DNA of 59,937 nucleotides from a virus (taxonomy: Duplodnaviria > Caudoviricetes), in the IMG/VR virus record IMGVR_UViG_3300009512_000015, positions 1 through 59,937 of that record, one strand, 5' to 3'. This document shows positions 1 to 59,937 of the stretch, one piece after another. The notes beneath the pieces were generated by a model. It saw only the letters and a list, made by a program, of their open reading frames with translations. It was not told the DNA's origin and searched no databases. The translations under genes and the position numbers were made by a program. The first letter of the stretch is position 1; the number at the start of each line of letters is the position of its first letter.

Positions 1-387
1 CGTTAGCCCATATTCTAAGCAACGGCTTGTTAAGAAAAAAGCCTTTTTAAGATTGCCTGAAAAAGTCGGTCTTTCTATACTTTCAAATGCATTTTTTTCT
101 TCATCAAACCAATCTAAAAACAAACGCATAGCTTCTAAAATAGGCGTTTTGCCTTCTAAGTAAGATAAATTTTGAGCTTTTAGCCAACTAAGTGTTAGCT
201 TGTCTGTACTAAAAGAATTTCCATAATTTTCATAAGAAGCAACATCTACCTGAACAAAAAATTCTTTGCCACTTAAATCTGATATTGCGCCTATCTCAAA
301 AATTTTAGCACTTGGCCCCACACCCATTGTTTCTAAATCAAGGTGCAAACTATCTTCTATACTCTCTTTGCTGTGTTTATTAGACAT
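1..387 (-). CDS. 3'-5' exonuclease/exoribonuclease, DEDD family (DUF5051/Rv2179c-like), truncated by window edge
   Basis: Absent from the ORF track because it is open to the edge. Manual translation from ATG at 387 gives MSNKHSKESIEDSLHLDLETMGVGPSAKIFEIGA, matching the DLET-x-G...I-x-x-IGA start of this family. The expected IWAN(G) motif at positions 1-16 is in a different frame. Confidence 0.7.
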   Translation of the reverse strand, partial: MSNKHSKESIEDSLHLDLETMGVGPSAKIFEIGAISDLSGKEFFVQVDVASYENYGNSFSTDKLTLSWLKAQNLSYLEGKTPILEAMRLFLDWFDEEKNAFESIERPTFSGNLKKAFFLTSRCLEYGLT

Positions 388-417
388 TTTGTATTTTCTC
401 TTTTTTTTAAATGTTTA

Positions 418-1425
418 TTAATCGTCTTCAAATATTTCATCAATAAGACCGCCTAAGTAAGACTCATCAATCTTATCTCCTTTAGTGTGCGTTTCATTTA
501 TTTTATAAATTAAATCAGCCATATAACTGTGATCAACACCAATTAATTGCTCACGCAATATAGGGATATCGTTAAGGTCTATGTTGCTTATTTGAAACAT
601 TATCTTAAGCATTTGACCAGCGGTTATCCTCCATCCGCGATTTATAAATTTTCTAGTGCGAAGAATAGATGCAACAGGATATAAACCGCCCTTATATATA
701 AGTGTTTTTGTCAAGATAGCTTCAAGAGCTTCTGGCGGAAGAACTACTTCATTTGTACTGCTACGGTAATAGCACATACAATGTGCAAAATCATAGTTAT
801 CGTGTATTTTATCAGGCTCTCCGTGAAACCTTATCACTAGCTGAATCTTGCCACTAAGCGAAATTGCGTTATTTGTAATATAAATAGGTCTATATTTATC
901 TTTTTCATCTAGACTTTTTTCAACAAGCTGCTCAGCTCCTTGTAAAACAGCATCTTCAACACTGTCTCTGCCTGCAGCCCAGCCGGATTTATACGCATTT
1001 GTTTCTGCATTATCTTCCAACACAGACAATGTTCTCGAAATAACGTCACTAATAGTTAGGTCATTTTCATCTTCAGTAGCAACACCTTCCGATTGCATCC
1101 AAATAACAATACGATCTTCTTCTTCGCCTCTTATATTCATTATTTTTTCTTCTTTAACTTTCGGCGCTGATATCAACCGTGGGTTAAGCTCGTTAAAAAT
1201 ATTTGAATAATACTCTGCAACTTCTTTTGCTATTTCTTTATTCTCAAAATAAATATCATAATCATTAGGCTTTTCGCCAAGTAGCATTGAAGTTATAGCG
1301 CCGCCAGTTACAATTGAATTTTGTTTAACTCTTAATCTAAGGCCTTCATCTGTTATGCTGTTATACCAGCTGTTTAATTTTTTACGTATAACTTTTTTAA
1401 TTGTAGATTTTTTCATTCCTGTCAT
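418..1425 (-). CDS. Pol-beta-superfamily nucleotidyltransferase-like protein
   Basis: VTGGAITSMLLGEKPNDYDIYF matches the hGG...D-x-D catalytic motif of CCA-adding/poly(A)-polymerase-type NTases; later YDFAHC. Confidence 0.65.
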   Translation of the reverse strand: MTGMKKSTIKKVIRKKLNSWYNSITDEGLRLRVKQNSIVTGGAITSMLLGEKPNDYDIYFENKEIAKEVAEYYSNIFNELNPRLISAPKVKEEKIMNIRGEEEDRIVIWMQSEGVATEDENDLTISDVISRTLSVLEDNAETNAYKSGWAAGRDSVEDAVLQGAEQLVEKSLDEKDKYRPIYITNNAISLSGKIQLVIRFHGEPDKIHDNYDFAHCMCYYRSSTNEVVLPPEALEAILTKTLIYKGGLYPVASILRTRKFINRGWRITAGQMLKIMFQISNIDLNDIPILREQLIGVDHSYMADLIYKINETHTKGDKIDESYLGGLIDEIFEDD

Positions 1426-1502
1426 TTTGTTAATCCCAATAAAGTAATTAATATGAATACAAGAGTAACAATAATTAGTGCTAAAAAGCCTTCATTATTC
1501 AT
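1422..1502 (-). CDS. 26-aa single-TM peptide
   Basis: Manual translation MNNEGFLALIIVTLVFILITLLGLTK*. It fills the gap exactly, and its stop overlaps the next start (ATGA). Confidence 0.5.
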   Translation of the reverse strand: MNNEGFLALIIVTLVFILITLLGLTK

Positions 1503-1504
1503 TT

Positions 1505-2350
1505 TTACACTTCATCGCTATAAACAGTCTGGTCGTCGAAACTATCTAAAAAGACAGACTTCTCCTGTATTTTATACGCTATAAATTTATGGTCATCTTT
1601 TGTTATCGCTACGTTGTGCCTACTGATAATGAACGGCGAAGCGTAGTTGTAGCAACGAGCGTGTCCTGTCGGGGCTTTTGCTGCTGGGAACTTTACAACC
1701 TTACAGGTGTTGTACTCAACTATTGTAGGTACAGCTATGTTGATACAAGCTCCGCTATCTGGCTTGATCAAACCAAATTCTTCTACATAGTTGAACGCTA
1801 TTCGATGTCCACCCATCTGAGTATTAGCATTGCCGTTTGGTCGAGTCTTGATGCCGCACTTGCCGCTGTTTATAACGTGATTCCATGTCACAAGCGACTG
1901 TGTGCCTTTTACGTAAATTGAGCTGTCTTCTGCGCCATCACTGCGGTTAGAACATATAGTCCAGTTTCTTGCTTCGCTCCCTGTTAGCACAATTCTGGCT
2001 AAACCTGTACAGACGTTAAAACGTACTATAGTATCATGCAAGGCATAGTTTCCGTAGATTAGTACACCAGCACCTGTATCTTGGCCGCTAGTCTTAGTAA
2101 TACGCTGTCCCTCGTAGTCTACAAAAGGGTCTGAACCAGGGTCGTTGTGCATTTCACAGTCTTCAACAACGATGTTACGAGATTCTCCTTCGCCTTTACA
2201 ACCAAGTACACCATACGTTACGTTTCTAAATTTGTAGTTCTTGATAGTGACGTTGCTTACGCCTGCGCTAATTGAAAATGCAATTTTTTCGTCTTCAATA
2301 AGCTGGCCTTTGCCGTCATACACGGTGTTACTTTTGCATTTAATAGTCAT
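1505..2350 (-). CDS. Right-handed parallel beta-helix (pectin-lyase-like) protein
   Basis: Recurrent beta-helix turns (NVTIKNYKFRN, NIVVEDCEMHN, TIVRFNVC, WTICSNRS, LVTWNHV, RIAFNYV, IVEYNTC); AGAGGT RBS. Confidence 0.6.
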   Translation of the reverse strand: MTIKCKSNTVYDGKGQLIEDEKIAFSISAGVSNVTIKNYKFRNVTYGVLGCKGEGESRNIVVEDCEMHNDPGSDPFVDYEGQRITKTSGQDTGAGVLIYGNYALHDTIVRFNVCTGLARIVLTGSEARNWTICSNRSDGAEDSSIYVKGTQSLVTWNHVINSGKCGIKTRPNGNANTQMGGHRIAFNYVEEFGLIKPDSGACINIAVPTIVEYNTCKVVKFPAAKAPTGHARCYNYASPFIISRHNVAITKDDHKFIAYKIQEKSVFLDSFDDQTVYSDEV

Positions 2351-2368
2351 ACTTTTTACCTCTTTAAT

Positions 2369-3694
2369 TTATAGTTTTTTTATATAAACCAGTGTATCTG
2401 CTGTATCTTTTTCTTCAAGCCGCCACTCTAAAAACCTTGGATTGCTTAAAGACCAGACACCACGTTTATCTTGAATAGTCTCTGTAAATTTAACAGAAAC
2501 AACACCCTCTTTATATTTACTCCAATTACTTGATACTTCAGCTCTTTCTTCGTCATTAAAGCCAGCAACATTTACAGCAAGATTTCCACATTCAGATACA
2601 CAAAGAAGCGAACCAAAACTATCTACATTTCTTCCTGATTCTTTACCTGGGTTCATTACAATGGCAATCAACTCACAAGTTTTTGTTGGCTTTACTTTTA
2701 GTTGGTCAAAAGACGTTCCGTTTTTCCAAAGACCTTTTGGGTTTTTAATAACAGCGCCTTCAAAGCCTAAAGATCTCCAGTGTTTATACCAAGCTTCTGC
2801 TTCAGAATACGATCTTACTATTGTTGTCTCTATTTTTTGTAAAGAATTATTTTTCTTTTCTAACAAATAAGAAAGCTCTTCAAGACGTTCTTCGTATATT
2901 CGCTTGTCTTCTTCTTCAGACAAAATCATGTCCCAAAGATCTAGAGAAAGCCAGTGTTCAGGAGGTAGCTTGCCTGTACCTTTAACTAAGTGGTTTATAA
3001 TCCCATTACCTTCTTTTCTATTGTATGTATAAACTGTGTTCAAAGATCTGTGTTTTACTAAAAGCTCGCCATGGTACTGATAGTTTGGTGACAACTTTTC
3101 TAAGCTTTTTTCAAGAATGTTACACATGTTTTTTGGCAAAATATGACCGCGACGGCTTGTTAAAACACAACCAGCATCAGAAACATTAACATTAACAAAC
3201 ATTCCATCAGCTTTTAGTTGGCAGTAAATACCTCTTTCCCATTCAAACCTGTCTAAATACTTTTGATCAGGCAAAGAACAACGCATATAGCCTGGTTTGT
3301 AAATTGTATTACTAACTGCGTTGTTTATTGAAGTTGCATTTATTCCACAAAGCAAATCTCTTTGTAACACTCTATATAAGAGCTTTGAAGAACTAGGGCT
3401 TAATTGTTCTAATTCTTTAACAACAGCTTCTGTTGCTGCGTTGCCAGAAAGAGCCCGACTTGTAAGTCCCTCTAATAAGCCATACGTGCCAATGTCCCAG
3501 TTTTTAACACTATGTTTGTTTGGGCTATATTCTATTTTTTTAATTCCATATGTATGTCTAATATCATATGTCATTTGTAAAATTTGTGTAAAGTCAGGGT
3601 CTTCCATAAATTCTTGCAAAAGACTTTCTTTTATTTTTGTACTACTTACGCTTTCAATTATTTCGAGGCAACCCATTATTGTGTTAGTTTCCAT
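2369..3694 (-). CDS. lig: ATP-dependent DNA ligase
   Basis: Motif I QLKADG, motif III YHGEL, motif IV FEGAVIK, motif V KVK, C-terminal PRFLEWR. Start moved to ATG 3694, which follows an AGGA RBS. Confidence 0.92.
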   Translation of the reverse strand: METNTIMGCLEIIESVSSTKIKESLLQEFMEDPDFTQILQMTYDIRHTYGIKKIEYSPNKHSVKNWDIGTYGLLEGLTSRALSGNAATEAVVKELEQLSPSSSKLLYRVLQRDLLCGINATSINNAVSNTIYKPGYMRCSLPDQKYLDRFEWERGIYCQLKADGMFVNVNVSDAGCVLTSRRGHILPKNMCNILEKSLEKLSPNYQYHGELLVKHRSLNTVYTYNRKEGNGIINHLVKGTGKLPPEHWLSLDLWDMILSEEEDKRIYEERLEELSYLLEKKNNSLQKIETTIVRSYSEAEAWYKHWRSLGFEGAVIKNPKGLWKNGTSFDQLKVKPTKTCELIAIVMNPGKESGRNVDSFGSLLCVSECGNLAVNVAGFNDEERAEVSSNWSKYKEGVVSVKFTETIQDKRGVWSLSNPRFLEWRLEEKDTADTLVYIKKL

Positions 3695-3896
3695 TAATAT
3701 TTTCCTTGCTTTCAAGCAAAGGTAGCCAGAGTCCATCTACCCACTCTAAAAGTTGTATTGCGTCTATTATTACAACCCAATCTTTAATATTGTTTTTCGG
3801 CATTCTCTTTGAAGTATAAAACTTACCTTCTTCATTCATAAGCAGATAAGTCTGCTTAATCGGTTCTACGTTTTTTGTTAGCATCACATGCTCCAT
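3684..3896 (-). CDS. hypothetical protein
   Basis: ORF packs between DUF4326 and ligase genes on the coding strand. Confidence 0.5.
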   Translation of the reverse strand: MEHVMLTKNVEPIKQTYLLMNEEGKFYTSKRMPKNNIKDWVVIIDAIQLLEWVDGLWLPLLESKENINGN

Positions 3897-4248
3897 AAAT
3901 TTTATTCCAATAAAAATCAGCTTCTGATAAAATAGCTAAACCGTGACAATGTTCTAAATTACCACAATCACAGCCTAGTGTTTTATTGTGTAGCTTTATA
4001 ATTGATTCTACAGCTTCGGGGTAATCATCTAACCAGATTTTTAGGTTGTTTGAAAATCTTTTAAGTTTTTGTTCTGGTGTAAAATATTTAGGTATTTTGT
4101 TTAATAATACTCTAAAATGTCTATTAGATTGACTACCGATATAAACATCATAAGGCTCTTTTTGACTGTTAACTACTTGCATTAAACATTTCATCCGATA
4201 GACTTTCTGATGACGACTTGTCAGAACTAATACTTTGCCAAGTATCAT
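3856..4248 (-). CDS. DUF4326-family protein
   Basis: YDVYIG and LHNKTLGCDCGNLEHCHGLAIL match the family signature (L-x-GK-x-LGC-x-C...CHG). The true start is probably a downstream Met. Confidence 0.7.
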   Translation of the reverse strand: MILGKVLVLTSRHQKVYRMKCLMQVVNSQKEPYDVYIGSQSNRHFRVLLNKIPKYFTPEQKLKRFSNNLKIWLDDYPEAVESIIKLHNKTLGCDCGNLEHCHGLAILSEADFYWNKIYGACDANKKRRTD

Positions 4249-4426
4249 TTTCAGAATTGTATTCTTTTCCTAAAGAAGCGTCAATTAAAATACCTCTATT
4301 ATGCGTGTTACCGATACCAAGACCGACTGTATACGGCTTTATTTTCGATTTTGCTAATCCTAGATTATTAGTCATAGAGACATTGCCGTCTTTTGTTACT
4401 ATTAAATACCTATATTTTAGTCTCAT
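4169..4426 (-). CDS. hypothetical protein
   Basis: ATG preceded by GAGAGGT RBS, just downstream of a hairpin. Confidence 0.6.
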   Translation of the reverse strand: MRLKYRYLIVTKDGNVSMTNNLGLAKSKIKPYTVGLGIGNTHNRGILIDASLGKEYNSENDTWQSISSDKSSSESLSDEMFNASS

Positions 4427-4445
4427 TTTAACCTCTCACGTTTTT

Positions 4446-4469
4446 AAGGGGCTCCCGAAGGAACCCCTT
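4446..4469 (-). terminator. cUUCGg-capped hairpin after RNR gene
   Basis: Minus strand AAGGGGTTCC-TTCG-GGAGCCCCTT; the following U-tract is weak. Confidence 0.65.
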
Positions 4470-4486
4470 TTTGTTTTAATTTTAAA

Positions 4487-6385
4487 CTATTTAATAGGAC
4501 ATGCACCTGCGTCACATTCATCACTGCTTTCATAGCTAGCGCTTTCAACATTTTTAATAATCTTTGTATTATTTAATAAGGTATTAAACTCTTCTTCTGT
4601 TATCTCTTCTAACGGCGCTTGCTCAAAACCGTGATCAGAGTGCAATAAAAAGCTTAAAGATTTAAAATTGTTTTTATAATGCTTATAAAGAAATTCTTTT
4701 ATTTCGGGTATTTCTTCTTTTTTATAATATACTGTACAAGACACGCTATTATCTGACCAAGAAGCTTGCATGTTTCTGACTTCTTGTAGCATGCTTATTG
4801 CTGTGTAGTCAGAAGCTACGGGTGTTCCTTCAGGGTATGCAAAAGGAAAAGTTACGCAAACTGTATCAAAGTCTTCAGTGCCATCAAGGTTCTTTTGAAA
4901 CTCTATTGGATAACCGTGCTCTCTGCAAACTTCAACTAGTTTATTATCGCTTGCAATTCGAATACGCCTGTTCATATATCTTGAGTATGCAGGATGTATT
5001 CCGGGCGTAACACCAGGAAGCAAAGATAATGTTCCTGAGGGCTTAACTGTAGTTAGCTTTATAGATTCAGGCATATCGTGCATTTCAGAGTATCTTACAT
5101 CAAAATCACGCAAGTATCGGTAGCCTTCATCCATCCAAGACCGTTGTTCGTCTGATGCTTGTAACACACCGGTGAGACCTATCCCCATACGCATATTCTT
5201 GTGAACAATTGTTTGAGTTTCGTGATGATGAGCTTTTAACATTAGAGAGTGTTTATTAATTCGGTATAAAAGCTCAATAATATCAGTAAACTCTTCTTTA
5301 GATTCAACATTCGGTAGAAAAACTTCAGAGAGACAACAAGTTTCATAAGGCGCTAAGCTTTGTTCAGCACAAGGGTTGTAACCCATTACTTCATGGTCTG
5401 GGTATTGTGTCTCGCCTAAACGACCAACTCTCCTAGACAGTTTTAAATTGATAAGACCGTAAGGTTCTCCTCGACCCTCGTATCCATCCCAGAAGTAATC
5501 GTGAAGATCACGTATATCATCACAAGCAACACTATTATTAGACATTGCTCGCCATTTAGGAATGCTGCCCATATCCCATCGTTTTGCTAAAAGAAATTCA
5601 ACATCATCGGGGTCTCCTATTGCAATTTGTGCAGACCTTCTTACATTTCCGGCAACAATAATATGGCCTATTAAATTCATGATATCTAGAGCATCAATAG
5701 GTCTTATTTTTCTTCCAGCTCTGGCTACTAGTACTTCTGAAATTTTAGCCATTCCCCATACTAAGTCTTCAGGCCCAGAAGCCGTTCCTCCAAAACCTTC
5801 AATAGGTGTACCTTTGCCCCTAACAACTTGCGTACTAAAAGTAAAAGTTCCTTGGTCTTTTCTTGAACTTAAAAATGCAGCTTTTAAGACCTTGCCTAAA
5901 AGTTTGCACCAGCCTTCTCTGGAATCAGGGACAATGAAATCAGCGCCTCCATCATTTACGCGAGTAGGTGGTTCAAACCAATCTCTAACTGCCGGTAATT
6001 TACTTATGTGTTCTTTTTGAATATTATAACCAACACCAGAGCCTAGTGCAAGCATGTCCATTGCCCAAGTAAATGGGCGAACAGGGTCATCTACTACTGT
6101 AAAGGCGCAATTTTGCAAAGAAGCTAGACCTAAGTCAGACACAGTGTCTGTTCCTAGCTGCCATAAAAAACGACCAGCTACGGAAGCTTTAAGACCTAAA
6201 AAGTACCCCCGTAGCCTATCTGTTTCATCTACATCAAAACCACAACGTAGCTGCTCTTCTGTAGCATTGATAACTCTTTCAATAGTGTCGGGAAACTCTT
6301 CAAATTCACCATTTTCCATTTTCCTTGAATAGGTTCTTTTGTAAGTAAGATAGCCTACTGTTGACCACGGTGTTTCTATTGTCAC
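4487..6385 (-). CDS. nrdJ: Class II adenosylcobalamin-dependent ribonucleotide reductase (monomeric RTPR type)
   Basis: LQNCAF, AGNVRRSA, catalytic NPCAEQ, TCCLSE, VKPSGT, C-terminal CDAGACPIK; no class I beta subunit nearby. Confidence 0.93.
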   Translation of the reverse strand: MTIETPWSTVGYLTYKRTYSRKMENGEFEEFPDTIERVINATEEQLRCGFDVDETDRLRGYFLGLKASVAGRFLWQLGTDTVSDLGLASLQNCAFTVVDDPVRPFTWAMDMLALGSGVGYNIQKEHISKLPAVRDWFEPPTRVNDGGADFIVPDSREGWCKLLGKVLKAAFLSSRKDQGTFTFSTQVVRGKGTPIEGFGGTASGPEDLVWGMAKISEVLVARAGRKIRPIDALDIMNLIGHIIVAGNVRRSAQIAIGDPDDVEFLLAKRWDMGSIPKWRAMSNNSVACDDIRDLHDYFWDGYEGRGEPYGLINLKLSRRVGRLGETQYPDHEVMGYNPCAEQSLAPYETCCLSEVFLPNVESKEEFTDIIELLYRINKHSLMLKAHHHETQTIVHKNMRMGIGLTGVLQASDEQRSWMDEGYRYLRDFDVRYSEMHDMPESIKLTTVKPSGTLSLLPGVTPGIHPAYSRYMNRRIRIASDNKLVEVCREHGYPIEFQKNLDGTEDFDTVCVTFPFAYPEGTPVASDYTAISMLQEVRNMQASWSDNSVSCTVYYKKEEIPEIKEFLYKHYKNNFKSLSFLLHSDHGFEQAPLEEITEEEFNTLLNNTKIIKNVESASYESSDECDAGACPIK

Positions 6386-6403
6386 ATTAACCTCATTCTT
6401 TGA

Positions 6404-8149
6404 TTAAGCTGTATGTTTAGACGGTTTCAAAAAGGGTGGTTTTAAAGGTTTTAACTTTGAAAACTTTTTGTCTGATTCCGTTTCTTTTTCTGGGTCTATA
6501 AACAACCCTTGCGTCAATCTACCAGTACTGTTGTCATAATGAAAGCCCGGAACAGGCCCTGTCAAGCCCGTAAATCTAGATTTCAACACAGAACATTTAA
6601 TACTGTTTCTAACGTCTTCGTCTTCATGCGTCATGTTTCTTGCAAAGGCTACAATATCAAATGAAACTTGTTTTATAGAGCCTGAACCTTTTATATCATC
6701 AATCGAAGGTAAACGACCTTCTTCAAAACTTTTACCACCAAGTGGCGCTTTTCTTAAATGAGAGACAAGACCGATCCATACACTAGGATATCGCTTTGCA
6801 AGTCTAAGAAGATTGTTCATCATTTTATCATGCGCTTCATTGCCATACAAATTGTCAACACCTTCCGAAGTTAGTATTGTTATATGGTCTATTAATAAGC
6901 CTGAAACTCCTTTAAGACACATATACTCCATTTGATCAATAGCTTGATCGTCTTTTAAAGAACCTTGATGATCTAAAACAATAAGCCGTTCTTCTGAGCC
7001 TTCTTCTCCAAAAACAGCATCAAAGCCTTTTTTAAGCTCTTCAATTGCAATAAGCTCTTCAGATGGATTTTTCTTCAAATACATTGCTGATAGGTTTCTA
7101 GCAGTTTCAGCAGGAGACTCTTCTAAAGAAAGTATTCCAAACTTTTCACCTCTATTAACAATTGCGTCTTCTAAAATTTCTCTTATTAAGGTTGTTTTGC
7201 CGGAGCCTGTTCCCGAAATAAATAAAGTTATTTCACCGCCACGACGACCCTTAAGCTTTGTGTTTAAACTATCAACACATGCTGGATACGGAATAGATTC
7301 TTTTTCATTGAAAGAAATTACTGAAGACCAAATATCTTCTCTGTTTATAATACCAGAAGGTGTTCTTGATTCAGCATTAAACATACAACGAAGTAGCTCT
7401 TCCCAACCATCTTTTTGAAGAACATCATTAGCATCAGCTCTGGGAAGGTTTACTACTTTAACCTTATCATAACCAATCTCTTTTACTGCTTTTTCAGTAG
7501 CTTTTTTACCAGCATCGTCTTCATCATAACAAATAATAACTTCATCAAAAGATCTTAAATACTCGCGGTTTTCTAAAGTTTTTATAGCAGAAGCAGAATG
7601 ACTAGAAACTACAGGATACATTCTTTTGTATTTTTTAAAATTAGCTACTTGTACTGAAAGCGCATCTAGTGCGCCTTCACAAAGAATAATACGCTTGCCA
7701 CCTCTTGCAAACCTTTCCATACCGAAAAGTCTATCAGTCTTAGGGCCTATCCATTTAAAAGCATCTTTTTTCTCTTTAGCTTGTATCCATTTTCTTTGCC
7801 AAGTTTTCCCACTGTCATATCCAAAAAATTGTGACTCTACTTTACCATTAATGTCGTAAGAAACTCTGACATCATAAAAATCTGTTACGCTTTTTTCAAT
7901 ACCTCTTGAAGTTAAAGGCGCAGAACGATAAGAGTCAATTTCTTCAAGGGTCTCTAGTTTTAAAAATTTTTCAAAGTTAGTTTTAATTGAAGGCGCATCT
8001 GTTTTACTTTTGTTAGAAGGGCTTTTTGATTTAAAGCTTTTTCCACAAGAAAAACAGTGAGAGCTACCATTTTCATATACCTGTCTTGCATTTGAAGACT
8101 CGCAAGTCTCGCTAAGACAAGGTTGATTTCTTTTTACAATTGTACCCAT
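6404..8149 (-). CDS. T7 gp4-like primase-helicase
   Basis: N-terminal Zn finger (C..C...HCFSC), TOPRIM CEGALDA and YDEDDAG, Walker A SGTGSGKT, IDHITI, VSHLRK, DIKGSGSIKQ, LKSRFTG. Confidence 0.95.
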   Translation of the reverse strand: MGTIVKRNQPCLSETCESSNARQVYENGSSHCFSCGKSFKSKSPSNKSKTDAPSIKTNFEKFLKLETLEEIDSYRSAPLTSRGIEKSVTDFYDVRVSYDINGKVESQFFGYDSGKTWQRKWIQAKEKKDAFKWIGPKTDRLFGMERFARGGKRIILCEGALDALSVQVANFKKYKRMYPVVSSHSASAIKTLENREYLRSFDEVIICYDEDDAGKKATEKAVKEIGYDKVKVVNLPRADANDVLQKDGWEELLRCMFNAESRTPSGIINREDIWSSVISFNEKESIPYPACVDSLNTKLKGRRGGEITLFISGTGSGKTTLIREILEDAIVNRGEKFGILSLEESPAETARNLSAMYLKKNPSEELIAIEELKKGFDAVFGEEGSEERLIVLDHQGSLKDDQAIDQMEYMCLKGVSGLLIDHITILTSEGVDNLYGNEAHDKMMNNLLRLAKRYPSVWIGLVSHLRKAPLGGKSFEEGRLPSIDDIKGSGSIKQVSFDIVAFARNMTHEDEDVRNSIKCSVLKSRFTGLTGPVPGFHYDNSTGRLTQGLFIDPEKETESDKKFSKLKPLKPPFLKPSKHTA

Positions 8150-8355
8150 TAGTGTTTTGTCTCCATAATGTTTGCAGCTTCTTTTGTCTTTTCGATTTGA
8201 TCATAAACACCAGTAATTGCAAAACCTGTTATAACGAAAGCAGCTCCAATTATAAAAAGGTCGGTAGGGTTTGAAAAAGTAAAAATACACCAAATACCTG
8301 AACTTACTAATAAGAAAAAACCGATAAGTTGTAAAACACCGCTAGTTACCTTCAT
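8149..8355 (-). CDS. small two-TM membrane protein
   Basis: Two hydrophobic stretches; start and stop overlap both neighbours. Confidence 0.6.
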   Translation of the reverse strand: MKVTSGVLQLIGFFLLVSSGIWCIFTFSNPTDLFIIGAAFVITGFAITGVYDQIEKTKEAANIMETKH

Positions 8356-8831
8356 TGAAACTGCTCCCAGTTTATTGATTTTTCTAATCTTTCTTTATGT
8401 CTGTTTGTTATTTGTTCGCTAACGTTCCATGTTACTTTGTCTATCATTCTATTATACCATGTGTTGCTAGTTGGGGCTTCTACTAAGCAAAGAGACCATG
8501 TCTCTGAATACGAGAGAGTTCCTTGACTGTGATACTGTTCTATACAGATAAAATCAAATTCATCATAATAAGGTCTTTCGGCGAAATGATGCTTAAGCGC
8601 TTTTGATGAAGACTTATAAGTCTTCCAACTAGCTTCTACACCTTTATTAGTCCGACCTCTTCCATAATAATTCTTTTTACCTAAATAAAACCTCTCTAAC
8701 ACTGTGTCCCTAATCACATAAATAAAGCCAGCATAATCTTTTCCACCCATTTGTTCTGGAAAAGACCAATGCCCATTATGTATATCAGGTGTTACCGTGG
8801 TCAACAGCGGTACCTTGCCTGTAAATGCCAT
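8352..8831 (-). CDS. GIY-YIG-like endonuclease
   Basis: GFIYVI...FYLGKK, conserved Glu (YSE) and WYN. Confidence 0.7.
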   Translation of the reverse strand: MAFTGKVPLLTTVTPDIHNGHWSFPEQMGGKDYAGFIYVIRDTVLERFYLGKKNYYGRGRTNKGVEASWKTYKSSSKALKHHFAERPYYDEFDFICIEQYHSQGTLSYSETWSLCLVEAPTSNTWYNRMIDKVTWNVSEQITNRHKERLEKSINWEQFQ

Positions 8832-8840
8832 ACTTGCCCC

Positions 8841-9677
8841 TTAGATTAAACCGTAACGTTTCATATCTTGGACAACTGGCCACTCTTCGAGACTAAACCA
8901 ATCTTCTAAATGACGCTGTATGTGTATAAGCTTTGCGTTCAATAATAGATTAGGATACCAGTCATCCCCATAGTACTCTATATACCGCTCTACACCAATC
9001 TCTTGAAAGTCTGAATCTTTTTCAATACTTGAAACAAGAGACTTGGCAGTTTTATCACCAACACCTGGAATACCAGGGATATTATCAGTAGGATCTCCTT
9101 TTAAAAGCTGTTCATAATAATGCCGACTAGCTTCAATTTCTGAGATTTCAATAACTTTTTTACTTTTCATATGGTAATACTTACCAGGGATGCATTTTAA
9201 GTCTTTATCAATAGAACACACAAAATAAGGTATACCTGCTTTTCGACATTCTATGGCCCAAATACGAACATAGTCGTCAGCCTCTCGGTACTGCGCAGCA
9301 ATAGCTAAATCATTAAGCACAAGAAGCTTTCTTAGTTCAGGGACAACTCTTGTTTGTGAAGCATAAGATGGGTCTCTTTTCTTCCTGTTAGCCTTGTATT
9401 CTGGATACAATTCACAGCGAAACTCTTTTGTGCCCTTGACAGCCATTATGTGTTCTTTACAAAAAAGCTTTGACTTAAGCTCTTCTAACAGTTTTAACAA
9501 ATTTTCCCAGCATTCTTCAAGATATTCTCTGTCTTCTTCAGGAGTAAATTCAAAAGGCACTCTGTTTCCGTTAGCATCTAAATGCTGTGTAACAACACCA
9601 TCAACAGCTTTCTTTCGCCACCTAGGGCTACAAGCATCATAGCATAGAATGTCTCCATCAATTATTGCAATTGCCAT
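8841..9677 (-). CDS. 5'-3' exonuclease (T7 gp6/FEN family)
   Basis: IIDGD, YPEYKANR, EADD, SIDKDL, GDPTDNIPGIPGVGDKTA. Confidence 0.93.
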   Translation of the reverse strand: MAIAIIDGDILCYDACSPRWRKKAVDGVVTQHLDANGNRVPFEFTPEEDREYLEECWENLLKLLEELKSKLFCKEHIMAVKGTKEFRCELYPEYKANRKKRDPSYASQTRVVPELRKLLVLNDLAIAAQYREADDYVRIWAIECRKAGIPYFVCSIDKDLKCIPGKYYHMKSKKVIEISEIEASRHYYEQLLKGDPTDNIPGIPGVGDKTAKSLVSSIEKDSDFQEIGVERYIEYYGDDWYPNLLLNAKLIHIQRHLEDWFSLEEWPVVQDMKRYGLI

Positions 9678-9687
9678 TTAAACTCCT

Positions 9688-10182
9688 TTAGTGGTTAAGG
9701 GTTTTGTGTATTTCAGACAAAGTGTGATTAGCGAGCTCAGTCACCCCAGGAACTTCTGTTATAAAAAGCTGACTTAATAGGTGTTCTATACTTACTGGCA
9801 CTTCCATGTTGGTACCTTGCCGAACAAGAGCTACTAAGTAGAGTGCTAATTTTTTATTTATGTCAATAGTTTCTTCAGATTCTGTTGCACTTGTTTCATC
9901 CAACGCGCCTCTTTCAGCAGACCATAAAAGTGACTCTTCTACACGAGCTTTTTTAGACTCTATTAAGGCTTGATCGGGGTGTATTGCAAAAGTATCTGAG
10001 CTAACCATCTCACAAAGAGCAATAACATCGTTAAATTCTAGTTGAGCTGTTTCAGCGTTTGTGAGCAAGTATTCAGGGTATCTGTGCGCGTCTGTAAACC
10101 TCAATGTTTTTGATATAGCTTGCGCAAATTCACCAAGCTCTTCCATTAATATTACTTTTAATAAATCATTTCTGTCTAACAT
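9688..10182 (-). CDS. MazG-like all-alpha NTP pyrophosphohydrolase
   Basis: EELGEFAQAISK...EFNDV matches the EExxE...ExxD metal-binding pattern. Confidence 0.7.
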   Translation of the reverse strand: MLDRNDLLKVILMEELGEFAQAISKTLRFTDAHRYPEYLLTNAETAQLEFNDVIALCEMVSSDTFAIHPDQALIESKKARVEESLLWSAERGALDETSATESEETIDINKKLALYLVALVRQGTNMEVPVSIEHLLSQLFITEVPGVTELANHTLSEIHKTLNH

Positions 10183-10194
10183 AGCATTTCCTTA

Positions 10195-12216
10195 TTAGTG
10201 AATTTCAAGCCAAGTTTTTCCTATCTTTGCGTCACCATCCATTATTTGTATACCAAATAACTTAGGCCCGTCAATAAAGGCTTGCTTGACAATTTCTGCT
10301 GTTCTTTTAGAATGTTCAATAGCTACTCTCATATTTTCTTCATCGTGATACATAATGCAAGGCGTATAAGGAATCCCTTCAGCCTCAAGCCTTTCCATAG
10401 TAAGCATTACAGCTGCTGCGCATGTTGCTTTCTCACAGGCTTGCAGTAAATAAACCAACAACTTGTGATAAGAATCTACATAAATTCTGTTACCGGCAAT
10501 TCCATAAATATAACCGTAACCAAATTTTTTAGTAGAAGAGAATATCTTTTCTTGACTTTCAACTAGTTCACCAAAGCCAGGTACAGCTTTTGTAAATAAG
10601 TTTTTTAGTTTATTACCTTTTTGTTTGTTATTAACACCAAAAATATAGCTCCAAAGCTTTCCACCGCTTGCGCCAAACAAAAAAGCATATAAAATACGCT
10701 TAGCCGCGTTTCTAGGAACTTCGTAATCTATACCCATCTTTTGAAGAGCGCTTGTTAGCGCGTTTGCGTTATAAGTGTGAATATCGCCATGCACAACTGT
10801 GTTTGTATACTCTTCATCACCTATATAAAACGCTAGAGCTCTTGCTTGATTTCCTGAAGAATCTCCACCAACTAGTAATTCTTTTTCAGTGCAAGTAAAA
10901 AGCTCTCGCATTTCAGTGCCATAAGGCTTTTCACTAGTAGGGACGTTTGCTATAATTTGATGTCTTGTACGCATAGAAGGTGTTCCTATTACAAAGGAAT
11001 CTCCATGTAAAACACCGTTGCGGTATTCTTTACACCAAGTTGTTAACACATTATGTCTTGAGGAAAAGCTTTTAAAATCACTATAAAGCGCGCCGTCTCC
11101 ACCAAGAAGCTCTAAATCATCATCTGCAATTTTTGGAGAAGTTTTAATTCGTTTTTTATTATCGTAAGGGTCGGGTTTGGTGTTCCACTCACTAGGCTCC
11201 CATCCGTTTCTGTAAAGAAAAATTTTAACATCAGAAGGCGATGTAAGCTTTAAAGGAACTATTTCAAGTCTTGAATAAGGGCCTGCAATTGGTTGACTTT
11301 CACCTAAATAACCTTCCCAAGGGTCTATGTTAAACCAGTTTGCAGTATGACTATCATAAGAACCTGCTTTGACCCAGCGGGGGAATTTAGGCTCTGCAAT
11401 AATTTCTTCACTATCCCACAACAAGTTACTAAGCTTCATAAGAGACTCTTGATCAGCGTACGGTGAATTACCTTCTTTAACCATTTCTACCCATTTGTTT
11501 ACAACACGATAGTTATCAGGCATTCTGTCTTTTATCTTAGCTTTTAAACCTAACACGGCTTCAAGTTTTTCTTGTATATTGTCTAATATCTTTTTTAAAT
11601 CATCTTTAAGTTTAAGAGCCTTTTCAATATCAAAAGGCCAGCCGTTAGCTTGAGCAATTGCTTGCCATCTTGCTACTGCTTGCTCTGACTTAAGATAAGT
11701 AATAAGATAAGGCGCACCGTGATCACTAGCTAGAATTATTTTTAATTCTTTTTCTAGTTCTCTATAAACTTTAACATTGAGACTAACATCACGTTCACAA
11801 TAAACATCCATTTCTTCAGAGTATTTTGAAAAGTCTTCAAAATCACCTTTAGAATAACCAAGAGCTTCACCCCAATTACCTAGTCCATGTCCTTTATGTG
11901 AGCCAAATCGCATGTAGTCTAAGACAATTGACATAACAAAGGTATCACGGACTTTTACATTGGTAGGAAGCCTAAAATTATATAATTTTTCTAATAACGG
12001 CAGATCATAACCACAAATGTTATGACCGATAACAAGCGATGCGGAAGACAGTTTATCTATCCAACCGCTATCGCCTTGACACGCTATATACCGGCATTTT
12101 TCGCCAGTGTCAATATCTTCTGTGCGCAATACAAACATTGTAGTAGCGTCACGCAAGAGGTTATCAGCCTCTATATCAAAAACAAGCTTTTGACCTTTTG
12201 GTTGAATATTTAACAT
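10195..12216 (-). CDS. polA: Family A DNA polymerase (T7 gp5-like) with 3'-5' exonuclease
   Basis: ExoI FDIEAD, ExoII GHNICGYD, ExoIII YCERDV; motif A GGDSSGNQARAL, motif B RNAAKRILYAFLFG, motif C YHDE. Confidence 0.95.
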   Translation of the reverse strand: MLNIQPKGQKLVFDIEADNLLRDATTMFVLRTEDIDTGEKCRYIACQGDSGWIDKLSSASLVIGHNICGYDLPLLEKLYNFRLPTNVKVRDTFVMSIVLDYMRFGSHKGHGLGNWGEALGYSKGDFEDFSKYSEEMDVYCERDVSLNVKVYRELEKELKIILASDHGAPYLITYLKSEQAVARWQAIAQANGWPFDIEKALKLKDDLKKILDNIQEKLEAVLGLKAKIKDRMPDNYRVVNKWVEMVKEGNSPYADQESLMKLSNLLWDSEEIIAEPKFPRWVKAGSYDSHTANWFNIDPWEGYLGESQPIAGPYSRLEIVPLKLTSPSDVKIFLYRNGWEPSEWNTKPDPYDNKKRIKTSPKIADDDLELLGGDGALYSDFKSFSSRHNVLTTWCKEYRNGVLHGDSFVIGTPSMRTRHQIIANVPTSEKPYGTEMRELFTCTEKELLVGGDSSGNQARALAFYIGDEEYTNTVVHGDIHTYNANALTSALQKMGIDYEVPRNAAKRILYAFLFGASGGKLWSYIFGVNNKQKGNKLKNLFTKAVPGFGELVESQEKIFSSTKKFGYGYIYGIAGNRIYVDSYHKLLVYLLQACEKATCAAAVMLTMERLEAEGIPYTPCIMYHDEENMRVAIEHSKRTAEIVKQAFIDGPKLFGIQIMDGDAKIGKTWLEIH

Positions 12217-12821
12217 TATTTATTTATTAACTCCTCTACCTCTTTTACTGTTGTCATTTTACGATTATTAGTTAAGTAAGCTATCCAAAATTTTAAATAC
12301 CATAAACTCTTTTTAAGCTCTTGTATTTCAGCATCTTTTCCACCTCGTCTGTCAATATATTTTCTTGTCATCATTTCTAAACCACCTTCAAAACGCTCTG
12401 GTGACATTATTCCGCTTTGTGTTTCTAGCCATTGTAATGATATTTTTAAAGCTTCAGAAACAAAATGTCCTTGATAGTGAGAGGGGTTTATATGATCGCC
12501 TGCTTTAAAGCTATTCTTTGGGCTAGCGGTAACGCTTCTTTTAAAAGCCCAGCTAACTTCTTTTCTTGGCTTTTCAGGGTCTTTCCATGCGAATGCCATT
12601 GCTTTTCCATCAAGCCAACCATAATAGTCATCTTCTCCACAAGGAGATAAGAACAGTTTTTTAAAATTAATTGTTTCACTGCCTTCTACCCACTTTTCGT
12701 CTAGCCAGTTAGATTCATAAATATTAACTTTTGCGTCTTTTTCTTTAAAGTGCTCTTCAATTAAAGGGTCAAGCGGTTGAAATAAACCCGCTTGTCCGTT
12801 AATTAGTGACACAAGGTTCAC
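12216..12821 (-). CDS. DUF3310 (SaV-like/T7 gp1.7-like nucleotide kinase) domain protein
   Basis: DHINPSHY...KYIDRRGGK...ELKKSLWYL in the C-terminal half. Confidence 0.75.
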   Translation of the reverse strand: MNLVSLINGQAGLFQPLDPLIEEHFKEKDAKVNIYESNWLDEKWVEGSETINFKKLFLSPCGEDDYYGWLDGKAMAFAWKDPEKPRKEVSWAFKRSVTASPKNSFKAGDHINPSHYQGHFVSEALKISLQWLETQSGIMSPERFEGGLEMMTRKYIDRRGGKDAEIQELKKSLWYLKFWIAYLTNNRKMTTVKEVEELINK

Positions 12822-13501
12822 TAGTAATCCTCTATATCAGGAGCACTAGGAACTGCTTTATTTAAAGCTTCATTAGAATGCGTGTAATCGTCTTTTTCTA
12901 TATCAGAAACAACTTCAACGTTTTCTTTAATTACTTTAAAAGGTATTTCACTGTCTTCAGTTGCTACAGCCTCCTTTTTAATACTATGATCTTCTTCAAA
13001 ATTATCTGGATAGACTGTATCTTGCATCGCAGCTTTTACAAAACCACTGCTTTGCTTATAATAAACAAGCTTTACAATTTGAACACCCATTAACACACAA
13101 GCAATTTTATTATCACCATATGTGTATTGAAAAATATCAAGATTAGCAAGTGTCCCATTACCGATTATTGTGGGGTCTACCGGCTCCATATCGCCGTCAA
13201 CAAGTTCAGGAGGTGCTGCAGGGCCGCCGCCAAGCTTTAGCGCTTTTGTTGAACTTTTTTTAAAAGTATATCGCCATTGTTTACGACCTTGTTCGTCAGT
13301 TATTGGCTCACCTTCACTTTCACCAGAATTGTGCGTCATTAACCTCATTTTAATTCCGAGGTCTTTTAACTCAGTGACTCGTTCAAAATCAGAAGTTCTC
13401 ATTTGAACTTCCCACTTAGGGTTTTCTTTATCCCATTTAGCGTTAGGACGCGCTGGATCTAAAGTTGCAAAATAAATTTCAGCATTTTCAATTAACGGCA
13501 T
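12821..13501 (-). CDS. ssb: single-stranded DNA-binding protein (T7 gp2.5-like)
   Basis: IGNGT...L-x-GVQIVKLV-x-Y pattern, acidic C-terminal tail ending in an aromatic residue, located next to polA. Confidence 0.75.
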   Translation of the reverse strand: MPLIENAEIYFATLDPARPNAKWDKENPKWEVQMRTSDFERVTELKDLGIKMRLMTHNSGESEGEPITDEQGRKQWRYTFKKSSTKALKLGGGPAAPPELVDGDMEPVDPTIIGNGTLANLDIFQYTYGDNKIACVLMGVQIVKLVYYKQSSGFVKAAMQDTVYPDNFEEDHSIKKEAVATEDSEIPFKVIKENVEVVSDIEKDDYTHSNEALNKAVPSAPDIEDY

Positions 13502-13562
13502 TTTTTACTCCAAATTAAATTTAATAATATTTACGTTTAAACTCCCTTAAAAGGGTTAAATT

Positions 13563-13641
13563 AACGAGCAATTGTTTGTAAAAGTCTAGTAACCATAGCT
13601 TAATTTATGTTAAGCTGTATTTTAACTAAAAGTTGCTCGTT
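13563..13641. repeat. long imperfect intergenic inverted repeat
   Basis: AACGAGCAA (13563-13571) and TTGCTCGTT (13633-13641) enclose AGCTTAA (13597-13603) and TTAAGCT (13610-13616). Confidence 0.7.
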
Positions 13642-13658
13642 TGTTAATTTTAAAAATC

Positions 13659-14405
13659 TTAATCGTCTGATCGCGTTCTTAATTTGTTATCTTCCTCTTT
13701 TAAATTAGCAAGGCTTTCTTTCTCCCTTGTTAAAGAGTCTTTTAAGGTACTTATTTCTTTTTCTGCAATCATTTTTTGTTTTACTAATTCAAGGAGTTCA
13801 CGGCTACCGGTAACTTCCTGACCAAGGCCGTTTTCGTTTGCATATTCAGCTATTTCTGCAATGCTCGGGTTATACTCAGGTTCTGTTAACGTTTCTTTTT
13901 TATTATTAGTTGTTTCGAATTCCGCGTTTTTGTATTTCATAGGTACAGCTTCCAAGTTAGTTATATTAAAAGAATCCTTTACATGATTATTTATTAAGTG
14001 TGTAGGTATAAAATAAGAAGGGCCTCCGGCGTCATTAGTAATATCACAAAACAAAATACCACAGTTTCCAAGCTTTTCAGCAACGTCAAAACAAAAAGAA
14101 TTTGTAGCAAGGTGGCCTGTAGCTTCGTCGGGTAAGGGATAAGGGCTCCCTATCTGATTTAAATCTTCTTTACTTTCTACAATGTAAAGCAAACCTCCAA
14201 AATAATAGTTAAAACTAGTGTTAACATCTATTACTTCGTTTACACCATGCTCTAAACTAGAAAGAAACTCTTCTGAAGTAATGTTTGGGCCTTCTAGTAG
14301 CCGCTCTTGTAACCAAGCTTTTATTGCAACAAGTGAAGAAATAAACGGCTCAACAGAAGTAGCCTCTAACTGTTTGATTTTTAAAAAACTTTCAATGGTT
14401 TGCAT
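13659..14405 (-). CDS. hypothetical protein with C-terminal coiled coil
   Basis: 248-aa ORF with AGGA RBS, directly after the RNAP gene. Confidence 0.7.
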   Translation of the reverse strand: MQTIESFLKIKQLEATSVEPFISSLVAIKAWLQERLLEGPNITSEEFLSSLEHGVNEVIDVNTSFNYYFGGLLYIVESKEDLNQIGSPYPLPDEATGHLATNSFCFDVAEKLGNCGILFCDITNDAGGPSYFIPTHLINNHVKDSFNITNLEAVPMKYKNAEFETTNNKKETLTEPEYNPSIAEIAEYANENGLGQEVTGSRELLELVKQKMIAEKEISTLKDSLTREKESLANLKEEDNKLRTRSDD

Positions 14406-14414
14406 TTATTGTTC

Positions 14415-16673
14415 CTAAGAAAAGCAGTACTCAGATTCAAGTACCAGATTTATGTCAAGAGTGCCAAACTCAACTTGAGAAATATCAGCACCAATATGTT
14501 TAAAGAGTGTTGTTATAGGGTTTACGTTATAAAGTTCAACAAAAGTTTCTCTAGTGTTTTTAAACAATTCAGGCATGTCGCAAAGAAGTGTACCAAAAGA
14601 ATCATGGACTGTTGTAACAGCGCATTCAGATCTACAAACAATTAAAACAAGGTGTGCTGCATCTAAACTGTGAGTTACATTTGGCGCAGCTCCTTGCGAC
14701 TGCTTTCCTTTAGATGGCTTAACATCCTCAAAAAAGCAAATTAATAGTTGTAAAGCATTATCATAATAACCTGTAGACTTTAACTCACCTTCTTTAGGCC
14801 CGTATTGTACCCATATTTTTTTAACTTTACCTTCAGTATAATGTTGCACTACTGGAAAGTTTGTTATCGGGACTGGCCAGTTAAGAAAAAGACCATTGTT
14901 TTCAGCTGTCTTTCCTGCTTTTTCAAACAAAGTTAAAAGCTGAGAAGGTCGCCTTAAAGCATTTCGACATTCTTCATAAACACAACGACCCATATATGCA
15001 CCCCATTTATGCTCCATATAGAACAACAAGTTTATTTTATGCTTTCGAGCGTCGTCTATTTGTTGCTGACCTAGTCCAAAAGGCGTTCCACCGTAAGGCA
15101 AGGTCATTACATTTCTTTTTACTATTTTTCTTTGACTTTTATTATCAACAATTCTTGCCCAAAAGACAGGAGCTTTAAACGCTTCAAGTTCGGCTAAGTC
15201 TTCTCTAACACAACGAAGTAGTTGAAGCAGCTCATCTTTAATAACACCTGGCTCTTGCGCTTGTATTTGTTTCCTTAAATCAATTGTTGCATCAATCCAT
15301 TCTTCTAACGCAATTCTTTCTTCAGGGCTTAGACTTGCTATGTCTTCGTTAATATTTGACCATACACGTTTTGCAATAAAACCGTAAAGATCTCCAGGCA
15401 TTACGCTAGGCGTTAGATTGACATGAGGTGCTGTTATTTCATCTCTTGTTAAAGCAGCTAAGTGCTGAGAACCGTTATTAGTACCATCAATATATGCTTC
15501 TAAATGTGAAACATAGCCGTAGTTTTGAAACGGATCTCCTTTAGCGTTTACATGCTTTTCCATTTGAAGTTGCCACATTCTTAGCTTATAAAGCTCTAAG
15601 CAAGCTGCAATAAATTGCCAAGGTTTGTCTGCACGCATCCAACCAATAGACTCTTTTGGGTTTGCCGCATACTCTAAAAAAGTATCTTCATTAGCTAACG
15701 CCCATTCAAATCTTTCTAACAAAGGAATTTTGTCAGACTTTGCTCCTTCAGGGTGGCCGCACTCTCCGCCCCAGTTTGAAGCAATTGAAATAAGAAGCCA
15801 TTTAAAACCTTCAGAACCGATAGGTTTTGCATCAGAACGTAATAACATGCCTTTTGCAATATCAGAACCTTGCTCATGGAGATAAGCGGTTGCTGCGTAT
15901 TTTCGGCCTCTAAAATCATAATAATATAGATGATAAAAAGTGTCATTAAGGAACTTTGTTGCAATACTTAAAATTGCTTTAGCTTCTCTTCCTTTTGTAG
16001 CCCTTGCTTCTCTTGAATGCGCATTCCAAATATCTTGAAACGCTTCTTGCTTTGTTTTTAAAGCCCATTGCTCTAGTGAATAAACGCGCTTGTTTACACG
16101 CCACCCTACTTTTTGAGCGCGATTGACGCATTCAAAAACTAAAGGATGCGTTTCAGCAGTAAGGCTTTCTAACACCATTTTATTTTTAGTTTTTACAAGG
16201 CTTGTGCCATTTGCATGTTCACTGCTTACCCAATCAGGGTATGGCGTTTTTGATGGAAGCTTTTCAATAGATGTTGCAGGGAGGCTTTGCCAAAGCTCAA
16301 CCAGAACATCATCTTTTATTAACCTGACAATATAAGCATTATGCCCGTTCCTCCCTTGACCTAAAATGACTTCTAAAATACCTAGTTTATCAAATGAATA
16401 TAAATAAAATGCACCGATTTTAGCGGCAAGTGCCGAGTTAACAGGTAGATTCCATCTTGAAATCATTGTATGCCCTAGCGCTGAAATAAGCTCAGCAAGA
16501 TATATTGTGTTTTTGTTATAGCCCTTTTTAGGCCTTGTGTATAAGTACATTATACTAATAAGAACATCTATGTATGCTGCGACTGGATAGCGTTTTATTA
16601 CGCTAACTGGGTTTTGTGGAGCCAGCTCAGTTGACATTCGTTGGTTAAGCGACTTAATAAGAGTAGCTCTCAT
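14415..16673 (-). CDS. T7-type single-subunit DNA-directed RNA polymerase (stand-alone)
   Basis: YDFRGRKY, motif A IDGTNNGSQHL, motif B RKIVKRNVMTLPYG, APNVTHSLDAAHL, motif C VHDSFG, C-terminal YCFS (T7 ends in FAFA). Confidence 0.96.
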   Translation of the reverse strand: MRATLIKSLNQRMSTELAPQNPVSVIKRYPVAAYIDVLISIMYLYTRPKKGYNKNTIYLAELISALGHTMISRWNLPVNSALAAKIGAFYLYSFDKLGILEVILGQGRNGHNAYIVRLIKDDVLVELWQSLPATSIEKLPSKTPYPDWVSSEHANGTSLVKTKNKMVLESLTAETHPLVFECVNRAQKVGWRVNKRVYSLEQWALKTKQEAFQDIWNAHSREARATKGREAKAILSIATKFLNDTFYHLYYYDFRGRKYAATAYLHEQGSDIAKGMLLRSDAKPIGSEGFKWLLISIASNWGGECGHPEGAKSDKIPLLERFEWALANEDTFLEYAANPKESIGWMRADKPWQFIAACLELYKLRMWQLQMEKHVNAKGDPFQNYGYVSHLEAYIDGTNNGSQHLAALTRDEITAPHVNLTPSVMPGDLYGFIAKRVWSNINEDIASLSPEERIALEEWIDATIDLRKQIQAQEPGVIKDELLQLLRCVREDLAELEAFKAPVFWARIVDNKSQRKIVKRNVMTLPYGGTPFGLGQQQIDDARKHKINLLFYMEHKWGAYMGRCVYEECRNALRRPSQLLTLFEKAGKTAENNGLFLNWPVPITNFPVVQHYTEGKVKKIWVQYGPKEGELKSTGYYDNALQLLICFFEDVKPSKGKQSQGAAPNVTHSLDAAHLVLIVCRSECAVTTVHDSFGTLLCDMPELFKNTRETFVELYNVNPITTLFKHIGADISQVEFGTLDINLVLESEYCFS

Positions 16674-16681
16674 TTAGATCC

Positions 16682-16846
16682 TCATAAGGTTATAATTAAA
16701 ATAACTATTTGTATTAATAAGATAAACATTCCAACTGTAAGAATGGGGACAATAATAAAACTAAATAAAATATAAAGTGAGTCTTCCATAACACATATTA
16801 GTTCTTCATAAACATTTTCCCAAATATCTTTAAGCCATCTCTTCAT
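16682..16846 (-). CDS. 54-aa membrane protein
   Basis: Manual translation MKRWLKDIWENVYEELICVMEDSLYILFSFIIVPILTVGMFILLIQIVILIITL*; GAGGGG RBS. Confidence 0.55.
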   Translation of the reverse strand: MKRWLKDIWENVYEELICVMEDSLYILFSFIIVPILTVGMFILLIQIVILIITL

Positions 16847-16904
16847 TAAACCCCTCGCTTGTAAAAAGCTAAGAGGAAAAAAAAAATAGTTTAAAGTAAA
16901 TTGC

Positions 16905-16932
16905 GCCTCCTTTCCCCGAAGGGAAAGAAGAC
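16905..16932 (-). terminator. cUUCGg-capped hairpin
   Basis: Minus strand GTCTTCTTTCCC-TTCG-GGGAAAGGAGGC, with a T10 run about 20 nt downstream. Confidence 0.65.
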
Positions 16933-16944
16933 AATAGTTGTTGC

Positions 16945-17175
16945 TTAGCTTTGTTTTAGTTTAGATTGGATTCTTTCCAATGCTTTGTTTACCGAATCAA
17001 TTTCAACGCTTATACGTTGAGTTTCATCGTTAATCTTTTTACAGTTGTTTCGGTGATCTCTTAAAAGCTGCCTTCGCTCATAAACGCTTTTAATTGCAAC
17101 TCCTGTTAAAAGACCACCTTTGTTAAACTGTCTCCAAAAGCCTTCAGAAGACTTTTTGCCTGTCTTTTTAGGCAT
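16945..17175 (-). CDS. hypothetical basic coiled-coil protein
   Basis: ORF track; operon packing. Confidence 0.55.
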   Translation of the reverse strand: MPKKTGKKSSEGFWRQFNKGGLLTGVAIKSVYERRQLLRDHRNNCKKINDETQRISVEIDSVNKALERIQSKLKQS

Positions 17176-17180
17176 AAGTT

Positions 17181-17552
17181 TTAATCAAAATGACTAACAC
17201 ACGTATAGCGTGTTTTGTCACAACCACCAGGTGAATTAAAAAGCTTTTCACCATTTCTGACAAAGTAGCTTTCGTTTTGTGTGTTGCTTGGCGTTGTTAT
17301 TGTAGCACAAGCGCCTGTTCCATAGGTTGTACGATTCCCTTGACGGTTAGACGGACAAACCATTTTCTTTCTTGAAACTTTAACAACAGTAGTACAAGGC
17401 TTGTTACTGCCGTATATTGCTGCATTGCTACAAGTAACAGTTCCAACTTCTTGTGCAAAAGCTGTGTTTGTAACAAACAAGGCACAAACAACACATATAA
17501 AAGCTACTAGTGGATTTTTATTTTTAATATTTAAATTTTTTGAAATTTTCAT
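17181..17552 (-). CDS. putative exported Cys-rich protein
   Basis: Basic N-terminus, hydrophobic core, AFA-Q signal-peptidase-like site, six Cys in the mature part. Confidence 0.6.
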   Translation of the reverse strand: MKISKNLNIKNKNPLVAFICVVCALFVTNTAFAQEVGTVTCSNAAIYGSNKPCTTVVKVSRKKMVCPSNRQGNRTTYGTGACATITTPSNTQNESYFVRNGEKLFNSPGGCDKTRYTCVSHFD

Positions 17553-18001
17553 GTAATACGCTCCTCAATATTAATATCACAATGCCAAAGGCGTTCAGCA
17601 TCAGCTTTTATGTCTTCAATTTTTTGCCAACGATTTTTCATTCTATTAAGTACAGCTTCTGGGACATTATGCAAGCTACCAAAGTTTCCGGTAGCTTCTA
17701 TAATCTCAATTTCAGGGATATTAAGGTTTGAAACCATAGCAAAATAAGGCTTCATTTCCCAAAAAGCTGCAAACGTGTTTGAAACAATAACTGACTTTCC
17801 ATTTGATAGCGCTATACCACACATTGTTCTACACCACTGATGTGCGTGCCCTATAAGTTTTTTATCAAAATTATAACAACCCTCTGAATTTAGAAAATAC
17901 ATATCTGCTTCAAATCGCTCTGTGTTGCTGCCTCCAAGAGCACGACTCAAAGTAGACTTTCCAGAACCCGGAAGACCTCTTATTAAAGTTAACTTAAGCA
18001 T
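17549..18001 (-). CDS. P-loop kinase (AAA_33/polynucleotide-kinase-like)
   Basis: IRGLPGSGKST, EADMYF, AHQWC, VIVSNTF, HNVP. Confidence 0.85.
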   Translation of the reverse strand: MLKLTLIRGLPGSGKSTLSRALGGSNTERFEADMYFLNSEGCYNFDKKLIGHAHQWCRTMCGIALSNGKSVIVSNTFAAFWEMKPYFAMVSNLNIPEIEIIEATGNFGSLHNVPEAVLNRMKNRWQKIEDIKADAERLWHCDINIEERIT

Positions 18002-18040
18002 AATAATTCCTTTTACTACAACATTATAATAAAAGGTTTA

Positions 18041-18562
18041 TTAGCTGTTAGTTTTATAGAGATTATTATAAAAAGTCAAATGGTCGTATGAACTATAAAT
18101 CATTTTATCGAGCTTAGTTACATTTAATTTTAAGCAAGCTTCATAAGTTGAAGTGTTTTCTTTTTTAAAAAATTCACTTTCACAATGAGCTATGATACGG
18201 CGTAAAGACTCTTTATATTGAGATTTTACAATTGTTCCAAACCCTGTTTCCATTAAAGTGTCAAGCTCTTTTTCTTCTTTCTCTAACTGAGTTACTAGCT
18301 TGTTTGCGTTTCTTTTATTAACAAACTCTTCTAGATGATTAACACCAGCTGTTTTAACGTACTTAATATTTGTTAAAACTGAATTGCTTTTGCTGGCTGC
18401 TGTTGATTTTACATCCTCTGCAGTACCCATTGCTTGATCTAAATATGTCTGAAAAGACACGCCATCGAGATCAAATGTTTGCGGCGCTTTACTACAACCG
18501 CTTGAAACACCGGCAAGTACTATTACAAATGAAACACTTATTACTTTTAAAATCATGCGCAT
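18041..18562 (-). CDS. putative lipoprotein
   Basis: Basic N-terminus, hydrophobic stretch, lipobox-like SSG-C (Cys23). Confidence 0.55.
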   Translation of the reverse strand: MRMILKVISVSFVIVLAGVSSGCSKAPQTFDLDGVSFQTYLDQAMGTAEDVKSTAASKSNSVLTNIKYVKTAGVNHLEEFVNKRNANKLVTQLEKEEKELDTLMETGFGTIVKSQYKESLRRIIAHCESEFFKKENTSTYEACLKLNVTKLDKMIYSSYDHLTFYNNLYKTNS

Positions 18563-18613
18563 GATTTCTTCCTTTTCTCATTTAATATTCTGCGAAACCG
18601 TCACAGTAACGGG

Positions 18614-18790
18614 TTACTTTTTAGTTAAATTTTTAAGATCTAACTGCTTTGAATTAACTTCTTGTTTTGAAATAACTCTAGCTTTTAAGGCTTTTTTATC
18701 TTTTAATTTTTTATTTTCTTTTTTAAAACGTTTACGATTCTTTCCTCTTTTTGAGCTTTTCCAGCATCCGCCTGTTTCATCGGGGGGCAT
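18614..18790 (-). CDS. 58-aa very basic protein
   Basis: Manual translation MPPDETGGCWKSSKRGKNRKRFKKENKKLKDKKALKARVISKQEVNSKQLDLKNLTKK*; fills an otherwise empty gap. Confidence 0.5.
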   Translation of the reverse strand: MPPDETGGCWKSSKRGKNRKRFKKENKKLKDKKALKARVISKQEVNSKQLDLKNLTKK

Positions 18791-19052
18791 TGTTTAGACC
18801 CAAGCTGCTAAACTCTTCTAACACTTCTAATAAAATAAACAAAGAAAACACACCAAGGCCAATAAAAATATAAGTATTAAACGACCAATTGGCAATTGAA
18901 GCTGTAAGTACTTTGGCGATTATTGCACAAGCAGCAACCACAAAAGGCATAATCAAAAGTCTCATTAAGAGATAATGATAAACAGATTGACGCGTTCGTC
19001 TAAATCTTGCAAAAAACTTTGAGCTATTGTTTTTACTGTTTACAAGTTTCAT
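18777..19052 (-). CDS. two-TM membrane protein
   Basis: Two hydrophobic segments; GGGGT RBS. Confidence 0.6.
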   Translation of the reverse strand: MKLVNSKNNSSKFFARFRRTRQSVYHYLLMRLLIMPFVVAACAIIAKVLTASIANWSFNTYIFIGLGVFSLFILLEVLEEFSSLGLNNAPR

Positions 19053-19087
19053 TTTTAATACCCCGTTAGTTACTGTTATTTTCTATA

Positions 19088-19282
19088 TCATATAAGATAC
19101 TGCTTTTTCCGTGTTTGTTTTTTAATAGTTACTATACTATAGACGTCTCTATTGATCTTGCAAGCGTTAATTGCTTTTTTATTTGAATGTGCAAGTGTCC
19201 AAAATGTCTTGATAAAGAGATCATCTGGGCCTGATACGTATTGTACACCATACCAAGAGCTTTTCTCTATAGATTCAAGCAT
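19088..19282 (-). CDS. hypothetical protein
   Basis: ORF track; overlaps the upstream stop. Confidence 0.55.
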   Translation of the reverse strand: MLESIEKSSWYGVQYVSGPDDLFIKTFWTLAHSNKKAINACKINRDVYSIVTIKKQTRKKQYLI

Positions 19283-19460
19283 ATAAACCTGTAATTCTTT
19301 TAGTTATAACTTTTGAATTACAAGGGTCACAGCATTGTCCTCTCGCTATTGGCTCTGCATTGTTTCCTTTTATCCAGAGACCGATTGCATTTTCTTTAAT
19401 ACTCTGCTTGCAAATAACACAAGTATCGTCGGCACTAGTGCTTTCTATTAACGGCTTCAT
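19275..19460 (-). CDS. small Zn-finger-like protein
   Basis: CVIC...CCDPCN; AAGGTCTAT leader. Confidence 0.65.
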   Translation of the reverse strand: MKPLIESTSADDTCVICKQSIKENAIGLWIKGNNAEPIARGQCCDPCNSKVITKRITGLYA

Positions 19461-19475
19461 TTTTATAGACCTTTT

Positions 19476-19604
19476 TTATTTAAGAGAACCTAGGCTTTCT
19501 GTTATTGGTGATCTTAGCCTGTGATTGTTTGGTTTCCTAGTTGGCAAACTGCCTTGAATTTTCTTTCTATATCCAAACGGGTTTACTTTAGCAGGGTGTC
19601 GCAT
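19476..19604 (-). CDS. 42-aa basic peptide
   Basis: Manual translation MRHPAKVNPFGYRKKIQGSLPTRKPNNHRLRSPITESLGSLK*; AAGGA upstream. Confidence 0.45.
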   Translation of the reverse strand: MRHPAKVNPFGYRKKIQGSLPTRKPNNHRLRSPITESLGSLK

Positions 19605-19606
19605 TT

Positions 19607-19888
19607 TTATTTCCTTTTAATTTTTGAAGGGTTAAGTTCTTTCATCTCTAAATTTAAAATTTGATCTTCTGCTCTTAAAGAATAAATAAGAAGCCCTATT
19701 AAAAAGGTGCCACCCGTTATTGCAAGGCTAGCATAAACAAGAAGACCAATACTTTCGGTAGCTTCGTTAGTTGAAAAACTTATCACTAACAGTCCTGTTA
19801 TAAAGGCGGCCAAGCCAAGTCCGAAGCTAAGAGCAAGTGAGCTAAGAAGCGTTTTTGCAATAGCTATTAATATTCTTTTAGTTTTCAT
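19607..19888 (-). CDS. two-TM membrane protein
   Basis: Two long hydrophobic helices; AAGGTCTAT leader. Confidence 0.65.
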   Translation of the reverse strand: MKTKRILIAIAKTLLSSLALSFGLGLAAFITGLLVISFSTNEATESIGLLVYASLAITGGTFLIGLLIYSLRAEDQILNLEMKELNPSKIKRK

Positions 19889-19924
19889 TTAATAGACCTT
19901 TTCTAAAAGTTAATTTTGTTAGTT

Positions 19925-20335
19925 AATGGGTTTGGTTGCACGATTCTCCTCCACTGTTGCCGAAATCTGCATCGTGACTAACTCTTCATGGGGCTTTACG
20001 GATGAAGGCCGCACTAGTTGTATGCTCAACTAGTAGCTTCTGTGTATTACGCGCCCAAGCAACCCATTTCAGGGACACAGAATATTCAGGGTGTGCACGG
20101 AATGCGAAGAATTCTCAACAGCATCTCGTGACTGACTCTCTTCATGGCACCCTTACGAGTGGTATGCTTTGAGTTGCATATAAGACAATGAGAGATCCCT
20201 ATTGGGTATGCTTGCTGGTTAGGCGCACGTTCCTCCCCACCACAGGGAGTACATCTATTCACTGTCGAATTTGGTTGCACGGTGTTCCCGTGACTAACTG
20301 GACAGGCTTGTACCCGCTGTCCTTCGAGTGTTGTT
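19925..20335 (-). ncRNA. candidate structured ncRNA with three AGU(U/C)AGUCACG...CGUGCA units
   Basis: GC-rich intergenic island; three copies of a bipartite motif, each flanking a different stem-loop; additional hairpins and long-range complementarity. No RNA family recognised. Confidence 0.55.
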
Positions 20336-20339
20336 CGGT

Positions 20340-20570
20340 TTAATTTTCCCCTGTTTCACAACGCCAACAATCACAATCATACTCACTTATTCTAATCCCA
20401 TGTTTACAGAATCCAGGGCGATCCATTTTTCCTTTAAGAATCTTGTTTTCGCAGATTTCACACATAACAGCTTCACCATCAAGGCCAGTGTTACCACAAG
20501 CATAATCAAGTGTTTTATAGTCCCAGCCGCTAGGCACAGTATATGCAACGCGATTTTTACAATTACTCAT
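20340..20570 (-). CDS. small Cys-rich protein
   Basis: CG...CEIC...CKH...CDCWRC; AAGGTCTAT leader. Confidence 0.65.
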   Translation of the reverse strand: MSNCKNRVAYTVPSGWDYKTLDYACGNTGLDGEAVMCEICENKILKGKMDRPGFCKHGIRISEYDCDCWRCETGEN

Positions 20571-20581
20571 TACTATAGACC

Positions 20582-21022
20582 TTATGAAGAAAAAGAAGAA
20601 GAAAGTTTTCGGTACACATGCTTATCTCTGTCTTCACTTTTTATTCGAACTTGCAAAGCTTTGATAGCCTTTTCAGTAGAAGCTAAAACAATCTTTGACT
20701 CTGCGGTATCAGCTTTTTGAATTTTTTTACATTTATTTTTAAGTGTTGATATTTCTTTATGTATTTCTTTTTTTCTTTGCTTACCTTTACACAAAAGACC
20801 TACTGCTTCAAAAGACACAGACATATTTGGGAAAGCTTTTATGTGTTTACTATTTTGAGCCCATTTGCAATTAGGGTGTACAAGACCTTTGGCAGCGCGA
20901 GCTAGCATTTCATTGTGTTTTTTAAAACCTTGTATGTCTTTGCTATTAAACGTAGAATCTGTAATAGCTACGTGAAGTGTATTGTTTGTTTTTAAAGCAC
21001 TCTCTTTCTTTTTATTTTTCAT
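20582..21022 (-). CDS. hypothetical basic protein
   Basis: ORF track; ATGA coupling with the upstream gene. Confidence 0.6.
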   Translation of the reverse strand: MKNKKKESALKTNNTLHVAITDSTFNSKDIQGFKKHNEMLARAAKGLVHPNCKWAQNSKHIKAFPNMSVSFEAVGLLCKGKQRKKEIHKEISTLKNKCKKIQKADTAESKIVLASTEKAIKALQVRIKSEDRDKHVYRKLSSSFSS

Positions 21023-21222
21023 AAATTAGCTCTTTTTTCTAAATTGTTTATCTCTACTTTTTTACGAATTTCCCAAGCTTTCTGTTCTTCTTCAAACACA
21101 AAAGGACAATTGATTTGATTAAATTTTCTGATTAAACCAGCGCTAGCTTTTGAGTTTATGAAAGTTGTTTTCTTAAGCCTGCCTAATGCACGAAGCTGCC
21201 TTTTTCTTTTTTTAATTTCCAT
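21019..21222 (-). CDS. hypothetical basic protein
   Basis: AAGGA RBS. Confidence 0.6.
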   Translation of the reverse strand: MEIKKRKRQLRALGRLKKTTFINSKASAGLIRKFNQINCPFVFEEEQKAWEIRKKVEINNLEKRANL

Positions 21223-21265
21223 AAGAAATCCTTTATTTTTTAATTTTAGCTATGTCTCAATTTTT

Positions 21266-21283
21266 AAGGGCCCGAAGGCCCTT
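21266..21283 (-). terminator. cUUCGg-capped hairpin
   Basis: Minus strand AAGGGCC-TTCG-GGCCCTT. Confidence 0.65.
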
Positions 21284-21289
21284 TCACTA

Positions 21290-21493
21290 TTATGCTGCTT
21301 TGCTTTCATCCCAGATAACATAATAATCAAGACGATCTTCCATCTCAAAAAGTTTTGCTTTCATTACGTTTAAGCGGTATCGTAAATCATCTTTTTCTGC
21401 GCACTCAAACATTCGCTGAAGACGCTTAACGCCTAGTTCAAAGTGCAAAGTCATTGCTACAATATTATTCTCCAGCCTTTCTTCATTACTCAT
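21290..21493 (-). CDS. hypothetical protein, first gene of the small-gene block
   Basis: GAAGGT RBS. Confidence 0.6.
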   Translation of the reverse strand: MSNEERLENNIVAMTLHFELGVKRLQRMFECAEKDDLRYRLNVMKAKLFEMEDRLDYYVIWDESKAA

Positions 21494-21577
21494 AATAAAG
21501 TACCTTCTCAGAATTAATAAAACGATATCTCTTTTTGGATATCATATAAGATACCCTATTTCCCGCGTTTTAAAACG

Positions 21578-21904
21578 CTAAACAGTCCTTTGAAAATGAG
21601 GCTTGTCTTTGAACTTTCGCCAGAACATGCCAGCTTTATTTTGGTCATTTAAGCTTTCCCAATACTTTCCTAATTCACAAGGGTATATTAATTTCCCGTC
21701 TTTAGTAAAATGCAAATCTACTGCACACTTTTTAAGATGCATTGAGTTCATTGTTTTTGAGCGACCCATTGCAATATACCATTTTTGCTGCTCAACTGTC
21801 CTGAACACCTCACCAGTCCTAACTTCATAGCCTAATTCAAAAGCTTTAATCATTAGTTTAACCATGTCTCTCGTAAATAGTTCTTGATGCTCTCCTAATT
21901 TCAT
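21578..21904 (-). CDS. Endolysin, peptidase M15 family (L-Ala-D-Glu peptidase-like)
   Basis: FRT..QQ, SMHLKKCAVD (S-x-H-x6-D) and DKPHFQ Zn-binding motifs. Confidence 0.88.
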   Translation of the reverse strand: MKLGEHQELFTRDMVKLMIKAFELGYEVRTGEVFRTVEQQKWYIAMGRSKTMNSMHLKKCAVDLHFTKDGKLIYPCELGKYWESLNDQNKAGMFWRKFKDKPHFQRTV

Positions 21905-22437
21905 TGCTTTTTCTCCAACTCTTTTTGAAGCATTGCATTTTTATCTGCGCTACCTTTACTTGAACCATAAAAGAAATTAATAATTTGAGCAATAACTGTG
22001 CCAAGAAGAAATCCTAAAATTACATCAGCAAACCGAGTCTGTGTTTCGGGTATTGGGTAGAAAGTTATTCCGCCAATATAAGCGACTGCTGCAAAAGTCC
22101 AAAACAATGTGTACCAATATAAAAACCTTTTAGAGAAAATATCTTCTTGTGCTAACGCAGTAGTCTGTACATTTCGGGCTGACTGTACATCTTCTAAAAA
22201 CATTTTATCATATTCTTGTGCAAGACGGTCATCTTCTTGCTGTATTTTTAAAAGTTCTTCTTCGTGTCTCATTTGGAATTCTTCTAGCCGTACAAACTCT
22301 TCATCAGAAAGGTTTGCTTTGCCTAGATCAACGCCTGTTTTTTCTTCAATCCAATCAGTTCCAAGAGCAAGGGCAGCATTGCCAACAAGCCCTAAACCTT
22401 TCGCTAACAACGGGGCTAGTAGTAAGGGAAGTGCCAT
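21901..22437 (-). CDS. putative holin
   Basis: Coiled coil followed by two TM helices and a FFYGSSKGS-x-DK tail; translationally coupled to the endolysin; ATG 22437 has an AGAGGA RBS. Confidence 0.7.
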   Translation of the reverse strand: MALPLLLAPLLAKGLGLVGNAALALGTDWIEEKTGVDLGKANLSDEEFVRLEEFQMRHEEELLKIQQEDDRLAQEYDKMFLEDVQSARNVQTTALAQEDIFSKRFLYWYTLFWTFAAVAYIGGITFYPIPETQTRFADVILGFLLGTVIAQIINFFYGSSKGSADKNAMLQKELEKKQ

Positions 22438-22668
22438 AGTATATCCTCTTTCGGGTAGGTCTACCACCTCTACCCTCTACCTCTTTGAATAACTGCTAGT
22501 AACCTTAGTGCGTTCTGGGGTGTCTTTTAGTTACTCAGGAGGGTTAGGTATATAAAGGGGGCCATAAATGGGTTAATGTAACGGGAGCCGTTAACAAGTT
22601 TGGCTTATTTGTTTATTTTAAAAATATTAAAAACAATCGCAATAGCGTAGCTGCCTGTGAGCCGCAAA

Positions 22669-23241
22669 TTACGGCCTAGGTGCAGTATCAGGTACATCGA
22701 CTTTTTCCAAGCTTTTCAATTCTGGAAGACTCTTGCGGCCTTTTACAGAGCTGTTAGCATCTTTAGTTTCACCAATAAGCTTGTTCTTATAGTCTAAAAA
22801 CTCAGAATTCTTTTTAAAGCTTAATTCGTCTTTTGCGTTTTCAATAGTTAAAAACGGTTCTGCATAGTGTGCAGTTAATATAATGGTATCACTATACGCT
22901 ATAATTGCTCGCTTTACACCTTCTTTTGACTCAAAAGCTTTATATCCTGAAAGTCTTTCAACGCCGCGATGATAGTCCCATATTAAAATATCTCCTTTCA
23001 CAAGTATAAAAACATGGTCACTTTTATGAACACGGCCTGTTACAAAAAAATTTTTAGGCAAATTAAATTCTCTTACATAAACTCTTTCACCAAAAAAGTC
23101 ATTTACTGGGCATATTTTATCAACATCTATTTCGCTCATTTCAGATTCTAATTTTTCAATCTTTTCTAAGGTTGAAGCGTCGGGATTTGACAACAATTTA
23201 ACCAAGTCCCGACTTTTTAAAATTGATTCAGCCGTCCTCAT
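22669..23241 (-). CDS. cupin-like hypothetical protein
   Basis: YVREFNLP...TGRVHKSDHVFILVKG...H pattern resembles a double-stranded beta-helix metal site. Confidence 0.55.
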   Translation of the reverse strand: MRTAESILKSRDLVKLLSNPDASTLEKIEKLESEMSEIDVDKICPVNDFFGERVYVREFNLPKNFFVTGRVHKSDHVFILVKGDILIWDYHRGVERLSGYKAFESKEGVKRAIIAYSDTIILTAHYAEPFLTIENAKDELSFKKNSEFLDYKNKLIGETKDANSSVKGRKSLPELKSLEKVDVPDTAPRP

Positions 23242-23312
23242 TTATTTCTCCTTTTAAAAACAACTAGACTGCTAGCTTGCAAAGCTGTTTAGCTTTAATC
23301 TTTTGATTGCTA

Positions 23313-23909
23313 TTACCAGGCTATAAGAGCTAATTGTGCTTCGGTAGTTGCATCAGCAATAAGCTGTCTTAGCGCTCTACCACGCTCATGCGTTGTGGTA
23401 ATATGATTGCCTAAAGCCGTACCCATGTCTATAACTTGTGCAGCGGTAAGCGAAACAACCGAGTTATCCTCCATTGTCCAATCAATAACGAGGCTTGCGT
23501 CAATTACAGCCATTTGTACTGCACCTTGTATTCTGCGCTGGGATTCCTCGTTACATTGAACTTGATTGCCTTGCCATTCAAAAGAATTAAACTCTTGATA
23601 ATCTCGCTCCTTTTTAATTTCTAACCATTTTTCTTCTTTAGATACGGTGAGATCAAAAGTCCACTGACTAGTCAAATAATCAAAAACATAGCCTTCTCCA
23701 GGCTTCTCGCCTTTAGCTTTCACTTCGAGAGTGGTTGTGTCAACAAAATAGTGTTCATTTGTCACCAGCCCTTCTTTATGAAAAAGCGTATTCATGTCGG
23801 GCATCATTGCTTGTGATGATAGCAAAGAATCATCAGGCCCGGCTTGACAAAGAATAATAACACCGTCATTGTCATAAGTTACTAGGTTGCCTAAATTATT
23901 ATTTTCCAT
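23313..23909 (-). CDS. DUF4376-family tail-associated protein
   Basis: KWLEIKKERD...SQRRIQGAV...WTMEDNSVVSLTA...IAW. Confidence 0.75.
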   Translation of the reverse strand: MENNNLGNLVTYDNDGVIILCQAGPDDSLLSSQAMMPDMNTLFHKEGLVTNEHYFVDTTTLEVKAKGEKPGEGYVFDYLTSQWTFDLTVSKEEKWLEIKKERDYQEFNSFEWQGNQVQCNEESQRRIQGAVQMAVIDASLVIDWTMEDNSVVSLTAAQVIDMGTALGNHITTTHERGRALRQLIADATTEAQLALIAW

Positions 23910-26900
23910 TATCTTTTACTCGATATGACTGTGATAGCATTTGCGCCAAGGTACTTACTGTACGTGTCTGTTTTTACTTGAACTTCAAACATTAACCCAT
24001 TCCCTGCATTATCAGGGGGTGTCATTTGTCCTATCACAGTCATCGTGGCTGACCAGCTTCTTCTTACGCTTTGCGCTACTTCACCGCAATTACGTTGATT
24101 CATCACTCCGTTTACAAACCACGTCGCTACTACTTTCAGAAAAATACTGTGACCCTCGCCACCGCCCTCGAACCCTAAAAAGTTTGCTGTTGCCGTGATC
24201 GACAAGGCTGATGGCCTAGAGGTATAAATACCGCCTGCTTGTGGCCATGTTAGGCCCGAAGTGTAAGCGCCGCGCCAGTATCTGTTTCTTGTTATCAAGA
24301 GTGTAGGGTTAGTATTAGTATGCCCTGTTGCAGTTCCGGTTACAGGAACCGTTACCGCAAATCCTCTTATTTTAAGAGTATCTACTGCTGCAGCTTTTAT
24401 ATATGTTGTATCCCAAGGATTGGCCGTTTCTGCACCTATTGGTGTAAAAGCTAAATAACCAGAAGTGCTATCTAGCACTTGCCAATAATAGTTAACAGTA
24501 TCGAAACTGAAAGTATCAGCTTGCAAGTGCGGTCTTGTGCATACATAGGTAGTACTTGGTATTATCCAAAGATCTCCTACCGTGGTTACAAAAGGCCCGC
24601 ATGTCAAAACATGAGCCCTAGTTGGGTCATTGAAAACCTTAACTCTTGCACCTGTTGGATCATACAAGTTAGTGTAACTGACACCACCATCACTATTGTT
24701 AACACCGGACCTTAGAACTTGAAACTCGTTGCCAGCGGCGTCTGTTGAGTAAACAGCTAAACCGTAAGCTTTTAAAATACCTGTTGAACTATCATAAGCA
24801 AGCCGCTGGGTACCAGTGCCCATCAAAAAGCCCATAGCGTTATTGCTCTTCATGCCCATCCACATACCATAGCCGACTTGACTAAAGCCGGTCTTTTCCC
24901 CCATTTTAATATGGCCTGTATTCCCGAGCGTGATAATCCCTGATGTCATCTCTCCAAAGTTTGCAGTTATTGCTGACAATGAACCAACTTTTAAAGAAGC
25001 CCAGAAAGGAAGATCCCACACAATTATACCAGTATTAGGGTCAAAAGAACCCATAGTCATCCACAATCTTTGATTCACCCCAAGGTTAGGGACTTCCTTA
25101 CTAAACGCACAGATCTGACCCCAAGCGGTTAACACGGCCACGCTGCTTGGTACAGAGTTCAATCCCGCACCAGTTTGCACAAGACCGCTTCCACTAAAAA
25201 GCAAACCCTCATTTATCACTGTGTAAGCGCTAACAGTGCTTGCTCCAGCATCCCCGTCTCCACCAGTGCCACCATCAGAGGCCACGTAGCCAACAGACAC
25301 TACCGAAGCTATAACCCAGTTAAAGCTGTTTGTTAGTGTACCGACTCCACCCCTTACTAAGACCGAAGCTTCCCAAAGCGTTTGACCACCGCTTCCGACA
25401 CTTAAATCTGGCTTTTCTGTATACCAGCCTGCGTGGGTACTAGTGACAGACCCTTCTGTCCCTTCTGAGCCACTTATCTCTTCTGTAGACCAAGTCCATG
25501 TGCCGTTGCCTGTTGGCCCACTGGGTATAGTCGCAGCAAATTTCCAAACAGAAGCCTTTGCAGTTCTTACCCCAGGGAGTTCTGTTCCGTCAGAAATATA
25601 AGGAACTACTCCTCTCCAATTAATTGTTGACACGCCTGTAAAACCAAGATTTACTACAACTTCATACTCAGCTACGTACAATCTCAAGCTATTATTTGAC
25701 CCATCTTGCGTAGGAAGAGTTAAGCTCCAGTTTCTGCCTGAAGCCTGCGACAAACTTTCGTGAACGCCACTATACCAATTATATTGGCTTTGCACACTAT
25801 CCTGCGCGATTATGGTGGTCAGATTAATACCGTATCGATAAAGAAAAACAACTTGTCTTGCAACACCTAAGCTCGTATAAATTTCAGGAACTGACCAAAT
25901 GATTGTATTAGTGTTAAGTCCCGCTTTTCCATATTTGTCAGCCTGTCCCTCTGATCTCCAAATATTATAAGAAACAATGTTACCACCTGATGGAAGATTA
26001 AAACCCCAATCATATTGATAATCACCTGGCTGCTGTATCGCTCCGGTTGGAGCAACTTTCGGGCCGTCTGGAAAAGTATAACTACCGGTTCCGTCTATTG
26101 GACTTAATGGCTGAAGTCCGTTAAGCGGTTGGAACGTAAATACTTCGAGATCTTTGTATACTTGTTCGCTTGTATCAAGCTCCCAAGGGCTCCAGCTATT
26201 AACACCGTCAACCATAAGCGGCATTTCTGCAGAACTGACAGAAACTTCGGCTCGCGAAGTCATTAAGTAGTAATTATTATCTATATATGATTCGTCAACG
26301 CCAAGATTTATTAGGTGCTGTTTTGCTTCTAATTTTGTTCTAAAAGGGATGAAATAAGAGTCTAAGTTGACAGTGCCTATCGGGTGCTCCCAAAGCGTAA
26401 AATCTACAGCGTTAAAATTTATGTAATAAACCCCTGAATAAATAGGTGTTACGCCATCGGCTGCTCTTCTACTATCATGCATTCCTGCGCCTGTACGATC
26501 ATAAGTACTGTACATGTAGCAAAACAACGTAACCGGTAGATTAAAGAGCGAACCGCCAACTATTGTTGCCTGTGCGAGAGGCCATCGAGAGCCCGTATCC
26601 GGGTTGTATTCTACAGCGCGATTCCCTTCACGATCTCTAGTTATTACTGTAAAAGTGTAAACACCATCTCTTAGCTTAGGTATAGGGAATTTTAACTCAT
26701 TTAAACCACTAGTGCTTCCTAGCGCTATCCAAGGTGCTCCAACAACTGCTTTAACTTTAGTTCCTTTAAGATAAGCAATGTCATAATAGGCGCCACCATT
26801 GCCTAAAGCTGCATCCCAGTTAATAATACCGGCTACGTCAATTATACTGTCAGTATAAGCGAGGTCATATGGTGAAAAACTTAAATTCCGAGCTTGCCCA

Positions 26901-29140
26901 ATTTTTTCATATGCATAAACATTTCTTGGAACTACTACTTCGTTGTCAGGTGCGTTCCAAGCAAAAGCGTTAGCATCAAACTTTCTACAAAAGATTTCAA
27001 CAGAACCTGTGGCAAGCACCTCTATTTGTTCTACTTGCAAAAGCTCATTAGGTATACTAAGTAGAACACTATTAACTTTTATTACATCACCAGGCTCTAA
27101 TAAAATATGTGTTCTGTCAAGGAGAAGTCTTAAATCAGACCGATGCCTTGAAGCTCTTACCATTTCTTCAGCAAACGCCCTGGCATGGTGGATGTCAGTA
27201 ATTCCATTCATGAAGACTTCATCTTCAAGCTTAATACCTAAATCTTGCGCTATATAAGTGCTATATACGTTATCATTATCTTCTGGCACTGGAAACTTTT
27301 TAGGCCAGCTTACTGAGTCTTCTTCAAAATCTTCAAGCTCATTGTAAAAACGAACTGTTGCATAGTTTAGCTTGTCTTCAAGGCGGGGCCAGCCTTGCGT
27401 TATGTTTCCTTCAACAAGTATATCTGCATCAGTAATTATAGCAACACTCGCTACTTCCCAGTTAGCACCGCCATTTGCTGTTGGCGTTTGGCCTGCAATT
27501 GAAGTTCCACTTGTTCTGCGATAAATATCTACACTAGTGGCAAAACCCGCTTCTGTATATTGGACTATTTCGCCTTGTGAATAAACATCATAGCTTTTCC
27601 AGGGCTCCGGATATATAAGGTTAAGTTTATATTTTCCGCCTGACCAGATTAAATAGCCTTGATCTATTACTCTTAAAATCGTTTTTATATTATCTCGAAC
27701 GGTATCACCAGTGTCTAGAATACCATTAAATTCATATCGTTTTAATTGCCTTAATGTAGTGCCATCAGCTTCAGGGTCAGTAGCGCTCCAAAACTTTCCT
27801 GTTGTTGATAAGTACTCTGAACCGTTTAAACCTACCGGCATTATCTTCCCACAAACAGCCGAAGCTTTTGAAAAAGAGTCTAAATCAATTTTATCTAAGG
27901 GCAAGCCTTGTCCGTAATTATCATTTGTCAAGTAGTCTAATAAAACATCAGCGGCGTTATTTGAGTAAGTTTTAGCACCAGAGCCTGCAATAAGTTGTTG
28001 TGGCGTATTAAGCTTCATACCTTCAACATAAAACTTTACATCAGGAATACCGTTAAATTGAGGCTCATCTCTGTTTAAGAAAAAAGCCATATTAGCATGA
28101 GCGACTCCTGGGAAATTTGCAGCGTCTAAATCAGGCGCTACGTTAGCTCGAATCCACTGATCAGAAACATTTCCTGTTTTGTGTATATGGATTCTCGCAT
28201 TAGGGCCAAATTCTGGGTCTTGAAAAGGCTTTTCATCAATATCTACAAACATAACCTCGTTTAAGCCTTCATAGCTAATAACTTGTGTTACGAAAAGAAG
28301 GTTTCTTTTATTACTTTCATTATCATCATAGTTGGGCGACCAGCTCGTATTAAGCGCGTCTCTTCCTAAACTTCTGTAAGAATTTTGTTTACCAATATTA
28401 AGACGTGGGTCAGAAAGCTCTACAACTCCAGTAGCGCTGTTATAAGAATGCACATAGTAAGTATGCGTTACAGGGGTTGTATATGAAACAACTTCCCCCA
28501 TCTCATTTTTATAAACGCGTCCCTCTTCAGAGGCTAAAGGTGCGTGAACTAGTTGTATAATTCCACCTGCCTGAAAAAGTTTAGAATCAGATGTTCCAAT
28601 TGGTAAAGGTGGGTTAATGTTTGCGCCAACATCTAGAACGTACCTCCCAGAATTAACCGAGCCAGCAGCTGTTCGGTGGATTGTCCAGTTTGTTGCGCTA
28701 GCGCCATTAAGCCATGCATTATTAACATAGCCATACAACTCAAAACTGGTCACAGTGCCAATTCCGCTTATTGTTTCAATGCTTCCTTGCCACTCCGTTA
28801 CTACTTGACTTGAATACCTAATTTCCGGGTCTACTAAGAAACGATCACCACCTGTGCTTAAAAAAACTTCAACGTTATTAACAGTTGTGCCATCTCCATT
28901 ATATACCCAGCTTTCATTATATTCATAATGGCTTCGAACAGCGTGGTATACACGATTTCCACCAATCTTGGCTCTTCCGTAAATTACTGGGACATTTCCA
29001 ATTTCACCCTCTACAGGGACTTCAAAACCTTTTCTTTCATCAGCCGCTTTGTCTGCTTTCTTTTTAGCCTTCTTCGCTTGTTGTCTTTGATATAAAGAAG
29101 AAGCTACTGTTACTACAAAGCTAATAATACCCATACTCAT
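23909..29140 (-). CDS. Tail tip/host-specificity protein (lambda J-like central fibre)
   Basis: VPVIYGRAKIGG, YSNNAADVLLDYLTN..YG.G, LEPGDVIKV, FN3-like segment, LKVGSLSAITANFG; position after distal-tail genes. Confidence 0.85.
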   Translation of the reverse strand: MSMGIISFVVTVASSLYQRQQAKKAKKKADKAADERKGFEVPVEGEIGNVPVIYGRAKIGGNRVYHAVRSHYEYNESWVYNGDGTTVNNVEVFLSTGGDRFLVDPEIRYSSQVVTEWQGSIETISGIGTVTSFELYGYVNNAWLNGASATNWTIHRTAAGSVNSGRYVLDVGANINPPLPIGTSDSKLFQAGGIIQLVHAPLASEEGRVYKNEMGEVVSYTTPVTHTYYVHSYNSATGVVELSDPRLNIGKQNSYRSLGRDALNTSWSPNYDDNESNKRNLLFVTQVISYEGLNEVMFVDIDEKPFQDPEFGPNARIHIHKTGNVSDQWIRANVAPDLDAANFPGVAHANMAFFLNRDEPQFNGIPDVKFYVEGMKLNTPQQLIAGSGAKTYSNNAADVLLDYLTNDNYGQGLPLDKIDLDSFSKASAVCGKIMPVGLNGSEYLSTTGKFWSATDPEADGTTLRQLKRYEFNGILDTGDTVRDNIKTILRVIDQGYLIWSGGKYKLNLIYPEPWKSYDVYSQGEIVQYTEAGFATSVDIYRRTSGTSIAGQTPTANGGANWEVASVAIITDADILVEGNITQGWPRLEDKLNYATVRFYNELEDFEEDSVSWPKKFPVPEDNDNVYSTYIAQDLGIKLEDEVFMNGITDIHHARAFAEEMVRASRHRSDLRLLLDRTHILLEPGDVIKVNSVLLSIPNELLQVEQIEVLATGSVEIFCRKFDANAFAWNAPDNEVVVPRNVYAYEKIGQARNLSFSPYDLAYTDSIIDVAGIINWDAALGNGGAYYDIAYLKGTKVKAVVGAPWIALGSTSGLNELKFPIPKLRDGVYTFTVITRDREGNRAVEYNPDTGSRWPLAQATIVGGSLFNLPVTLFCYMYSTYDRTGAGMHDSRRAADGVTPIYSGVYYINFNAVDFTLWEHPIGTVNLDSYFIPFRTKLEAKQHLINLGVDESYIDNNYYLMTSRAEVSVSSAEMPLMVDGVNSWSPWELDTSEQVYKDLEVFTFQPLNGLQPLSPIDGTGSYTFPDGPKVAPTGAIQQPGDYQYDWGFNLPSGGNIVSYNIWRSEGQADKYGKAGLNTNTIIWSVPEIYTSLGVARQVVFLYRYGINLTTIIAQDSVQSQYNWYSGVHESLSQASGRNWSLTLPTQDGSNNSLRLYVAEYEVVVNLGFTGVSTINWRGVVPYISDGTELPGVRTAKASVWKFAATIPSGPTGNGTWTWSTEEISGSEGTEGSVTSTHAGWYTEKPDLSVGSGGQTLWEASVLVRGGVGTLTNSFNWVIASVVSVGYVASDGGTGGDGDAGASTVSAYTVINEGLLFSGSGLVQTGAGLNSVPSSVAVLTAWGQICAFSKEVPNLGVNQRLWMTMGSFDPNTGIIVWDLPFWASLKVGSLSAITANFGEMTSGIITLGNTGHIKMGEKTGFSQVGYGMWMGMKSNNAMGFLMGTGTQRLAYDSSTGILKAYGLAVYSTDAAGNEFQVLRSGVNNSDGGVSYTNLYDPTGARVKVFNDPTRAHVLTCGPFVTTVGDLWIIPSTTYVCTRPHLQADTFSFDTVNYYWQVLDSTSGYLAFTPIGAETANPWDTTYIKAAAVDTLKIRGFAVTVPVTGTATGHTNTNPTLLITRNRYWRGAYTSGLTWPQAGGIYTSRPSALSITATANFLGFEGGGEGHSIFLKVVATWFVNGVMNQRNCGEVAQSVRRSWSATMTVIGQMTPPDNAGNGLMFEVQVKTDTYSKYLGANAITVISSKR

Positions 29141-29763
29141 GTCGCTTTACCCCAAAGTAGTTTAATTGCATCTGACCCTTCTAATAACTGATCATAAGAA
29201 GTATCATTAGGGTACTTTTCATTAAGCCAGTTTTTTGAAGTCAAGATTGTCCGAGTACCGTTAAGAACGCCCATTGGTGATGAGCCGTTTATTTCAATAT
29301 ACACTTCATCATCAGGTGCGATTGCGTAAGCTACCTCATCTACGTAACCTGCGTAAACATCCATTATTCCATTGTTATATATTGCCCCAGGTTGCGTGCC
29401 TAAATCAACCGTGCCTGTATTGTTTACAAAAGCTCCTCTAACTCTCATAGGCGCGCCTGTGTACACACCGTTTTCAAAATCAACTCTTAAGTAGTACTGA
29501 GCATCTGAAATAATTATCTTAAAAGATTCTTTATCAAGAACATCAGAAAGCCTAGGTGGGTCAGTTGATACTAGGCCGTTTGTTGCTTGATAGATATCAC
29601 CTGTTGCTGGGTCAGTCCAGTCTGCAATAAAAGAAGTTAAAAAAATTTGAGGCACTGCAAGAGAATAGGTTGACAAGCGCGAATTAGCAATATCGACTAA
29701 CATACAAGTAGATACAGACTCTCTGGCTAATATTATTTTAAGATCAGGATGAACGTCTCTCAT
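29137..29763 (-). CDS. minor tail/tail hub protein
   Basis: Position between distal tail and tip; C-terminal DTSYDQ...LLWGK. Confidence 0.65.
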   Translation of the reverse strand: MRDVHPDLKIILARESVSTCMLVDIANSRLSTYSLAVPQIFLTSFIADWTDPATGDIYQATNGLVSTDPPRLSDVLDKESFKIIISDAQYYLRVDFENGVYTGAPMRVRGAFVNNTGTVDLGTQPGAIYNNGIMDVYAGYVDEVAYAIAPDDEVYIEINGSSPMGVLNGTRTILTSKNWLNEKYPNDTSYDQLLEGSDAIKLLWGKAT

Positions 29764-30578
29764 TAGATAGCCTCTACAATTGTTACAGTTCCAGGATCTG
29801 CAAGAATCCCATCAATATACGAAATACCAATGACTGAGCTACCATCGTATTTACATTTCATTGTTGCACTTGCTCCAAAATTTGCAACTTGAGTAATGCT
29901 AAGGCTTGCTTTAAGTGCAGGAAAAATATAAATGAATATTATATTTGATCCTTGATCAGTACCTTGAACATCAGTAACTAGATAAGCCTTGGGGTCACCT
30001 TTAAAAGTTAAAAAATCACCTTTATATAGCTCACTGTCACCGTCTAATGTTATTTTTATTGGGCTAAAGGTGCTTGACTCACCAAGTCCAATACCCGTAG
30101 TCGTTTGCACAGAACCATGGCCTCTTGATATAGCTAGCCCAGTTCCATATTCAGGGTTGTTAGTACCGTTGCCTAGAGTGCCGCTTGGATTGTTAGGTGT
30201 TCCGAATTTTACTGAAGAACTAACCCCAGACCTTTTTAAGCCAAGAGCTTGATTGTAAGTTTTTATTGAACAAGGCGGTCTAACAAAGAAAGTTTTATCA
30301 ACATCGTTAACTACTGAGTGTATCAGCATGTCTGCTGCGCCTTCAGCTGTATAAAGCCCAGTTTGGATTTCCCAAATTTGCGCTTGACTGACAGTAGCTA
30401 AAGTTCTCAAATTTAATGTTCTTGCTGAAGTTCTTAAACGTGTTGATACGATAGTTAAAGGTGCTCTAAAAATTGCTGAAAGGACAGTATCATCAAGAGT
30501 GTTGTAGTCACCAACCTCGCCACCACTATTCATATTGCTGCTTTGTGTGTTTATTGTTGAATTAAGTATGCCAAACAT
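29763..30578 (-). CDS. distal tail protein
   Basis: Immediately downstream of the tape measure; ends in TIVEAI. Confidence 0.6.
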   Translation of the reverse strand: MFGILNSTINTQSSNMNSGGEVGDYNTLDDTVLSAIFRAPLTIVSTRLRTSARTLNLRTLATVSQAQIWEIQTGLYTAEGAADMLIHSVVNDVDKTFFVRPPCSIKTYNQALGLKRSGVSSSVKFGTPNNPSGTLGNGTNNPEYGTGLAISRGHGSVQTTTGIGLGESSTFSPIKITLDGDSELYKGDFLTFKGDPKAYLVTDVQGTDQGSNIIFIYIFPALKASLSITQVANFGASATMKCKYDGSSVIGISYIDGILADPGTVTIVEAI

Positions 30579-30592
30579 TTAGCCTCCTAGGT

Positions 30593-30612
30593 AAAAAAGG
30601 GCCGAAGCCCTT
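30593..30612 (-). terminator. intrinsic terminator after tape measure
   Basis: Minus strand AAGGGC-TTCG-GCCCTT continuing into a T6 run. Confidence 0.8.
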
Positions 30613-30617
30613 ACCGA

Positions 30618-33600
30618 TTAATAACCACGTTCACGGTTGAATTTATTAACACCAGATGCTAAATCAGGCATCATCAGCATAATTTCTCTTTTAGTTTGTT
30701 TGCTAATGTCGCCAGTAATGTTTAGATTAAAAAGTGCATTGCTTCCAGAATCTGCTGCTTTTAATCCTTTTATTTCGCCTGTGCCTGAAGCCCCTGCAAG
30801 GCCGCCATTTACAAACTTGCGTACACTGTTGTCGTTAATAGAACGTAATAACTCTAAGTTGTTTTTAGTGCTTTTAGCGTTTATTATAAACTCACCATCT
30901 GATAACATTGCAGGTATGCTGTCAGAAGTACCTGTTCCAGGTCCACTTATAACACCACCTGTTGCAGCAGTATTCATACCATAAGCTGCAATTCCAGCTT
31001 GTACGACAGTCCCTATAATGCTGCCAGTCTCGCCTCCGCCAAACAAACTGCCTAGCATTCCGCCAAGACCTGCCAATCCTCCAGTAAAGACACCACCAAG
31101 CCCTTCTGTAGCTGCTACTTGCAAAGTGTTGCCTTTACTAATATTGTTATTAACATCGCCCATAATATCAGCAGACGCTGCTAGAGGCCCAACCAGAGCA
31201 CCTATCCCATCGTCACTCGCAGTATCTTCGTCACCGCCTAACATTCCTCCAAAAAGAGAAGTAAGACCACCGCCTGCAGCAGAACCACCGCCACAAATGT
31301 CTACACACTGCGTAGCACCACCTAGTGGGCCTTTTTCTCCCTCACTGCCTCCACCGAAGAGGCCGCCTATCATACTACTAACTCCGCTAAAAAGACCTCC
31401 GCCTTCACCAGCTTCATCAGAAGGTTTAAACATGTCGCCAATACCACTAAGAAGACCACCACCTTCACCAGCTTCATCAGAGGGTTTAAACATGTCGCCA
31501 ATACCACTAAGCAGACCGTCTCCACTAAACATGTCACCAAGACCGCTTAACATACCGCCACTGTCTTCTCCTGAGCTAAACAAACCTTCACCAAGTGTTG
31601 CCATTATTTTACCAATAGGCCCGTCTTCACCTGTTAACGGTGCTGTTAAACCTTCTACAAAACTGTCAATAACACTGTTTGTAAAAGTGTCTAGTGTGCT
31701 TTCAAGAAAATCATCAAGATCAGAATCGCCTTTAATTAGTGAGCTTAAACCTCTTTTAAAGTTTTCATTAAAATCGGCACTAAAAGTTTCACCAGCTTGC
31801 TGACCTAGCGTTACAAAGCCTCTTGCTCTCTTTTCAACACCTTCTTCCGCACCTTCAAGTAAACCATCTAATTGCTTGGTTGCTACAAATCTTAACGCAT
31901 CTTCGTCAGTATTTTCAATAACTTGGTCTAATGAGTTCATCTGTGTAAGCAGTTTAGAAAAGTCTAGCTTTTCAGCTTTAGTTAAGGAGTTAAAAATATA
32001 TTTATCAAAAGTTAAACCAAAACTTGATGCAGCACGGCTTAGGCTTGTAAAGCTGTCGTTAACTGAGCCAAAGGCTTCATTATTAACTTTAGCAGCAAGC
32101 TCTGTAGCATCAGTCTCGAGTTTTATGGCCTTGGCTGTAAAAGCCTTTTGGCCGTCTTTGTCAAGCTTAGCCTGATCTTGCACTTCTAACTCATTAAAAG
32201 CTTGAATAAGTGGTGCTACTGCGCTAATTAAGTCTTCTCTTACTTTTGGCTCAGCTTGTGTAAACTCTCTAAAAGTCATAGCTAAGTCTGGTAAAACTTC
32301 TTTAATTTCTTTAAATAAATCAGAACTTTCTACAGGTGCTCCTAAAGTAGTAGCGCCCTCCCCTCTAGCGTTTCTTAATCCTGTTGAAATAAATTCAGCA
32401 ATTTGAGAATTTCTTTCATCCATTATTCCCATCAGATTTAGTTCAGGAAGCGTATCAAAGCCAGGGCTAAACTTATTAGATTCATCTAGTAAAGCTTGAT
32501 CTTTAGCCTGACTCTCTAGTGCAGCAACAACTGCCTTTAAATCGCTAGGTTCTAATTCTCCTAAACTGTCTGGATTAAAATACTCAATCTTCAAATCTTT
32601 TTGAAGCATTTCACCTATTTGCTTTGCGTTTGCTTCAGCAAGACCTTCAAACATCTTGCTGCCAATTTCATTAGAAGGTGTTCTGTTTATAATGTCTTGT
32701 GTATTGTTGCTCTCACCCCCAGTTTCATCTGTTGTTGTAACACCACCACCAGTAAACATGGCTTGCATCTTTTCCCACATTTTTGAAAACCAACCAAAAA
32801 TCTTTTCAAATAAGTGGTCTACTTTGTCTTCGGCAGGACTATCACCGTTTGCAGTGAGTTTAGGCTCAGTACCAGCCTTAAGCCTTAAGCCTTTTCCAGA
32901 ATTTATTGATTCTAATAAAGGTCTAAATCTTCTAGACTGTTCAGCATTTACAACAAACTCGCCATTAGATAACATTGCTGGTATTTTATCATCAGTAGGG
33001 CCACCAGCTCCATATACTGAACCGCCAGTAGCAAAAGCTGGAATATCTTTATCACTACTAAAACGCAACGCTTCAAACAAATTAAAAGAAGTTGGAGTCT
33101 TATCATCTGTTTGACTCTTTATAACCGATGCTAAGGCTGATGCGCCAGGGGTTATAAGTTTTTCAACAAAAGAAGAGCCAGCACCAACAGGCATTTTTAC
33201 ATATGAATCAATAGCATTTTTCAAAAAGCCAGTATACTCACCTTTAAGCAAATTCACGCTTAAATAACCTTGATGCACGAGCAGTGCTTTCTCAGCTAAC
33301 AAGGCTTTTGCAGCAACCAGGCCTACAACGTTACCAGTACCAATTAACAGACCAGACACTGCCGCAGTTGTTGCAGCTATAGTACCTATGTCAGCCGTAG
33401 AGTCATATACTTTATCACTTAAGTTTCCAGCAAAATAGTCTTGCGATAAGCCTTTAGCACTAGCAAACTCAAGCGCAGGGTGATCAAGTGCCTCCATCTC
33501 TAAAAACTTTTGTGTATCTTTACTATCGCCAAGAGAAACATTAAAAAGACCGCCCAAAGTTCTAAGACTGTTTGATTCTCCGCCAATTGCAGATTTTAGA

Positions 33601-36600
33601 TTTTTCCATAAGTCTAAAAACAAGCCGGATTTAAGAGTTTCTGATTGACCATAATCTTTTCCAAATTGTTTACCTAAATTACTAAGAGAATCGCTTGAGA
33701 TATTAGCAGGGTCAAAATAACCACCTTCTGCAAAAGACTGTAAGCTACCTTTATTTATCTGCTCTAAAAGTTTTCTATGTTTCTTAGTAGAGTTTGCGTT
33801 AATAACAAACTCACCGTTAGATAACATTGCTGGTATTTTATCATCAGTAGGGCCACCCTTTCCAGAAACAGAGCCGCCAGTTGCAAAGTTAGTTCCGCGA
33901 GCGGCTTGCACCTCATTGCGTGATTCTAAGTCGCCATTGGCAATGATTGGAGTGATAGCAAGCGCGTTAATAGTGTCTTGAAGCTTATCAGTCAAACGCT
34001 CAAGCCATGTTCTATTAACGTCTAAAGACGCTGCTAGCTCATTTTCTTTAACAACAGCGCTATCTTGCAATTTTTCTATAAAAGCTAATTTATCAAGGAG
34101 CTCATTTATTTCAGTAACTTGCGCTTTTCTTAAATCTCCTTCTGAAGGCACTGGACGCGGTCTTCTATCACCGCCTACTTCGTCTTCATTTCGTCTACGA
34201 TTATCTTCTATAATATCGGAAACAGTTTCAGGGTCAATCTTTAGCGACTTAATCTTTTCTTTTATTTCAATTATTAACTTCTCAAGCTCTTCAGAGGTGT
34301 TGTTTAAAAAGCCGTCAAGAAATAAATCTGGCTTAAAGTTTCTTGCATTTCCAGTTTCGGGCACATCTATCGGGCTAAAAATAGCAGATGTGTTTCTGCC
34401 ACTTGTTATTTCAGACATTAAACGAGAATTAATTGTGTTTGAAAGAGTACCAGAATTTTTGTTAAGAGCTACTGATACTTGTTGAAGGCCCTCAATAATT
34501 TTTGTTTGAGCTGCAATATCAAGATTCAGCATGTTGACTTTAGCAGGACTTGCATCTTCACCGTCTTCTTTTAAACTGTCAATCTTTTCTTGAGCACCTT
34601 TTATTTCTTGCAAATTCTTTTGTAACTGAGCACGTTCAGGCGATAGCTTTTGTAACCACACTTCAGGAAGACCTTTAAAAAGCGCATATATCGCAGTGCC
34701 TGCTAGAAGAATTGCACCACCTATTAGAAAACCAACAGGGCCTATAAAGCCAGCAATTGCAAAAGCTAGTGATGTTGCAATGGAGCCTAATGCCGCGCCT
34801 AGAAATTGACCTGCAAAGGCAGTACCCATCTGTGTACCAATTTTTATCCAAGATGGTGTATCTTCAGCCATTCCTGCAGCAATTTTAGAACCTAATTGAA
34901 AACCAGCAACTCCTCCTATAATTCCTGCGCCACCTGCAACAAACTGCCTAGTACCTTCACGGAATCCATTAAAACTTTCTGCTAGCTGTTTGGTTAACAC
35001 TTCTCGCCTACTCACTAGTTTTTGACGAGCCTCAGTATCTTTTTCTGTGAGTGTAGCAGCAGCACCTGCATTCTTGGCAGCAGCCTTGTTTGCAGAAGCA
35101 GCTTTGTTAAGTGTTGCAGCGGCTTCTCTTACAGAAGGGTCTTGCGCAGCAGTCCCTGCTAGGGTACCACCGCTTAAAACGCTTCTAGTGTTTGCTCTAG
35201 CGTCTTTTGAACTAATACCACTTGCTCGCTGTACAGACGTAAGCGTTCTGACAGATTCTTTTAAAGAGTCACTCGCTCTGGTTGCTTGCTCAGAAGCTCT
35301 AACGGTTCTTTGAGCAATACCTTTATCAAAATTTGTAATAGCTCTGTTGTTTAGAGCAGCTTCGCCTCTTACAGCTAAATTACCAACAAACGTGCTAGGT
35401 GCTGCTATAAATGCTTTTGCTGCATTGAGTAGCATTGATCGGCCTGCTGAAAACAATATAGCAGTCTTAGCAACAATACCAAGAAATGGAAGTCCAAAAT
35501 TATCCATCAAGACGTTTCCACTAAAGATAAAATCTATTCCTCTTGCTAGTACACTGAGTGCGCTTTTTGCAAAGTCAAAACCAAGTTTTGTAAAGTTGTC
35601 AGTACTTGTAAGCTGATTTACAGCAAGAACCCAAGCAGTTGAAACAAGATTTACAATAGCTGCAAGAGCAAGCGGCCCTCTAAACATAAGAGCGCCAATA
35701 CCGCCAGCAACTAAAGCCAGTGAGGTTATTATCCCTTGACTTGTTTCTTGTGAAAACTCAGTAAAAAAGCGCTGCATAACATTCTGATTAGGGCCGTTGT
35801 TGTCTTGAATCTTTCCGCTTTCTCTATCAGCTTTGAGGGACTTGTAAGCAGTTCTGCCTGCTTCATACAAATCAGGGTCTGACTCTGCCATCGCTTTAAG
35901 ATCTTTATGTGAATATCTTATTCTTAATAGACTTTTACCAACAGCGCTTGAATTAAAGCCGTCGGTAACACGCTTGCGACTATCACCAGCCCAATTTTTA
36001 AAATCACCATAGTAATCTTTTGCTTTACTCCAAGAATTACTAAGAACATTTAAAATTCTATCCCAGAGGCTTAAACTTTTATCTTCATAAGAACCGTTTA
36101 CTACAGGTTGAGTAGAAGCTGAACCTTTGTTTTGAAAAGCGTTCACACCGCTTGCGACACCTAAAACACCTCCAGCTATTGCAGCGACTTTTGCTACTTT
36201 AGACAGGCTAAACAAAAGAGAGCCTGAATATAGCAAGCCTATTCCAATAGCTAACATTTTGAAGTTATCATAAACTGCAGAAGTAAAGCTGGTAACGCTG
36301 TTTAGCGGGTCGTCTAAAAGCTTGCCAAACCAGTTGGAGAGGCCATTAACAATGTCAGGAACAGGCGAATTTAAGAACAAATCTTCATAAAGTTCTTTAA
36401 AGTAGTTATAGACTTTAGTGGTAAAAGTTTTAATACTTTCCAAAGCCTTATTCATACCGCTAAATGCTTTTAGCATTGCGCGATTAATTCCCTCACCTAA
36501 CAAGTTCCAGTTAGCTGCGCTTAAGTTGAAAGCAACACCGATAAGAGCTGCGGAGAGCAAGCTGATTAAAGGAAAAACTCTAGTAAAAGCAACAAATAAC

Positions 36601-37819
36601 CCCAAAACAAGAGCTGTAGAAGCAGCAGTTGTAGCACTTAGTTTAGAAAAACTTTCAGAAAGGCCATACGTTGAGTTTTTCATTTCTACTAAATTCTTTG
36701 AAAATTTGCTAAACCAGCTGTTGCTTTCTTCTACTAGGTCAGGTACATAAGAATTGCCTACTACATCCATATACAGTTCTTTAAAATAACCACTAATTTT
36801 GGAGGTTGCTGACTTAACAATATTTGCGCCTTTTGAAAGATCAGGCATAAAACTTTTTATGTCAATTTCTCCAAAAAGCTTTATAGGTTTAAAAATATTA
36901 ACCTTGCCAGCAAGCGATCTAAACAAAATATCAACAGAAAGTAAAGTTCTGGCAATTTGACTTCTTATGTCTAAAAACCAAAATTGAAAAGTTTTAGAAA
37001 AGTTATAAAGAGACACGCCCATGTCGTTTATTTTTTCAGCAAGACTACCGAGGCCACCTCTATCTCCAGCCTTACGAACCTCTTTAAACAATGCTAAAAA
37101 GCCTGTTTTTAAGTTAGTAAAAGCTTGACCATAGGTTACGTCTGTTTTTGCAAAACTTTCATCAATTGCACCGCCCATTTTAATAATAGCTTTAGTAATT
37201 CTATCAAAAGTTAAAAAGCCTTGAGCGCCTAGTCCTCGTAGTTCTCCGACTGATTTGCCTAAGCCTTTTGCTAAAGCATCAGCAAACGCAACGTTACTTT
37301 CTAAAACAGTTCTTAATTCATCACCATGTAATTTACCTGAAGCAAGACCTTGTCCTAGCTGCAGAGAAAATGAGAAAACTTCTGACTGGACTGCACCAGC
37401 AATAGCAAGAGTCTTAACAGAGGCTTCTGTAAATTTTGCAATTGTTTCTTGTGAGGCAGCAAATCGTCTACCCGATATTGCAACTTTTTGATAAAGTGTT
37501 GCTGTTGCTTCAAGATTTGCTCGAGACCTTACAGAAATATAAAAGCATCTCTTTGCGCTTTGTTAAAAGCTCTTTGACTCTCTGTGGCTACTTTCAGTTT
37601 ATTGTCGATACTAGTAAGTGTATCGCTATATTTTGTAAATTGAGAAAAACCTGCCCCTGCTGCGACAGCGCTTAAGAGTCCTGTTGCAAATCGAGAAAGT
37701 GATCTAGTGCTGGAATCCAATGAAGTTTTGATACCGTCTACACTACCTCTCAATCTTTTGAGGTCATTCTGAGCATTCTTCGAATTGGAAACCGTGTCAA
37801 TTACTAGTGCCATTGTCAA
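30618..37819 (-). CDS. Tape measure protein (~2400 aa), interrupted by a 1-nt frameshift near 37540
   Basis: The 96-aa ORF 37529-37819 continues in another frame as ISVRSRANLEATATLYQK...LQLGQGLASGKLHGDELRTVLE (tape-measure N-terminal domain signature), in frame with ORF 30618-37178. Ala/Gly-rich helical body. Confidence 0.9.
31393..31517. repeat. 60-nt tandem repeat (~2 copies plus partials) in tape measure
   Basis: Lines 31381 and 31441 are nearly identical; encodes GLLSGIGDMFKPSDEAGEGG twice. Confidence 0.9.
32965..33857. repeat. identical 41-nt direct repeats in tape measure (32965-33005 and 33817-33857)
   Basis: TTAGATAACATTGCTGGTATTTTATCATCAGTAGGGCCACC occurs twice and encodes GGPTDDKIPAMLS; a third diverged copy lies at ~30870-30965. 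Confidence 0.9.
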
Positions 37820-37836
37820 GGTTCCTTTGTATTTTT

Positions 37837-37865
37837 AAGCCCCAGAGTTTTAAGGCTCTGAGGCT
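37837..37865 (-). terminator. hairpin upstream of tape measure
   Basis: Minus strand AGCCTCAGAGCC-TTAA-AACTCTGGGGCTT, imperfect stem. Confidence 0.45.
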
Positions 37866-38187
37866 AGGGTTCATTGATTCTTACGATTAGACCAACGGGC
37901 TTTCCAAACCGTATCGCTACTCTTTCAATGAAATTGGATGGGGCTTGTTTAGAATACCCCTCGTTCAACCTAGGCATATGTTCTGCGTCACTGACAACAG
38001 TTGCCTTTCCTTTATTAAAAAACACTTGCCAGGAATCTCTGGCCTCACCTGTATCTACAGGCGTAGCAAAGCGTAATTCACTTTTAAACTTACGAACTTC
38101 TTTTTCAAAACCTTTTTGAGTTTCTTTTTCAAGACTCTTTTTTAAGGAATTAAATGTATTAGATATACCTGTGATTTTAATTTTCAT
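37864..38187 (-). CDS. HK97 gp10-like tail completion protein
   Basis: ATPVDTGEARDSW...LNEGYSKQAP..FIE. Confidence 0.85.
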   Translation of the reverse strand: MKIKITGISNTFNSLKKSLEKETQKGFEKEVRKFKSELRFATPVDTGEARDSWQVFFNKGKATVVSDAEHMPRLNEGYSKQAPSNFIERVAIRFGKPVGLIVRINEP

Positions 38188-38538
38188 TTATAAATCACCT
38201 AAAAAAGCAGGAGTGTCACCGCCAACTGCACCAAGCATCTTACTAAAAATAGTAGAACCTTTGAGCGTGTCTGTGGCTTTACTTTCAACTTTACCTAATT
38301 CAGCTTTTATAATTGCAAGCGATGGAAATGCATTTTCTTGAGAAACCTTAGCGCCAGAAGATATCATGATTTTATAAGCTCTCATGTCATCTTTCCAGCC
38401 TTCAGGTCTTTGTGAATAATATTTCAGCCAACCTTGATACTCTTCGAAATTCATGTCTTCTCTCATATCTGAAACATAGACACCTAACAATCGAGCAATT
38501 TCAAATTCAGCTAATTCACCATCGCTTAGTCGTTTCCC
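38188..38538 (-). CDS. Tail assembly chaperone, frameshifted (gpT-like) extension
   Basis: The -1 frame is open from slippery site GGGAAAC (38538-38532): KRLSDGELAEFEIARLLGVYVSDMRE... Confidence 0.8.
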   Translation of the reverse strand, partial: GKRLSDGELAEFEIARLLGVYVSDMREDMNFEEYQGWLKYYSQRPEGWKDDMRAYKIMISSGAKVSQENAFPSLAIIKAELGKVESKATDTLKGSTIFSKMLGAVGGDTPAFLGDL

Positions 38539-38915
38539 TCAGCATTCTTTGCAGGGGCCATTCCTGAAAATATCATAACTTCTTCAACTATCTTTTGCAA
38601 GATGTCCATAGGAGTGTCTTGATATTCGCTATCAGTCATATCACTACCGCCTTCAATACCTTCAGAAATTACAGCTTTGATTATATCCATGCTACGGTCT
38701 TCACGCTCAGCGTCACTCATGTCGTCTGACATGTTAGAAACTTTTTGAACTCGCTTTGCTGCTGCAATGGAGAGTTTATATAGAATGATTGTTTCTCCTT
38801 CTATTTTAATCTCCTTGGATATTTTCCTCTGTGAAAAACTCCGTAGTCCCGTCTTTGGGGCTTCTTCGTTTTCTACGTTTGCGGAAGGACTCGGCGTTAA
38901 TTTTGTGGAACTCAT
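38526..38915 (-). CDS. Tail assembly chaperone (gpG-like)
   Basis: Between tail tube and tape measure; ends at a G GGA AAC heptamer two codons before the stop. Confidence 0.8.
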   Translation of the reverse strand: MSSTKLTPSPSANVENEEAPKTGLRSFSQRKISKEIKIEGETIILYKLSIAAAKRVQKVSNMSDDMSDAEREDRSMDIIKAVISEGIEGGSDMTDSEYQDTPMDILQKIVEEVMIFSGMAPAKNAEGND

Positions 38916-39177
38916 CTAGCAATCTCCTTAAATCGTGTAATAGGGCTAGAGTATTAAAAATCTCTCGTGACTTATCGAAATCAGAATCAAACTCGTTAAT
39001 TCTTTCACTAGTAATCCTTATACTTGTATCCACAGCTCTTTGTGCTTTTTTCAGAGTTATGGCAAGTACGTGGGACATCGTGAAAGGCTTTACAAGAGTA
39101 CTTTTTGTTTCTGACTCTTGCATTGCTTCTTTTAACTCAGCATCTATGCCGGTTAAATCTCCTTTATCAGACATCAT
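38806..39177 (-). CDS. hypothetical protein
   Basis: AGGA RBS; overlaps the chaperone ORF by 110 nt. Confidence 0.65.
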   Translation of the reverse strand: MMSDKGDLTGIDAELKEAMQESETKSTLVKPFTMSHVLAITLKKAQRAVDTSIRITSERINEFDSDFDKSREIFNTLALLHDLRRLLDEFHKINAESFRKRRKRRSPKDGTTEFFTEENIQGD

Positions 39178-39195
39178 ATTTCCTGCTGATTTTAA

Positions 39196-39217
39196 AAGGG
39201 AGCCCGAAGGCCCCCTT
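39196..39217 (-). terminator. intrinsic terminator after tail tube gene
   Basis: Minus strand AAGGGGGCC-TTCG-GGCTCCCTT followed by TT. Confidence 0.75.
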
Positions 39218-39240
39218 GTTTCAAAACACTAAACTAACAA

Positions 39241-39840
39241 TTAAACTGTAAAAGCACCATAAAAAGCACTTTGCAAGGTCAAAGTAAGTGTAGCAGTTGT
39301 CGCATCTGTCAACTGTGGATTAACCTGCAAAGCTTCAACTTTACCTTTCCAGTAATATGAAGTGTTAGCTACAGAGCCAAGGCCGGCAGTCGTGCTTGCG
39401 TACTTTTCTGAAGCAGTGGCACTAGTAGGCTCTGCGTTAAGCAAAGTAAACCTGAAGACAGTTTGTTGACCTGTCGCTAAAAGAACAGCTTGAACGTTTG
39501 TGGCTGTCAAAGCCCATTCAGAGGGTACATAATTAAGCGTAAGTTCCATTGTAGGAGCGTCTGCTTGACCTTGAATTTGCTGAGAAGTCTTTGAACCAAA
39601 ACCAGGTATATTAACGATATTTGGAGGAGTTCCCATTGAAGGAAATTCTCGAACGTTTACAATCCTGACAAAGTCACCTGCAACAGGCGTAGCAGAAGCG
39701 GCTTGCTCGGTAGCAAAAAGCGCCTCAAACTCACTTTGAGTGTCGTAACTAACCATTAATGTTGGCGTTAAGTTAGTAAGATAAGAAGCCAATGACAGGT
39801 CTGAAAAGAATCCTGCGCCAATAGAAGAAATATGAGCCAT
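39241..39840 (-). CDS. Major tail tube protein
   Basis: VREFPSMGTPPNIVNIPGFG...QIQGQADAP.MELTLNY; position after tail terminator; followed by a terminator. Confidence 0.85.
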   Translation of the reverse strand: MAHISSIGAGFFSDLSLASYLTNLTPTLMVSYDTQSEFEALFATEQAASATPVAGDFVRIVNVREFPSMGTPPNIVNIPGFGSKTSQQIQGQADAPTMELTLNYVPSEWALTATNVQAVLLATGQQTVFRFTLLNAEPTSATASEKYASTTAGLGSVANTSYYWKGKVEALQVNPQLTDATTATLTLTLQSAFYGAFTV

Positions 39841-39841
39841 A

Positions 39842-40237
39842 CTAAACTCCGTAGTATTTAAAAGTTATTGAGTAGAGTGACTTAAACAAAGTAGGGTCTT
39901 CTTCTTGTATACTAGAATCTAAATGAACTAAGGCAGGGTCTGAAAATTGTATAGAACCTATTGTCTTATTCTCTAGCATTTGATTTAAAAGATCACTTAT
40001 TACAACAGCACGATCAATTGATTGACCAGCTGGCGTATATATTTCTACTTTTATTAAACCGATTGATGAGGAAGGTGTTACAATTCCTGCATCTGTTATA
40101 ACAGAGACCCTCACAAATTCATCAAGTTTGTCGTCATTAACAAAATTTTGAGGATACGTGGGGACTGCTAGTGTTGTCCATAATGATGAACCAAAAATTC
40201 CAAAAATAGTCTCAGTTATGTAGTTGAATTTAGCCAT
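39842..40237 (-). CDS. tail terminator/completion protein
   Basis: Synteny; KVEIYTPAG; start at ATG 40237 after GGGG. Confidence 0.65.
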   Translation of the reverse strand: MAKFNYITETIFGIFGSSLWTTLAVPTYPQNFVNDDKLDEFVRVSVITDAGIVTPSSSIGLIKVEIYTPAGQSIDRAVVISDLLNQMLENKTIGSIQFSDPALVHLDSSIQEEDPTLFKSLYSITFKYYGV

Positions 40238-40601
40238 TGCCAACCCCTTTATATACTTCAACAACTGACACATGGCCAGTTTCTGAAATCGGGGCTTTAC
40301 CGATTATCCATACTTCTGAATCAATTTTCACAGTTTCAAAAAGAGCCAAGTCTCCTACAGCTTTTGTTGGATACAAAAGTGTTCGCTTTTTGCGGCTAAC
40401 TTTTTGATCGTTAACATTAGTTTCTTCAATGACAACTGCTGTAGTAGCAATGTCAGTAATTACTCCTGTGCTTACAGACCTTGTTGTGAAATTATAAGTA
40501 CTTCCTTGACTTTTCTTTTGAAAAATAACTTCTTTCTTAAGATCATCAAGTAATCGAAAAGCAGTAGCTACGCCATTATTTACAATTGTGCTCATTCCCA
40601 T
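40230..40601 (-). CDS. head-tail joining (stopper) protein
   Basis: Synteny; TAATG overlap with the adaptor stop. Confidence 0.6.
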   Translation of the reverse strand: MGMSTIVNNGVATAFRLLDDLKKEVIFQKKSQGSTYNFTTRSVSTGVITDIATTAVVIEETNVNDQKVSRKKRTLLYPTKAVGDLALFETVKIDSEVWIIGKAPISETGHVSVVEVYKGVGNG

Positions 40602-41089
40602 TAGCCAGTTCTCCACCATCTATTTGTGGAACTAATAGCGTCAGGGTCTAAAAGAGGTTTAATAAGAGCTGATGCAATACTAGATATACTGCTTGCGGAT
40701 CTAATACCTTTAAGCTCTATTGGGCCTATTTTAAGACTCTCTACTTCAGAGACATCATCAAGCACACCGTCATTGTTTAATAAATGATAGGCTATTTCAA
40801 AACACGCTTCAGTAATTCTAGAAGGTACGACTGTTGAAGAAAGTGCAACAATAATACCTAGTTTAGGTTCATAATAACTAAGGGTGCGTGGAAAAGCTAA
40901 ACTTTGTGCAGCCGATGGTGCAAAACCACCCCAAGACTTAGCGTCAAGAATTTGGGTGGCTGTTACCAATGCAGATGCCTTTGTTAAATCGTTAGCTAGA
41001 GTCCAAGCGGCAACATCTAGGCGCGTATTAAAATATTCATCTGCTTCTGTAACAGTTGCATACGAATTAACACCTTTTGAAAGTGCCAT
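40601..41089 (-). CDS. head-tail adaptor (DnaT_2-like family)
   Basis: NSYATVTEADEYF..R...ALVTAT..LD...QSLAFPR...VPSRITEACFEIA; AAGGAGG RBS. Confidence 0.8.
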   Translation of the reverse strand: MALSKGVNSYATVTEADEYFNTRLDVAAWTLANDLTKASALVTATQILDAKSWGGFAPSAAQSLAFPRTLSYYEPKLGIIVALSSTVVPSRITEACFEIAYHLLNNDGVLDDVSEVESLKIGPIELKGIRSASSISSIASALIKPLLDPDAISSTNRWWRTG

Positions 41090-41103
41090 ACGCCCTCCTT
41101 AGT

Positions 41104-42285
41104 TTAGCCGTGAAATACGGGAAGAATACCCAGGCTAAGAGCTGAAGAACACTTACGCACCCAACTACCAGTTGTAGCTACAAGTCCGTTAGTTACATCA
41201 GTTGTTGCTTTAGCAACTGTACTCTCAACAGCATAAGCATATTCTGCATCGCTTACAAACTTATCTTTAGAGCCCATCCATGTATAGTGAGCAGGGTGCA
41301 ATACGTAGCCCCAACGATACCAGATTTGAGTTGTACCACCACCTTGATAAGACGCTGCTGAACGCTCAATTTCAACATCATTCTCAATAGAAAGATGCTC
41401 CATTGCTACAGCACCTGGCAATACAATAAATGAAGTTTTAGTACCAACAATATCAACACCACTACCAGAATTTACTTTAGTCAATTGGGCAGTAGAGAGT
41501 CCTTGGTTTGCACGAGTTTGCAGCAAACGGAACTTTCCTTGAAAAATTGTATTAAACTCAATATTGCCATCTTGAACACGGTCTTGATCAACAAGATTAG
41601 CTGAACGCAAAGACGCATATACTTCAGGTGAAGTAACAAGATAAGCCCAGTCAGGCTCAAAATCTTTATAGGCCATTCCAAAAGCTTGTAAGAAACTTTC
41701 TGCTCGGGCTGCACCCATGTTTGCGGCTGTAGATGCTGAGACTAGCGGGTTGTTTCCAAGATCGACATAAAAGCCGTATTTAGAATCAGTAGGGTCGTTA
41801 GTAAAAGTTTGACCACCAAGACCTGTTCCGCCAGCAGCTTGACCTGCGCCATTCAACACTTCAGAGATAGCTACACCCTTGAGTACTGAAAGAATGCCAT
41901 TGTGCTCGTCTTGCGCTTGAGTTTCAGCAAGATCTCTTGAAAACTTTTGAAGCTCGTCATCTTGAGTTACAAGGGTTTTCAGATTTACTTTCTCAGCACC
42001 ATGAGTACGGGCTGTCTTGATATACTCAAGATAACCTGTAGCAAAGCTAGACAGACTGCCGTTAGTTGCATCGGTTAGACTCGCTGTGTTAACAACTTGA
42101 GTAATCGGCTTTCTCCAACGAAGCTGTCCAGAATATGTTTCACCAACAACATCAATATCAGGATTTGCAGCAACGATATCTGTTCCTGAGAGTTTCTGAG
42201 CACTAGTATATGCTTCATCGGAATATACGCCAATTGCTTCTTGCAGTGCATAGTTTGTTGCACCACCAACGTTATTTCTTAACAT
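41104..42285 (-). CDS. Major capsid protein
   Basis: 393 aa after the scaffold, AAAGGAAG RBS, GGGTTQIWYRWGYVLHP coat-protein-like motif. Confidence 0.85.
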   Translation of the reverse strand: MLRNNVGGATNYALQEAIGVYSDEAYTSAQKLSGTDIVAANPDIDVVGETYSGQLRWRKPITQVVNTASLTDATNGSLSSFATGYLEYIKTARTHGAEKVNLKTLVTQDDELQKFSRDLAETQAQDEHNGILSVLKGVAISEVLNGAGQAAGGTGLGGQTFTNDPTDSKYGFYVDLGNNPLVSASTAANMGAARAESFLQAFGMAYKDFEPDWAYLVTSPEVYASLRSANLVDQDRVQDGNIEFNTIFQGKFRLLQTRANQGLSTAQLTKVNSGSGVDIVGTKTSFIVLPGAVAMEHLSIENDVEIERSAASYQGGGTTQIWYRWGYVLHPAHYTWMGSKDKFVSDAEYAYAVESTVAKATTDVTNGLVATTGSWVRKCSSALSLGILPVFHG

Positions 42286-42296
42286 TATTACTTCCT

Positions 42297-43001
42297 TTAG
42301 TTTCTATGAAGGGATTTTCCCTTTCGTTGAATTTTGCCAGTATCAATATCGTTAAGAACTTTAGAAAGAGGTTGTTGAAGTGCGTTTAGTGTATTGCTAA
42401 CACTACTACCAGGGGCAGGATTGCCGCCTCCAGAAGATTTCTTAGCTTTCAACAAAAAGTCGTTTTCAGGGTCTATAATAAAAGCCTGAACCGCTTCTTC
42501 AATACTCTTGCCTGTTCTTTTATCTACCCAATCCCCTGTTTCGTTACGTATAAGTGTATCTGAAATTATACGTTCTGCGTTATTTGCTGCCCTTGCGTTA
42601 GCAAACTCAACTTCACTAAAAGCATGTCCAATATCCTTGTCACGCGTCAACTCAATGTTTCGCTTTTCAAGAATTTCTGATCTAGCTCTAGATTGTGCGA
42701 GTTCTTGCTCGGTAGCTTCTTGCAGTTTACCTGAATCCTTTAGTTGCTGTATCTCAGCGTCTTTAAGCTTTTGCTCAGTTTCTTGTACTTTGGCAAGAGC
42801 TTCGTCACGCTGTTTAGCCATTCTGTCCATGTTGTCTTTCATAGGCAAAAGAGCTTCTTGTACCGCTTCATCTAAATCAGCCTTAAGAATAGATGGTTGT
42901 TCAGAGTCACCGGTTAGATCAGCAGGGGGATTTATATCACTTGGCTTAAGTTCGCCAGCAGGTGTATCATCAAGGTTTGGGTTTATATCTTCGTCTGACA
43001 T
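42297..43001 (-). CDS. Capsid scaffolding protein
   Basis: Acidic N-terminus, long coiled coil, SSGGG near the C-terminus; start reassigned to ATG 43001 after AAGGA. Confidence 0.8.
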   Translation of the reverse strand: MSDEDINPNLDDTPAGELKPSDINPPADLTGDSEQPSILKADLDEAVQEALLPMKDNMDRMAKQRDEALAKVQETEQKLKDAEIQQLKDSGKLQEATEQELAQSRARSEILEKRNIELTRDKDIGHAFSEVEFANARAANNAERIISDTLIRNETGDWVDKRTGKSIEEAVQAFIIDPENDFLLKAKKSSGGGNPAPGSSVSNTLNALQQPLSKVLNDIDTGKIQRKGKSLHRN

Positions 43002-43110
43002 TTTGATTTTCCTTTGAGTACAACTCAATTAATTAAAGACACAGCCTTTTTGTATGTTTCACATGCGTCACTCTCTAATTTCGCGCGTGGGTTAAGAAAA
43101 CGGGGAGGTT

Positions 43111-46100
43111 CTAACCAACCCCATACCAAGCTTTATCTGACTTAAAATCGTCAAATACTTCTTCTAATACAGCTTCTTTATCTAGTATATCTTCTTGTTT
43201 TAAAAGCTTACCCCCAACTCTGGATTTGCCAGCTACAGGGATAAGACCTATTTCTATTGCTTCTTCAAGGTATTGATCATACAGTCTTTTAGGTAAACCT
43301 CGAGAACGCATTTCATTTAAAACAGCTTTTATTACATTTGTATTAAGACTCTTTGCAAAAATTTTACGTAAGGCGTTTCTGCCTATTTGCATATCTGCAA
43401 TATTAGTGAAAAAAGCGTCATGAATAGTTGAGGTTGGAACTTTGTTTTCTTTACCCCATAAATGAAATTGTTTAACAAAAGTAGCATCATTCGAGTGGTT
43501 GCCGTTTACCGCAAAAGCTGTTCTAGCTTTAGTTGCGTCAGCAATATCGTTAATATTACCTGAGTCATTCCATAAAATTTCCCACCACGCTGCTTCGCTT
43601 TTTTGAGGGACTTGTAAAACATTGTTTACCCATTCACCATCTTTTGTTTTATAAATAAGCCTTTCTTCAAATCTTTGTGTAAAATTTTGTTCTATAATTT
43701 TTCCATCAAAATTCACCCAAGGCACATTAGTCCAGTCTTTTGGCAACGTATTTGCTGTAGACTCTAGTACTCTTATCTCTGTGCCTAATTTTGCTTGTTT
43801 AATAAAATCTATTTTGAAAATTCTACCACCAGTTCTTCTAGATAATGAATCTTCAACACCATAAATAATATCAGCAATACTGCTATCAGGGTTATAAAAA
43901 TTAAACTTTTTTAAAATCTCTTCAGTAATATCTGAGCCATCTTTAATGCCTAGCGCTCTTGAAATAATTTTAGGCAAAATAATCTTTTTCTGTCGCTTGC
44001 CTAACACAATTGTTTTACCAACTTGTTTCCAGTCCCAAGAAGAGCTAGAAGGCTTTGAATTTATTAAAAAATCTTCGGCCAGTCTACCAAAAAACTTAGT
44101 AAAATCTTTAAGAATAGGAGTTCTACTAGCTAAATTTTCGCTCATAATTTGAGCAATCAACCGAAAGTCTTGCGGTGTAACAACTCTATCATAAGCTTTT
44201 GAAAGATTTTCTACAAGTTCTTTAGTAGCGTTATCTAAGAAAAATAATTGTTCTAAAATATCATCACCAGGGTCTATCCCTTTATTAAAAACATCTTTAA
44301 CATTTTTACGCAAAGCTCGAAGTTCATCAGCTGTGTCTTGATCAAATTTATCATAACGAGCAATTCTTGCTGATATTTCTGAAAGAACAACTTCTCTATC
44401 ACTAGCTCTTACAACAAGTGTATTAACATCTTTTCCTAAAACTTTTGATAACTTGCCTTCAACATTTAAGACACCTGTTCTTTCACCAGCGCCATAAAAT
44501 GTAACCATGTTTTGAGCCTTAGCTGCTTTTCTTAAATCTTTTTCAGTAAGACCTAGTTTTTCATTAAGCCTTTTAAACCGAGGGTCGCTGAAAGTTTCCG
44601 CAGCGATAACATCATACAATCGATTTTTTTGTTGAGTTGGTATGACATTCGATAGCTCTGCAAGCTGCTTGTTTTTTGTCGTGAGAGCAATGATTTGCGC
44701 TCCAGACGATGAAGCATCTTGCTCAAGGGCAAGCCTTGTCCTGTATTTTGATATTCGTTTAATATCGCTAAAGTCACCGCCGCTCCATTCATTGATCTTG
44801 GAGTATTCAATTGCAAAGCGGAAGAATTTACCCATCTCTTCCCCTTCGATTCTTGAGACAATAGGTGATTCGAGTATAGCCCGAATATCTCTGGGTTTAC
44901 CTCTGCGCATTTGATCCCCGATTTCAATAAGATCTTTACGCCATTTTTCTGATATTTTTTGTCGCCCTCTGATAGTGAGCGAATCAAGTCTTCCTTCAAA
45001 AAAGTCATCTAGTCCCCCAAGGAAAGATCCAACCTGGTCATTAAAGTTATTCCAACCACTGATACTTATTTCTTTTTCTGCAATTGTGTTTAGAAAGGGT
45101 CTGAACGTCTCACCTGATTGCGGCCCAATGAGACCTCTATCATAGATACGTGCACGATGGTCAACAAAGGGATTATTACTAAAGGCAAGATTTTCCTTAC
45201 GAAGGTATTCCATTGTTTTAAATCTTTCGTAAGCATCTCCTCTTGCGGCAATATATTTTTTATACTCATTGATTCCGTTATAAAACTTGGCTTTGCCTCG
45301 GTCGTCTTCAAAATAAAGCAATTTTTGAATAAAATCATAAAAGTCCTCATCTATTGTATATTGCGATTTAGCCGTCCAGTTTAAAGCGTCAGCCATATTA
45401 TCATCTATTAAGGAAGTAGGGAAGTTTCTAAAAGAGCTGGTAGAAGTTATTGGAATCCCTGTATCAAACTGTAAGCCTAGCTTGTTTTTAGCAAAATAAG
45501 TTTTAAAGCCAGCTCTGAAAATTAATCGATTTCTCTCTTCAGTTACAGGTATTCTTAAACCGAGGTCTACAGCTCTTGTTAATTTTGAATAAGCTTGTAT
45601 ACGTGGGTCTGTAATCCTAATATTGTAAGAAAGAGTGTCATAATACGGGCCAAAGTACTGTCCAGAGTTTCTGCTTTTCATTCTTCTCTTTTGAACACCA
45701 AAAGTTTCAATTTCATATAAATTGTTATTAGAATCTAAAAGCTTTACGCCAAGACGATACCATTGATTTCTTGACCCGTTCAAGTTAGCAGAGTTGTAAA
45801 GATCTCTGCCTAACTGTACAGCAAGCTGATCGCGATCTGGAGTATCAGCAAGTGCTAAACGTCTGGCAAATCTTTCATAAAACTGATCAAGTTCATTATC
45901 AGCTAACCTAGATCTTATTATCAAAGGTATATTAAAATCAAAAGTATCTCTAAGTTCTTTTGCTATCTTAGGAGCTGTTCGTACTTCCCAGTTATTCTTG
46001 CTAACTATATTATCAATAAACTTAGCTTGTAAATCTTTTAACATTACTGGGCCCAGTACAGGGTCAATATAATTACCATTAAGTAACTTTTTGAGAACAT

Positions 46101-47730
46101 CAGAATCTTTACGCAGTTGTGTTTCTAAAGAATCAGAAATATTCATAACATCAAATTTTATTTGAGATTGAGATACAGCTTTAAAATTAACCCAAGATTC
46201 ACCATCACGCCTATACCTTGTAAACAGGATTCGTAAGTTATCTACAACAACTGCTCGTTCATTAACACTCATTTTTTGTGCAAGCGAATTGCTAAACTTT
46301 TCAATGTATTCTTTATCTTTTAGTTTAAGTAAAACACTCTCTTTTACTAACCTTAGGTTGTTATTTAAAACAGAAGGATTTGGTGTAAACATTCTTGTGT
46401 CTTCATAACGGCTAGTTATTGGATTAAAAATTAATTGATCTTCTCTAGGCGGACTTTGCAATACGCGTCTTTTTTGAGAACGTTTAGTGCCTATTAAGTT
46501 GCCTCTATAGTTTGTTGTTGAAAGAATACCATCAAGATCTTTAGATTGTAAGAGATAATAATCTCTTAAGGTATTAGTCATTTTTACATCGTTAAGTAAA
46601 TCTTCAGGCCTTGCTGCACCAATTCTCATTGCATCTAGCTTTTCTTTAGCAACAGCAAATCTTTTTGTATCAGTGTTTGCTGTAAAAGAAGAATCAGTAA
46701 GCTTCCTTAGCTGGTTAATGCCGATATTAGCCCCACCAACTCCTTTAAATTCTTTAGCAGATAGCTGTCCTTTTCTAAATAATTCTACTTTTTGATATTC
46801 TCCCAAATGTTTTAACTGCACATCAGGAGACTGCCTTGTTAGCCATATATTATACGGCTCTTTAAGTGCTGTCTTACCATCATAAAAGTTTTGTTCTTTT
46901 CGGCTCAAGCTTCCTAAGTTTCTTTTTCTGATTTGACTGACGTTATCGAGAGTGGCAAGGTCGGCCCAGGCTTTGAAAACAGGTGTAGTTGTGCTACGGC
47001 AATTATAATGAGCGGGAGGAAGATGAATAACATCGTCAACATCATATATATTACCATCACGCCCTGAGCAGATAAATGAAGTTCTTGAATCAAGCACTGC
47101 AACATATTGCCATCCTTCTATTGCTTTTTCATTGGCTTTGTAAACTTCTCGGTCAGCCTGTGCAACAACAGATGTAACAGAAGTTGTCACTAAAGCGCGA
47201 GAATTGTTCCTTGTTATTTTTGTAGACTTTCTTACAATACGCGCTATTTGGTTAGTGCTCATACCTTCAGCAATTCCGCGTCTTATTACTTGCTCAATTC
47301 TGCGTGTTTCAGTCTTTGCAATACCTTTCCAAGCCGGTGAAAGTGCCTTGTCTCCGGCCAGAGTGCGCCGTAGTACAATTTCTTCGGCAACGCTAGGGTT
47401 CGCTTTAGCGGTTCGCCAAAGCTTCCCTATGGCACGCTCTGTTGTCACATAAGCATGGTTTAATTCGTCTGAAGCTAGGTCTAATAAAGATCTTTTTGAA
47501 ATCTTAAAAGCTTCAGCGGCTGTTTTATTAGACTCGCTGGCAAGTGCTGTACGTAATCTAAAAAAGCCTCTGTTTGAAAACTTTGCGTCTCTTATTAGTT
47601 TATCAACACGAACCCGATGACCATTAATCTCTAAATCAACTTTATTGCTTAAACGTTTTTCATAAAGTCTAATCATTGCAGACCTGTCTAGTTTTTCGTC
47701 AAAGACTTGTGTATTTACATTAATAGCCAT
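43111..47730 (-). CDS. MuF (SPP1 gp7-like) head protein fused to a T7-type RNA polymerase; putative virion RNAP
   Basis: N-terminal GWQYVAVLDSRTSFIC...DG...PPAHYNCRST (MuF). C-terminal FVDHRARIY, motif A EQDASSSGAQ, motif B RKAAKAQNMVTFYG, NGNHSNDA, motif C IHDAF. Confidence 0.92.
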   Translation of the reverse strand: MAINVNTQVFDEKLDRSAMIRLYEKRLSNKVDLEINGHRVRVDKLIRDAKFSNRGFFRLRTALASESNKTAAEAFKISKRSLLDLASDELNHAYVTTERAIGKLWRTAKANPSVAEEIVLRRTLAGDKALSPAWKGIAKTETRRIEQVIRRGIAEGMSTNQIARIVRKSTKITRNNSRALVTTSVTSVVAQADREVYKANEKAIEGWQYVAVLDSRTSFICSGRDGNIYDVDDVIHLPPAHYNCRSTTTPVFKAWADLATLDNVSQIRKRNLGSLSRKEQNFYDGKTALKEPYNIWLTRQSPDVQLKHLGEYQKVELFRKGQLSAKEFKGVGGANIGINQLRKLTDSSFTANTDTKRFAVAKEKLDAMRIGAARPEDLLNDVKMTNTLRDYYLLQSKDLDGILSTTNYRGNLIGTKRSQKRRVLQSPPREDQLIFNPITSRYEDTRMFTPNPSVLNNNLRLVKESVLLKLKDKEYIEKFSNSLAQKMSVNERAVVVDNLRILFTRYRRDGESWVNFKAVSQSQIKFDVMNISDSLETQLRKDSDVLKKLLNGNYIDPVLGPVMLKDLQAKFIDNIVSKNNWEVRTAPKIAKELRDTFDFNIPLIIRSRLADNELDQFYERFARRLALADTPDRDQLAVQLGRDLYNSANLNGSRNQWYRLGVKLLDSNNNLYEIETFGVQKRRMKSRNSGQYFGPYYDTLSYNIRITDPRIQAYSKLTRAVDLGLRIPVTEERNRLIFRAGFKTYFAKNKLGLQFDTGIPITSTSSFRNFPTSLIDDNMADALNWTAKSQYTIDEDFYDFIQKLLYFEDDRGKAKFYNGINEYKKYIAARGDAYERFKTMEYLRKENLAFSNNPFVDHRARIYDRGLIGPQSGETFRPFLNTIAEKEISISGWNNFNDQVGSFLGGLDDFFEGRLDSLTIRGRQKISEKWRKDLIEIGDQMRRGKPRDIRAILESPIVSRIEGEEMGKFFRFAIEYSKINEWSGGDFSDIKRISKYRTRLALEQDASSSGAQIIALTTKNKQLAELSNVIPTQQKNRLYDVIAAETFSDPRFKRLNEKLGLTEKDLRKAAKAQNMVTFYGAGERTGVLNVEGKLSKVLGKDVNTLVVRASDREVVLSEISARIARYDKFDQDTADELRALRKNVKDVFNKGIDPGDDILEQLFFLDNATKELVENLSKAYDRVVTPQDFRLIAQIMSENLASRTPILKDFTKFFGRLAEDFLINSKPSSSSWDWKQVGKTIVLGKRQKKIILPKIISRALGIKDGSDITEEILKKFNFYNPDSSIADIIYGVEDSLSRRTGGRIFKIDFIKQAKLGTEIRVLESTANTLPKDWTNVPWVNFDGKIIEQNFTQRFEERLIYKTKDGEWVNNVLQVPQKSEAAWWEILWNDSGNINDIADATKARTAFAVNGNHSNDATFVKQFHLWGKENKVPTSTIHDAFFTNIADMQIGRNALRKIFAKSLNTNVIKAVLNEMRSRGLPKRLYDQYLEEAIEIGLIPVAGKSRVGGKLLKQEDILDKEAVLEEVFDDFKSDKAWYGVG

Positions 47731-47741
47731 CAGGTTGTACC

Positions 47742-49301
47742 TCAGTTATCTAATGACCTGTCAAAGTCATTTAAGTCATCGTTACCTCGACTTATCAGAG
47801 CGTCACTGGCAATTTCTGCCTTGCCGTCTTCATCGTCGTAGTCCGGATCCACGATATCATTGCTTTTGAGTATTTGTAGCCATATGCTTCTAGGCACAAG
47901 CCCGTTTTCATACCACTCAGTAGCAAGTCGCAGCCAGTCCGCTCCAAGAGGAACTGGTGAAAAGTCTTCAGTTAAACTAAATTCGATTTCTCTGACTTCA
48001 CAATCTACGTCATATTTCCAGTTAACCATAAAACAGATTACTTGGGACATGATATTGCTCACACGCTCATTGAGACTACCTAACTGGGCAGTCTGTGCAG
48101 CGTTTCTAATTTCTAAAGCAATTCCAGATTGTGACACTTCGGGTGTAAGCATTCTTACACCAAGTTTAGCCATTTCTTCGATATTAGCAGCAATTGCTTT
48201 TTCCATGTCGCCCAGTGCATCTGTAGGAGTGGCGAGTATGTCAGCTTTTGCATCTTTTGGTAATTTCCACATACTCCCTAAACCTGATTCAACAATTGCA
48301 TCAAAATCATCAGAGTTCATATCAGAAGTAATATAAGGCGTGTATGTCGCGGCACCATATAGAAGATGGTTGCGACGTGTAACTTTGTTATATAAAGCTT
48401 TTTCTTTAGCAACTAAAGAAGACATCATAGGTTCAGCAGGTTCAACGTCACCATTAGCAGGCCAAGCAGGAATAAAAGTAAGTCTTTCTCCGTTTTTATA
48501 AAAATTATCTAGTGTTTCAACAACTTCATACCCTGATTCTAGTTCCATAAAAAGTCTTATTTGATACAGACCATTAACAATTTCGTGAACCCATATTGCT
48601 GGAATTTCTTCGTCATGAAACTCGTTATCAGGGTCTGCTTTATTTACAATACCCTGTACTAAAACTCTTTGCAACTCTTCCTCACCTAGTGTGTTGTTTC
48701 CGATTTTCCAGTTTATAACATTTTCGGCTGTCCAAAGCACAGGATATGGCGATATTTTTTGTCTATCAGTTAAAGACAGCTTAGAATCTTCTGGTATAAA
48801 CGGGTGATCTACATAAAGCCAAGAGCGCGATGTCTGCATTTCTTCCCATAACATTTTATCAAGAAAAGAAGTAAGTGAATTACCTTCTCTGCTAAAATTA
48901 TTCATTATCCAGTTATAAGCTTCTTCAGGCACTTTTTCAGGCAATCTTAAGACAGGCTTTTTTCTTAACAAGCCGCTAACTAACATTTTTGCAAAAATGT
49001 TACATATTCCAGGCAACTCAGCTTCTTCAATTAAAAAAGAATATTGCTCGAAAGTCATTTTAGATGAAAAAGGTATAAGTATTCTACCCTCTCCACCAAC
49101 CAAATCAAGATCGTGTTCTTTAACTTTTCGCTCGCCGCCTAGAATAGCCCTGTTTTCAGACCAAGTTGTTTCAAGTGCAATATAGCGGTCAACAGGGTCT
49201 TCAACACCCCTGTTACCTGCATTTTGCATATGTCCAAGCTTTGAACTACGTTTAAGATGGCTTGTGCTTGTACGAACCACCTTTTTCTCAGGGAGTCTCA
49301 T
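47742..49301 (-). CDS. Portal protein (DUF4055-type)
   Basis: 519 aa upstream of MuF and scaffold; AENVINW, LTFIP, MAKLGVRML, SQSGIALEI. Confidence 0.85.
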   Translation of the reverse strand: MRLPEKKVVRTSTSHLKRSSKLGHMQNAGNRGVEDPVDRYIALETTWSENRAILGGERKVKEHDLDLVGGEGRILIPFSSKMTFEQYSFLIEEAELPGICNIFAKMLVSGLLRKKPVLRLPEKVPEEAYNWIMNNFSREGNSLTSFLDKMLWEEMQTSRSWLYVDHPFIPEDSKLSLTDRQKISPYPVLWTAENVINWKIGNNTLGEEELQRVLVQGIVNKADPDNEFHDEEIPAIWVHEIVNGLYQIRLFMELESGYEVVETLDNFYKNGERLTFIPAWPANGDVEPAEPMMSSLVAKEKALYNKVTRRNHLLYGAATYTPYITSDMNSDDFDAIVESGLGSMWKLPKDAKADILATPTDALGDMEKAIAANIEEMAKLGVRMLTPEVSQSGIALEIRNAAQTAQLGSLNERVSNIMSQVICFMVNWKYDVDCEVREIEFSLTEDFSPVPLGADWLRLATEWYENGLVPRSIWLQILKSNDIVDPDYDDEDGKAEIASDALISRGNDDLNDFDRSLDN

Positions 49302-49302
49302 A

Positions 49303-49635
49303 TTACTTGCTACTCAGTTTGCCATTAAATACACTAGTTTTACCGACAAAAAGTTTAGCAGTGTCGAGATGTCTAGCAAGAACTCGGTCATTTCCGAGAT
49401 TTTCTAAAGACCAGCGGCAAGGAACAGACTCGCTTCCTACAAACGGCTCACAATCTTGATCTTTATATTCAACAATACCAGGAACATATTCTTTATTTAA
49501 AACCGCTCCATTATCTGAAATATTTTTAGGGCTTGCAAGGGGTTCTTTTACTGGCGCAACAGCTTCAATTGTTTTCTTAGCTATTACTGGACTTACAGTG
49601 CTTGCTGGCTGTGTTGTGCTTTTTTCTTCAGACAT
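49303..49635 (-). CDS. hypothetical protein
   Basis: AAGGAG RBS. Confidence 0.7.
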   Translation of the reverse strand: MSEEKSTTQPASTVSPVIAKKTIEAVAPVKEPLASPKNISDNGAVLNKEYVPGIVEYKDQDCEPFVGSESVPCRWSLENLGNDRVLARHLDTAKLFVGKTSVFNGKLSSK

Positions 49636-49669
49636 TTAAGTCTCCTTGTTTTTAAACTGTTAACATACA

Positions 49670-50368
49670 TTAAGAACGCTCTTCAAATGATTCTGCTAAA
49701 CCTCGCAGGCGACTTGCAACCATTCTACATTTTGTTTGAGTATTAGCATCTAATCTGGCATCGCTATGTGTTGCAAAAGAACAGTAAGTAATAGCTTTGC
49801 TGTCTGTACCAACAAGCTCATACGTAGAAAGATGTACCCAAAGCGCTGCAGTAATACCTTCTACATTGTATACTGATTTTATTTCAGAATTATCTATATT
49901 GCTTGTATCTATGTAGATTTGCTGTGTTTTCATCAACTCTCTCAACTTAATAATATAATCATCATCAAGTTCAAAATGTATATAAGAAACAGGTTCTTGT
50001 GCAGAGTCTCTTATTTGATAAACAGCAGTAGTCCATCGAGGCTCTAAGTGGCCATTCCATGCTCGTAGTATCATAAAACGATCAAGGCAAGTTGACGACA
50101 TTAAGTCTACAATTGCTTTGCTTATTTCATCCCATTCTTCTACAAAATCAGGAAATTTTAACGCTGCTCTTTGAAAACGCATTTCTTGTTCTGCTTGAGC
50201 TGTTTTTCGTTTCTCTACTTTAACCCTAAGATAGCCTAAGAGTGAAGTAGAAAGTACGCTAACCATCCCAAAAACACCTATAATTATTTCTCCCCAATCA
50301 AGTGGCACTTTTAATCCCCTTGTATCTTTTAAATTGCGCTTGCTGTAATTGTCCAAACAAATGTCCAA
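49670..50368 (-). CDS. membrane-anchored hypothetical protein (possible GAF-like fold)
   Basis: N-terminal TM helix, coiled coil, then an alpha/beta domain; true start probably the GTG near 50308. Confidence 0.55.
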   Translation of the reverse strand: MDICLDNYSKRNLKDTRGLKVPLDWGEIIIGVFGMVSVLSTSLLGYLRVKVEKRKTAQAEQEMRFQRAALKFPDFVEEWDEISKAIVDLMSSTCLDRFMILRAWNGHLEPRWTTAVYQIRDSAQEPVSYIHFELDDDYIIKLRELMKTQQIYIDTSNIDNSEIKSVYNVEGITAALWVHLSTYELVGTDSKAITYCSFATHSDARLDANTQTKCRMVASRLRGLAESFEERS

Positions 50369-52533
50369 TCTTCACCAACTTCTCCGGCATTGGACAAGAA
50401 CGGAAGACCATACAAAAAGCCAATTAACGAATCCGCAGTTAATACCGTATCAGCTAAATTACTGAATGTAATTTTATTAGCAGCTCCAAACGACGGGTCA
50501 TTTACAGCAGTTGAGCCGCGAGTGTCATAAAGTTCGTACATAACTCTTTGTTCTGTTATATACGTGAGTCGGTTTGCTGATGTACATTTGCCAACACATC
50601 TAGCAATAATTTCATAAGGGATGCCAACTTGACTAGCAGTATTAGCGTTTGGAGAGTAGAAAGTATCAAACCCATATTGAACTGTATTAGGTGTGTTGAC
50701 TACCAAACTAACTGTTGCTTGATGTCTGCTGTTTGCTGTTGAAGCGCTAAGTCCACCAGAAGCATCAATTAACACTGGAGAAGTGTATGTTGCTGGCTTA
50801 ATACTTGTAAGCGAGAGAGCACCGTTCCAATTTAAGTTAGTTGTGTTTTCAGTATAAACTAAAGCATTTTGAGAAGTTTGCTTAGCGGCCCCTGTTCCAA
50901 AAGATATTCTTGAAGTACCATCATCAGGACAGCGTATGTGTATCCCAGAATCTCTGTTACCTTGGCCTATTATAACTTGTGTTTTTACTGGGCCAATGTC
51001 AACGCCTTCATTATATTCTGCGCCAGCAAGAAAAACCATCTGTTTCTTATCAGTTGAAACTGGATTACCTATTTCAAGTGAAGCTTCAGAGCCAACACCT
51101 ATTTTTAAAGTTTCAGTTTCGGGCGTAGTAGTATCCTGTGCCGCAAATATTGACAAATTCTTTGAGGTGTTAATCAGTACTAAAGATGAAGCATCAATTG
51201 TATCTATTACAAAATCAGCCACTTTTGAAGTATGTGATTCAAACCGCATATAAGCATTATTTGCAACAGTTACGCGACCAGTTATTGCTGCAACCGTTGC
51301 AACAACAAGCGCTGTTGTGCCAATATGAACACTCGGGCTTGTCGTTGAAAACTTTGTAGAATTGTCAGTATAAGGCGATTGTACAAGTAAACGATTTTTA
51401 ACAGAATAATATAGCGAATCAGCTGCAGCCGTTTGGCTTTTTGCATATATATCAGAGCCAATTTGAGATGCAAGGTTTGTTGTTAAAAGATATTGTGGGT
51501 GTGGGTCTCCTGTACTGAGTCCTTGTAAACCCGCATGATCTACAATAATTCCGTTTTTAGTACCATTGCCAGGGCCCTTAATTGCTATCTTAGCAGCTCT
51601 AAAACCTATATCAACTAACTCCATAGGGCCAAAGTGCCCATAAACATCAAGAGCAGGCAGCCCACTAGTAGATACAATGTGAGTATAATCATCAGATTGG
51701 TGAAGAATATATTCGGTGTTCTTTGAGAACCGATAGGACATGTTAGTCACGACAAGGGACGCATCTATTCTTTGCTGAGCGTATTGATGAAGAATGACTT
51801 GTGATTTATTTTTTTCAAGAAAAAGCCCTTCATAACGCTTTCGCATGACGTCAAAACTATCAGCATATCCTTGCGCCGTAACTTCATTAATTTCTGTTTC
51901 GCCATAAACGGATGCTGAACCAGGTACCGAATTTGACTCACCTTGAATCCAAAGGAAAACATCAACTTTTGATACTATTCCTGATAAATGAGAGCTAGCA
52001 AAAGCAGCGCTAACAGCGTTTCTTAAATAGATATCAGCAGTCGCATTCTCAGCCCAGTAAGAAATAGGTCGGCCATTAGCGGAAACTTCAATAAGATAAA
52101 CTTTTCGACCAGTAAGCTCATTTAGCTTTCTTGCACAAGCAATACCAATAGACCCTACACCGCCTTCACGATAACCTACATAAACCGATGAGTCAGCTTG
52201 TTGGCTCGGCCAGTCACCTTTTGCAGGAGTAGTAGAGTCTTGAGATCTAAACATGAAATTTGCATTAGATCCGTCAGAACACCAATTATATACATCAGGG
52301 TTTGGAAACCAACGATCAGCAATAGGTGCCGTGCCATTTATCGGGCTAAAGACATCGAGCGGCCATACGGCAACGCAGTTGCTTTGCCCCGTAGCAACTA
52401 TAACGATTGGCTCATCCTCTGCTTTATAAGGAAAGGCTAAATGCCCCATTTGTTTTAATTCTTTAAAATTACCGTCAACTTGTTCTGTTGTGAGCGGATT
52501 TGAAGTATCCGCCCTGTATATTATATTTGCCAT
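50329..52533 (-). CDS. Fibre/appendage protein with SGNH O-acetylesterase (SASA/CE6) domain
   Basis: N-terminal R...PLT..QVDGNF anchor; ATGQSN (catalytic Ser), WIQGESN, D-x-x-x-H (DVYGHF); beta-rich C-terminus. Confidence 0.75.
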   Translation of the reverse strand: MANIIYRADTSNPLTTEQVDGNFKELKQMGHLAFPYKAEDEPIVIVATGQSNCVAVWPLDVFSPINGTAPIADRWFPNPDVYNWCSDGSNANFMFRSQDSTTPAKGDWPSQQADSSVYVGYREGGVGSIGIACARKLNELTGRKVYLIEVSANGRPISYWAENATADIYLRNAVSAAFASSHLSGIVSKVDVFLWIQGESNSVPGSASVYGETEINEVTAQGYADSFDVMRKRYEGLFLEKNKSQVILHQYAQQRIDASLVVTNMSYRFSKNTEYILHQSDDYTHIVSTSGLPALDVYGHFGPMELVDIGFRAAKIAIKGPGNGTKNGIIVDHAGLQGLSTGDPHPQYLLTTNLASQIGSDIYAKSQTAAADSLYYSVKNRLLVQSPYTDNSTKFSTTSPSVHIGTTALVVATVAAITGRVTVANNAYMRFESHTSKVADFVIDTIDASSLVLINTSKNLSIFAAQDTTTPETETLKIGVGSEASLEIGNPVSTDKKQMVFLAGAEYNEGVDIGPVKTQVIIGQGNRDSGIHIRCPDDGTSRISFGTGAAKQTSQNALVYTENTTNLNWNGALSLTSIKPATYTSPVLIDASGGLSASTANSRHQATVSLVVNTPNTVQYGFDTFYSPNANTASQVGIPYEIIARCVGKCTSANRLTYITEQRVMYELYDTRGSTAVNDPSFGAANKITFSNLADTVLTADSLIGFLYGLPFLSNAGEVGEDWTFVWTITASAI

Positions 52534-52979
52534 TATCCATTTACCTTAAGTGTCCATATTAAAGTTACAGAAGAAGTGACAGTTTTTGTTATAGTTCCTG
52601 TAAGAAGCCGAGATATCATTACACCGCCAGTTTGTAAATTAAACAACCCAGCTTCTTCTATACTTATTGCGGTAGCTGGATTACCAGGGCTAAACAATGC
52701 TGTGTACTGCGCTGTATCGCCATTAATAACTGTACTTGTCACGGCAGCAGCAGCTTGATGCGAAATTAGTGTAGTGTCTGCTAGTGCAGCCGTTTGTGAC
52801 GAAGAGCCAATTCTAATATAGCTTGGTACAAGAGTGTCATTACTTATAAGCCTGTCAGCAATAAGCCCTTTGCCTCCGGTAACAATTAAGTTGTCTTTAA
52901 TAACTTCTTGTTCTAAATTCCCGTCTTTGTCGTGGACTTGAATAGTAACTTGCCCAAAAAGCTGTAGTGTATCTTTCAT
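52533..52979 (-). CDS. virion structural protein (fibre/collar-associated)
   Basis: DNLIVTGGK.LIA.RL...IGS...ADTTL...EAGLFN...MISR pattern typical of phage fibre-attachment proteins. Confidence 0.65.
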   Translation of the reverse strand: MKDTLQLFGQVTIQVHDKDGNLEQEVIKDNLIVTGGKGLIADRLISNDTLVPSYIRIGSSSQTAALADTTLISHQAAAAVTSTVINGDTAQYTALFSPGNPATAISIEEAGLFNLQTGGVMISRLLTGTITKTVTSSVTLIWTLKVNG

Positions 52980-52991
52980 GCAGGAGTACTC

Positions 52992-53525
52992 CTAAAAAGT
53001 GTTTAATTGATCCATGTAGCCTGCCTCAGCATAGCCAAGTTCAGCAAACCAAAATGTATAAAGTTTACCAGCGTCAGTGATTGTAACAAGCTCGGTAGGT
53101 ATGCTTTCGATTATTTCGAAATCAATATTATCTATAATTGCTGGCGTGTCAGCTATACGAACCGGTCTATATTCAGAAGCACCACTAAACAATGAATCTG
53201 ACATGTTTAAATTTTCATCAAGAGCTACTGATATAGAATAATTTAAACTGTCGGTTAATTCAATAGATTCGTTGTTAGCAACAGTCAACAAGGTTGTAAA
53301 GTCTTCAGATAATGAAGCTGTCTCATTAGGTGAAAAAGATTCGAAAAAGACTATTTCATTGTTAATTATTTCTGTAATTGCAAGTGCGTCGTATACATAT
53401 AAAGTATAACCTGCAGCCATGTATGTTGGGCTTGTAACAACATTTAATGCTTCTATTTTTGTAACAATCTTTACAGACTCAGGATTTTTTATTTGTGCTA
53501 CATACGGAATTATTTTATTTTCCAC
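52992..53525 (-). CDS. hypothetical acidic virion protein
   Basis: GAGAGG RBS with GTG start; repeated E-x-h-x-h-(S/T)-D units. Confidence 0.6.
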   Translation of the reverse strand: MENKIIPYVAQIKNPESVKIVTKIEALNVVTSPTYMAAGYTLYVYDALAITEIINNEIVFFESFSPNETASLSEDFTTLLTVANNESIELTDSLNYSISVALDENLNMSDSLFSGASEYRPVRIADTPAIIDNIDFEIIESIPTELVTITDAGKLYTFWFAELGYAEAGYMDQLNTF

Positions 53526-53536
53526 AGAAACCTCTC

Positions 53537-53890
53537 TTAGTTAGATAACCAAGGCATTCCAACAGAAACAGAATTTCGTTTTAAAAACTTAGCTTCAAGA
53601 GCCTTCTCAATTTTTTCTTGACTGACATCAGACTCGTAAACAACACCAGTCTCAGGATCAGTTTTACTAGCCCAGCACCAATTTAAAACTTGAGATTCTG
53701 TCAAGTCTTGATACGGAATATATGAATCTAATGAAGTATCTGGAGTGAAACTAACACAACCGAATAAGCTTTCTGTTATACCATTTTCAAATGCTACACA
53801 TTCCCAATAGGCCACAATAACACCTCCCGCAGCATCAGCGGGGGCTGTGTTGTATGTTAATGATGTTATTTTCCAATCAAATGTAGCCAT
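53537..53890 (-). CDS. tail-fibre-associated small protein
   Basis: Directly after the fibre; WKITSL...YIPYQDLTESQVLNWC...GMPW. Confidence 0.65.
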   Translation of the reverse strand: MATFDWKITSLTYNTAPADAAGGVIVAYWECVAFENGITESLFGCVSFTPDTSLDSYIPYQDLTESQVLNWCWASKTDPETGVVYESDVSQEKIEKALEAKFLKRNSVSVGMPWLSN

Positions 53891-53891
53891 A

Positions 53892-56800
53892 TTATTTATT
53901 CTCCAAAGCTTCTATCCTGCCAATTAATGACTGTATTAACGCTTGTTGTTCTTGATTCTTTTCTTCTTGTTCTTGATTTGCCTTAACAAGCACAGTAATT
54001 ATAGACTCATAGCGCATTGAAAGAATGCCTTCTGAATCGGCGTCAACTGCAAGTGGCAACACTTTCTGAACATCTTGTGCTAATAAACCAATATGCGGTT
54101 TACGATTTTCTAGCGGTTCATTATTGTAAGTGAAATAGACAGTTCTAAGCTCACTAAGCATTTCTGTTGCATTTTCTACATTACTAGAGATATCTTTACG
54201 TCGTTCGTCACTTGTTATACTAAACGTACTTTGACCCCATGACAGAGTAGCTGAGTTACCAACTGTCGCTCCTTCTGCAGTAAAGAAACTTAAGCTAGGG
54301 TTAGTACCACCGTTGCTCCTTATCAGCCAGTCTTGATCTGAAGAAGCTGGAACACTATCGTTATTATTAAATCTAAGAGAGCCTCCGATGGCCGAGCCTG
54401 TTTGTTGTGCGAGGTTAAGCTCACCGGTAGCCGTTACCCAGTTTGATTGAAGAACGAGCTTTCCATACATTAAAGGATCATCGCTTTCTATGGTTAAAAC
54501 CCCAGCTGCGGTATTTTGAAAAATCCAATTATTAGCACGATCTCCTGAAGACAGTTTAAACGTAGCCCCAGCCCCATCTTGTGCGTGCTGCATTATACGA
54601 ACATTTCCAGTAAATTGGCTCTCTGTATTGTTCATATTTAAGCTAGTTGTTGTAGTTGCACTTCCATTAAGTCGAAGGCCATCGCCATCGAGACGTAAAC
54701 GCTCAACTTTAGCAAAAGGATTTCCTACACCAAAAAGAACAGTGTTTACCAGATTGTTTTCAGCCAGATGACAACCGATTACTACATTTCCTCTTCCACT
54801 GACTATCGCCGCTCCAGCACTATCTCCTATTCCAATATTATAAGAATACGACTGCCAGAGATTTTGATTTTCGCTTGCTGCGTTCATCGCGGCGGTGACG
54901 TTGGCGCCAAGATATCCAAGAGACAGCCTTCCAATCGAAGTATTATGAGTACCTATTTGGTTAAATGGTATTGTTAAGTAACCCATTGCAATATTATTAA
55001 AACCGGTAGTGAGAGATTGACCTGCGTCTCGCCCTATTATCGTGTTGTCTGTTCCTGATATATCAGCAAAGGGTGTGGCAGAAGCTCCATCTCCAATTAG
55101 AGTGTTGCCAGCTATATTGTTCGGCCCTCGCGCAATAAGTCGACTACCATTAATCTTAAAGTCTATACCGTCATTAAGCACTATACCTGCGTTATCAACT
55201 TTTATACGCGGTATACTACCGCTCGCAATTAGCAAGGTTTGATTTAACGTTTCTGTGCCAGCTAAATTACCAATAATCGTGTTATTAGCACCAGATGTTA
55301 TTGCAGAACCGGCATTATTACCTATACCTAAATTGCTGCTAGCTGTGCTATTCTGTAAGGCGTTTGAACCAAATGCGGTATTCATTGTACCTGTAAGATT
55401 TGAACCTAGCGCAGAGCTTCCTATTGCAGTATTGGTAGTTAAGCCACTGTCATTAAGTAGTGGCATTATTACAGCCGCTGTAACCTGAGTGCCAACATAT
55501 GTTTCTGTGGCATACGTTGCTAAGCTATGATCGCCCCAGCCATAAGTAGTATCTACTTTAATACCATCAGCCTCTACATCACGCCCGTCGACTAATCCTG
55601 GGTTTAGTATATTGCGAGAAGCATCAACTAAAATCGCGTCACCAAGCCATATTGCGTCAGGGAGTCGTTCAACCTCAATAGACTGTATTACTGTTTCACC
55701 ACTACCTTGATAGTTAGTGATAATCAATAAATCAAAGTACTTACCTTCTGGGTCAAACTTTTGTCTGTCGCCCGTGCCGGGTCCTGGGTCGGTAGAAGTG
55801 TTGTAACCACTGAAAGTATCTTCAAACGTGTAAGTTGTGCCAGCAGTTAAAGTTTGACCGCTCGCGATACCGTAGTTGTACGTATTTGCAAGGTCACTGG
55901 AGAGGTTAGTCTTGTCTTCGTTTAGCGTCTTAACTGCCGCATAAAATATTCCAGTACCTGTAGTAGTGGTGATCTGCTTGACCCTAACCTTTATCCTGTA
56001 GTGCGCTGTAGGGTCAATTGGAACCTGACACCTTATAGCTGACGATATATTCTGCGCGCCGTTGAACGACATACCTTGGTGATCTTGGCTGTAAGTCATA
56101 GTGCCGCTACTTGTGGAAACCAAGCTGCCCCAGTCGTTGTTTCCAAGGTAGTAGTGGCCGCTGGTGTTAAAATCAGCAGTTGGGGTGGCCCAAGTGAATG
56201 TACCATCACCGTCAGAGCGTAGGTACTGGCTTGATGTACCATTGCCCGTTACGTCCAAGTGCTGGGCCTTAATGCTGTTGTCAGCATAGTCATCATTACG
56301 CAAACTAAACGTGCCGACACTATCAGTAGCAGTCCAGCCATCAGCATTCTTAAAGTCGATGCTTCCTAGAGAGCTTGCTATGTGGATGTGACCAGCAGTG
56401 GTGTCATTTAGTGCAGCTCCAGAGGAGTTGATGATGATACCGGTAGCGCCTTGGTTGGTGTTGCCCGCTGCGTTTCCTACAGCGATAGAGTTTGTGCCTT
56501 GCGTAGTTTGGCCTGCTAATCTACCAATAGCTACGGCTGCTACGCCCTGCGTATCGTTACCAGCTGTGTTACCAATAGCTACGCCGTTGTTGCCCTGCGT
56601 AATATTACCTGCTGAGTTACCTACAGCTACAGAGTTAGCGCCCTGTGTACTCTGACCTGCTTTGTAGCCTAAAGATACAGCCTTAACACCCTGCGCACTC
56701 ATACCCGCTACGTATCCAATAGCAACAGAGCTTTCGCCCTGCATATTGTTACCAGCTAAGTATCCTACAGCAACAGCATTAGAGCCTTGCGTAGCGGCTC

Positions 56801-57605
56801 CAGCATTGACGCCAGCTCGGAAGCTGTTAGCGCCTGCGCCTGTGCTTTGTAGGCCAGCAGTTAAATCAAGCGAACCGCCACTAATATTCAAAGTTCCAGT
56901 AATGCTGACATCACCGCCATCTGTAATAATCAAAGCAGGACTGTAAATCCAGCCTGTACTGCCACTATATCTAAGTACAGAACCTACAGTTGTTGTAGGC
57001 TCAAGAACAGTATCAGGAGTTACAAGCATTGTTGGACTAAATAAGATTTTTACTAAACCTCTTACTGGCTTCCAAGTTCTTCTGTAAGTGTTGTTATTTG
57101 GCTCTGTTACGCGAAGCTCTATAAAACCATATACAGGAAACCCAATAGCAGGGCCAGGAGCCCAGCCAAAACCTAAATTAGAAGGAAAAGACAAGTAAAC
57201 AGTTGTAGGATCATGCTCTAACCATAAAGGGTTTAATGCCGGATTTATATCGTTAATATAGTTAGTTCCAACATTGAGTTTATATGATTTGTTCTCGAAG
57301 CTAACAACATCTTCTAGCGTATAAGCTGTTGTATTTAACCAAGCGCCTCTGTTGTTCGGGATTCGAACATTAAGCGTTGTTTGATATCCGTCAGTTTTGT
57401 ATGTAGAGGGTATAGTACCCGCCCCGTCATTAACACCTTCTAGTATAACATATTCATATTCAAAACCGTCATCAGGGTCAGAAAATTCAAAAATGTCTAG
57501 AGTTACTGGGAGCTCTAATTGCTCTCCTTGGACTATGTCCATTATAATTGTTTCGCTTAGCGGTGTTACATCGATATTACCTGTTGTTAGACCAGATCTT
57601 GCCAT
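53892..57605 (-). CDS. Tail fibre with YadA-head-like repeats and C-terminal intramolecular chaperone (peptidase S74)
   Basis: About nine 14-aa QG..(A/S)VAhG..AG repeats; NTAIG/NTIIG beta-roll repeats; TSDERRKDI...IGLLAQDVQKV plus terminal coiled coil. Confidence 0.85.
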   Translation of the reverse strand: MARSGLTTGNIDVTPLSETIIMDIVQGEQLELPVTLDIFEFSDPDDGFEYEYVILEGVNDGAGTIPSTYKTDGYQTTLNVRIPNNRGAWLNTTAYTLEDVVSFENKSYKLNVGTNYINDINPALNPLWLEHDPTTVYLSFPSNLGFGWAPGPAIGFPVYGFIELRVTEPNNNTYRRTWKPVRGLVKILFSPTMLVTPDTVLEPTTTVGSVLRYSGSTGWIYSPALIITDGGDVSITGTLNISGGSLDLTAGLQSTGAGANSFRAGVNAGAATQGSNAVAVGYLAGNNMQGESSVAIGYVAGMSAQGVKAVSLGYKAGQSTQGANSVAVGNSAGNITQGNNGVAIGNTAGNDTQGVAAVAIGRLAGQTTQGTNSIAVGNAAGNTNQGATGIIINSSGAALNDTTAGHIHIASSLGSIDFKNADGWTATDSVGTFSLRNDDYADNSIKAQHLDVTGNGTSSQYLRSDGDGTFTWATPTADFNTSGHYYLGNNDWGSLVSTSSGTMTYSQDHQGMSFNGAQNISSAIRCQVPIDPTAHYRIKVRVKQITTTTGTGIFYAAVKTLNEDKTNLSSDLANTYNYGIASGQTLTAGTTYTFEDTFSGYNTSTDPGPGTGDRQKFDPEGKYFDLLIITNYQGSGETVIQSIEVERLPDAIWLGDAILVDASRNILNPGLVDGRDVEADGIKVDTTYGWGDHSLATYATETYVGTQVTAAVIMPLLNDSGLTTNTAIGSSALGSNLTGTMNTAFGSNALQNSTASSNLGIGNNAGSAITSGANNTIIGNLAGTETLNQTLLIASGSIPRIKVDNAGIVLNDGIDFKINGSRLIARGPNNIAGNTLIGDGASATPFADISGTDNTIIGRDAGQSLTTGFNNIAMGYLTIPFNQIGTHNTSIGRLSLGYLGANVTAAMNAASENQNLWQSYSYNIGIGDSAGAAIVSGRGNVVIGCHLAENNLVNTVLFGVGNPFAKVERLRLDGDGLRLNGSATTTTSLNMNNTESQFTGNVRIMQHAQDGAGATFKLSSGDRANNWIFQNTAAGVLTIESDDPLMYGKLVLQSNWVTATGELNLAQQTGSAIGGSLRFNNNDSVPASSDQDWLIRSNGGTNPSLSFFTAEGATVGNSATLSWGQSTFSITSDERRKDISSNVENATEMLSELRTVYFTYNNEPLENRKPHIGLLAQDVQKVLPLAVDADSEGILSMRYESIITVLVKANQEQEEKNQEQQALIQSLIGRIEALENK

Positions 57606-58954
57606 TAAAATGTACTCCTTTGTCGTACCATTGTACCCCCGTGATTCACTGGGTAAAGGAACTCTGTTGAATATCTGACTTCATCGCTCCAGTGTTCATG
57701 GCCGCCTTTCTTATCTATGACCATCATATCACTGTTTCTATCTAGCCAACTCGTTCGCTCCATAGACATTATAGTGTCTTGAGCTCTTGGATGAAAAAAC
57801 ATTGAACTGTTACCAGATGCTGTCAAAAGCTTCCTGTTAACAGCTTGTGCACTGTCAACAATTTTAGGTGAAGCTGTTCTTGCGCAAACAGCAAACCCTG
57901 CATCTCTTAATAAAGATAGATCAGAAGCACCCAGTGTTGCAGATGTTTTAGCTGAATTACCAGTAGGGTCAGGGTAAGTAATTATTCTTTTATCAGGGTA
58001 TTTAGCTTTTACAACTTTAATAAGTTCAGTTGTATTGGGCGAACCTTTGAAATCTTCTATATAGTGTATTTGATCAGCTCTCACTGCAAAAGCGCTAGCT
58101 GCCATAATACCAACGTTAAAGTCAATACCTAGATGAACGTCTTCTCCAACCTGAAAATCAAGAATATCATCTCTAACATGTTTATCTCTGTTAAAATTAT
58201 AAAATACGCTAAAGCCGGAATCTTGAAACTGCGCAAGGTACTCTGAAGCCCATTCAACAGGGTCTATGCGATGCTTAATTTTTTCTATTTCAGCCGGGTC
58301 TAGATACTTAGACTTAGTATAATCATAGTGATACGAACGCCATTCACTGTCATTCTCTGCAAAATGAAACATATTATGTAAAAAGTTATACCCTTTGGGA
58401 GTACTAATAGCAGCGGCTCTTCCTGGACTTGGAGCGCCATAATGTTCAGCCATCATTGGAGACCAACGAGTTCTGATACAAGGCTCTATTATTCTTTCCC
58501 AAGCCACACGCAAGCCAGGCCCTCTATTCCATGAGCTTACTTCATCCATTACAACGAAATAAGCGCCCTTCCCTAGCATCCTTTCAATAGCTTCATAGGA
58601 GACTAGCCGTAAATGAACATTCCCTGGGAACTCAAATGTTCCTCTATCGTGAGAAGACTTAATAGCATAAGCTTCTAGCCCCATGTGATGAGCAAGTAAC
58701 GGAAAATAAATTTCTTTAACCTGATCAAATGTTGGAGCAATAATATAAACATTCTTATTTGGAACCATTGGTGACAGCTCCATCAACTCTCTACAAGCAG
58801 TCCAAGCTGCAACTGCTGCAAAGAAGGACTTGCCCCATCCGCGAGCACAAACACCTACTGCAAATCGTGCTTCTTTAGTAATAAAGAGGTCTTTAAACAT
58901 AGGTGTTTGATATTTATGCAATGTTATTGTAGGCTTTAAGCTAGCATTCATCAT
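57605..58954 (-). CDS. terL: Terminase large subunit
   Basis: Walker A ARGWGKS, IAPT..Q, Walker B VVMDE, ISTPKG, nuclease GIDFN, YPDPTG, HWSDEVRY. Confidence 0.95.
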   Translation of the reverse strand: MMNASLKPTITLHKYQTPMFKDLFITKEARFAVGVCARGWGKSFFAAVAAWTACRELMELSPMVPNKNVYIIAPTFDQVKEIYFPLLAHHMGLEAYAIKSSHDRGTFEFPGNVHLRLVSYEAIERMLGKGAYFVVMDEVSSWNRGPGLRVAWERIIEPCIRTRWSPMMAEHYGAPSPGRAAAISTPKGYNFLHNMFHFAENDSEWRSYHYDYTKSKYLDPAEIEKIKHRIDPVEWASEYLAQFQDSGFSVFYNFNRDKHVRDDILDFQVGEDVHLGIDFNVGIMAASAFAVRADQIHYIEDFKGSPNTTELIKVVKAKYPDKRIITYPDPTGNSAKTSATLGASDLSLLRDAGFAVCARTASPKIVDSAQAVNRKLLTASGNSSMFFHPRAQDTIMSMERTSWLDRNSDMMVIDKKGGHEHWSDEVRYSTEFLYPVNHGGTMVRQRSTF

Positions 58955-59364
58955 TCGGGCAACGTATCTAAGTCATTTTGGCTTGGGTCTTCAAGCGCCA
59001 AAATAAACGGTTGATTAACAGGTGTATCGAAGTTAATACCTTCAGGTACACGACCATACATATAGCGTGTGAGGTCAGTGCCTGTCTTCTGCATTAAACT
59101 AAGAATAGCTGCATGCGCCATTGGAGAATAGCGTCGTTGTTTACCATCGCCATTTAACTGGGCAATAGTGCCTGTTTGCATTCCTTCATGATATTCTGTT
59201 TGAGCTTCAAGCTTTCGATATAGTTCTACTTGTTTAGCTATTGGGTCAAAGCCTAACTCAACAAGCCTACGAACTGACCGGATATTTGACAAATCGTTAT
59301 CATCGTCATCTAAGCTGTTCAGATCAGGCTTAGTTATCTGTAAATAAGATACATTCCCTGTCAT
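58951..59364 (-). CDS. terS: putative terminase small subunit
   Basis: Directly upstream of and overlapping terL; GAGGA RBS; helical protein (LVELGFDPI). Confidence 0.6.
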   Translation of the reverse strand: MTGNVSYLQITKPDLNSLDDDDNDLSNIRSVRRLVELGFDPIAKQVELYRKLEAQTEYHEGMQTGTIAQLNGDGKQRRYSPMAHAAILSLMQKTGTDLTRYMYGRVPEGINFDTPVNQPFILALEDPSQNDLDTLPE

Positions 59365-59808
59365 TAGTGTGTCCTCTGGTTATAACTTTTCTAATACAAC
59401 CGGACTCTCTTGCGAATCAAACCGTATTTCTTCAAGTTAGGATATGTTCTTGCCTCATTGTGGGTTAATTAAACGGCATAAGAAACCCAACAGAATCAAC
59501 AAAGTGTAAACGTGATTATTAAAGCGTCACTATCATTAAAAACTGGTAAAAGATAATTCAAAGAGACGTTAGGTTTGTAAACGCGTGTTGCTTAAGACAA
59601 TCTTAAATGTTTGTATTCAAGCAGCTATTGTAATAGTTTGTTTAAAAACCCCGTTAAATTAGCCCGCGAAAGGATATCTCAAAGGTTGAGAATTCAGGGA
59701 ATTGATTAGTACACATTGTACAATAAAAGTCAATTCCCGCTCTTGGATAAACTCAAGGTTGATTTTTAGATTCTTATTTAAATTTATAATCAAGGGACTC
59801 TTTTAATC

Positions 59809-59917
<109 letters not shown>

Positions 59918-59937
59918 AAATAAAATTATAATTTAAA

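Follow-up and report, generated by a model that had tools for sequence, protein, structure and literature searches.

The window, that is, the whole stretch of 59,937 nucleotides analysed here, encodes two single-subunit RNA polymerases of the T7 type: a free enzyme (RNAP2) and an enzyme fused to a head-morphogenesis domain (MuF-RNAP). Features with their coordinates are listed in Table 1. The genes are co-oriented, as the sequence-only reading had held. Minus-strand ORFs of at least 150 aa (34 in number) together tile the window, and each of the five plus-strand ORFs of this size is nested in a longer minus-strand ORF. On the packaging side the gene order behind the first promoter-like site is 137-aa ORF, large terminase, fibre-like gene, portal, and MuF-RNAP; judged only by its position, the 137-aa ORF is a candidate small terminase. 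The tail genes are of siphovirus type. The replication block includes genes for a nucleotide kinase, family A DNA polymerase, exonuclease, primase/helicase, RNR, and ligase. Scans of the window returned 0 Rfam matches and 0 tRNA genes. The window has been cut from a longer genome: an RNA contig runs past its position 1, and contigs recorded with the fused protein reach 68409 bases. A circular join of the window ends is ruled out by the same RNA contig. The low end of the window carries a 44-nt inverted copy; it does not mark an assembly chimera, as the same junction is found in independent RNA contigs.

Table 1. Polymerase genes, promoter-like sites, and neighbouring features in the window.
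Feature	Position	Strand	Basis and context
Motif-1 site (CGTTTAATTAACCC)	59462..59475	-	exact copy, syntenic in relatives; precedes the stretch from the 137-aa ORF to MuF-RNAP
Portal gene	47742..49301	-	PHROG 145 portal (1e-49); DUF4055; directly upstream of MuF-RNAP
MuF-RNAP, 1539-aa fusion of a MuF/SPP1-gp7 head-morphogenesis domain and a divergent T7-type polymerase	43111..47730	-	Pfam, PHROG, hhalign
Motif-1 site	43089..43102	-	exact copy; 9 nt past the MuF-RNAP stop codon, before scaffold and major capsid genes
Motif-1 site	22570..22583	-	exact copy; before a 188-aa ORF and a 108-aa endolysin-like ORF
Class E site	21533..21570	-	core GTATCTTATATGA at 21542-21554; start of the small-gene block running to RNAP2
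Class E site, second	19079..19116	-	core at 19088-19100
Early small-ORF block	16682..21493	-	some 16 ORFs, 42-173 aa long, few with a known family; ORF list, PHROG
Terminator-like hairpin, UUCG loop	16904..16933	-	ten-T run about 18 nt further; just upstream of a 54-aa ORF and RNAP2
RNAP2, free 752-aa T7-type single-subunit RNA polymerase	14415..16673	-	Pfam, PHROG, and PDB matches; catalytic motifs
Motif-1 site	13553..13566	-	exact copy; before the replication block, downstream of RNAP2 and one 248-aa ORF

RNAP2 had been described as an intact T7-type enzyme, and the searches agree. It matches Pfam RNA_pol (PF00940; E 1.9e-61, 208.7 bits, cut-off 22), PHROG 414 "RNA polymerase" (1.5e-111), and T7 RNA polymerase chains in the PDB (1.1e-43). 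Its motif residues are DFRGR at 253-257, D396 in motif A, K519/Y527 in motif B, and H690-D691 in motif C. The gene lies between the small-ORF block (22467-16682) and the replication block, a position that had been likened, rightly, to that of T7 gene 1.

MuF-RNAP consists of a MuF/SPP1-gp7 region (residues 1-370), a region without assignment (~370-850), and a T7-type polymerase core (~855-1539). Phage_Mu_F (PF04233) matches residues 144-248 with 58.6 bits (cut-off 29.6), residues 1-370 match PHROG 241 (7.1e-55), and PF00940 is matched with 49.2 bits (cut-off 22). While phmmer returned 0 matches of MuF-RNAP against the PDB, a profile search did find matches there, with T7 RNA polymerase on top (7.1e-17). 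The fusion is aligned by hhalign to T7 RNA polymerase residues 397-877, including the specificity-loop region (probability 98.1, E 6.8e-14). A T7-like N-terminal promoter-binding domain was not found in MuF-RNAP by hhalign to T7 residues 1-390 (probability 0.19). RPOL_N has a Pfam match in neither polymerase; a language-model search (Atlas) gave a sub-threshold lead from MuF-RNAP to it (score 0.88).

Both enzymes retain intact catalytic motifs A, B, and C and look catalytically competent by sequence. The motif strings quoted earlier are present as given, DGTNNGSQH and KRNVMTLPYG in RNAP2, and DASSSGAQI and KAQNMVTFYG in the fusion. In MuF-RNAP the motif residues are DHRAR at 857-861, D1005 in motif A, K1071/Y1079 in motif B, and H1437-D1438 in motif C. 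Thirty enzymes were aligned (16 MuF-fused, seven RNAP2-type, five T7-like including Xp10, N4 gp16, and N4 mini-vRNAP). All 30 have the Asp of motifs A and C as well as the Lys and Tyr of motif B; the last Arg of the T/DxxGR motif, which reads DFRGR in RNAP2, is present in 29. DHRAR in MuF-RNAP has Ala for the usual Gly, and hhalign shows an insert of ~250 residues relative to T7 between motif B and the specificity-loop region. These two features would suit the idea that MuF-RNAP is a structural remnant, or an enzyme acting in the producing cell only, rather than a working infection transcriptase. We consider this improbable, given that the catalytic columns are invariant in 20 close and 30 diverse homologues of MuF-RNAP, down to 19% identity. 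Homing elements tend to insert into genes that are conserved and essential, and in EBPR siphovirus 1 the MuF-RNAP gene is split by an HNH endonuclease gene, which also speaks against a remnant. Small metatranscriptome RNA contigs that map to the MuF-RNAP gene weigh weakly in the same direction, as RNA libraries can hold DNA; the contigs are short, strand, starts, and level cannot be read from them, and the parts of the window that they leave uncovered carry no meaning.

The MuF-polymerase fusion is, as judged from homologous sequences, a stable and widespread architecture. PF04233 and PF00940 occur together in 112 of 120 homologues among the matches listed. MuF-RNAP matches form 145 clusters at 50% identity, the full-length ones being 1264-2073 aa long with the polymerase at the C-terminus. 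An alignment-based scan found relatives of MuF-RNAP encoded in 445 of 590 candidate stretches from IMG/VR, unlike a scan of viral contigs with the single protein, which gave no match. In the literature searched, no description of a MuF-fused T7-type polymerase was found.

A place immediately after the portal gene is canonical for a MuF gene. The portal gene ends 11 nt upstream of the MuF-RNAP gene, which shares a motif-1 unit with late genes. According to the available text of PMC5512222, MuF domains are components of the head that occur joined to effectors delivered into the host. Packaging of MuF-RNAP is fitted by its gene following the portal gene and lying in a late unit, and by MuF proteins elsewhere carrying delivered effectors. 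On MuF homology and gene position, MuF-RNAP is probably packaged in the virion and injected with the DNA.

The two polymerases are ancient paralogues by sequence, and the earlier judgement that no recent duplication had occurred is upheld. A direct BLASTP comparison aligns them over just 68 residues around motif C, at 28% identity (E 0.004). In a tree with the enzymes of T7, N4, and Xp10, the MuF-fused polymerases form their own clade, which holds all 16 such sequences (SH-aLRT 99), that of the cultured roseophage DSS3_VP1 nested inside. RNAP2 groups with the free polymerase of DSS3_VP1 (91) beside the T7-like enzymes, among which the Xp10 enzyme is also found; N4 mini-vRNAP is placed apart, on a long branch of its own. 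Both polymerase genes are found in 12 of 14 related virus records, the two without RNAP2 being fragments of 41-42% completeness. RNAP2 is present in all nine near-complete records of relatives, both polymerases occur in three of five records of a distant subfamily, and DSS3_VP1 has both in the same gene order.

Two promoter-like motifs are found on the coding strand. The first, motif 1 (CCCGTTAAATTAACCC), precedes the packaging, head/tail, lysis-like, and replication blocks. The window holds four exact copies where 0.02 are expected, all of them on the coding strand and intergenic. Among relatives, exact copies occur in 46 of 89 loci, every one on the coding strand, and variants of the motif begin with CCCGTT... 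or GCTGTT..., or read GGGTGCGTTAAAGAG and GGGGACGTTAAAGAA. A copy lies 0-12 nt past the MuF-RNAP stop codon in 34 of 48 relatives' loci. Syntenic copies number five in each of two related genomes (G001 and G003), and three further loci (L085, L086, and L088) have syntenic copies downstream of RNAP2. The core CGTTAAA is also found in a distant genome (G010) and in at least nine copies in DSS3_VP1, all outside the early block. By its distribution, motif 1 behaves like the promoter of a phage polymerase. It has AATTAACCCA in common with the printed promoter of a mined free T7-like enzyme (PMC13029058, Table 2). RNA contigs of two runs end at 43078, near the motif-1 site that follows the MuF-RNAP gene, which is a weak hint.

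The second motif, class E (GCGGAAAAAnnnGTATCTTATATGA), is confined to the small-gene block that ends with RNAP2. The window has two exact copies (0.11 expected at up to one mismatch). Class E is conserved in G001, G003, and a third relative (G004), and a similar form stands at the start of the early block of DSS3_VP1; no class E-like site was found in G010. The block itself is poor in recognisable functions. A PHROG scan of ten ORFs, eight of them in the early block, left seven without a match, and the sole match among those eight is ATPase/PNK-like. Folding of a GC-richer 197-nt spacer at 19889-20085 is unremarkable (z -0.52).

Class E may be a host sigma-70 promoter, because it has a two-block look: TTGCGG, resembling a -35 element, occurs in five of ten copies at 16-nt spacing from TATGAT, resembling a -10 element, and the DSS3_VP1 form has a perfect TATAAT. 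If so, the host RNA polymerase would read class E for the early proteins and RNAP2, and RNAP2 would read motif 1 elsewhere, as in T7. The packaged MuF-RNAP would be auxiliary, serving, for example, DNA pull-in, replication priming, or a non-essential first burst of transcription. In both T7 and the siphovirus Xp10, a T7-type enzyme works alongside transcription by the host. The MuF protein of Pelagibacter phage Kolga lacks a polymerase domain, yet this phage has an RNAP2-type enzyme, and such enzymes can therefore function without a fused partner; a scan of Kolga for motif 1 and class E gave chance-like matches only. Several features of class E fit less well with sigma-70. The 8-nt "spacer" GTATCTTA is identical in nine of ten copies across genomes whose proteins are ~55-60% identical, which is unusual for sigma-70 promoters. 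Both window copies have a poor -35-like block (CGCGGG and ACACGG). One copy in G001 ends 2 nt ahead of a Shine-Dalgarno site, which fits a transcription start at the end of the motif; a sigma-70 start would land inside or past that site. A generic sigma-70 scan does not discriminate between the readings: it was at chance level, with 29 sites (29.2 expected), and flagged no class E site. In 145 clusters a polymerase of 1150 residues with invariant catalytic residues has stayed joined to MuF, which points to an important role, not an auxiliary one. Early transcription by the host enzyme is, on these points, a serious but unlikely reading.

The layout of motif 1 and class E fits a relay of two polymerases in which RNAP2 reads motif 1. 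It had been proposed that the virion RNA polymerase transcribes ~21.5-14.4 kb and that RNAP2 then takes over. The genome is indeed partitioned by two motif classes as predicted, the early class beginning at 21554, near ~21.5 kb, and the other class heading the replication, head/tail, packaging, and lysis-like units. The enzymes assigned to the two classes are the less settled part of the proposal: we infer the pairing of motif with enzyme from the layout and by analogy. The terminator-like hairpin between the early ORFs and RNAP2 counts against the relay. An alignment of the regions upstream of RNAP2 yielded no common promoter; all that it brought out was a hairpin with a T-rich stretch behind it, in the window, in G001, and in another relative (G002).

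The relay would run as follows. MuF-RNAP would be made late, with the portal and head genes, and its MuF domain would bring it into the capsid; a few copies would enter the next cell along with the DNA. The injected enzyme would transcribe the small-gene block from the class E sites at 21.55 and 19.1 kb and, passing leaky hairpins, reach the RNAP2 gene. In the best-supported step, newly made RNAP2 would recognise the motif-1 promoters and transcribe four units: replication (13.56 kb), packaging/portal/MuF-RNAP (59.47 kb), scaffold/capsid/tail (43.10 kb), and the lysis-like pair (22.58 kb). RNAP2 would thus also make the next generation of the virion polymerase. We hold the chances of this relay, from MuF-RNAP on the early block to RNAP2 on the motif-1 units, to be evenly balanced.

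The assignment could also be reversed or shared, with MuF-RNAP reading motif 1, RNAP2 reading class E or both motifs, and the timing set by the order of DNA entry. The sequence makes no direct assignment of motif to enzyme, and the T7-like specificity-loop region is aligned in the fusion too. This arrangement is nevertheless very improbable. Motif 1 heads late structural units, whose expression would then have to begin straight away from the few molecules injected, while RNAP2 would mainly serve its own coding block. The motif-1-like sites of DSS3_VP1 all lie outside the early block, as class II/III promoters do in T7, and the sequence that motif 1 shares with the promoter of the mined enzyme is that of a free T7-like polymerase.

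The relay logic resembles that of N4, while the MuF fusion is a different packaging solution. In N4 the virion polymerase starts the early genes, and among these is the gene for a second, T7-like polymerase that serves the next class (PMC4496689, available text). The order in N4 is virion polymerase gp50, RNAPII (gp15/gp16), and then the host enzyme. Here too a virion polymerase, as proposed, would be followed by a second T7-like polymerase, and both enzymes belong to the T7-like superfamily. No similarity between MuF-RNAP and N4 vRNAP was detected by hhalign (probability 0.16), and N4 vRNAP chains are absent from the matches of MuF-RNAP in the PDB profile search (E up to 1). MuF-RNAP has 1539 aa and an attached MuF head domain, unlike N4 vRNAP with ~3500 aa and its own N- and C-terminal domains. 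The window phage further differs from N4 in its siphovirus-type tail genes, its single-chain RNAP2, and the presence of motif 1 before late genes as well, so that no host-dependent late class is evident; hairpin-type early promoters were not seen in the window. The comparison with T7 is closer on the side of RNAP2, which has all motifs and sits between early ORFs and replication genes. A short conserved promoter repeated before later gene blocks is likewise shared with T7 and Xp10. T7 is not known to have a second polymerase, and its early genes need the host enzyme; the second, head-fused polymerase sets the window phage apart from both T7 and Xp10.

The DNA of phage AR9 holds dU. Cascades in which a virion-linked polymerase is followed by a second phage polymerase are also found in Thermus phage P23-45, with a tape-measure-fused virion enzyme and then a non-virion enzyme (available text of 10.1101/2022.12.01.518664), and in the jumbo phages AR9/phiKZ, which have virion and non-virion enzymes, AR9 being a phage with two polymerases (available text of PMC5312081). 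As proposed here, the window phage would follow this scheme, including a gene for the second polymerase. Those polymerases are two-barrel, multisubunit-type enzymes, whereas both enzymes of the window are of the T7 single-subunit type, with MuF as the carrier in place of the tape measure of P23-45. Another relevant comparison is with MuF-fused effectors and polymorphic toxins, which join an N-terminal MuF domain to C-terminal enzymatic cargo and are thought to be delivered with phage DNA (available text of PMC5512222 and PMC11806420). Unlike these toxins, the cargo in the window phage is a full polymerase for the phage's own programme. In the available text of PMC5512222, N4-like RNA polymerase modules and MuF fusions appear separately and not joined.

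Close known counterparts are the Ruegeria phages DSS3_VP1 and DSS3_PM1 (Naomiviridae, dU-DNA), which share the order of portal, MuF fusion, scaffold, capsid, tail, small genes, RNA polymerase, kinase, and DNA polymerase. They hold the best annotated matches of both window polymerases (31.6% and 32.1% identity). A 1463-aa protein of DSS3_VP1, annotated only as "head morphogenesis", is a MuF and RNA_pol fusion, and promoter-like motifs of this phage are related to motif 1 and class E. The main text of the DSS3_VP1 paper contains neither "RNA polymerase", "RNAP", nor "MuF", nor mass spectrometry of virion proteins. By gene order and hallmark genes the window phage is Naomiviridae-like; its polymerases differ from those of the Ruegeria phages, being only ~32% identical, and it lacks a recognisable dCMP deaminase in the window. 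Pfam found no dU-pathway enzyme among ten proteins, eight from the replication end and two from the small-gene end. We take the source to be a marine siphovirus whose clade, large and uncultured, is related to the dU-DNA roseophages. The papers searched held no virion proteomics, transcription start mapping, biochemistry, or rifampicin data for this clade. Since both DSS3_VP1 and its host, Ruegeria pomeroyi DSS-3, exist as cultures, the relay is open to direct experiment.

Few phage groups (N4-like, crAss-like, jumbo phages, and P23-45) are known to carry an RNA polymerase in the virion, and each of them brought new enzyme biology. If the relay holds, a previously unrecognised kind of virion polymerase would be added to these, and the N4 strategy would have been invented independently, in a common group of marine phages with two orthogonal single-subunit polymerases and two short promoters. 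The host polymerase may then be dispensable for the whole gene programme of such a phage, an independence that we infer. In its widest form, the proposal is that a large, global marine siphovirus group including the cultured Naomiviridae is fully independent of host RNA polymerase, through a MuF-delivered T7-type enzyme with its own early promoters and a handover to RNAP2 at promoters with the CGTTAAA core; we put this forward as a tentative possibility that may well prove too broad. Here MuF, the same carrier that delivers phage toxins, is joined to a T7-type enzyme, and if injection is true, MuF would be a general protein-delivery module able to carry a polymerase of 130 kDa. In its widest form, the proposal would also give a reason for the ability of uracil-DNA phages to express their genes at once. 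Two such polymerases would be of interest for work on host-independent takeover, possibly linked to dU-DNA, and could yield new orthogonal transcription tools.

The genes of the window form one co-oriented segment (see the table). Minus-strand ORFs of at least 150 aa, 34 in all, tile it, and each of the five plus-strand ORFs of that size lies inside a longer minus-strand ORF, which bears out the sequence-only reading that all genes run the same way. The coordinates and motif strings it gave for the two polymerases are correct in the translations, and the map agrees with its placement of RNAP2, the free polymerase, between the small-gene block and the replication module. The cultured Ruegeria phage DSS3_VP1 has the same gene order. 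The window is a piece cut from a longer genome, since contigs with the fused protein reach 68409 bases and an RNA contig runs beyond position 1. Near-identical DNA comes from marine or seawater metagenome runs.

Features of the window, genes in the order met on the minus strand from 59.9 kb downward
Feature	Position	Strand	Remark
137-aa ORF		minus	small-terminase position; no family match
Large terminase		minus	after 137-aa ORF
1237-aa fibre-like protein, then several unknowns		minus	
Portal	47742-49301	minus	precedes MuF-RNAP
MuF-RNAP	43111-47730	minus	between portal and scaffold
Scaffold and major capsid, then head-tail genes		minus	after MuF-RNAP
2186-aa ORF		minus	taken as tape measure from size and place, as in DSS3_VP1; no family match
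1743-aa tail protein		minus	after 2186-aa ORF
188-aa ORF and 108-aa endolysin-like ORF		minus	after tail genes
Small ORFs (about 16)	21493-16682	minus	
RNAP2	14415-16673	minus	then 248-aa ORF
Replication block		minus	nucleotide kinase, family A DNA polymerase, MazG-like pyrophosphohydrolase, exonuclease, GIY-YIG endonuclease, primase/helicase, RNR, DUF4326, ligase
Nucleotide kinase	12216-12821		
MazG-like NTP pyrophosphohydrolase	9688-10182		
SegE-like GIY-YIG homing endonuclease	8352-8831		
Motif 1 (four exact copies)	13553-13566, 22570-22583, 43089-43102, 59462-59475	minus (coding)	all intergenic
Class E cores	21542-21554, 19088-19100		
AGTTAGTCACG	19973-19983, 20289-20299		two adjacent early-block spacers
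CTTCGG hairpins	~4448-4467, 21268-21281, 30597-30612, 39198-39215, 16904-16933		in spacers
44-nt inverted copy	23-66 (of 48931-48975)		22 nt exact
T runs of 60 and 25	59794-59937	coding	split by CCCTTTTTTGGTTGGTTGGAG

The homing endonuclease gene lies between the exonuclease and primase/helicase genes, and its syntenic gene in DSS3_VP1 is annotated as 'NAD synthetase' from the same PHROG. The MazG-like enzyme and the nucleotide kinase flank the DNA polymerase; in DSS3_VP1, which has dU-DNA, the kinase is likewise beside the DNA polymerase. No dCMP deaminase was recognised in the window. The inverted copy of a portal-gene stretch sits in an ORF running off the low end, and an assembly chimera is ruled out by the same junction in independent RNA contigs. 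The T runs lie upstream of the packaging unit. No such region exists in the relatives' genomes G001, G003, and G004, where the longest run is 13, and it could reflect either an error of assembly or a genuine terminal or low-complexity region.

Judged by their motifs, both polymerases look active. RNAP2 matches Pfam RNA_pol (E 1.9e-61), PHROG 414 (E 1.5e-111), and T7 RNA polymerase chains (E 1.1e-43), and in the T7 alignment DFRGR, DGTNNGSQH, RKIVKRNVMTLPYGG, and VHDSFGT are each paired with the corresponding T7 motif. MuF-RNAP, the fusion, has a Phage_Mu_F domain at residues 144-248 plus an RNA_pol match, and its translation contains DHRARIY, EQDASSSGAQI, KAQNMVTFYG, and IHDAFFT. A single alignment of 30 polymerases shows the motif A Asp, the Lys and Tyr of motif B, and the motif C Asp in every one, and the catalytic residues of these motifs are invariant across the fused family.

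The two enzymes are, by sequence comparison, old paralogues, in line with the sequence-only reading that they do not stem from a recent duplication. Direct BLASTP aligns them over just 68 residues around motif C (E 0.004). Built from 30 MuF-fused homologues with identity as low as 19%, a profile matches T7 RNAP residues 397-877 (probability 98.1, E 6.8e-14) and RNAP2 (95.6, E 1.1e-8), as against a probability of 0.16 for the N4 virion RNAP. Against PDB it finds T7 RNAP (7.1e-17), mitochondrial RNAPs (1.6e-10 to 4.1e-9), and N4 RNAPII gp16 (1.5e-5), with no N4 vRNAP chain at E <=1; by this test MuF-RNAP falls outside the N4 vRNAP family. Maximum likelihood (LG+G4, quick search, 644 columns) was used for a tree of 30 polymerase cores, rooted arbitrarily on the long branch of N4 mini-vRNAP. 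In it, all 16 MuF-fused enzymes form a separate clade (SH-aLRT 99) with the DSS3_VP1 fusion nested within. RNAP2 joins four relatives (100) and then the DSS3_VP1 free RNAP (91), and the T7/Xp10-type clade (99) adjoins these enzymes.

The fusion is a widespread and stable architecture that travels as a pair with RNAP2. Both Pfam domains are found in 112 of the best 120 homologues (415 at E <=1e-3 among 8000 scored candidates); the other eight, all shorter (879-1302 aa), have RNA_pol alone. HMMER matches the fusion to 145 clusters among 1.84 billion representatives, the full-length ones being 1264-2073 aa with the polymerase C-terminal, and relatives are encoded in 445 of 590 candidate IMG/VR stretches. 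RNAP2 homologues (50-62% identity) occur in 9/9 relatives' records that are each 97-100% complete, a count leaving out L043. In a distant subfamily, a free RNAP (706-737 aa) and a fused ORF (1375-1483 aa) occur together in three of five records, and the two with the fusion but no RNAP are fragments 41-42% complete. Among annotated phages, full-length matches are limited to the partial record of EBPR siphovirus 1 (56% identity) and DSS3_VP1/PM1 (31.6%), and the 1463-aa 'head morphogenesis' protein of DSS3_VP1 has MuF and RNA_pol in Pfam. Pelagibacter phage Kolga encodes an RNAP2-type enzyme, but its 633-aa MuF protein lacks a polymerase.

In place of the polymerase, the C-terminal region of the Kolga protein (L103 45152-47050) has sub-threshold zincin-type metallopeptidase matches; a passage in PMC5512222 places a peptidase domain of this sort with N4-like virion polymerases. 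The RNAP2 gene of G004 is split at motif B into two ORFs by a group I intron (L089 3044-3240; Rfam RF00028, 63.6 bits, E 1.1e-15), and the RNAP2 gene of G006, likewise in two pieces, has its break at this position. The MuF-RNAP gene of EBPR siphovirus 1 has an HNH endonuclease gene (gp48) inserted in it (L001 29081-29761).

Motif 1, CGTTNNNTTAACCC, has four exact copies in the window where 0.02 are expected. This short, strongly conserved, and orientation-specific motif heads the replication block and all late units, including MuF-RNAP's own. Relatives show the fuller consensus ACCCGTTAAATTAACCC. G001 and G003 have five syntenic copies each: ahead of the packaging genes, directly after MuF-RNAP, ahead of a two-gene unit, after RNAP2 and one or two ORFs, and beyond the equivalent of the window's low end. 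Exact copies occur in 46 of 89 loci, always on the coding strand, and in 34 of the 48 loci where the MuF-RNAP stop codon could be placed a copy lies 0-12 nt past it, often followed by AGGTGT. The CGTTAAA core recurs in DSS3_VP1 and the distant genome G010. The DSS3_VP1 version, ATAGGGTGCGTTAAAGAGGGG, has at least nine copies on the coding strand: five lie past the RNAP gene, three ahead of the portal, and one among head-tail genes, and the early block is free of them. Copies of the G010 version, TACCAGGGGACGTTAAAGAA, include one directly after the free RNAP.

RNAP2 would read motif 1 and so transcribe the replication and late units, including MuF-RNAP. This assignment draws on analogy with T7 class II/III promoters, on the positions of the DSS3_VP1 counterparts, all outside the early block, and on AATTAACCCA, which motif 1 shares with a promoter listed in Table 2 of PMC13029058 for a mined free T7-like enzyme. 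The reverse assignment of motifs to enzymes is highly improbable. Four metatranscriptome runs contain short contigs of 150-380 nt, most of them free of differences, that cover capsid/scaffold genes, portal, other late genes, and MuF-RNAP (43084-43485, 45638-45842, 46209-46478, 47568-47795); such contigs cannot reveal starts, and RNA libraries may contain DNA. Two of the runs, from different studies, have contigs ending at 43078, a point 11 nt downstream of motif 1, and a third run crosses the site; this hints weakly at a 5' end there.

A different motif, class E (GCGGAAAAAnnnGTATCTTATATGA), heads the block ending in RNAP2. The window has two copies (expected 0.11 at <=1 mismatch), G001, G003, and G004 have two to four each, mainly within the small-gene block, and the DSS3_VP1 early block opens with two copies of a similar GAAAACTAAGGCATCTATAATGA. 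Two ORFs separate the 22.58-kb copy of motif 1 in the window from the first class E site. One of these is endolysin-like, and therefore the early block proper is taken from 21.55 kb to RNAP2 and the 248-aa ORF at 13.66 kb.

Several spacers contain GC-rich hairpins with a CTTCGG (UUCG-type) loop. TTAAAAA or TTTTAAAA follows in three and TTTTTT in one, a long T run not being constant; they could be phage-polymerase terminators or RNA-stabilising ends. The 197-nt spacer 19889-20085, GC-richer than its surroundings, folds in no unusual way (z -0.52) and matches no Rfam family. A near-palindromic element, CCTGAACATGGCTCTAAACTGTTCA, which may be an operator or hairpin, occurs twice about 250 nt upstream of RNAP2 in L085 and L088 (G003, G005) and is absent from the window.

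The layout of both motif classes is what a polymerase relay predicts. A packaged MuF-RNAP, delivered into the host, would read class E and transcribe the early block including RNAP2. Packaging in the head is suggested by MuF homology, the gene's place after the portal, and passages in PMC5512222 and PMC11806420, which describe MuF proteins as parts of the head and consider delivery of their fused enzymatic domains into the host probable. That MuF-RNAP is inactive or non-injected is improbable. Host RNA polymerase may instead read class E in a T7-style scheme, which we consider rather unlikely. TTGCGG-16 nt-TATGAT resembles sigma-70 and the DSS3_VP1 form carries TATAAT, which count for the host enzyme. 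Two points count for the virion enzyme: 9/10 copies, from diverged genomes, have an identical 8-nt GTATCTTA, and one copy stops 2 nt short of a Shine-Dalgarno site. For the full relay we see an even chance.

N4 is nearest to this system in logic, T7 and Xp10 in the enzyme family of RNAP2, and P23-45 (a tape-measure fusion) and MuF-toxin fusions in carrier principle. In literature outside subscription journals, we found no description of a MuF-polymerase fusion or of two single-subunit polymerases in Naomiviridae-like phages; 'RNA polymerase', 'RNAP', and 'MuF' are absent from the main text of the DSS3_VP1 paper, as are the first two terms from a 2025 single-particle paper. The interest of the fusion is that it is widespread, conserved together with the promoters, and testable in a cultured phage-host pair.

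Follow-up and report, generated by a model that had tools for sequence, protein, structure and literature searches.

Structured non-coding RNAs of phages without an assigned function are few, and each has opened questions on how infection is controlled by RNA. In T4, the small stable RNAs known as species 1 and 2 have no assigned function, are cut from a longer transcript and are encoded with the tRNA cluster. The early region of T7 carries RNase III sites, structured intergenic RNA elements that define the ends of mRNAs, and phi29-like podophages make pRNA, an abundant, structured and early RNA of 174 nt that is a component of the packaging motor. ROOL and GOLLD are described as large and ornate structured RNAs of phages and prophages that have no assigned function and are often found near tRNA islands (PMC12286853). 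The RNA anti-CRISPRs (Racrs) are small non-coding phage RNAs that mimic host RNA (PMC10651486).

The locus discussed here lies in a viral record of 59,937 nt, which was analysed over its whole length and is called the window below. The window belongs to a T7-like podophage of an uncultured clade, and its minus strand carries all long ORFs. Polymerase identity is only 32% to the closest cultured phages, DSS3_PM1 and DSS3_VP1, and 51-63% to a large metagenomic clade with contigs of 55-90 kb. A family-A DNA polymerase gene comes next after the gene for the RNA polymerase. In the early region, with the lysis genes on one side and the polymerase gene on the other, we find an ORF-free island that is richer in GC than its surroundings. 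The reading that we tentatively favour is that this island is the gene for a stable, structured and processed non-coding RNA of about 310-340 nt, transcribed from the minus strand and belonging to a dispensable three-part early cassette. The features of this part of the genome are:

14415-16673, minus strand: 752-aa ORF, a T7-type single-subunit RNA polymerase (Pfam RNA_pol, E 1.9e-61)
19607-19888, minus strand: 93-aa predicted membrane ORF, adjoining the island downstream; putative cassette partner
19889-20339, minus strand: ORF-free, GC-richer island of 451 nt, from the stop of the 76-aa ORF to the start of the 93-aa ORF
20280-20086, minus strand: 64-aa ORF with a GTG start and the layout CxxC-18-CxxC, from the ORF list
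20340-20570, minus strand: 76-aa cysteine-rich ORF, adjoining the island upstream; putative cassette partner
ending at 21578, minus strand: tail-fibre, holin-like and endolysin genes

The early region is hypervariable. When 160 related loci are searched by tblastn, 11 of 12 small early ORFs are without a match; the endolysin matches 36 and the holin 35 of the same loci. In 3 of 60 related loci, the corresponding region is occupied by tRNA genes (2-5 each). The 76-aa ORF has one relative, 67% identical, in the protein collection and weak tblastn matches in two of the 160 loci (L148 and L243), where the matches lie at other positions of the genome. Neither flanking ORF gives a lead in PHROG, Pfam, the phage collection or the Atlas, and no family could be assigned to them. 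One DNA contig, seen at 88% likeness, joins 20602 to 19607 via 39 other letters. This suggests a strain in which exactly the island and its two flanking ORFs are missing, a finding that needs confirmation.

The accessory part of the early region is bracketed by the near-palindromic 15-mer GTATCTTATATGATA, which has exactly two copies in the window (21540-21554 and 19086-19100, minus strand), both sitting within a longer shared block. The exact 15-mer is present in 24 of 80 polymerase-related IMG/VR loci, for example at 5770 and 6604 of L125. All copies lie on the gene strand, and almost all precede the polymerase gene, from which they are no more than about 3.5 kb away in most loci. Pairs of copies separated by 0.5-1 kb are common, and even relatives of 62-65% GC have the 15-mer. 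It probably represents a conserved early operator or promoter. Elsewhere in the window, internal repeats are seen at 30834-33887 (2186-aa ORF, three copies of 135 nt) and at 56447-56794 (1237-aa ORF, five copies of 60 nt with a period of 48/96), and long poly-A runs at the very end (59801-59937) may reflect the end of the assembly or an artefact of low complexity.

The GC content is 0.45-0.48 across 19900-20399 and 0.30-0.38 on both flanks. A preliminary description of the window, made from the letters alone, had singled out this stretch as a non-coding island built from three copies of a two-part motif, and all the motifs and coordinates it quoted are present in the sequence. The first part, AGTYAGTCACG, has exactly three exact copies in 59.9 kb, each on the minus strand of the island: 20289-20299, 20127-20137 and 19973-19983. 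Allowing up to two mismatches yields 14 matches, a total at chance level with 18.5 expected; the 11 that are not exact lie elsewhere. The second part, CGTGCAACCAAA, is exact twice (20270-20281 and 19931-19942) and has a degenerate third copy, CGTGCACACCC, at 20099-20089. No 11-mer in three copies, at up to one mismatch, was held by any of 300 dinucleotide shuffles of the island. The resulting units follow each other at distances of 154-162 nt with unrelated spacers and are not tandem; collinear weak repeats with offsets of 142-173 connect the second and the third. Together with the helices that accompany them, the units are as follows:

20265-20327, minus strand: unit 1, with AGUUAGUCACG at 20299-20289, a 5-nt loop and CGUGCAACCAAA at 20281-20270
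20327-20323 with 20269-20265, minus strand: closing helix UCGAA/UUCGA of unit 1, from the fold
20322-20300, minus strand: hairpin GGACAG/CUGUCC of unit 1 (arms 20322-20317 and 20305-20300), ending exactly at AGT
20088-20194, minus strand: unit 2, a degenerate copy, with AGUCAGUCACG at 20137-20127, a 27-nt insert and CGUGCACACCC at 20099-20089
20194-20188 with 20145-20138, minus strand: helix CUCUCAU/AUGA-A-GAG of unit 2, which requires a bulge
19931-20007, minus strand: unit 3, with AGUUAGUCACG at 19983-19973, a 26-nt insert and CGUGCAACCAAA at 19942-19931
20007-19984, minus strand: hairpin CUUCAU/AUGAAG of unit 3 (arms 20007-20002 and 19989-19984), ending exactly at AGT
20051-20226, minus strand: central domain, an interrupted long-range helix that encloses unit 2, from minimum-energy folds
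20013-20034, minus strand: 8-bp hairpin ACUAGUUG/CAACUAGU, z -3.24
20232-20250, minus strand: hairpin CUCCCU/GGGGAG, z -2.42

That the island forms a structured RNA, as the preliminary description had it, is supported for some of its parts and not for the whole. Unit 1, folded over 69 nt, forms a three-way junction with a z of -2.59 (4 of 200 shuffles as good; plus strand -0.98), and the 186-nt central domain reaches -2.53 (2 of 200). Taken singly, units 2 and 3 do not surpass shuffles (z -0.61 and +0.65), and the whole molecule is not unusual, with -1.46 for 426 nt and -1.08 for 311 nt (plus strand -0.24). Local folding better than that of shuffles is seen on the minus strand only. The hairpin ACTAGTTG/CAACTAGT at about 20013-20034 that had been drawn earlier is real, and the long-range pairing of 20226-20195 with 20076-20051 that had likewise been proposed appears in the minimum-energy folds, where GCGCC, CAAGCA, ACCCA and AGGGAU of the central domain pair with GUCCCU, UGGGU, UGCUUG and GGCGC.

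A helix had also been claimed to precede each motif. In units 1 and 3 a perfect 6-bp helix ends exactly at AGT (GGACAG/CTGTCC and CTTCAT/ATGAAG); unit 2 failed the perfect-helix test. As such helices occur at a frequency of 0.011-0.026 per position, two of three copies correspond to an estimated p of about 1e-3. The conserved motifs are moreover complementary to each other: GUUAGUCACG pairs with CGUGCAAC with two bulges, as predicted in the fold of unit 1. Comparing the three units, this motif helix is without covariation, since 5 of its 8 pairs are invariant and 3 of 8 are broken in unit 2; a single compensatory pair extends the helix, G-C in unit 1 and A-U in unit 3. The proposal that structure is kept while sequence varies thus stands for the hairpins that precede the motifs, but the motif helix does not bear it out. 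A mimic of the tRNA acceptor would need a helix of 7-12 bp that leads straight into a single-stranded discriminator and CCA at a 3' end; a two-bulge helix of 7-8 bp followed by ACCA can be drawn for units 1 and 3, where unit 2 has ACACCC instead.

Could the island encode a protein? The third-position GC of its ORFs is 0.45-0.51 (0.46 in the 64-aa ORF) compared with 0.21-0.36 in 14 real genes of the phage, and no codon-position signal is seen, which bears out the non-coding character noticed at the outset. The coding alternative would be a small zinc-ribbon protein made from the 64-aa ORF, whose frame is open and contains two CxxC motifs. Searching 1.84 billion representative proteins gave two matches, the first being a junk translation of a tandem repeat and the second, P0124, a 67-aa ORF called in the same frame on another contig of 59,422 nt. 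P0124 is 69% identical over 29 residues, then continues with an unrelated middle third and a 10-residue length difference, becomes similar again, and is without the second CxxC. This alternation of matching and diverging stretches, together with the lost CxxC, argues for a homologous non-coding island with insertions and deletions and against a conserved protein; we read the P0124 call as spurious and as a sign that a relative exists on a 59-kb contig. Given also that the 64-aa ORF has no Pfam match above noise and that the RNA contigs described below start 10 nt downstream of its GTG, we find the protein scarcely credible. A conserved coding signal in this ORF, which according to the preliminary description would have spoken against an RNA, is absent. 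For the plus-strand ORF of the island no relative was found.

At the nucleotide level, blastn against 50,697 phage records gives no match to the island, and blastn and nhmmer against 80 and then 160 related loci return the window itself only. A motif search at up to one mismatch in L118-L197 yields scattered chance matches. In IMG/VR, the pattern AGTCACG-N3-33-CGTGCAMC is met at 117 loci, all by chance (the one in L011 is a coding repeat); a longer pattern is met at four loci, which represent one identical phage sequence and lie antisense to ORFs, and has one chance match in GTDB genomes. A degenerate pattern derived from the block shared with P0124 has no match, P0124 itself not being in IMG/VR.

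GC-rich, ORF-free islands of relatives were also considered as positional analogues and proved to be tRNA islands, a 63-nt element or a promoter-bearing gap. The 63-nt element (L119:6131-6193, L172:5440-5502, L122:560-622 and L254:4440-4502) is 86-87% identical in phages whose polymerases are distant. It adjoins a tRNA-Met gene in L172, its internal helix looks paired with changed letters, and it is a candidate for a small RNA motif. In L186, an ORF-free island of 413 nt (4079-4491), with 51% GC in a phage of 36% GC, ends in a promoter-like motif and is kept at 66-96% identity in L188, L175, L271, L184, L182, L180, L179, L170, L169 and L176; it corresponds to the gap 22467-22668 of the window and not to the island at 19889-20339. 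At L150:2392-2450, a hammerhead-like core (CUGAUGA, a stem, GAAAC) is recognisable by eye; it immediately follows the CCA of a tRNA-Thr gene of the phage, and Rfam does not report it at gathering scores.

Is the island present as RNA? Part of 19000-21600 is listed for 24 public runs, 13 of which are marine metatranscriptomes. Three RNA runs from three studies and one DNA run were compared over 16000-24000 at 88% likeness or more, and all three RNA runs contain a contig on the island:

19962-20270: contig of RNA run X13, 0 mismatches, mean word depth 8.2
19971-20255: contig of RNA run X9, 0 mismatches, mean word depth 18.8
19960-20199: contig of RNA run X8, 0 mismatches, mean word depth 49
19960-20270, presumably minus strand: core under the contigs of X13, X9 and X8, the minimum extent of the accumulated RNA

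An RNA expressed with the early genes had been proposed from the letters, and its core is indeed found, as contigs without a mismatch, in three independent marine metatranscriptomes, among the early genes and apparently on the gene strand. Other listed contigs of unique sequence in the same RNA runs have depths of 2.5-4, and the DNA run is flat at 1.4-5. As these data are assembled contigs, whose depth says little about expression, and as RNA libraries can contain DNA, the argument rests mainly on position. The runs were chosen for any part of 2.6 kb, so that three libraries falling on the same 12% of that stretch would not be an effect of selection. At the low-complexity letters 18692-18724, unrelated short contigs pile up at high depth in every run compared, and this signal was rejected as spurious. 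No contig covers 20272-21072 in the three RNA runs, with at most a trace up to 21339, which says nothing on the silence of the upstream genes. The listed contig of the DNA run that covers the island from 20161 upward has no differences to the window and neighbouring coding contigs of the same run have 3-12, a weak comparison in that the 3' half of the island is covered by unlisted contigs only.

The edges of the RNA contigs lie close to the units: unit 1 has just ended where they begin, and their other end falls within the insert of unit 3. The 5' edge at 20270 is a single base in from where the CGTGCAACCAAA of unit 1 ends, between AA and AUU, which we take to resemble the preference of RNase E. 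On the other side, the ends of X8 (19960) and X13 (19962) differ by no more than 2 nt, at a place where the coverage of the DNA run continues. In X9, depth drops from 18.8 in the contig that ends at 19971 to 2.8 in its neighbour, which begins at 19954. From these 3' edges it is another 27-38 nt to the ACCA of unit 3, so that a model with symmetric ends needs an under-representation of the 3' end; they may mark either the true end or the 3' loss that is usual in random-primed libraries. With regard to the strand, the X8 contig carries Illumina adapter letters at both ends, with the read-1 adapter before 19960 on the plus strand, a placement that means minus-strand RNA in most stranded kits. Together with the orientation of the genes and the strand-specific folding, this weakly hints at a minus-strand RNA.

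The RNA belongs to no described family, judging from Rfam 15, the check that the preliminary description had proposed: there are no matches over the whole window at gathering scores in a search that takes in self-cleaving ribozymes, GOLLD, ROOL, HEARO, 6S, group I introns and the marine IMES RNAs. Over 19700-20600, the only match at E <=10 is mir-981 on the plus strand, rejected with 16.3 bits against a gathering score of 51. ARAGORN detects no tRNA or tmRNA gene in the window, also at thresholds of 95% and 85%, and Rfam no tRNA at E <=10; the single 91-nt call that ARAGORN makes at 75% is implausible and overlaps the upstream ORF. A search of the literature on marine phage non-coding RNAs turned up nothing specific among the entries listed.

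On the gene strand within the island, the scan for sigma-70-like promoters and intrinsic terminators found none, other promoter types being outside its scope. Four exact copies of CGTTnnnTTAACCC occur on the minus strand of the window, all intergenic (13553-13566, 22570-22583, 43089-43102 and 59462-59475) and none in the island. Five matches to it are observed, a count that 0 of 100 shuffles reach, and the motif recurs in the relatives L186, L132, L134, L142 and L192. We take CGTTnnnTTAACCC to resemble the T3 promoter, and in this clade the phage RNA polymerase probably recognises it as its promoter. Two GC-rich hairpins with a UUCG loop followed by U/A-rich letters, GGGCCUUCGGGCCC at about 21255-21285 and GGGGGCCUUCGGGCUCCC at about 39190-39220, lie on the minus strand in short intergenic gaps and look like terminators.

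How else might the island be read? It could be a cis-acting region for the processing or stability of an early polycistronic mRNA, in which the units are nuclease sites or 3'-protecting hairpins and the accumulated fragment is a functionless by-product. Such a region would be intergenic, on the gene strand and early, as the island is; it would lack a promoter and terminator of its own and have units at both edges of the fragment, and nuclease recognition sites would be expected to keep the base of the helix while their apical inserts vary. We nevertheless judge it unlikely, because three sites and some 300 nt of extra structured RNA exceed what the separation of two genes needs, because the motif helix of unit 1, with its 7-9 bp, is too short for RNase III, and because the apparent strain without the island and both flanking ORFs fits a cassette and not the architecture of an mRNA. 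Alternatively, a unit of about 155 nt may have been duplicated in tandem and then decayed, leaving motifs that are shared by descent and an RNA that persists since it is GC-rich and folded. The collinear weak repeats between the second and third units, the motif helix without covariation, the degenerate state of unit 2 and the hypervariable surroundings all agree with a transcribed relic, and the three units may be merely diverged duplicates. However, both motifs are exact in units 1 and 3 while the intervening sequence has diverged beyond alignment, which argues for selection on the motifs. The DNA contig from 20161 upward, free of differences where its coding neighbours are not, speaks weakly against a relic, which on balance appears rather improbable.

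Two further possibilities draw on the layout of the units. The RNA could mimic a host defence RNA, either as a solitary CRISPR-repeat-like RNA anti-CRISPR or as an antitoxin-like RNA, and titrate a nuclease of the Cas6 or ToxN type. The 30 nt of unit 1 are arranged like a Cas6-type repeat, with 7 nt before and 8 nt after a hairpin of 5 bp whose loop has 5 nt, and the 5' edge of the RNA contig between AA and AU corresponds in type to a ToxN site. Phage RNA anti-CRISPRs that mimic repeats have been described (PMC10651486), and an accessory early cassette would be a suitable location. Still, units 2 and 3 have hairpin inserts of 26-27 nt, the units are 154-162 nt apart where a type III antitoxin (ToxI-like) would have tandem repeats of about 34-45 nt immediately before the gene of an endoribonuclease toxin, no toxin-like nuclease gene adjoins, and the downstream ORF is a predicted membrane protein without a family. 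Genomes of 185,579 species, one per species, contain no array with this repeat when exact matches are considered (one chance match). A defence mimic is, in our opinion, quite improbable. The same applies, more firmly, to an element acting as DNA, be it three early promoters, sites for a regulator, a replication origin or a genome terminus. Three non-coding repeats at 154-162 bp near the start of the early region recall the layout of the T7 promoters A1-A3, and an origin in single-stranded DNA had been offered by the preliminary description as an alternative. Against tandem promoters of this type, the minus strand of the island has no sigma-70-like site, and the gap between the half-motifs ranges from 5 to 27 nt, where a two-box promoter would have two hexamers at a fixed distance. 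The promoter-like motif CGTTnnnTTAACCC is absent as well, the DNA depth is not raised at the island, which speaks against a collapsed terminal repeat, and the RNA contigs stop before the end of unit 3 and do not run on from each unit. This makes a DNA-level role very improbable.

For a gene encoding a processed non-coding RNA, the reading we favour, the following picture can be drawn. The RNA would run from about 20270 to a point between 19960 and about 19933 and be made in the early region. A longer primary transcript is probable, which might be cut between ACCAA and AUU, in a single-stranded stretch just 3' of unit 1, and the RNA would end within unit 3 or shortly beyond it. Units 1 and 3 would share one design: a hairpin, an irregular GUUAGUCACG/CGUGCAAC helix of 7-9 bp with one A and one U bulged, and a single-stranded ACCAAA tail. 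They may serve as end-defining, nuclease-blocking and probably protein-binding modules. Unit 2 would be a decayed copy inside the central domain that the long-range helix closes. The putative cassette would comprise the 76-aa cysteine-rich protein, the RNA and the 93-aa membrane protein and be dispensable as such.

The RNA would presumably act in trans during early infection, and our guess is that it is a decoy, diverting an RNA-binding factor of the host that recognises ends made of a helix plus ACCA. A more specific version, which we consider distinctly improbable, is a new kind of counter-defence decoy, a stable early RNA with two or three such modules that imitate tRNA acceptor ends and soak up a host factor acting on the tRNA 3' end. 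Examples of such a factor would be a defence nuclease directed at tRNAs and the machinery for CCA addition or repair, and the zinc-finger-like and membrane proteins next door would be the partners of the RNA. In a still bolder variant, units 1 and 3 would be a new self-cleaving motif by which the RNA is excised. Accessory early cassettes are the usual place of anti-defence functions, and if the helix-plus-ACCA modules are functional, they would offer a new way for a phage to engage the RNA machinery of its host. The candidate RNA is small enough to be synthesised and appears to have been detected in ocean RNA surveys across several studies and years. GC-rich, ORF-free islands in AT-rich phage genomes can also be checked quickly against public metatranscriptomes.

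How does the island compare with the systems introduced at the beginning? It is unrelated to phi29 pRNA in sequence and structure, and the phage of the window is T7-like. From the RNase III sites of T7 it differs in having three units in one gap, about 300 nt of extra RNA, shorter helices and a fragment that accumulates. There is no sequence or family link to T4 species 1 and 2, which lie inside a tRNA operon, unlike the island RNA. With the Racrs it has the repeat-like layout of unit 1 in common, but no matching CRISPR repeat is known and units 2 and 3 do not fit. ROOL and GOLLD are longer, with more than 500-800 nt as opposed to about 310-340 nt, neither of their Rfam models matches the island, and the window is without a tRNA gene. 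Although the island RNA belongs to neither family, phage structured RNAs such as ROOL and GOLLD are the nearest known kind: like them, it would be a structured non-coding RNA encoded by a phage, and 3 of 60 related loci carry tRNA genes in the same early region.

Follow-up and report, generated by a model that had tools for sequence, protein, structure and literature searches.

The window analysed here, a stretch of viral DNA of 59,937 nucleotides, contains in its head module a gene that joins a MuF-type minor head protein to a T7-like RNA polymerase (RNAP), and elsewhere a second, free RNAP gene. The genes and protein parts concerned, with the lines of evidence for each, are as follows.

47742..49301, minus strand: portal gene, its stop 11 nt before the fusion ATG (DUF4055; 39% identity to the DSS3_VP1 portal)
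43111..47730, minus strand: MuF-RNAP fusion gene, 1539 amino acids plus stop, open from ATG to stop (Pfam, PHROGs)
46693..47730, minus strand: MuF/SPP1 gp7-type module, residues 1–346 (Pfam; AF2; BFVD; invariant residues in homologues)
46087..46662, minus strand: helical middle domain, residues 357–548 (AF2 model; phrog_115; stand-alone MuF proteins in BFVD)
43114..46047, minus strand: complete T7-type single-subunit RNAP as predicted, residues 562–1539 (AF2; Z against T7 RNAP; profile against PDB sequences)
45142..45165, minus strand: T/DxxGR-type motif VDHRARIY, with R861 invariant (homologue alignment, profile)
44701..44724, minus strand: motif A, EQDASSSG, with D1005 aligned to T7 D537 (homologue alignment, profile)
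44485..44532, minus strand: motif B, RKAAKAQNMVTFYGAG, with K1071, Y1079 and G1080 corresponding to T7 K631, Y639 and G640 (homologue alignment, profile)
43408..43428, minus strand: motif C, TIHDAFF, with D1438 aligned to T7 D812 (homologue alignment, profile)
42297..43028, minus strand: scaffold gene (phrog_206)
41104..42285, minus strand: major head protein gene (phrog_247; 42% identity to the DSS3_VP1 major capsid protein)
14415..16673, minus strand: second, free T7-like RNAP of 752 amino acids, presumed to be a non-virion enzyme (PF00940, 1.9e-61; phrog_414, 1.5e-111)

The gene order is portal, fusion, scaffold, capsid, and the preliminary description, which had placed one intact open reading frame of 1539 residues in this slot, was correct on both points. 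The true start of the scaffold gene probably lies downstream of the listed TTG, because that codon falls inside a hairpin. Pfam finds Phage_Mu_F (PF04233) and RNA_pol (PF00940) on the same chain, as had been anticipated, and both exceed the curated cutoffs: PF04233 matches residues 144–248 (E 1.2e-15; 58.6 bits against a cutoff of 29.6), and PF00940 matches two stretches, the better one at residues 1351–1477 (E 4.6e-13; 49.2 bits against a cutoff of 22). In PHROGs, residues 1–370 correspond to the head morphogenesis family phrog_241 (7e-55) and residues 855–1085 to the RNA polymerase family phrog_414 (7e-21).

A reading frame of this length could arise from an assembly chimera, or from a missed stop or frameshift that joins two genes. 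No stop or frameshift was found between the domains, both domains lie on one chain of about 1360–1700 residues in 115 of the 120 best homologues listed, which come from many sources, the fusion is present in at least 163 loci in IMG/VR, and contigs from two independent seawater DNA runs of 2024 each cover 28 of 30 bins of the stretch with zero insertions or deletions. An artefact is ruled out by these observations, its probability being negligible, and the fusion gene is a real single gene. An exhaustive phmmer search with residues 400–1539 against 1.84 billion representatives returned only 158 clusters; in every hit that is itself 1264 residues or longer the match starts at residue 373 or later, so that all such hits carry an N-terminal extension. 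The homologues include the same two-domain chain, in synteny, in EBPR siphovirus 1 (gp47 plus gp49; 56% identity) and in the cultured roseophages DSS3_VP1 (gp108) and DSS3_PM1 of the Naomviridae (31.6% identity over 91% of the query), all of which bear no annotation other than "head morphogenesis", "minor head protein-like" or "head protein". The DSS3 phages carry dU-DNA; in the window, by contrast, no homologue of dCTP deaminase was detected. The closest cultured relatives are of siphovirus morphotype, in agreement with the setting first proposed, and one published study of the cultured relatives applied mass spectrometry to nucleosides rather than to virion proteins.

The MuF module is built of long helices around a conserved core that runs from LDSRTSFIC (47068–47094) to PPAHYNCRS (46993–47019), the signature by which it had originally been recognised. 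An AF2 model of residues 1–600 has a pLDDT of 85.6 with disorder at 347–356, and this low-confidence linker and another at 549–561 flank the middle domain. A Foldseek search of BFVD with the model returned 100 matches at E<=0.001, of which those named are head morphogenesis or minor capsid proteins, while the structure search matched it to no solved structure. The middle domain is also present in long stand-alone MuF proteins: those of 611–692 residues in BFVD align over about 630–660 columns, and the minor head protein family phrog_115 spans residues 60–550. Across 25 homologues, 13 residues of the MuF module are invariant and the Pfam MuF match is retained in every one. The N-terminal ~550 residues are thus a complete MuF/SPP1 gp7-type minor head protein in its canonical gene slot, and by analogy with that family the MuF half is expected to sit at the portal of the virion in low copy. 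A tblastn search of the window and of a 74-kb relative detected no second MuF, so that whatever MuF is assembled into the head encoded by the window would carry the polymerase.

The predicted fold of residues 562–1539 comprises the N-terminal domain, palm, fingers and thumb, and extends to the last residue (AF2; pLDDT 84.2, pTM 0.80). The model superimposes on T7 RNAP with a VIA Z of 30.4 and an rmsd of 3.4 over 528 residues, model positions 169..1140 corresponding to T7 36..883, and on yeast mitochondrial RNAP with a Z of 28.2. A profile of the family, searched against PDB sequences, detects T7 RNAP at about 5e-27 (5.1e-27); N4 vRNAP is absent from its matches at E<=1. The likeness to T7 RNAP thus covers the whole fold and all catalytic motifs, which lie where the preliminary description had put them, but the T7 enzyme is a free protein of 883 residues made after infection by the host RNAP, whereas the fusion contains about 100 extra inserted residues and is preceded by 560 residues of head protein. 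Among 25 full-length homologues with 21–62% identity, R861, D1005, K1068, K1071, Y1079, G1080, D1415 and D1438 are invariant, Y1079 being the tyrosine that selects rNTPs, and 20 of the 25 match RNA_pol at E<=0.001. The earlier statement that the catalytic residues are intact stands. R1067, the counterpart of T7 R627, is not conserved among the homologues, but the adjacent K1068 is invariant.

A loss of catalytic activity in the polymerase-like half, leaving it a role inside the head solely as a domain that binds DNA or fills space, might be suspected from its great divergence from other single-subunit RNAPs: a single-sequence phmmer search of PDB sequences gave no match, and Pfam covers only parts of this half. 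We consider this very improbable, given that the catalytic residues, including the arginine of the T/DxxGR motif, are invariant in such diverse homologues, that the predicted fold is complete, and that the RNAP half is better conserved than the MuF half (65% against 57% identity when the window is compared with the 74-kb relative). The C-terminal ~980 residues are, as modelled, a complete T7-type RNAP fold with invariant catalytic residues and not a fragment, and judging from sequence and model the polymerase is apparently catalytically competent.

Two classes of promoter-like motifs, 14–16 nt long, were found in the window. Class B is found only in the region of small genes that lies upstream of the free RNAP gene, and class A stands at the starts of the remaining modules.

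43089..43102, minus strand: class A, CGTTNNNTTAACCC, 9 nt past the fusion stop (motif search)
22570..22583, minus strand: class A, in the 201 nt that separate the tail module from the small-gene region (motif search)
13553..13566, minus strand: class A, before the replication module (motif search)
59462..59475, minus strand: class A, before the terminase module (motif search)
21539..21554, minus strand: class B, GTATCTTATATGATAT, 4.9 kb ahead of the free RNAP gene, within the early small-gene region (motif comparison)
19085..19100, minus strand: class B, second copy, 2.4 kb ahead of the free RNAP gene (motif comparison)

The four exact copies of class A are all intergenic and on the coding strand; shuffled sequences yield a mean of 0.88 matches when one mismatch is allowed, and by simple arithmetic about 0.03 exact ones would be expected. 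A class A motif follows the stop of the fusion gene in 37 of 68 related loci. In the window, as in the 74-kb relative and the loci L121 and L131, class B is restricted to DNA upstream of the free RNAP gene, and DSS3_VP1 has a related pair at the equivalent place. The whole 14–16-nt block of class B is conserved between phages whose proteins are 50–60% identical, while its flanks have diverged. Its sequence would also suit a promoter of the sigma-70 type (TTGCGG, 16 nt, TATGAT in the window; a perfect TATAAT in DSS3_VP1). The free RNAP itself, whose best phage matches are the annotated RNAPs of DSS3_PM1 and DSS3_VP1, is encoded in the 74-kb relative and in DSS3_VP1 as well. From this arrangement we infer that class B motifs are candidate promoters of the fusion RNAP and class A motifs of the free RNAP. 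Weak sigma-70-like sites are present in two of the gaps (22642–22615 and 13647–13619). A further copy of class A lies on the opposite strand at 59652–59665, beside long homopolymer tracts, with an equivalent copy at 4305–4290 in the 74-kb relative, an arrangement that resembles promoter-driven origins.

Since the only MuF detected is fused to a complete T7-like RNAP, this marine tailed phage probably brings a transcription enzyme of its own into the host cell. On the available evidence we favour, as the probable reading, a bifunctional virion protein in which the MuF head protein delivers the RNAP for early transcription. The MuF part would locate the chain within the procapsid, at the portal; on infection the fusion would exit along the long tail together with the DNA and refold in the cytoplasm, where the RNAP would begin to transcribe the incoming genome independently of the host polymerase. 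Its likeliest promoters would be those of class B (GGTATCTTATATGA) in the small-gene region that leads into the free RNAP gene, and class A promoters (CCCGTTAAATTAACCC) would afterwards let the free RNAP transcribe the other modules. Presence in the virion, ejection and rifampicin-independent early transcription would be its central steps. The interpretation first proposed agrees with all that could be computed and is in this sense supported in part; the idea is strengthened by the free second RNAP, the two motif classes, the lack of a second detected MuF and the fact that each of the 25 homologues sampled, some as little as 21% identical, retains the fusion. Counting against it, a protein of 175 kDa must unfold to pass a siphovirus tail.

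The same observations can be arranged differently. If class B is read as a sigma-70 promoter, the host RNAP could make the free RNAP, as in T7, and a delivered enzyme would not be strictly needed. The fusion would then still be packaged and ejected, but the early mRNAs, among them the one for the free RNAP, would come from the host RNAP, and the delivered polymerase would have another first job, such as pulling in the genome by transcription, as is known for T7 and N4, or making primer or origin transcripts. The layout of class B, with its TATAAT in DSS3_VP1, and the origin-like opposite-strand copies of class A agree with such a course. We regard it as rather unlikely nevertheless, as class B is conserved as a whole block including the would-be sigma-70 spacer, which is more typical of promoters of single-subunit RNAPs, and sigma-70-like sites are not enriched in the window (29 found against 29.2 expected).

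It might also be that the polymerase works only in the producing cell, on late genes or at the start of packaging at the portal, with MuF as an ordinary assembly protein from which the polymerase is cleaved off or which carries it as an inert passenger. T7 RNAP helps to start DNA packaging at concatemer junctions, and the fusion gene does belong to the late structural module, with a class A motif and the scaffold gene directly after it. The free RNAP, however, is already on hand for late transcription, no prohead protease was recognised among the ORFs scanned between portal and capsid, and the persistence of the fusion across the homologues speaks for the importance of a physical link to the head protein, which makes this explanation quite unlikely.

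N4 is a podovirus that uses hairpin promoters. Its gp50, as presented in PMC5512222, is a capsid-carried, injected single-subunit RNAP related to that of T7 and dedicated to early genes, and N4 encodes a second T7-like RNAP for the next stage; the same account describes gp50 as a protein of about 3500 residues without MuF, its central polymerase being flanked by an injection region on the N-terminal side and an encapsidation region on the C-terminal side, and holds virion RNAPs of the N4 kind to be restricted to N4-like phages. The fusion, at 1539 residues, with MuF at the N-terminus and the polymerase reaching the C-terminus, does not have this architecture, so that its description as built differently from N4 is borne out; its model scores higher against T7 RNAP than against N4 mini-vRNAP (Z 19.7) or the full-length gp50 (Z 12.9). 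In the long-tailed Thermus phage P23-45, according to PMC10770324, gp96 is a virion RNAP fused to the tape measure that transcribes pre-early genes, among them that of a second, non-virion RNAP, the two enzymes using two distinct promoter motifs. That virion enzyme is a two-barrel polymerase related to cellular RNAPs, in contrast to the T7-like enzyme and head-protein carrier found here. The two-polymerase order proposed for the window would nonetheless follow the logic of N4 (gp50, then RNAPII) and of P23-45 (the tape-measure-fused enzyme, then gp64). That MuF serves as a module for delivering enzymatic cargo has already been published (PMC5512222, PMC7302621), the cargoes named there comprising ADP-ribosyltransferases, RNases, 2H phosphoesterases, RelA/SpoT, PRTase, zeta-type kinases and VIP2; the main text of PMC5576092, supplements aside, does not contain the word "polymerase" at all. 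With SPP1 gp7, Mu gpF and the cargo fusions (polyvalent proteins and MuF polymorphic toxins) the fusion shares the N-terminal module, the portal-adjoining position and the C-terminal enzymatic cargo. The role of the family as a virion-association module for C-terminal cargo is established, and would extend to the present fusion.

We found no description of a MuF-RNAP fusion in the literature, and the protein would be a new variant beside the known virion RNAPs, N4 gp50 and the tape-measure-fused enzyme of P23-45. Chances appear about even that MuF-RNAP fusions form a third, independently evolved class of virion-delivered RNAPs, in which a T7-like enzyme rides on the minor head protein of long-tailed phages, uses early promoters of its own (the class B type) and switches on a second phage RNAP, making the lineage independent of the host RNAP from the first moment of infection. 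The lineage in question is a large, globally distributed one of marine phages to which the dU-DNA Naomviridae belong. By transcribing, the delivered enzyme may in addition contribute to drawing the genome into the cell.

In EBPR siphovirus 1 the fusion gene is split inside motif B, between V1076 and T1077, by an 850-nt insert with an HNH endonuclease gene; homing elements typically aim at strongly constrained sites.

The gene at 43111..47730 (-) is an uninterrupted reading frame from ATG to stop that encodes 1539 amino acids. On this single chain Pfam places Phage_Mu_F at aa 144-248 (58.6 bits against a cutoff of 29.6) and RNA_pol over two stretches, the better one at aa 1351-1477 (49.2 bits, cutoff 22); PHROGs likewise labels aa 1-370 as 'head morphogenesis' and aa 855-1085 as 'RNA polymerase'. 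The preliminary description had read the gene as a MuF head protein joined to a T7-type RNA polymerase (RNAP) in the slot between portal and scaffold, and had proposed a search for the two families on one chain and a survey of homologues. The motifs that it quoted for both parts were recovered at the positions it gave, both families score above cutoff, and the order of portal, fusion, scaffold and major head protein agrees with the slot. A word-indexed search with aa 600-1539 as query returned 448 proteins at E<=0.001, and among the best 120 of these the survey found both Pfam domains in 115, on chains of ~1360-1700 aa; the five without MuF are 934-1128 aa long and may represent fragments or split genes. 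A relative of the fusion is encoded at 163 loci in IMG/VR. In each of two independent seawater DNA runs from 2024, contigs span 28 of the 30 bins of 42200-47800 with zero indels; a stop or frameshift between the domains would have spoken against the reading, but the frame is open and the covered bins of both runs show no frameshift. The fusion is no artefact. Contigs from RNA libraries reach 9 and 8 of the 30 bins and are uninformative on transcription, 5' ends and strand. The runs holding the window's DNA are marine or seawater metagenomes; a megablast against phage records gave no match, and the host labels of close homologues conflict ('Flavobacterium sp.' versus a Gammaproteobacteria MAG).

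Foldseek matched an AlphaFold2 model of aa 400-1539, derived from a 47-row alignment (mean pLDDT 84.2, pTM 0.80), to mitochondrial and T7 RNAPs at E about 5e-19. In VIA-align the superposition on T7 RNAP reached Z 30.4 with an rmsd of 3.4 over 528 residues, pairing model residues 169..1140 with T7 36..883; the Z scores were 28.2 for the yeast mitochondrial RNAP, 19.7 for the N4 mini-vRNAP, 14.1 for N4 RNAPII and 12.9 for full-length N4 gp50. Because the match takes in T7 36..883, aa 562-1539 are predicted to constitute an entire T7-type polymerase, N-terminal domain included, up to the final residue, and the structure prediction that the preliminary description had suggested thus yields the complete fold. 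The model of aa 1-600 (pLDDT 85.6) contains low-confidence linkers at 347-356 and 549-561. Foldseek found no solved counterpart for it in the PDB at E<=0.001; its BFVD matches are the 1463-aa DSS3 homologue (2e-35) and many proteins labelled 'head morphogenesis' or 'minor capsid', and among the latter the alignments to stand-alone chains of 611-692 aa cover the full 600 residues. On the basis of both models and their structural matches, the predicted layout is that of a complete long MuF protein, a short linker and a complete RNAP. A complex prediction for the portal and the MuF part (aa 1-346), made with alignments, scored 0.00, which weighs neither for nor against.

In an alignment of 25 full-length homologues (21-62% identity), 13 residues of the MuF part are invariant (T186 ... 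P250), as are R861, E975, D1005, N1028, K1068, K1071, Y1079, G1080, D1415 and D1438 of the polymerase. Pfam detects MuF in all 25 and RNA_pol in 20 of them. Both halves are under selection. The profile of this alignment finds T7 RNAP at 5.1e-27 and mitochondrial RNAPs at ~1e-17 to 1e-19, and it pairs D1005, K1071, Y1079/G1080 and D1438 with T7 D537, K631, Y639/G640 and D812; a profile was required, as phmmer with the single protein had 0 matches among PDB sequences. An exhaustive phmmer search with aa 400-1539 against 1.84 billion representatives (E<=0.001) reached 158 clusters only. Since ordinary T7-like and N4 polymerases lay outside its reach, the fused lineage is very divergent. Every hit of at least 1264 aa aligns from residue 373 or beyond, without exception, and the N-terminal extension is present in all complete chains of the sample.

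Longer homologues (1626-2073 aa) carry an insertion at about aa 982-988 that matches no intein or other Pfam family; in those of 1626-1699 aa (e.g. P0024, P0096 and P0106) it comprises 90-150 residues and lies ~20 residues ahead of motif A. In EBPR siphovirus 1 (JF412302; locus L001), an 850-nt insert at 11190-12039, between V1076 and T1077 in motif B, contains an HNH endonuclease ORF and changes the frame, and the record annotates as 'head protein', 'HNH endonuclease' and 'hypothetical protein' what is actually one gene. The insert resembles an intron carrying a homing endonuclease; a frame-changing insert inside motif B is what marks a homing element sitting at a constrained site.

The window's genes, all on the minus strand, are arranged as follows.

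Gene order in the window
57605-58954 (-), large terminase (phrog_2)
within 50329-57605 (-), 1237-aa fibre-like protein with a Peptidase_S74 endosialidase-chaperone end
within 50329-57605 (-), 734-aa esterase-like protein (weak SASA esterase match)
47742-49301 (-), portal (DUF4055)
43111-47730 (-), MuF-RNAP fusion
directly after the fusion gene (-), scaffold, then major head protein
30618-37178 (-), 2186-aa ORF, presumed tape measure by size and position, with no Pfam family
next (-), tail proteins, then ~6 kb of small ORFs, then the 752-aa free RNAP
after the free RNAP (-), replication genes: family A DNA polymerase, 5'-3' exonuclease, primase-helicase, ribonucleotide reductase, ligase
8352-8831 (-), SegE-like GIY-YIG homing endonuclease, between the 5'-3' exonuclease and primase-helicase genes

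The two large receptor-binding-type genes between terminase and portal occupy an unusual place, which is common to DSS3_VP1 (a 2575-aa virion protein). Shine-Dalgarno-like AGGAG and GGAG precede many genes (e.g. 13.5k, 23.3k, 30.6k, 49.65k). A tRNA scan of the window found none, and Rfam at the gathering threshold gave 0 matches across it.

The free RNAP (14415-16673) is a conventional T7-like enzyme (PF00940 1.9e-61; phrog_414 1.5e-111) that can scarcely be aligned with the fused one (E 0.004, over 68 residues around motif C). The pair recurs in the same gene order in a related phage contig of 74,179 nt (the 74-kb relative), whose free RNAP is 58.7% identical to the window's, and in DSS3_VP1 and DSS3_PM1; between the window and DSS3_VP1 the identity is 39% for the portal, 42% for the capsid, 32% for the free RNAP and 29-34% for the fusion. 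The only locus found when genome contigs were scanned with the single protein is a 74-kb phage contig from a MAG bin, uninformative on host. DSS3_VP1 and PM1 have a siphovirus morphotype and dU-DNA, according to PMC8323127. Because the window and the 74-kb relative contain no homologue of the DSS3_VP1 dCTP deaminase, the fusion is probably independent of dU-DNA. No second MuF was detected by tblastn in either genome, and therefore any MuF assembled into the head would bring the polymerase along.

Two classes of promoter-like motifs accompany the two polymerases. Class A, CGTTNNNTTAACCC, has four exact copies in the window, each intergenic and on the coding strand, one apiece before the terminase, scaffold/capsid and replication modules and one before the small-gene region. 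In the 74-kb relative, too, the corresponding modules start with copies on the coding strand. Among 80 related loci, 68 were usable for inspection of the sequence after the fusion gene (12 end before or just past it); a class A-type motif (consensus CCCGTTAAATTAACCCAGG) directly follows the stop in 37 of the 68, the core only in 6, and neither lies within 160 nt in 25, in many of these because an extra ORF is inserted there. Class B, GGTATCTTATATGA, is confined to the small genes that lie upstream of the free RNAP, where it occurs twice in the window and three times in the 74-kb relative; in two further loci (L121 and L131) two copies each precede the free-RNAP homologue by 0.9-2.7 kb, on its strand. 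A scan of viral contigs for the class B 14-mer gave at least 120 stretches, mostly chance, with a free-RNAP homologue in 14 of the 120 listed. DSS3_VP1 (NC_055826) has a class B-related pair, GGCATCTATAATGA, at 35808 and 36255, immediately after the tape-measure gene. Its abundant promoter-like motif, AATAGGKTRCGTTAAAGAGGGG, a strong consensus, shares a CGTTAAA core with class A and has 11 coding-strand copies in the first 50 kb, 8 of them intergenic (e.g. ahead of PhoH, the portal and gp101); the intergenic gaps of the early region (35.8-42.4 kb) have none, the one copy there being within an endolysin gene. The available portions of the DSS3 papers do not mention AATAGGKTRCGTTAAAGAGGGG.

We consider it somewhat probable that the fusion is a MuF-packaged RNAP serving class B early, with the free RNAP acting on class A. 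Through its MuF part the chain would enter the procapsid at the portal, and the protein would exit with the DNA; the delivered polymerase would then start at class B, leading to expression of the early genes and the free RNAP, which would in turn act at class A sites. A T7-like scheme with the host RNAP first is also possible, because class B can be read as a sigma-70-type promoter (TTGCGG, 16 nt, TATGAT; the DSS3_VP1 version has TATAAT). A sigma-70 consensus scan of 13000-23500 showed no enrichment (29 sites, 29.2 expected). Having two contiguous motif classes of 14-16 nt and two single-subunit polymerases side by side matches what PMC10770324 describes for P23-45.

The fusion belongs to the MuF family and to the T7-type RNAP family alike. 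To our knowledge, virion-packaged RNAPs come from few systems only, namely N4-like podoviruses, jumbo phages, crAss-like phages and P23-45. In its proposed action the fusion resembles N4 gp50 and P23-45 gp96, but by our comparison it falls in neither family: it lacks the architecture of N4 gp50, and its fold differs from the two-barrel P23-45 enzyme. Toxins and modifying enzymes are the MuF cargo named in the literature consulted, and PMC5512222 limits N4-like virion RNAPs to N4-like phages. The word 'polymerase' is absent from the main text of PMC5576092, and neither RNA polymerase nor MuF is mentioned in two DSS3_VP1 papers. A MuF-RNAP fusion is not described in the full texts searched, the supplementary domain tables of PMC5512222, PMC5576092 and PMC8323127 lying outside that search; public annotation calls these genes 'head protein' or 'head morphogenesis protein'. 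If true, packaging of the fusion would add a structurally simple virion RNAP, a T7-type enzyme on a MuF carrier, would bring a core gene-expression enzyme into a range of MuF cargo made up of toxins and modifying enzymes, and would mean that a two-polymerase strategy evolved convergently. The fusion is widespread. Homologues occur in cultured phage-host pairs that are non-pathogenic, DSS3_VP1 and DSS3_PM1 with Ruegeria pomeroyi DSS-3, which opens the idea to direct testing at once. The lineage is common in marine viromes, and host-independent transcription may therefore exceed what annotation suggests. Paired with a new 16-nt promoter, a T7-like RNAP that is compact, self-contained and very divergent could also find use in orthogonal transcription.

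At 43014-43028 (-), just before the scaffold ribosome-binding site, TTGAGT-TGT-ACTCAA makes up a perfect TGT-loop hairpin; as the listed TTG start falls within it, the scaffold gene probably begins farther downstream. At least one such hairpin is present in 50 of 51 distinct related loci and two in 36 of them (controls: 1 of 68 segments), and the stems covary freely (GAGT/ACTC, GAGC/GCTC, AGAT/ATCT, GGGC/GCCC and others). DSS3_VP1 has GTAAGT-TGT-ACTTAC in the equivalent spot (locus L002, about 25680-25700). The hairpin, which has no Rfam match, may be a 5'-UTR element. A general role as an N4-style hairpin promoter was rejected: only the pre-scaffold copy is conserved in the relatives, and TGT-loop hairpins with stems of at least 5 bp number just four on each genome's coding strand (shuffle means 1.0-1.2).

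Upstream of the terminase module, 59801-59920 contains coding-strand runs of ~52 T and 25 T with CCCTTTTTTGGTTGGTTGGAG between them, a region that may be an origin, a genome-end region or a sequencing artefact. An opposite-strand class A copy (59652-59665, 1 mismatch) adjoins these runs, and in the 74-kb relative an opposite-strand copy (4305-4290) lies next to a forward one. A stretch of ~450 nt with low coding potential, at about 19889-20340 (-), matches no Rfam family and contains two copies of AGTTAGTCACG...CGTGCAACCAAA, which can form stems (CACGG/CCGTG; CACGAT/ATCGTG).
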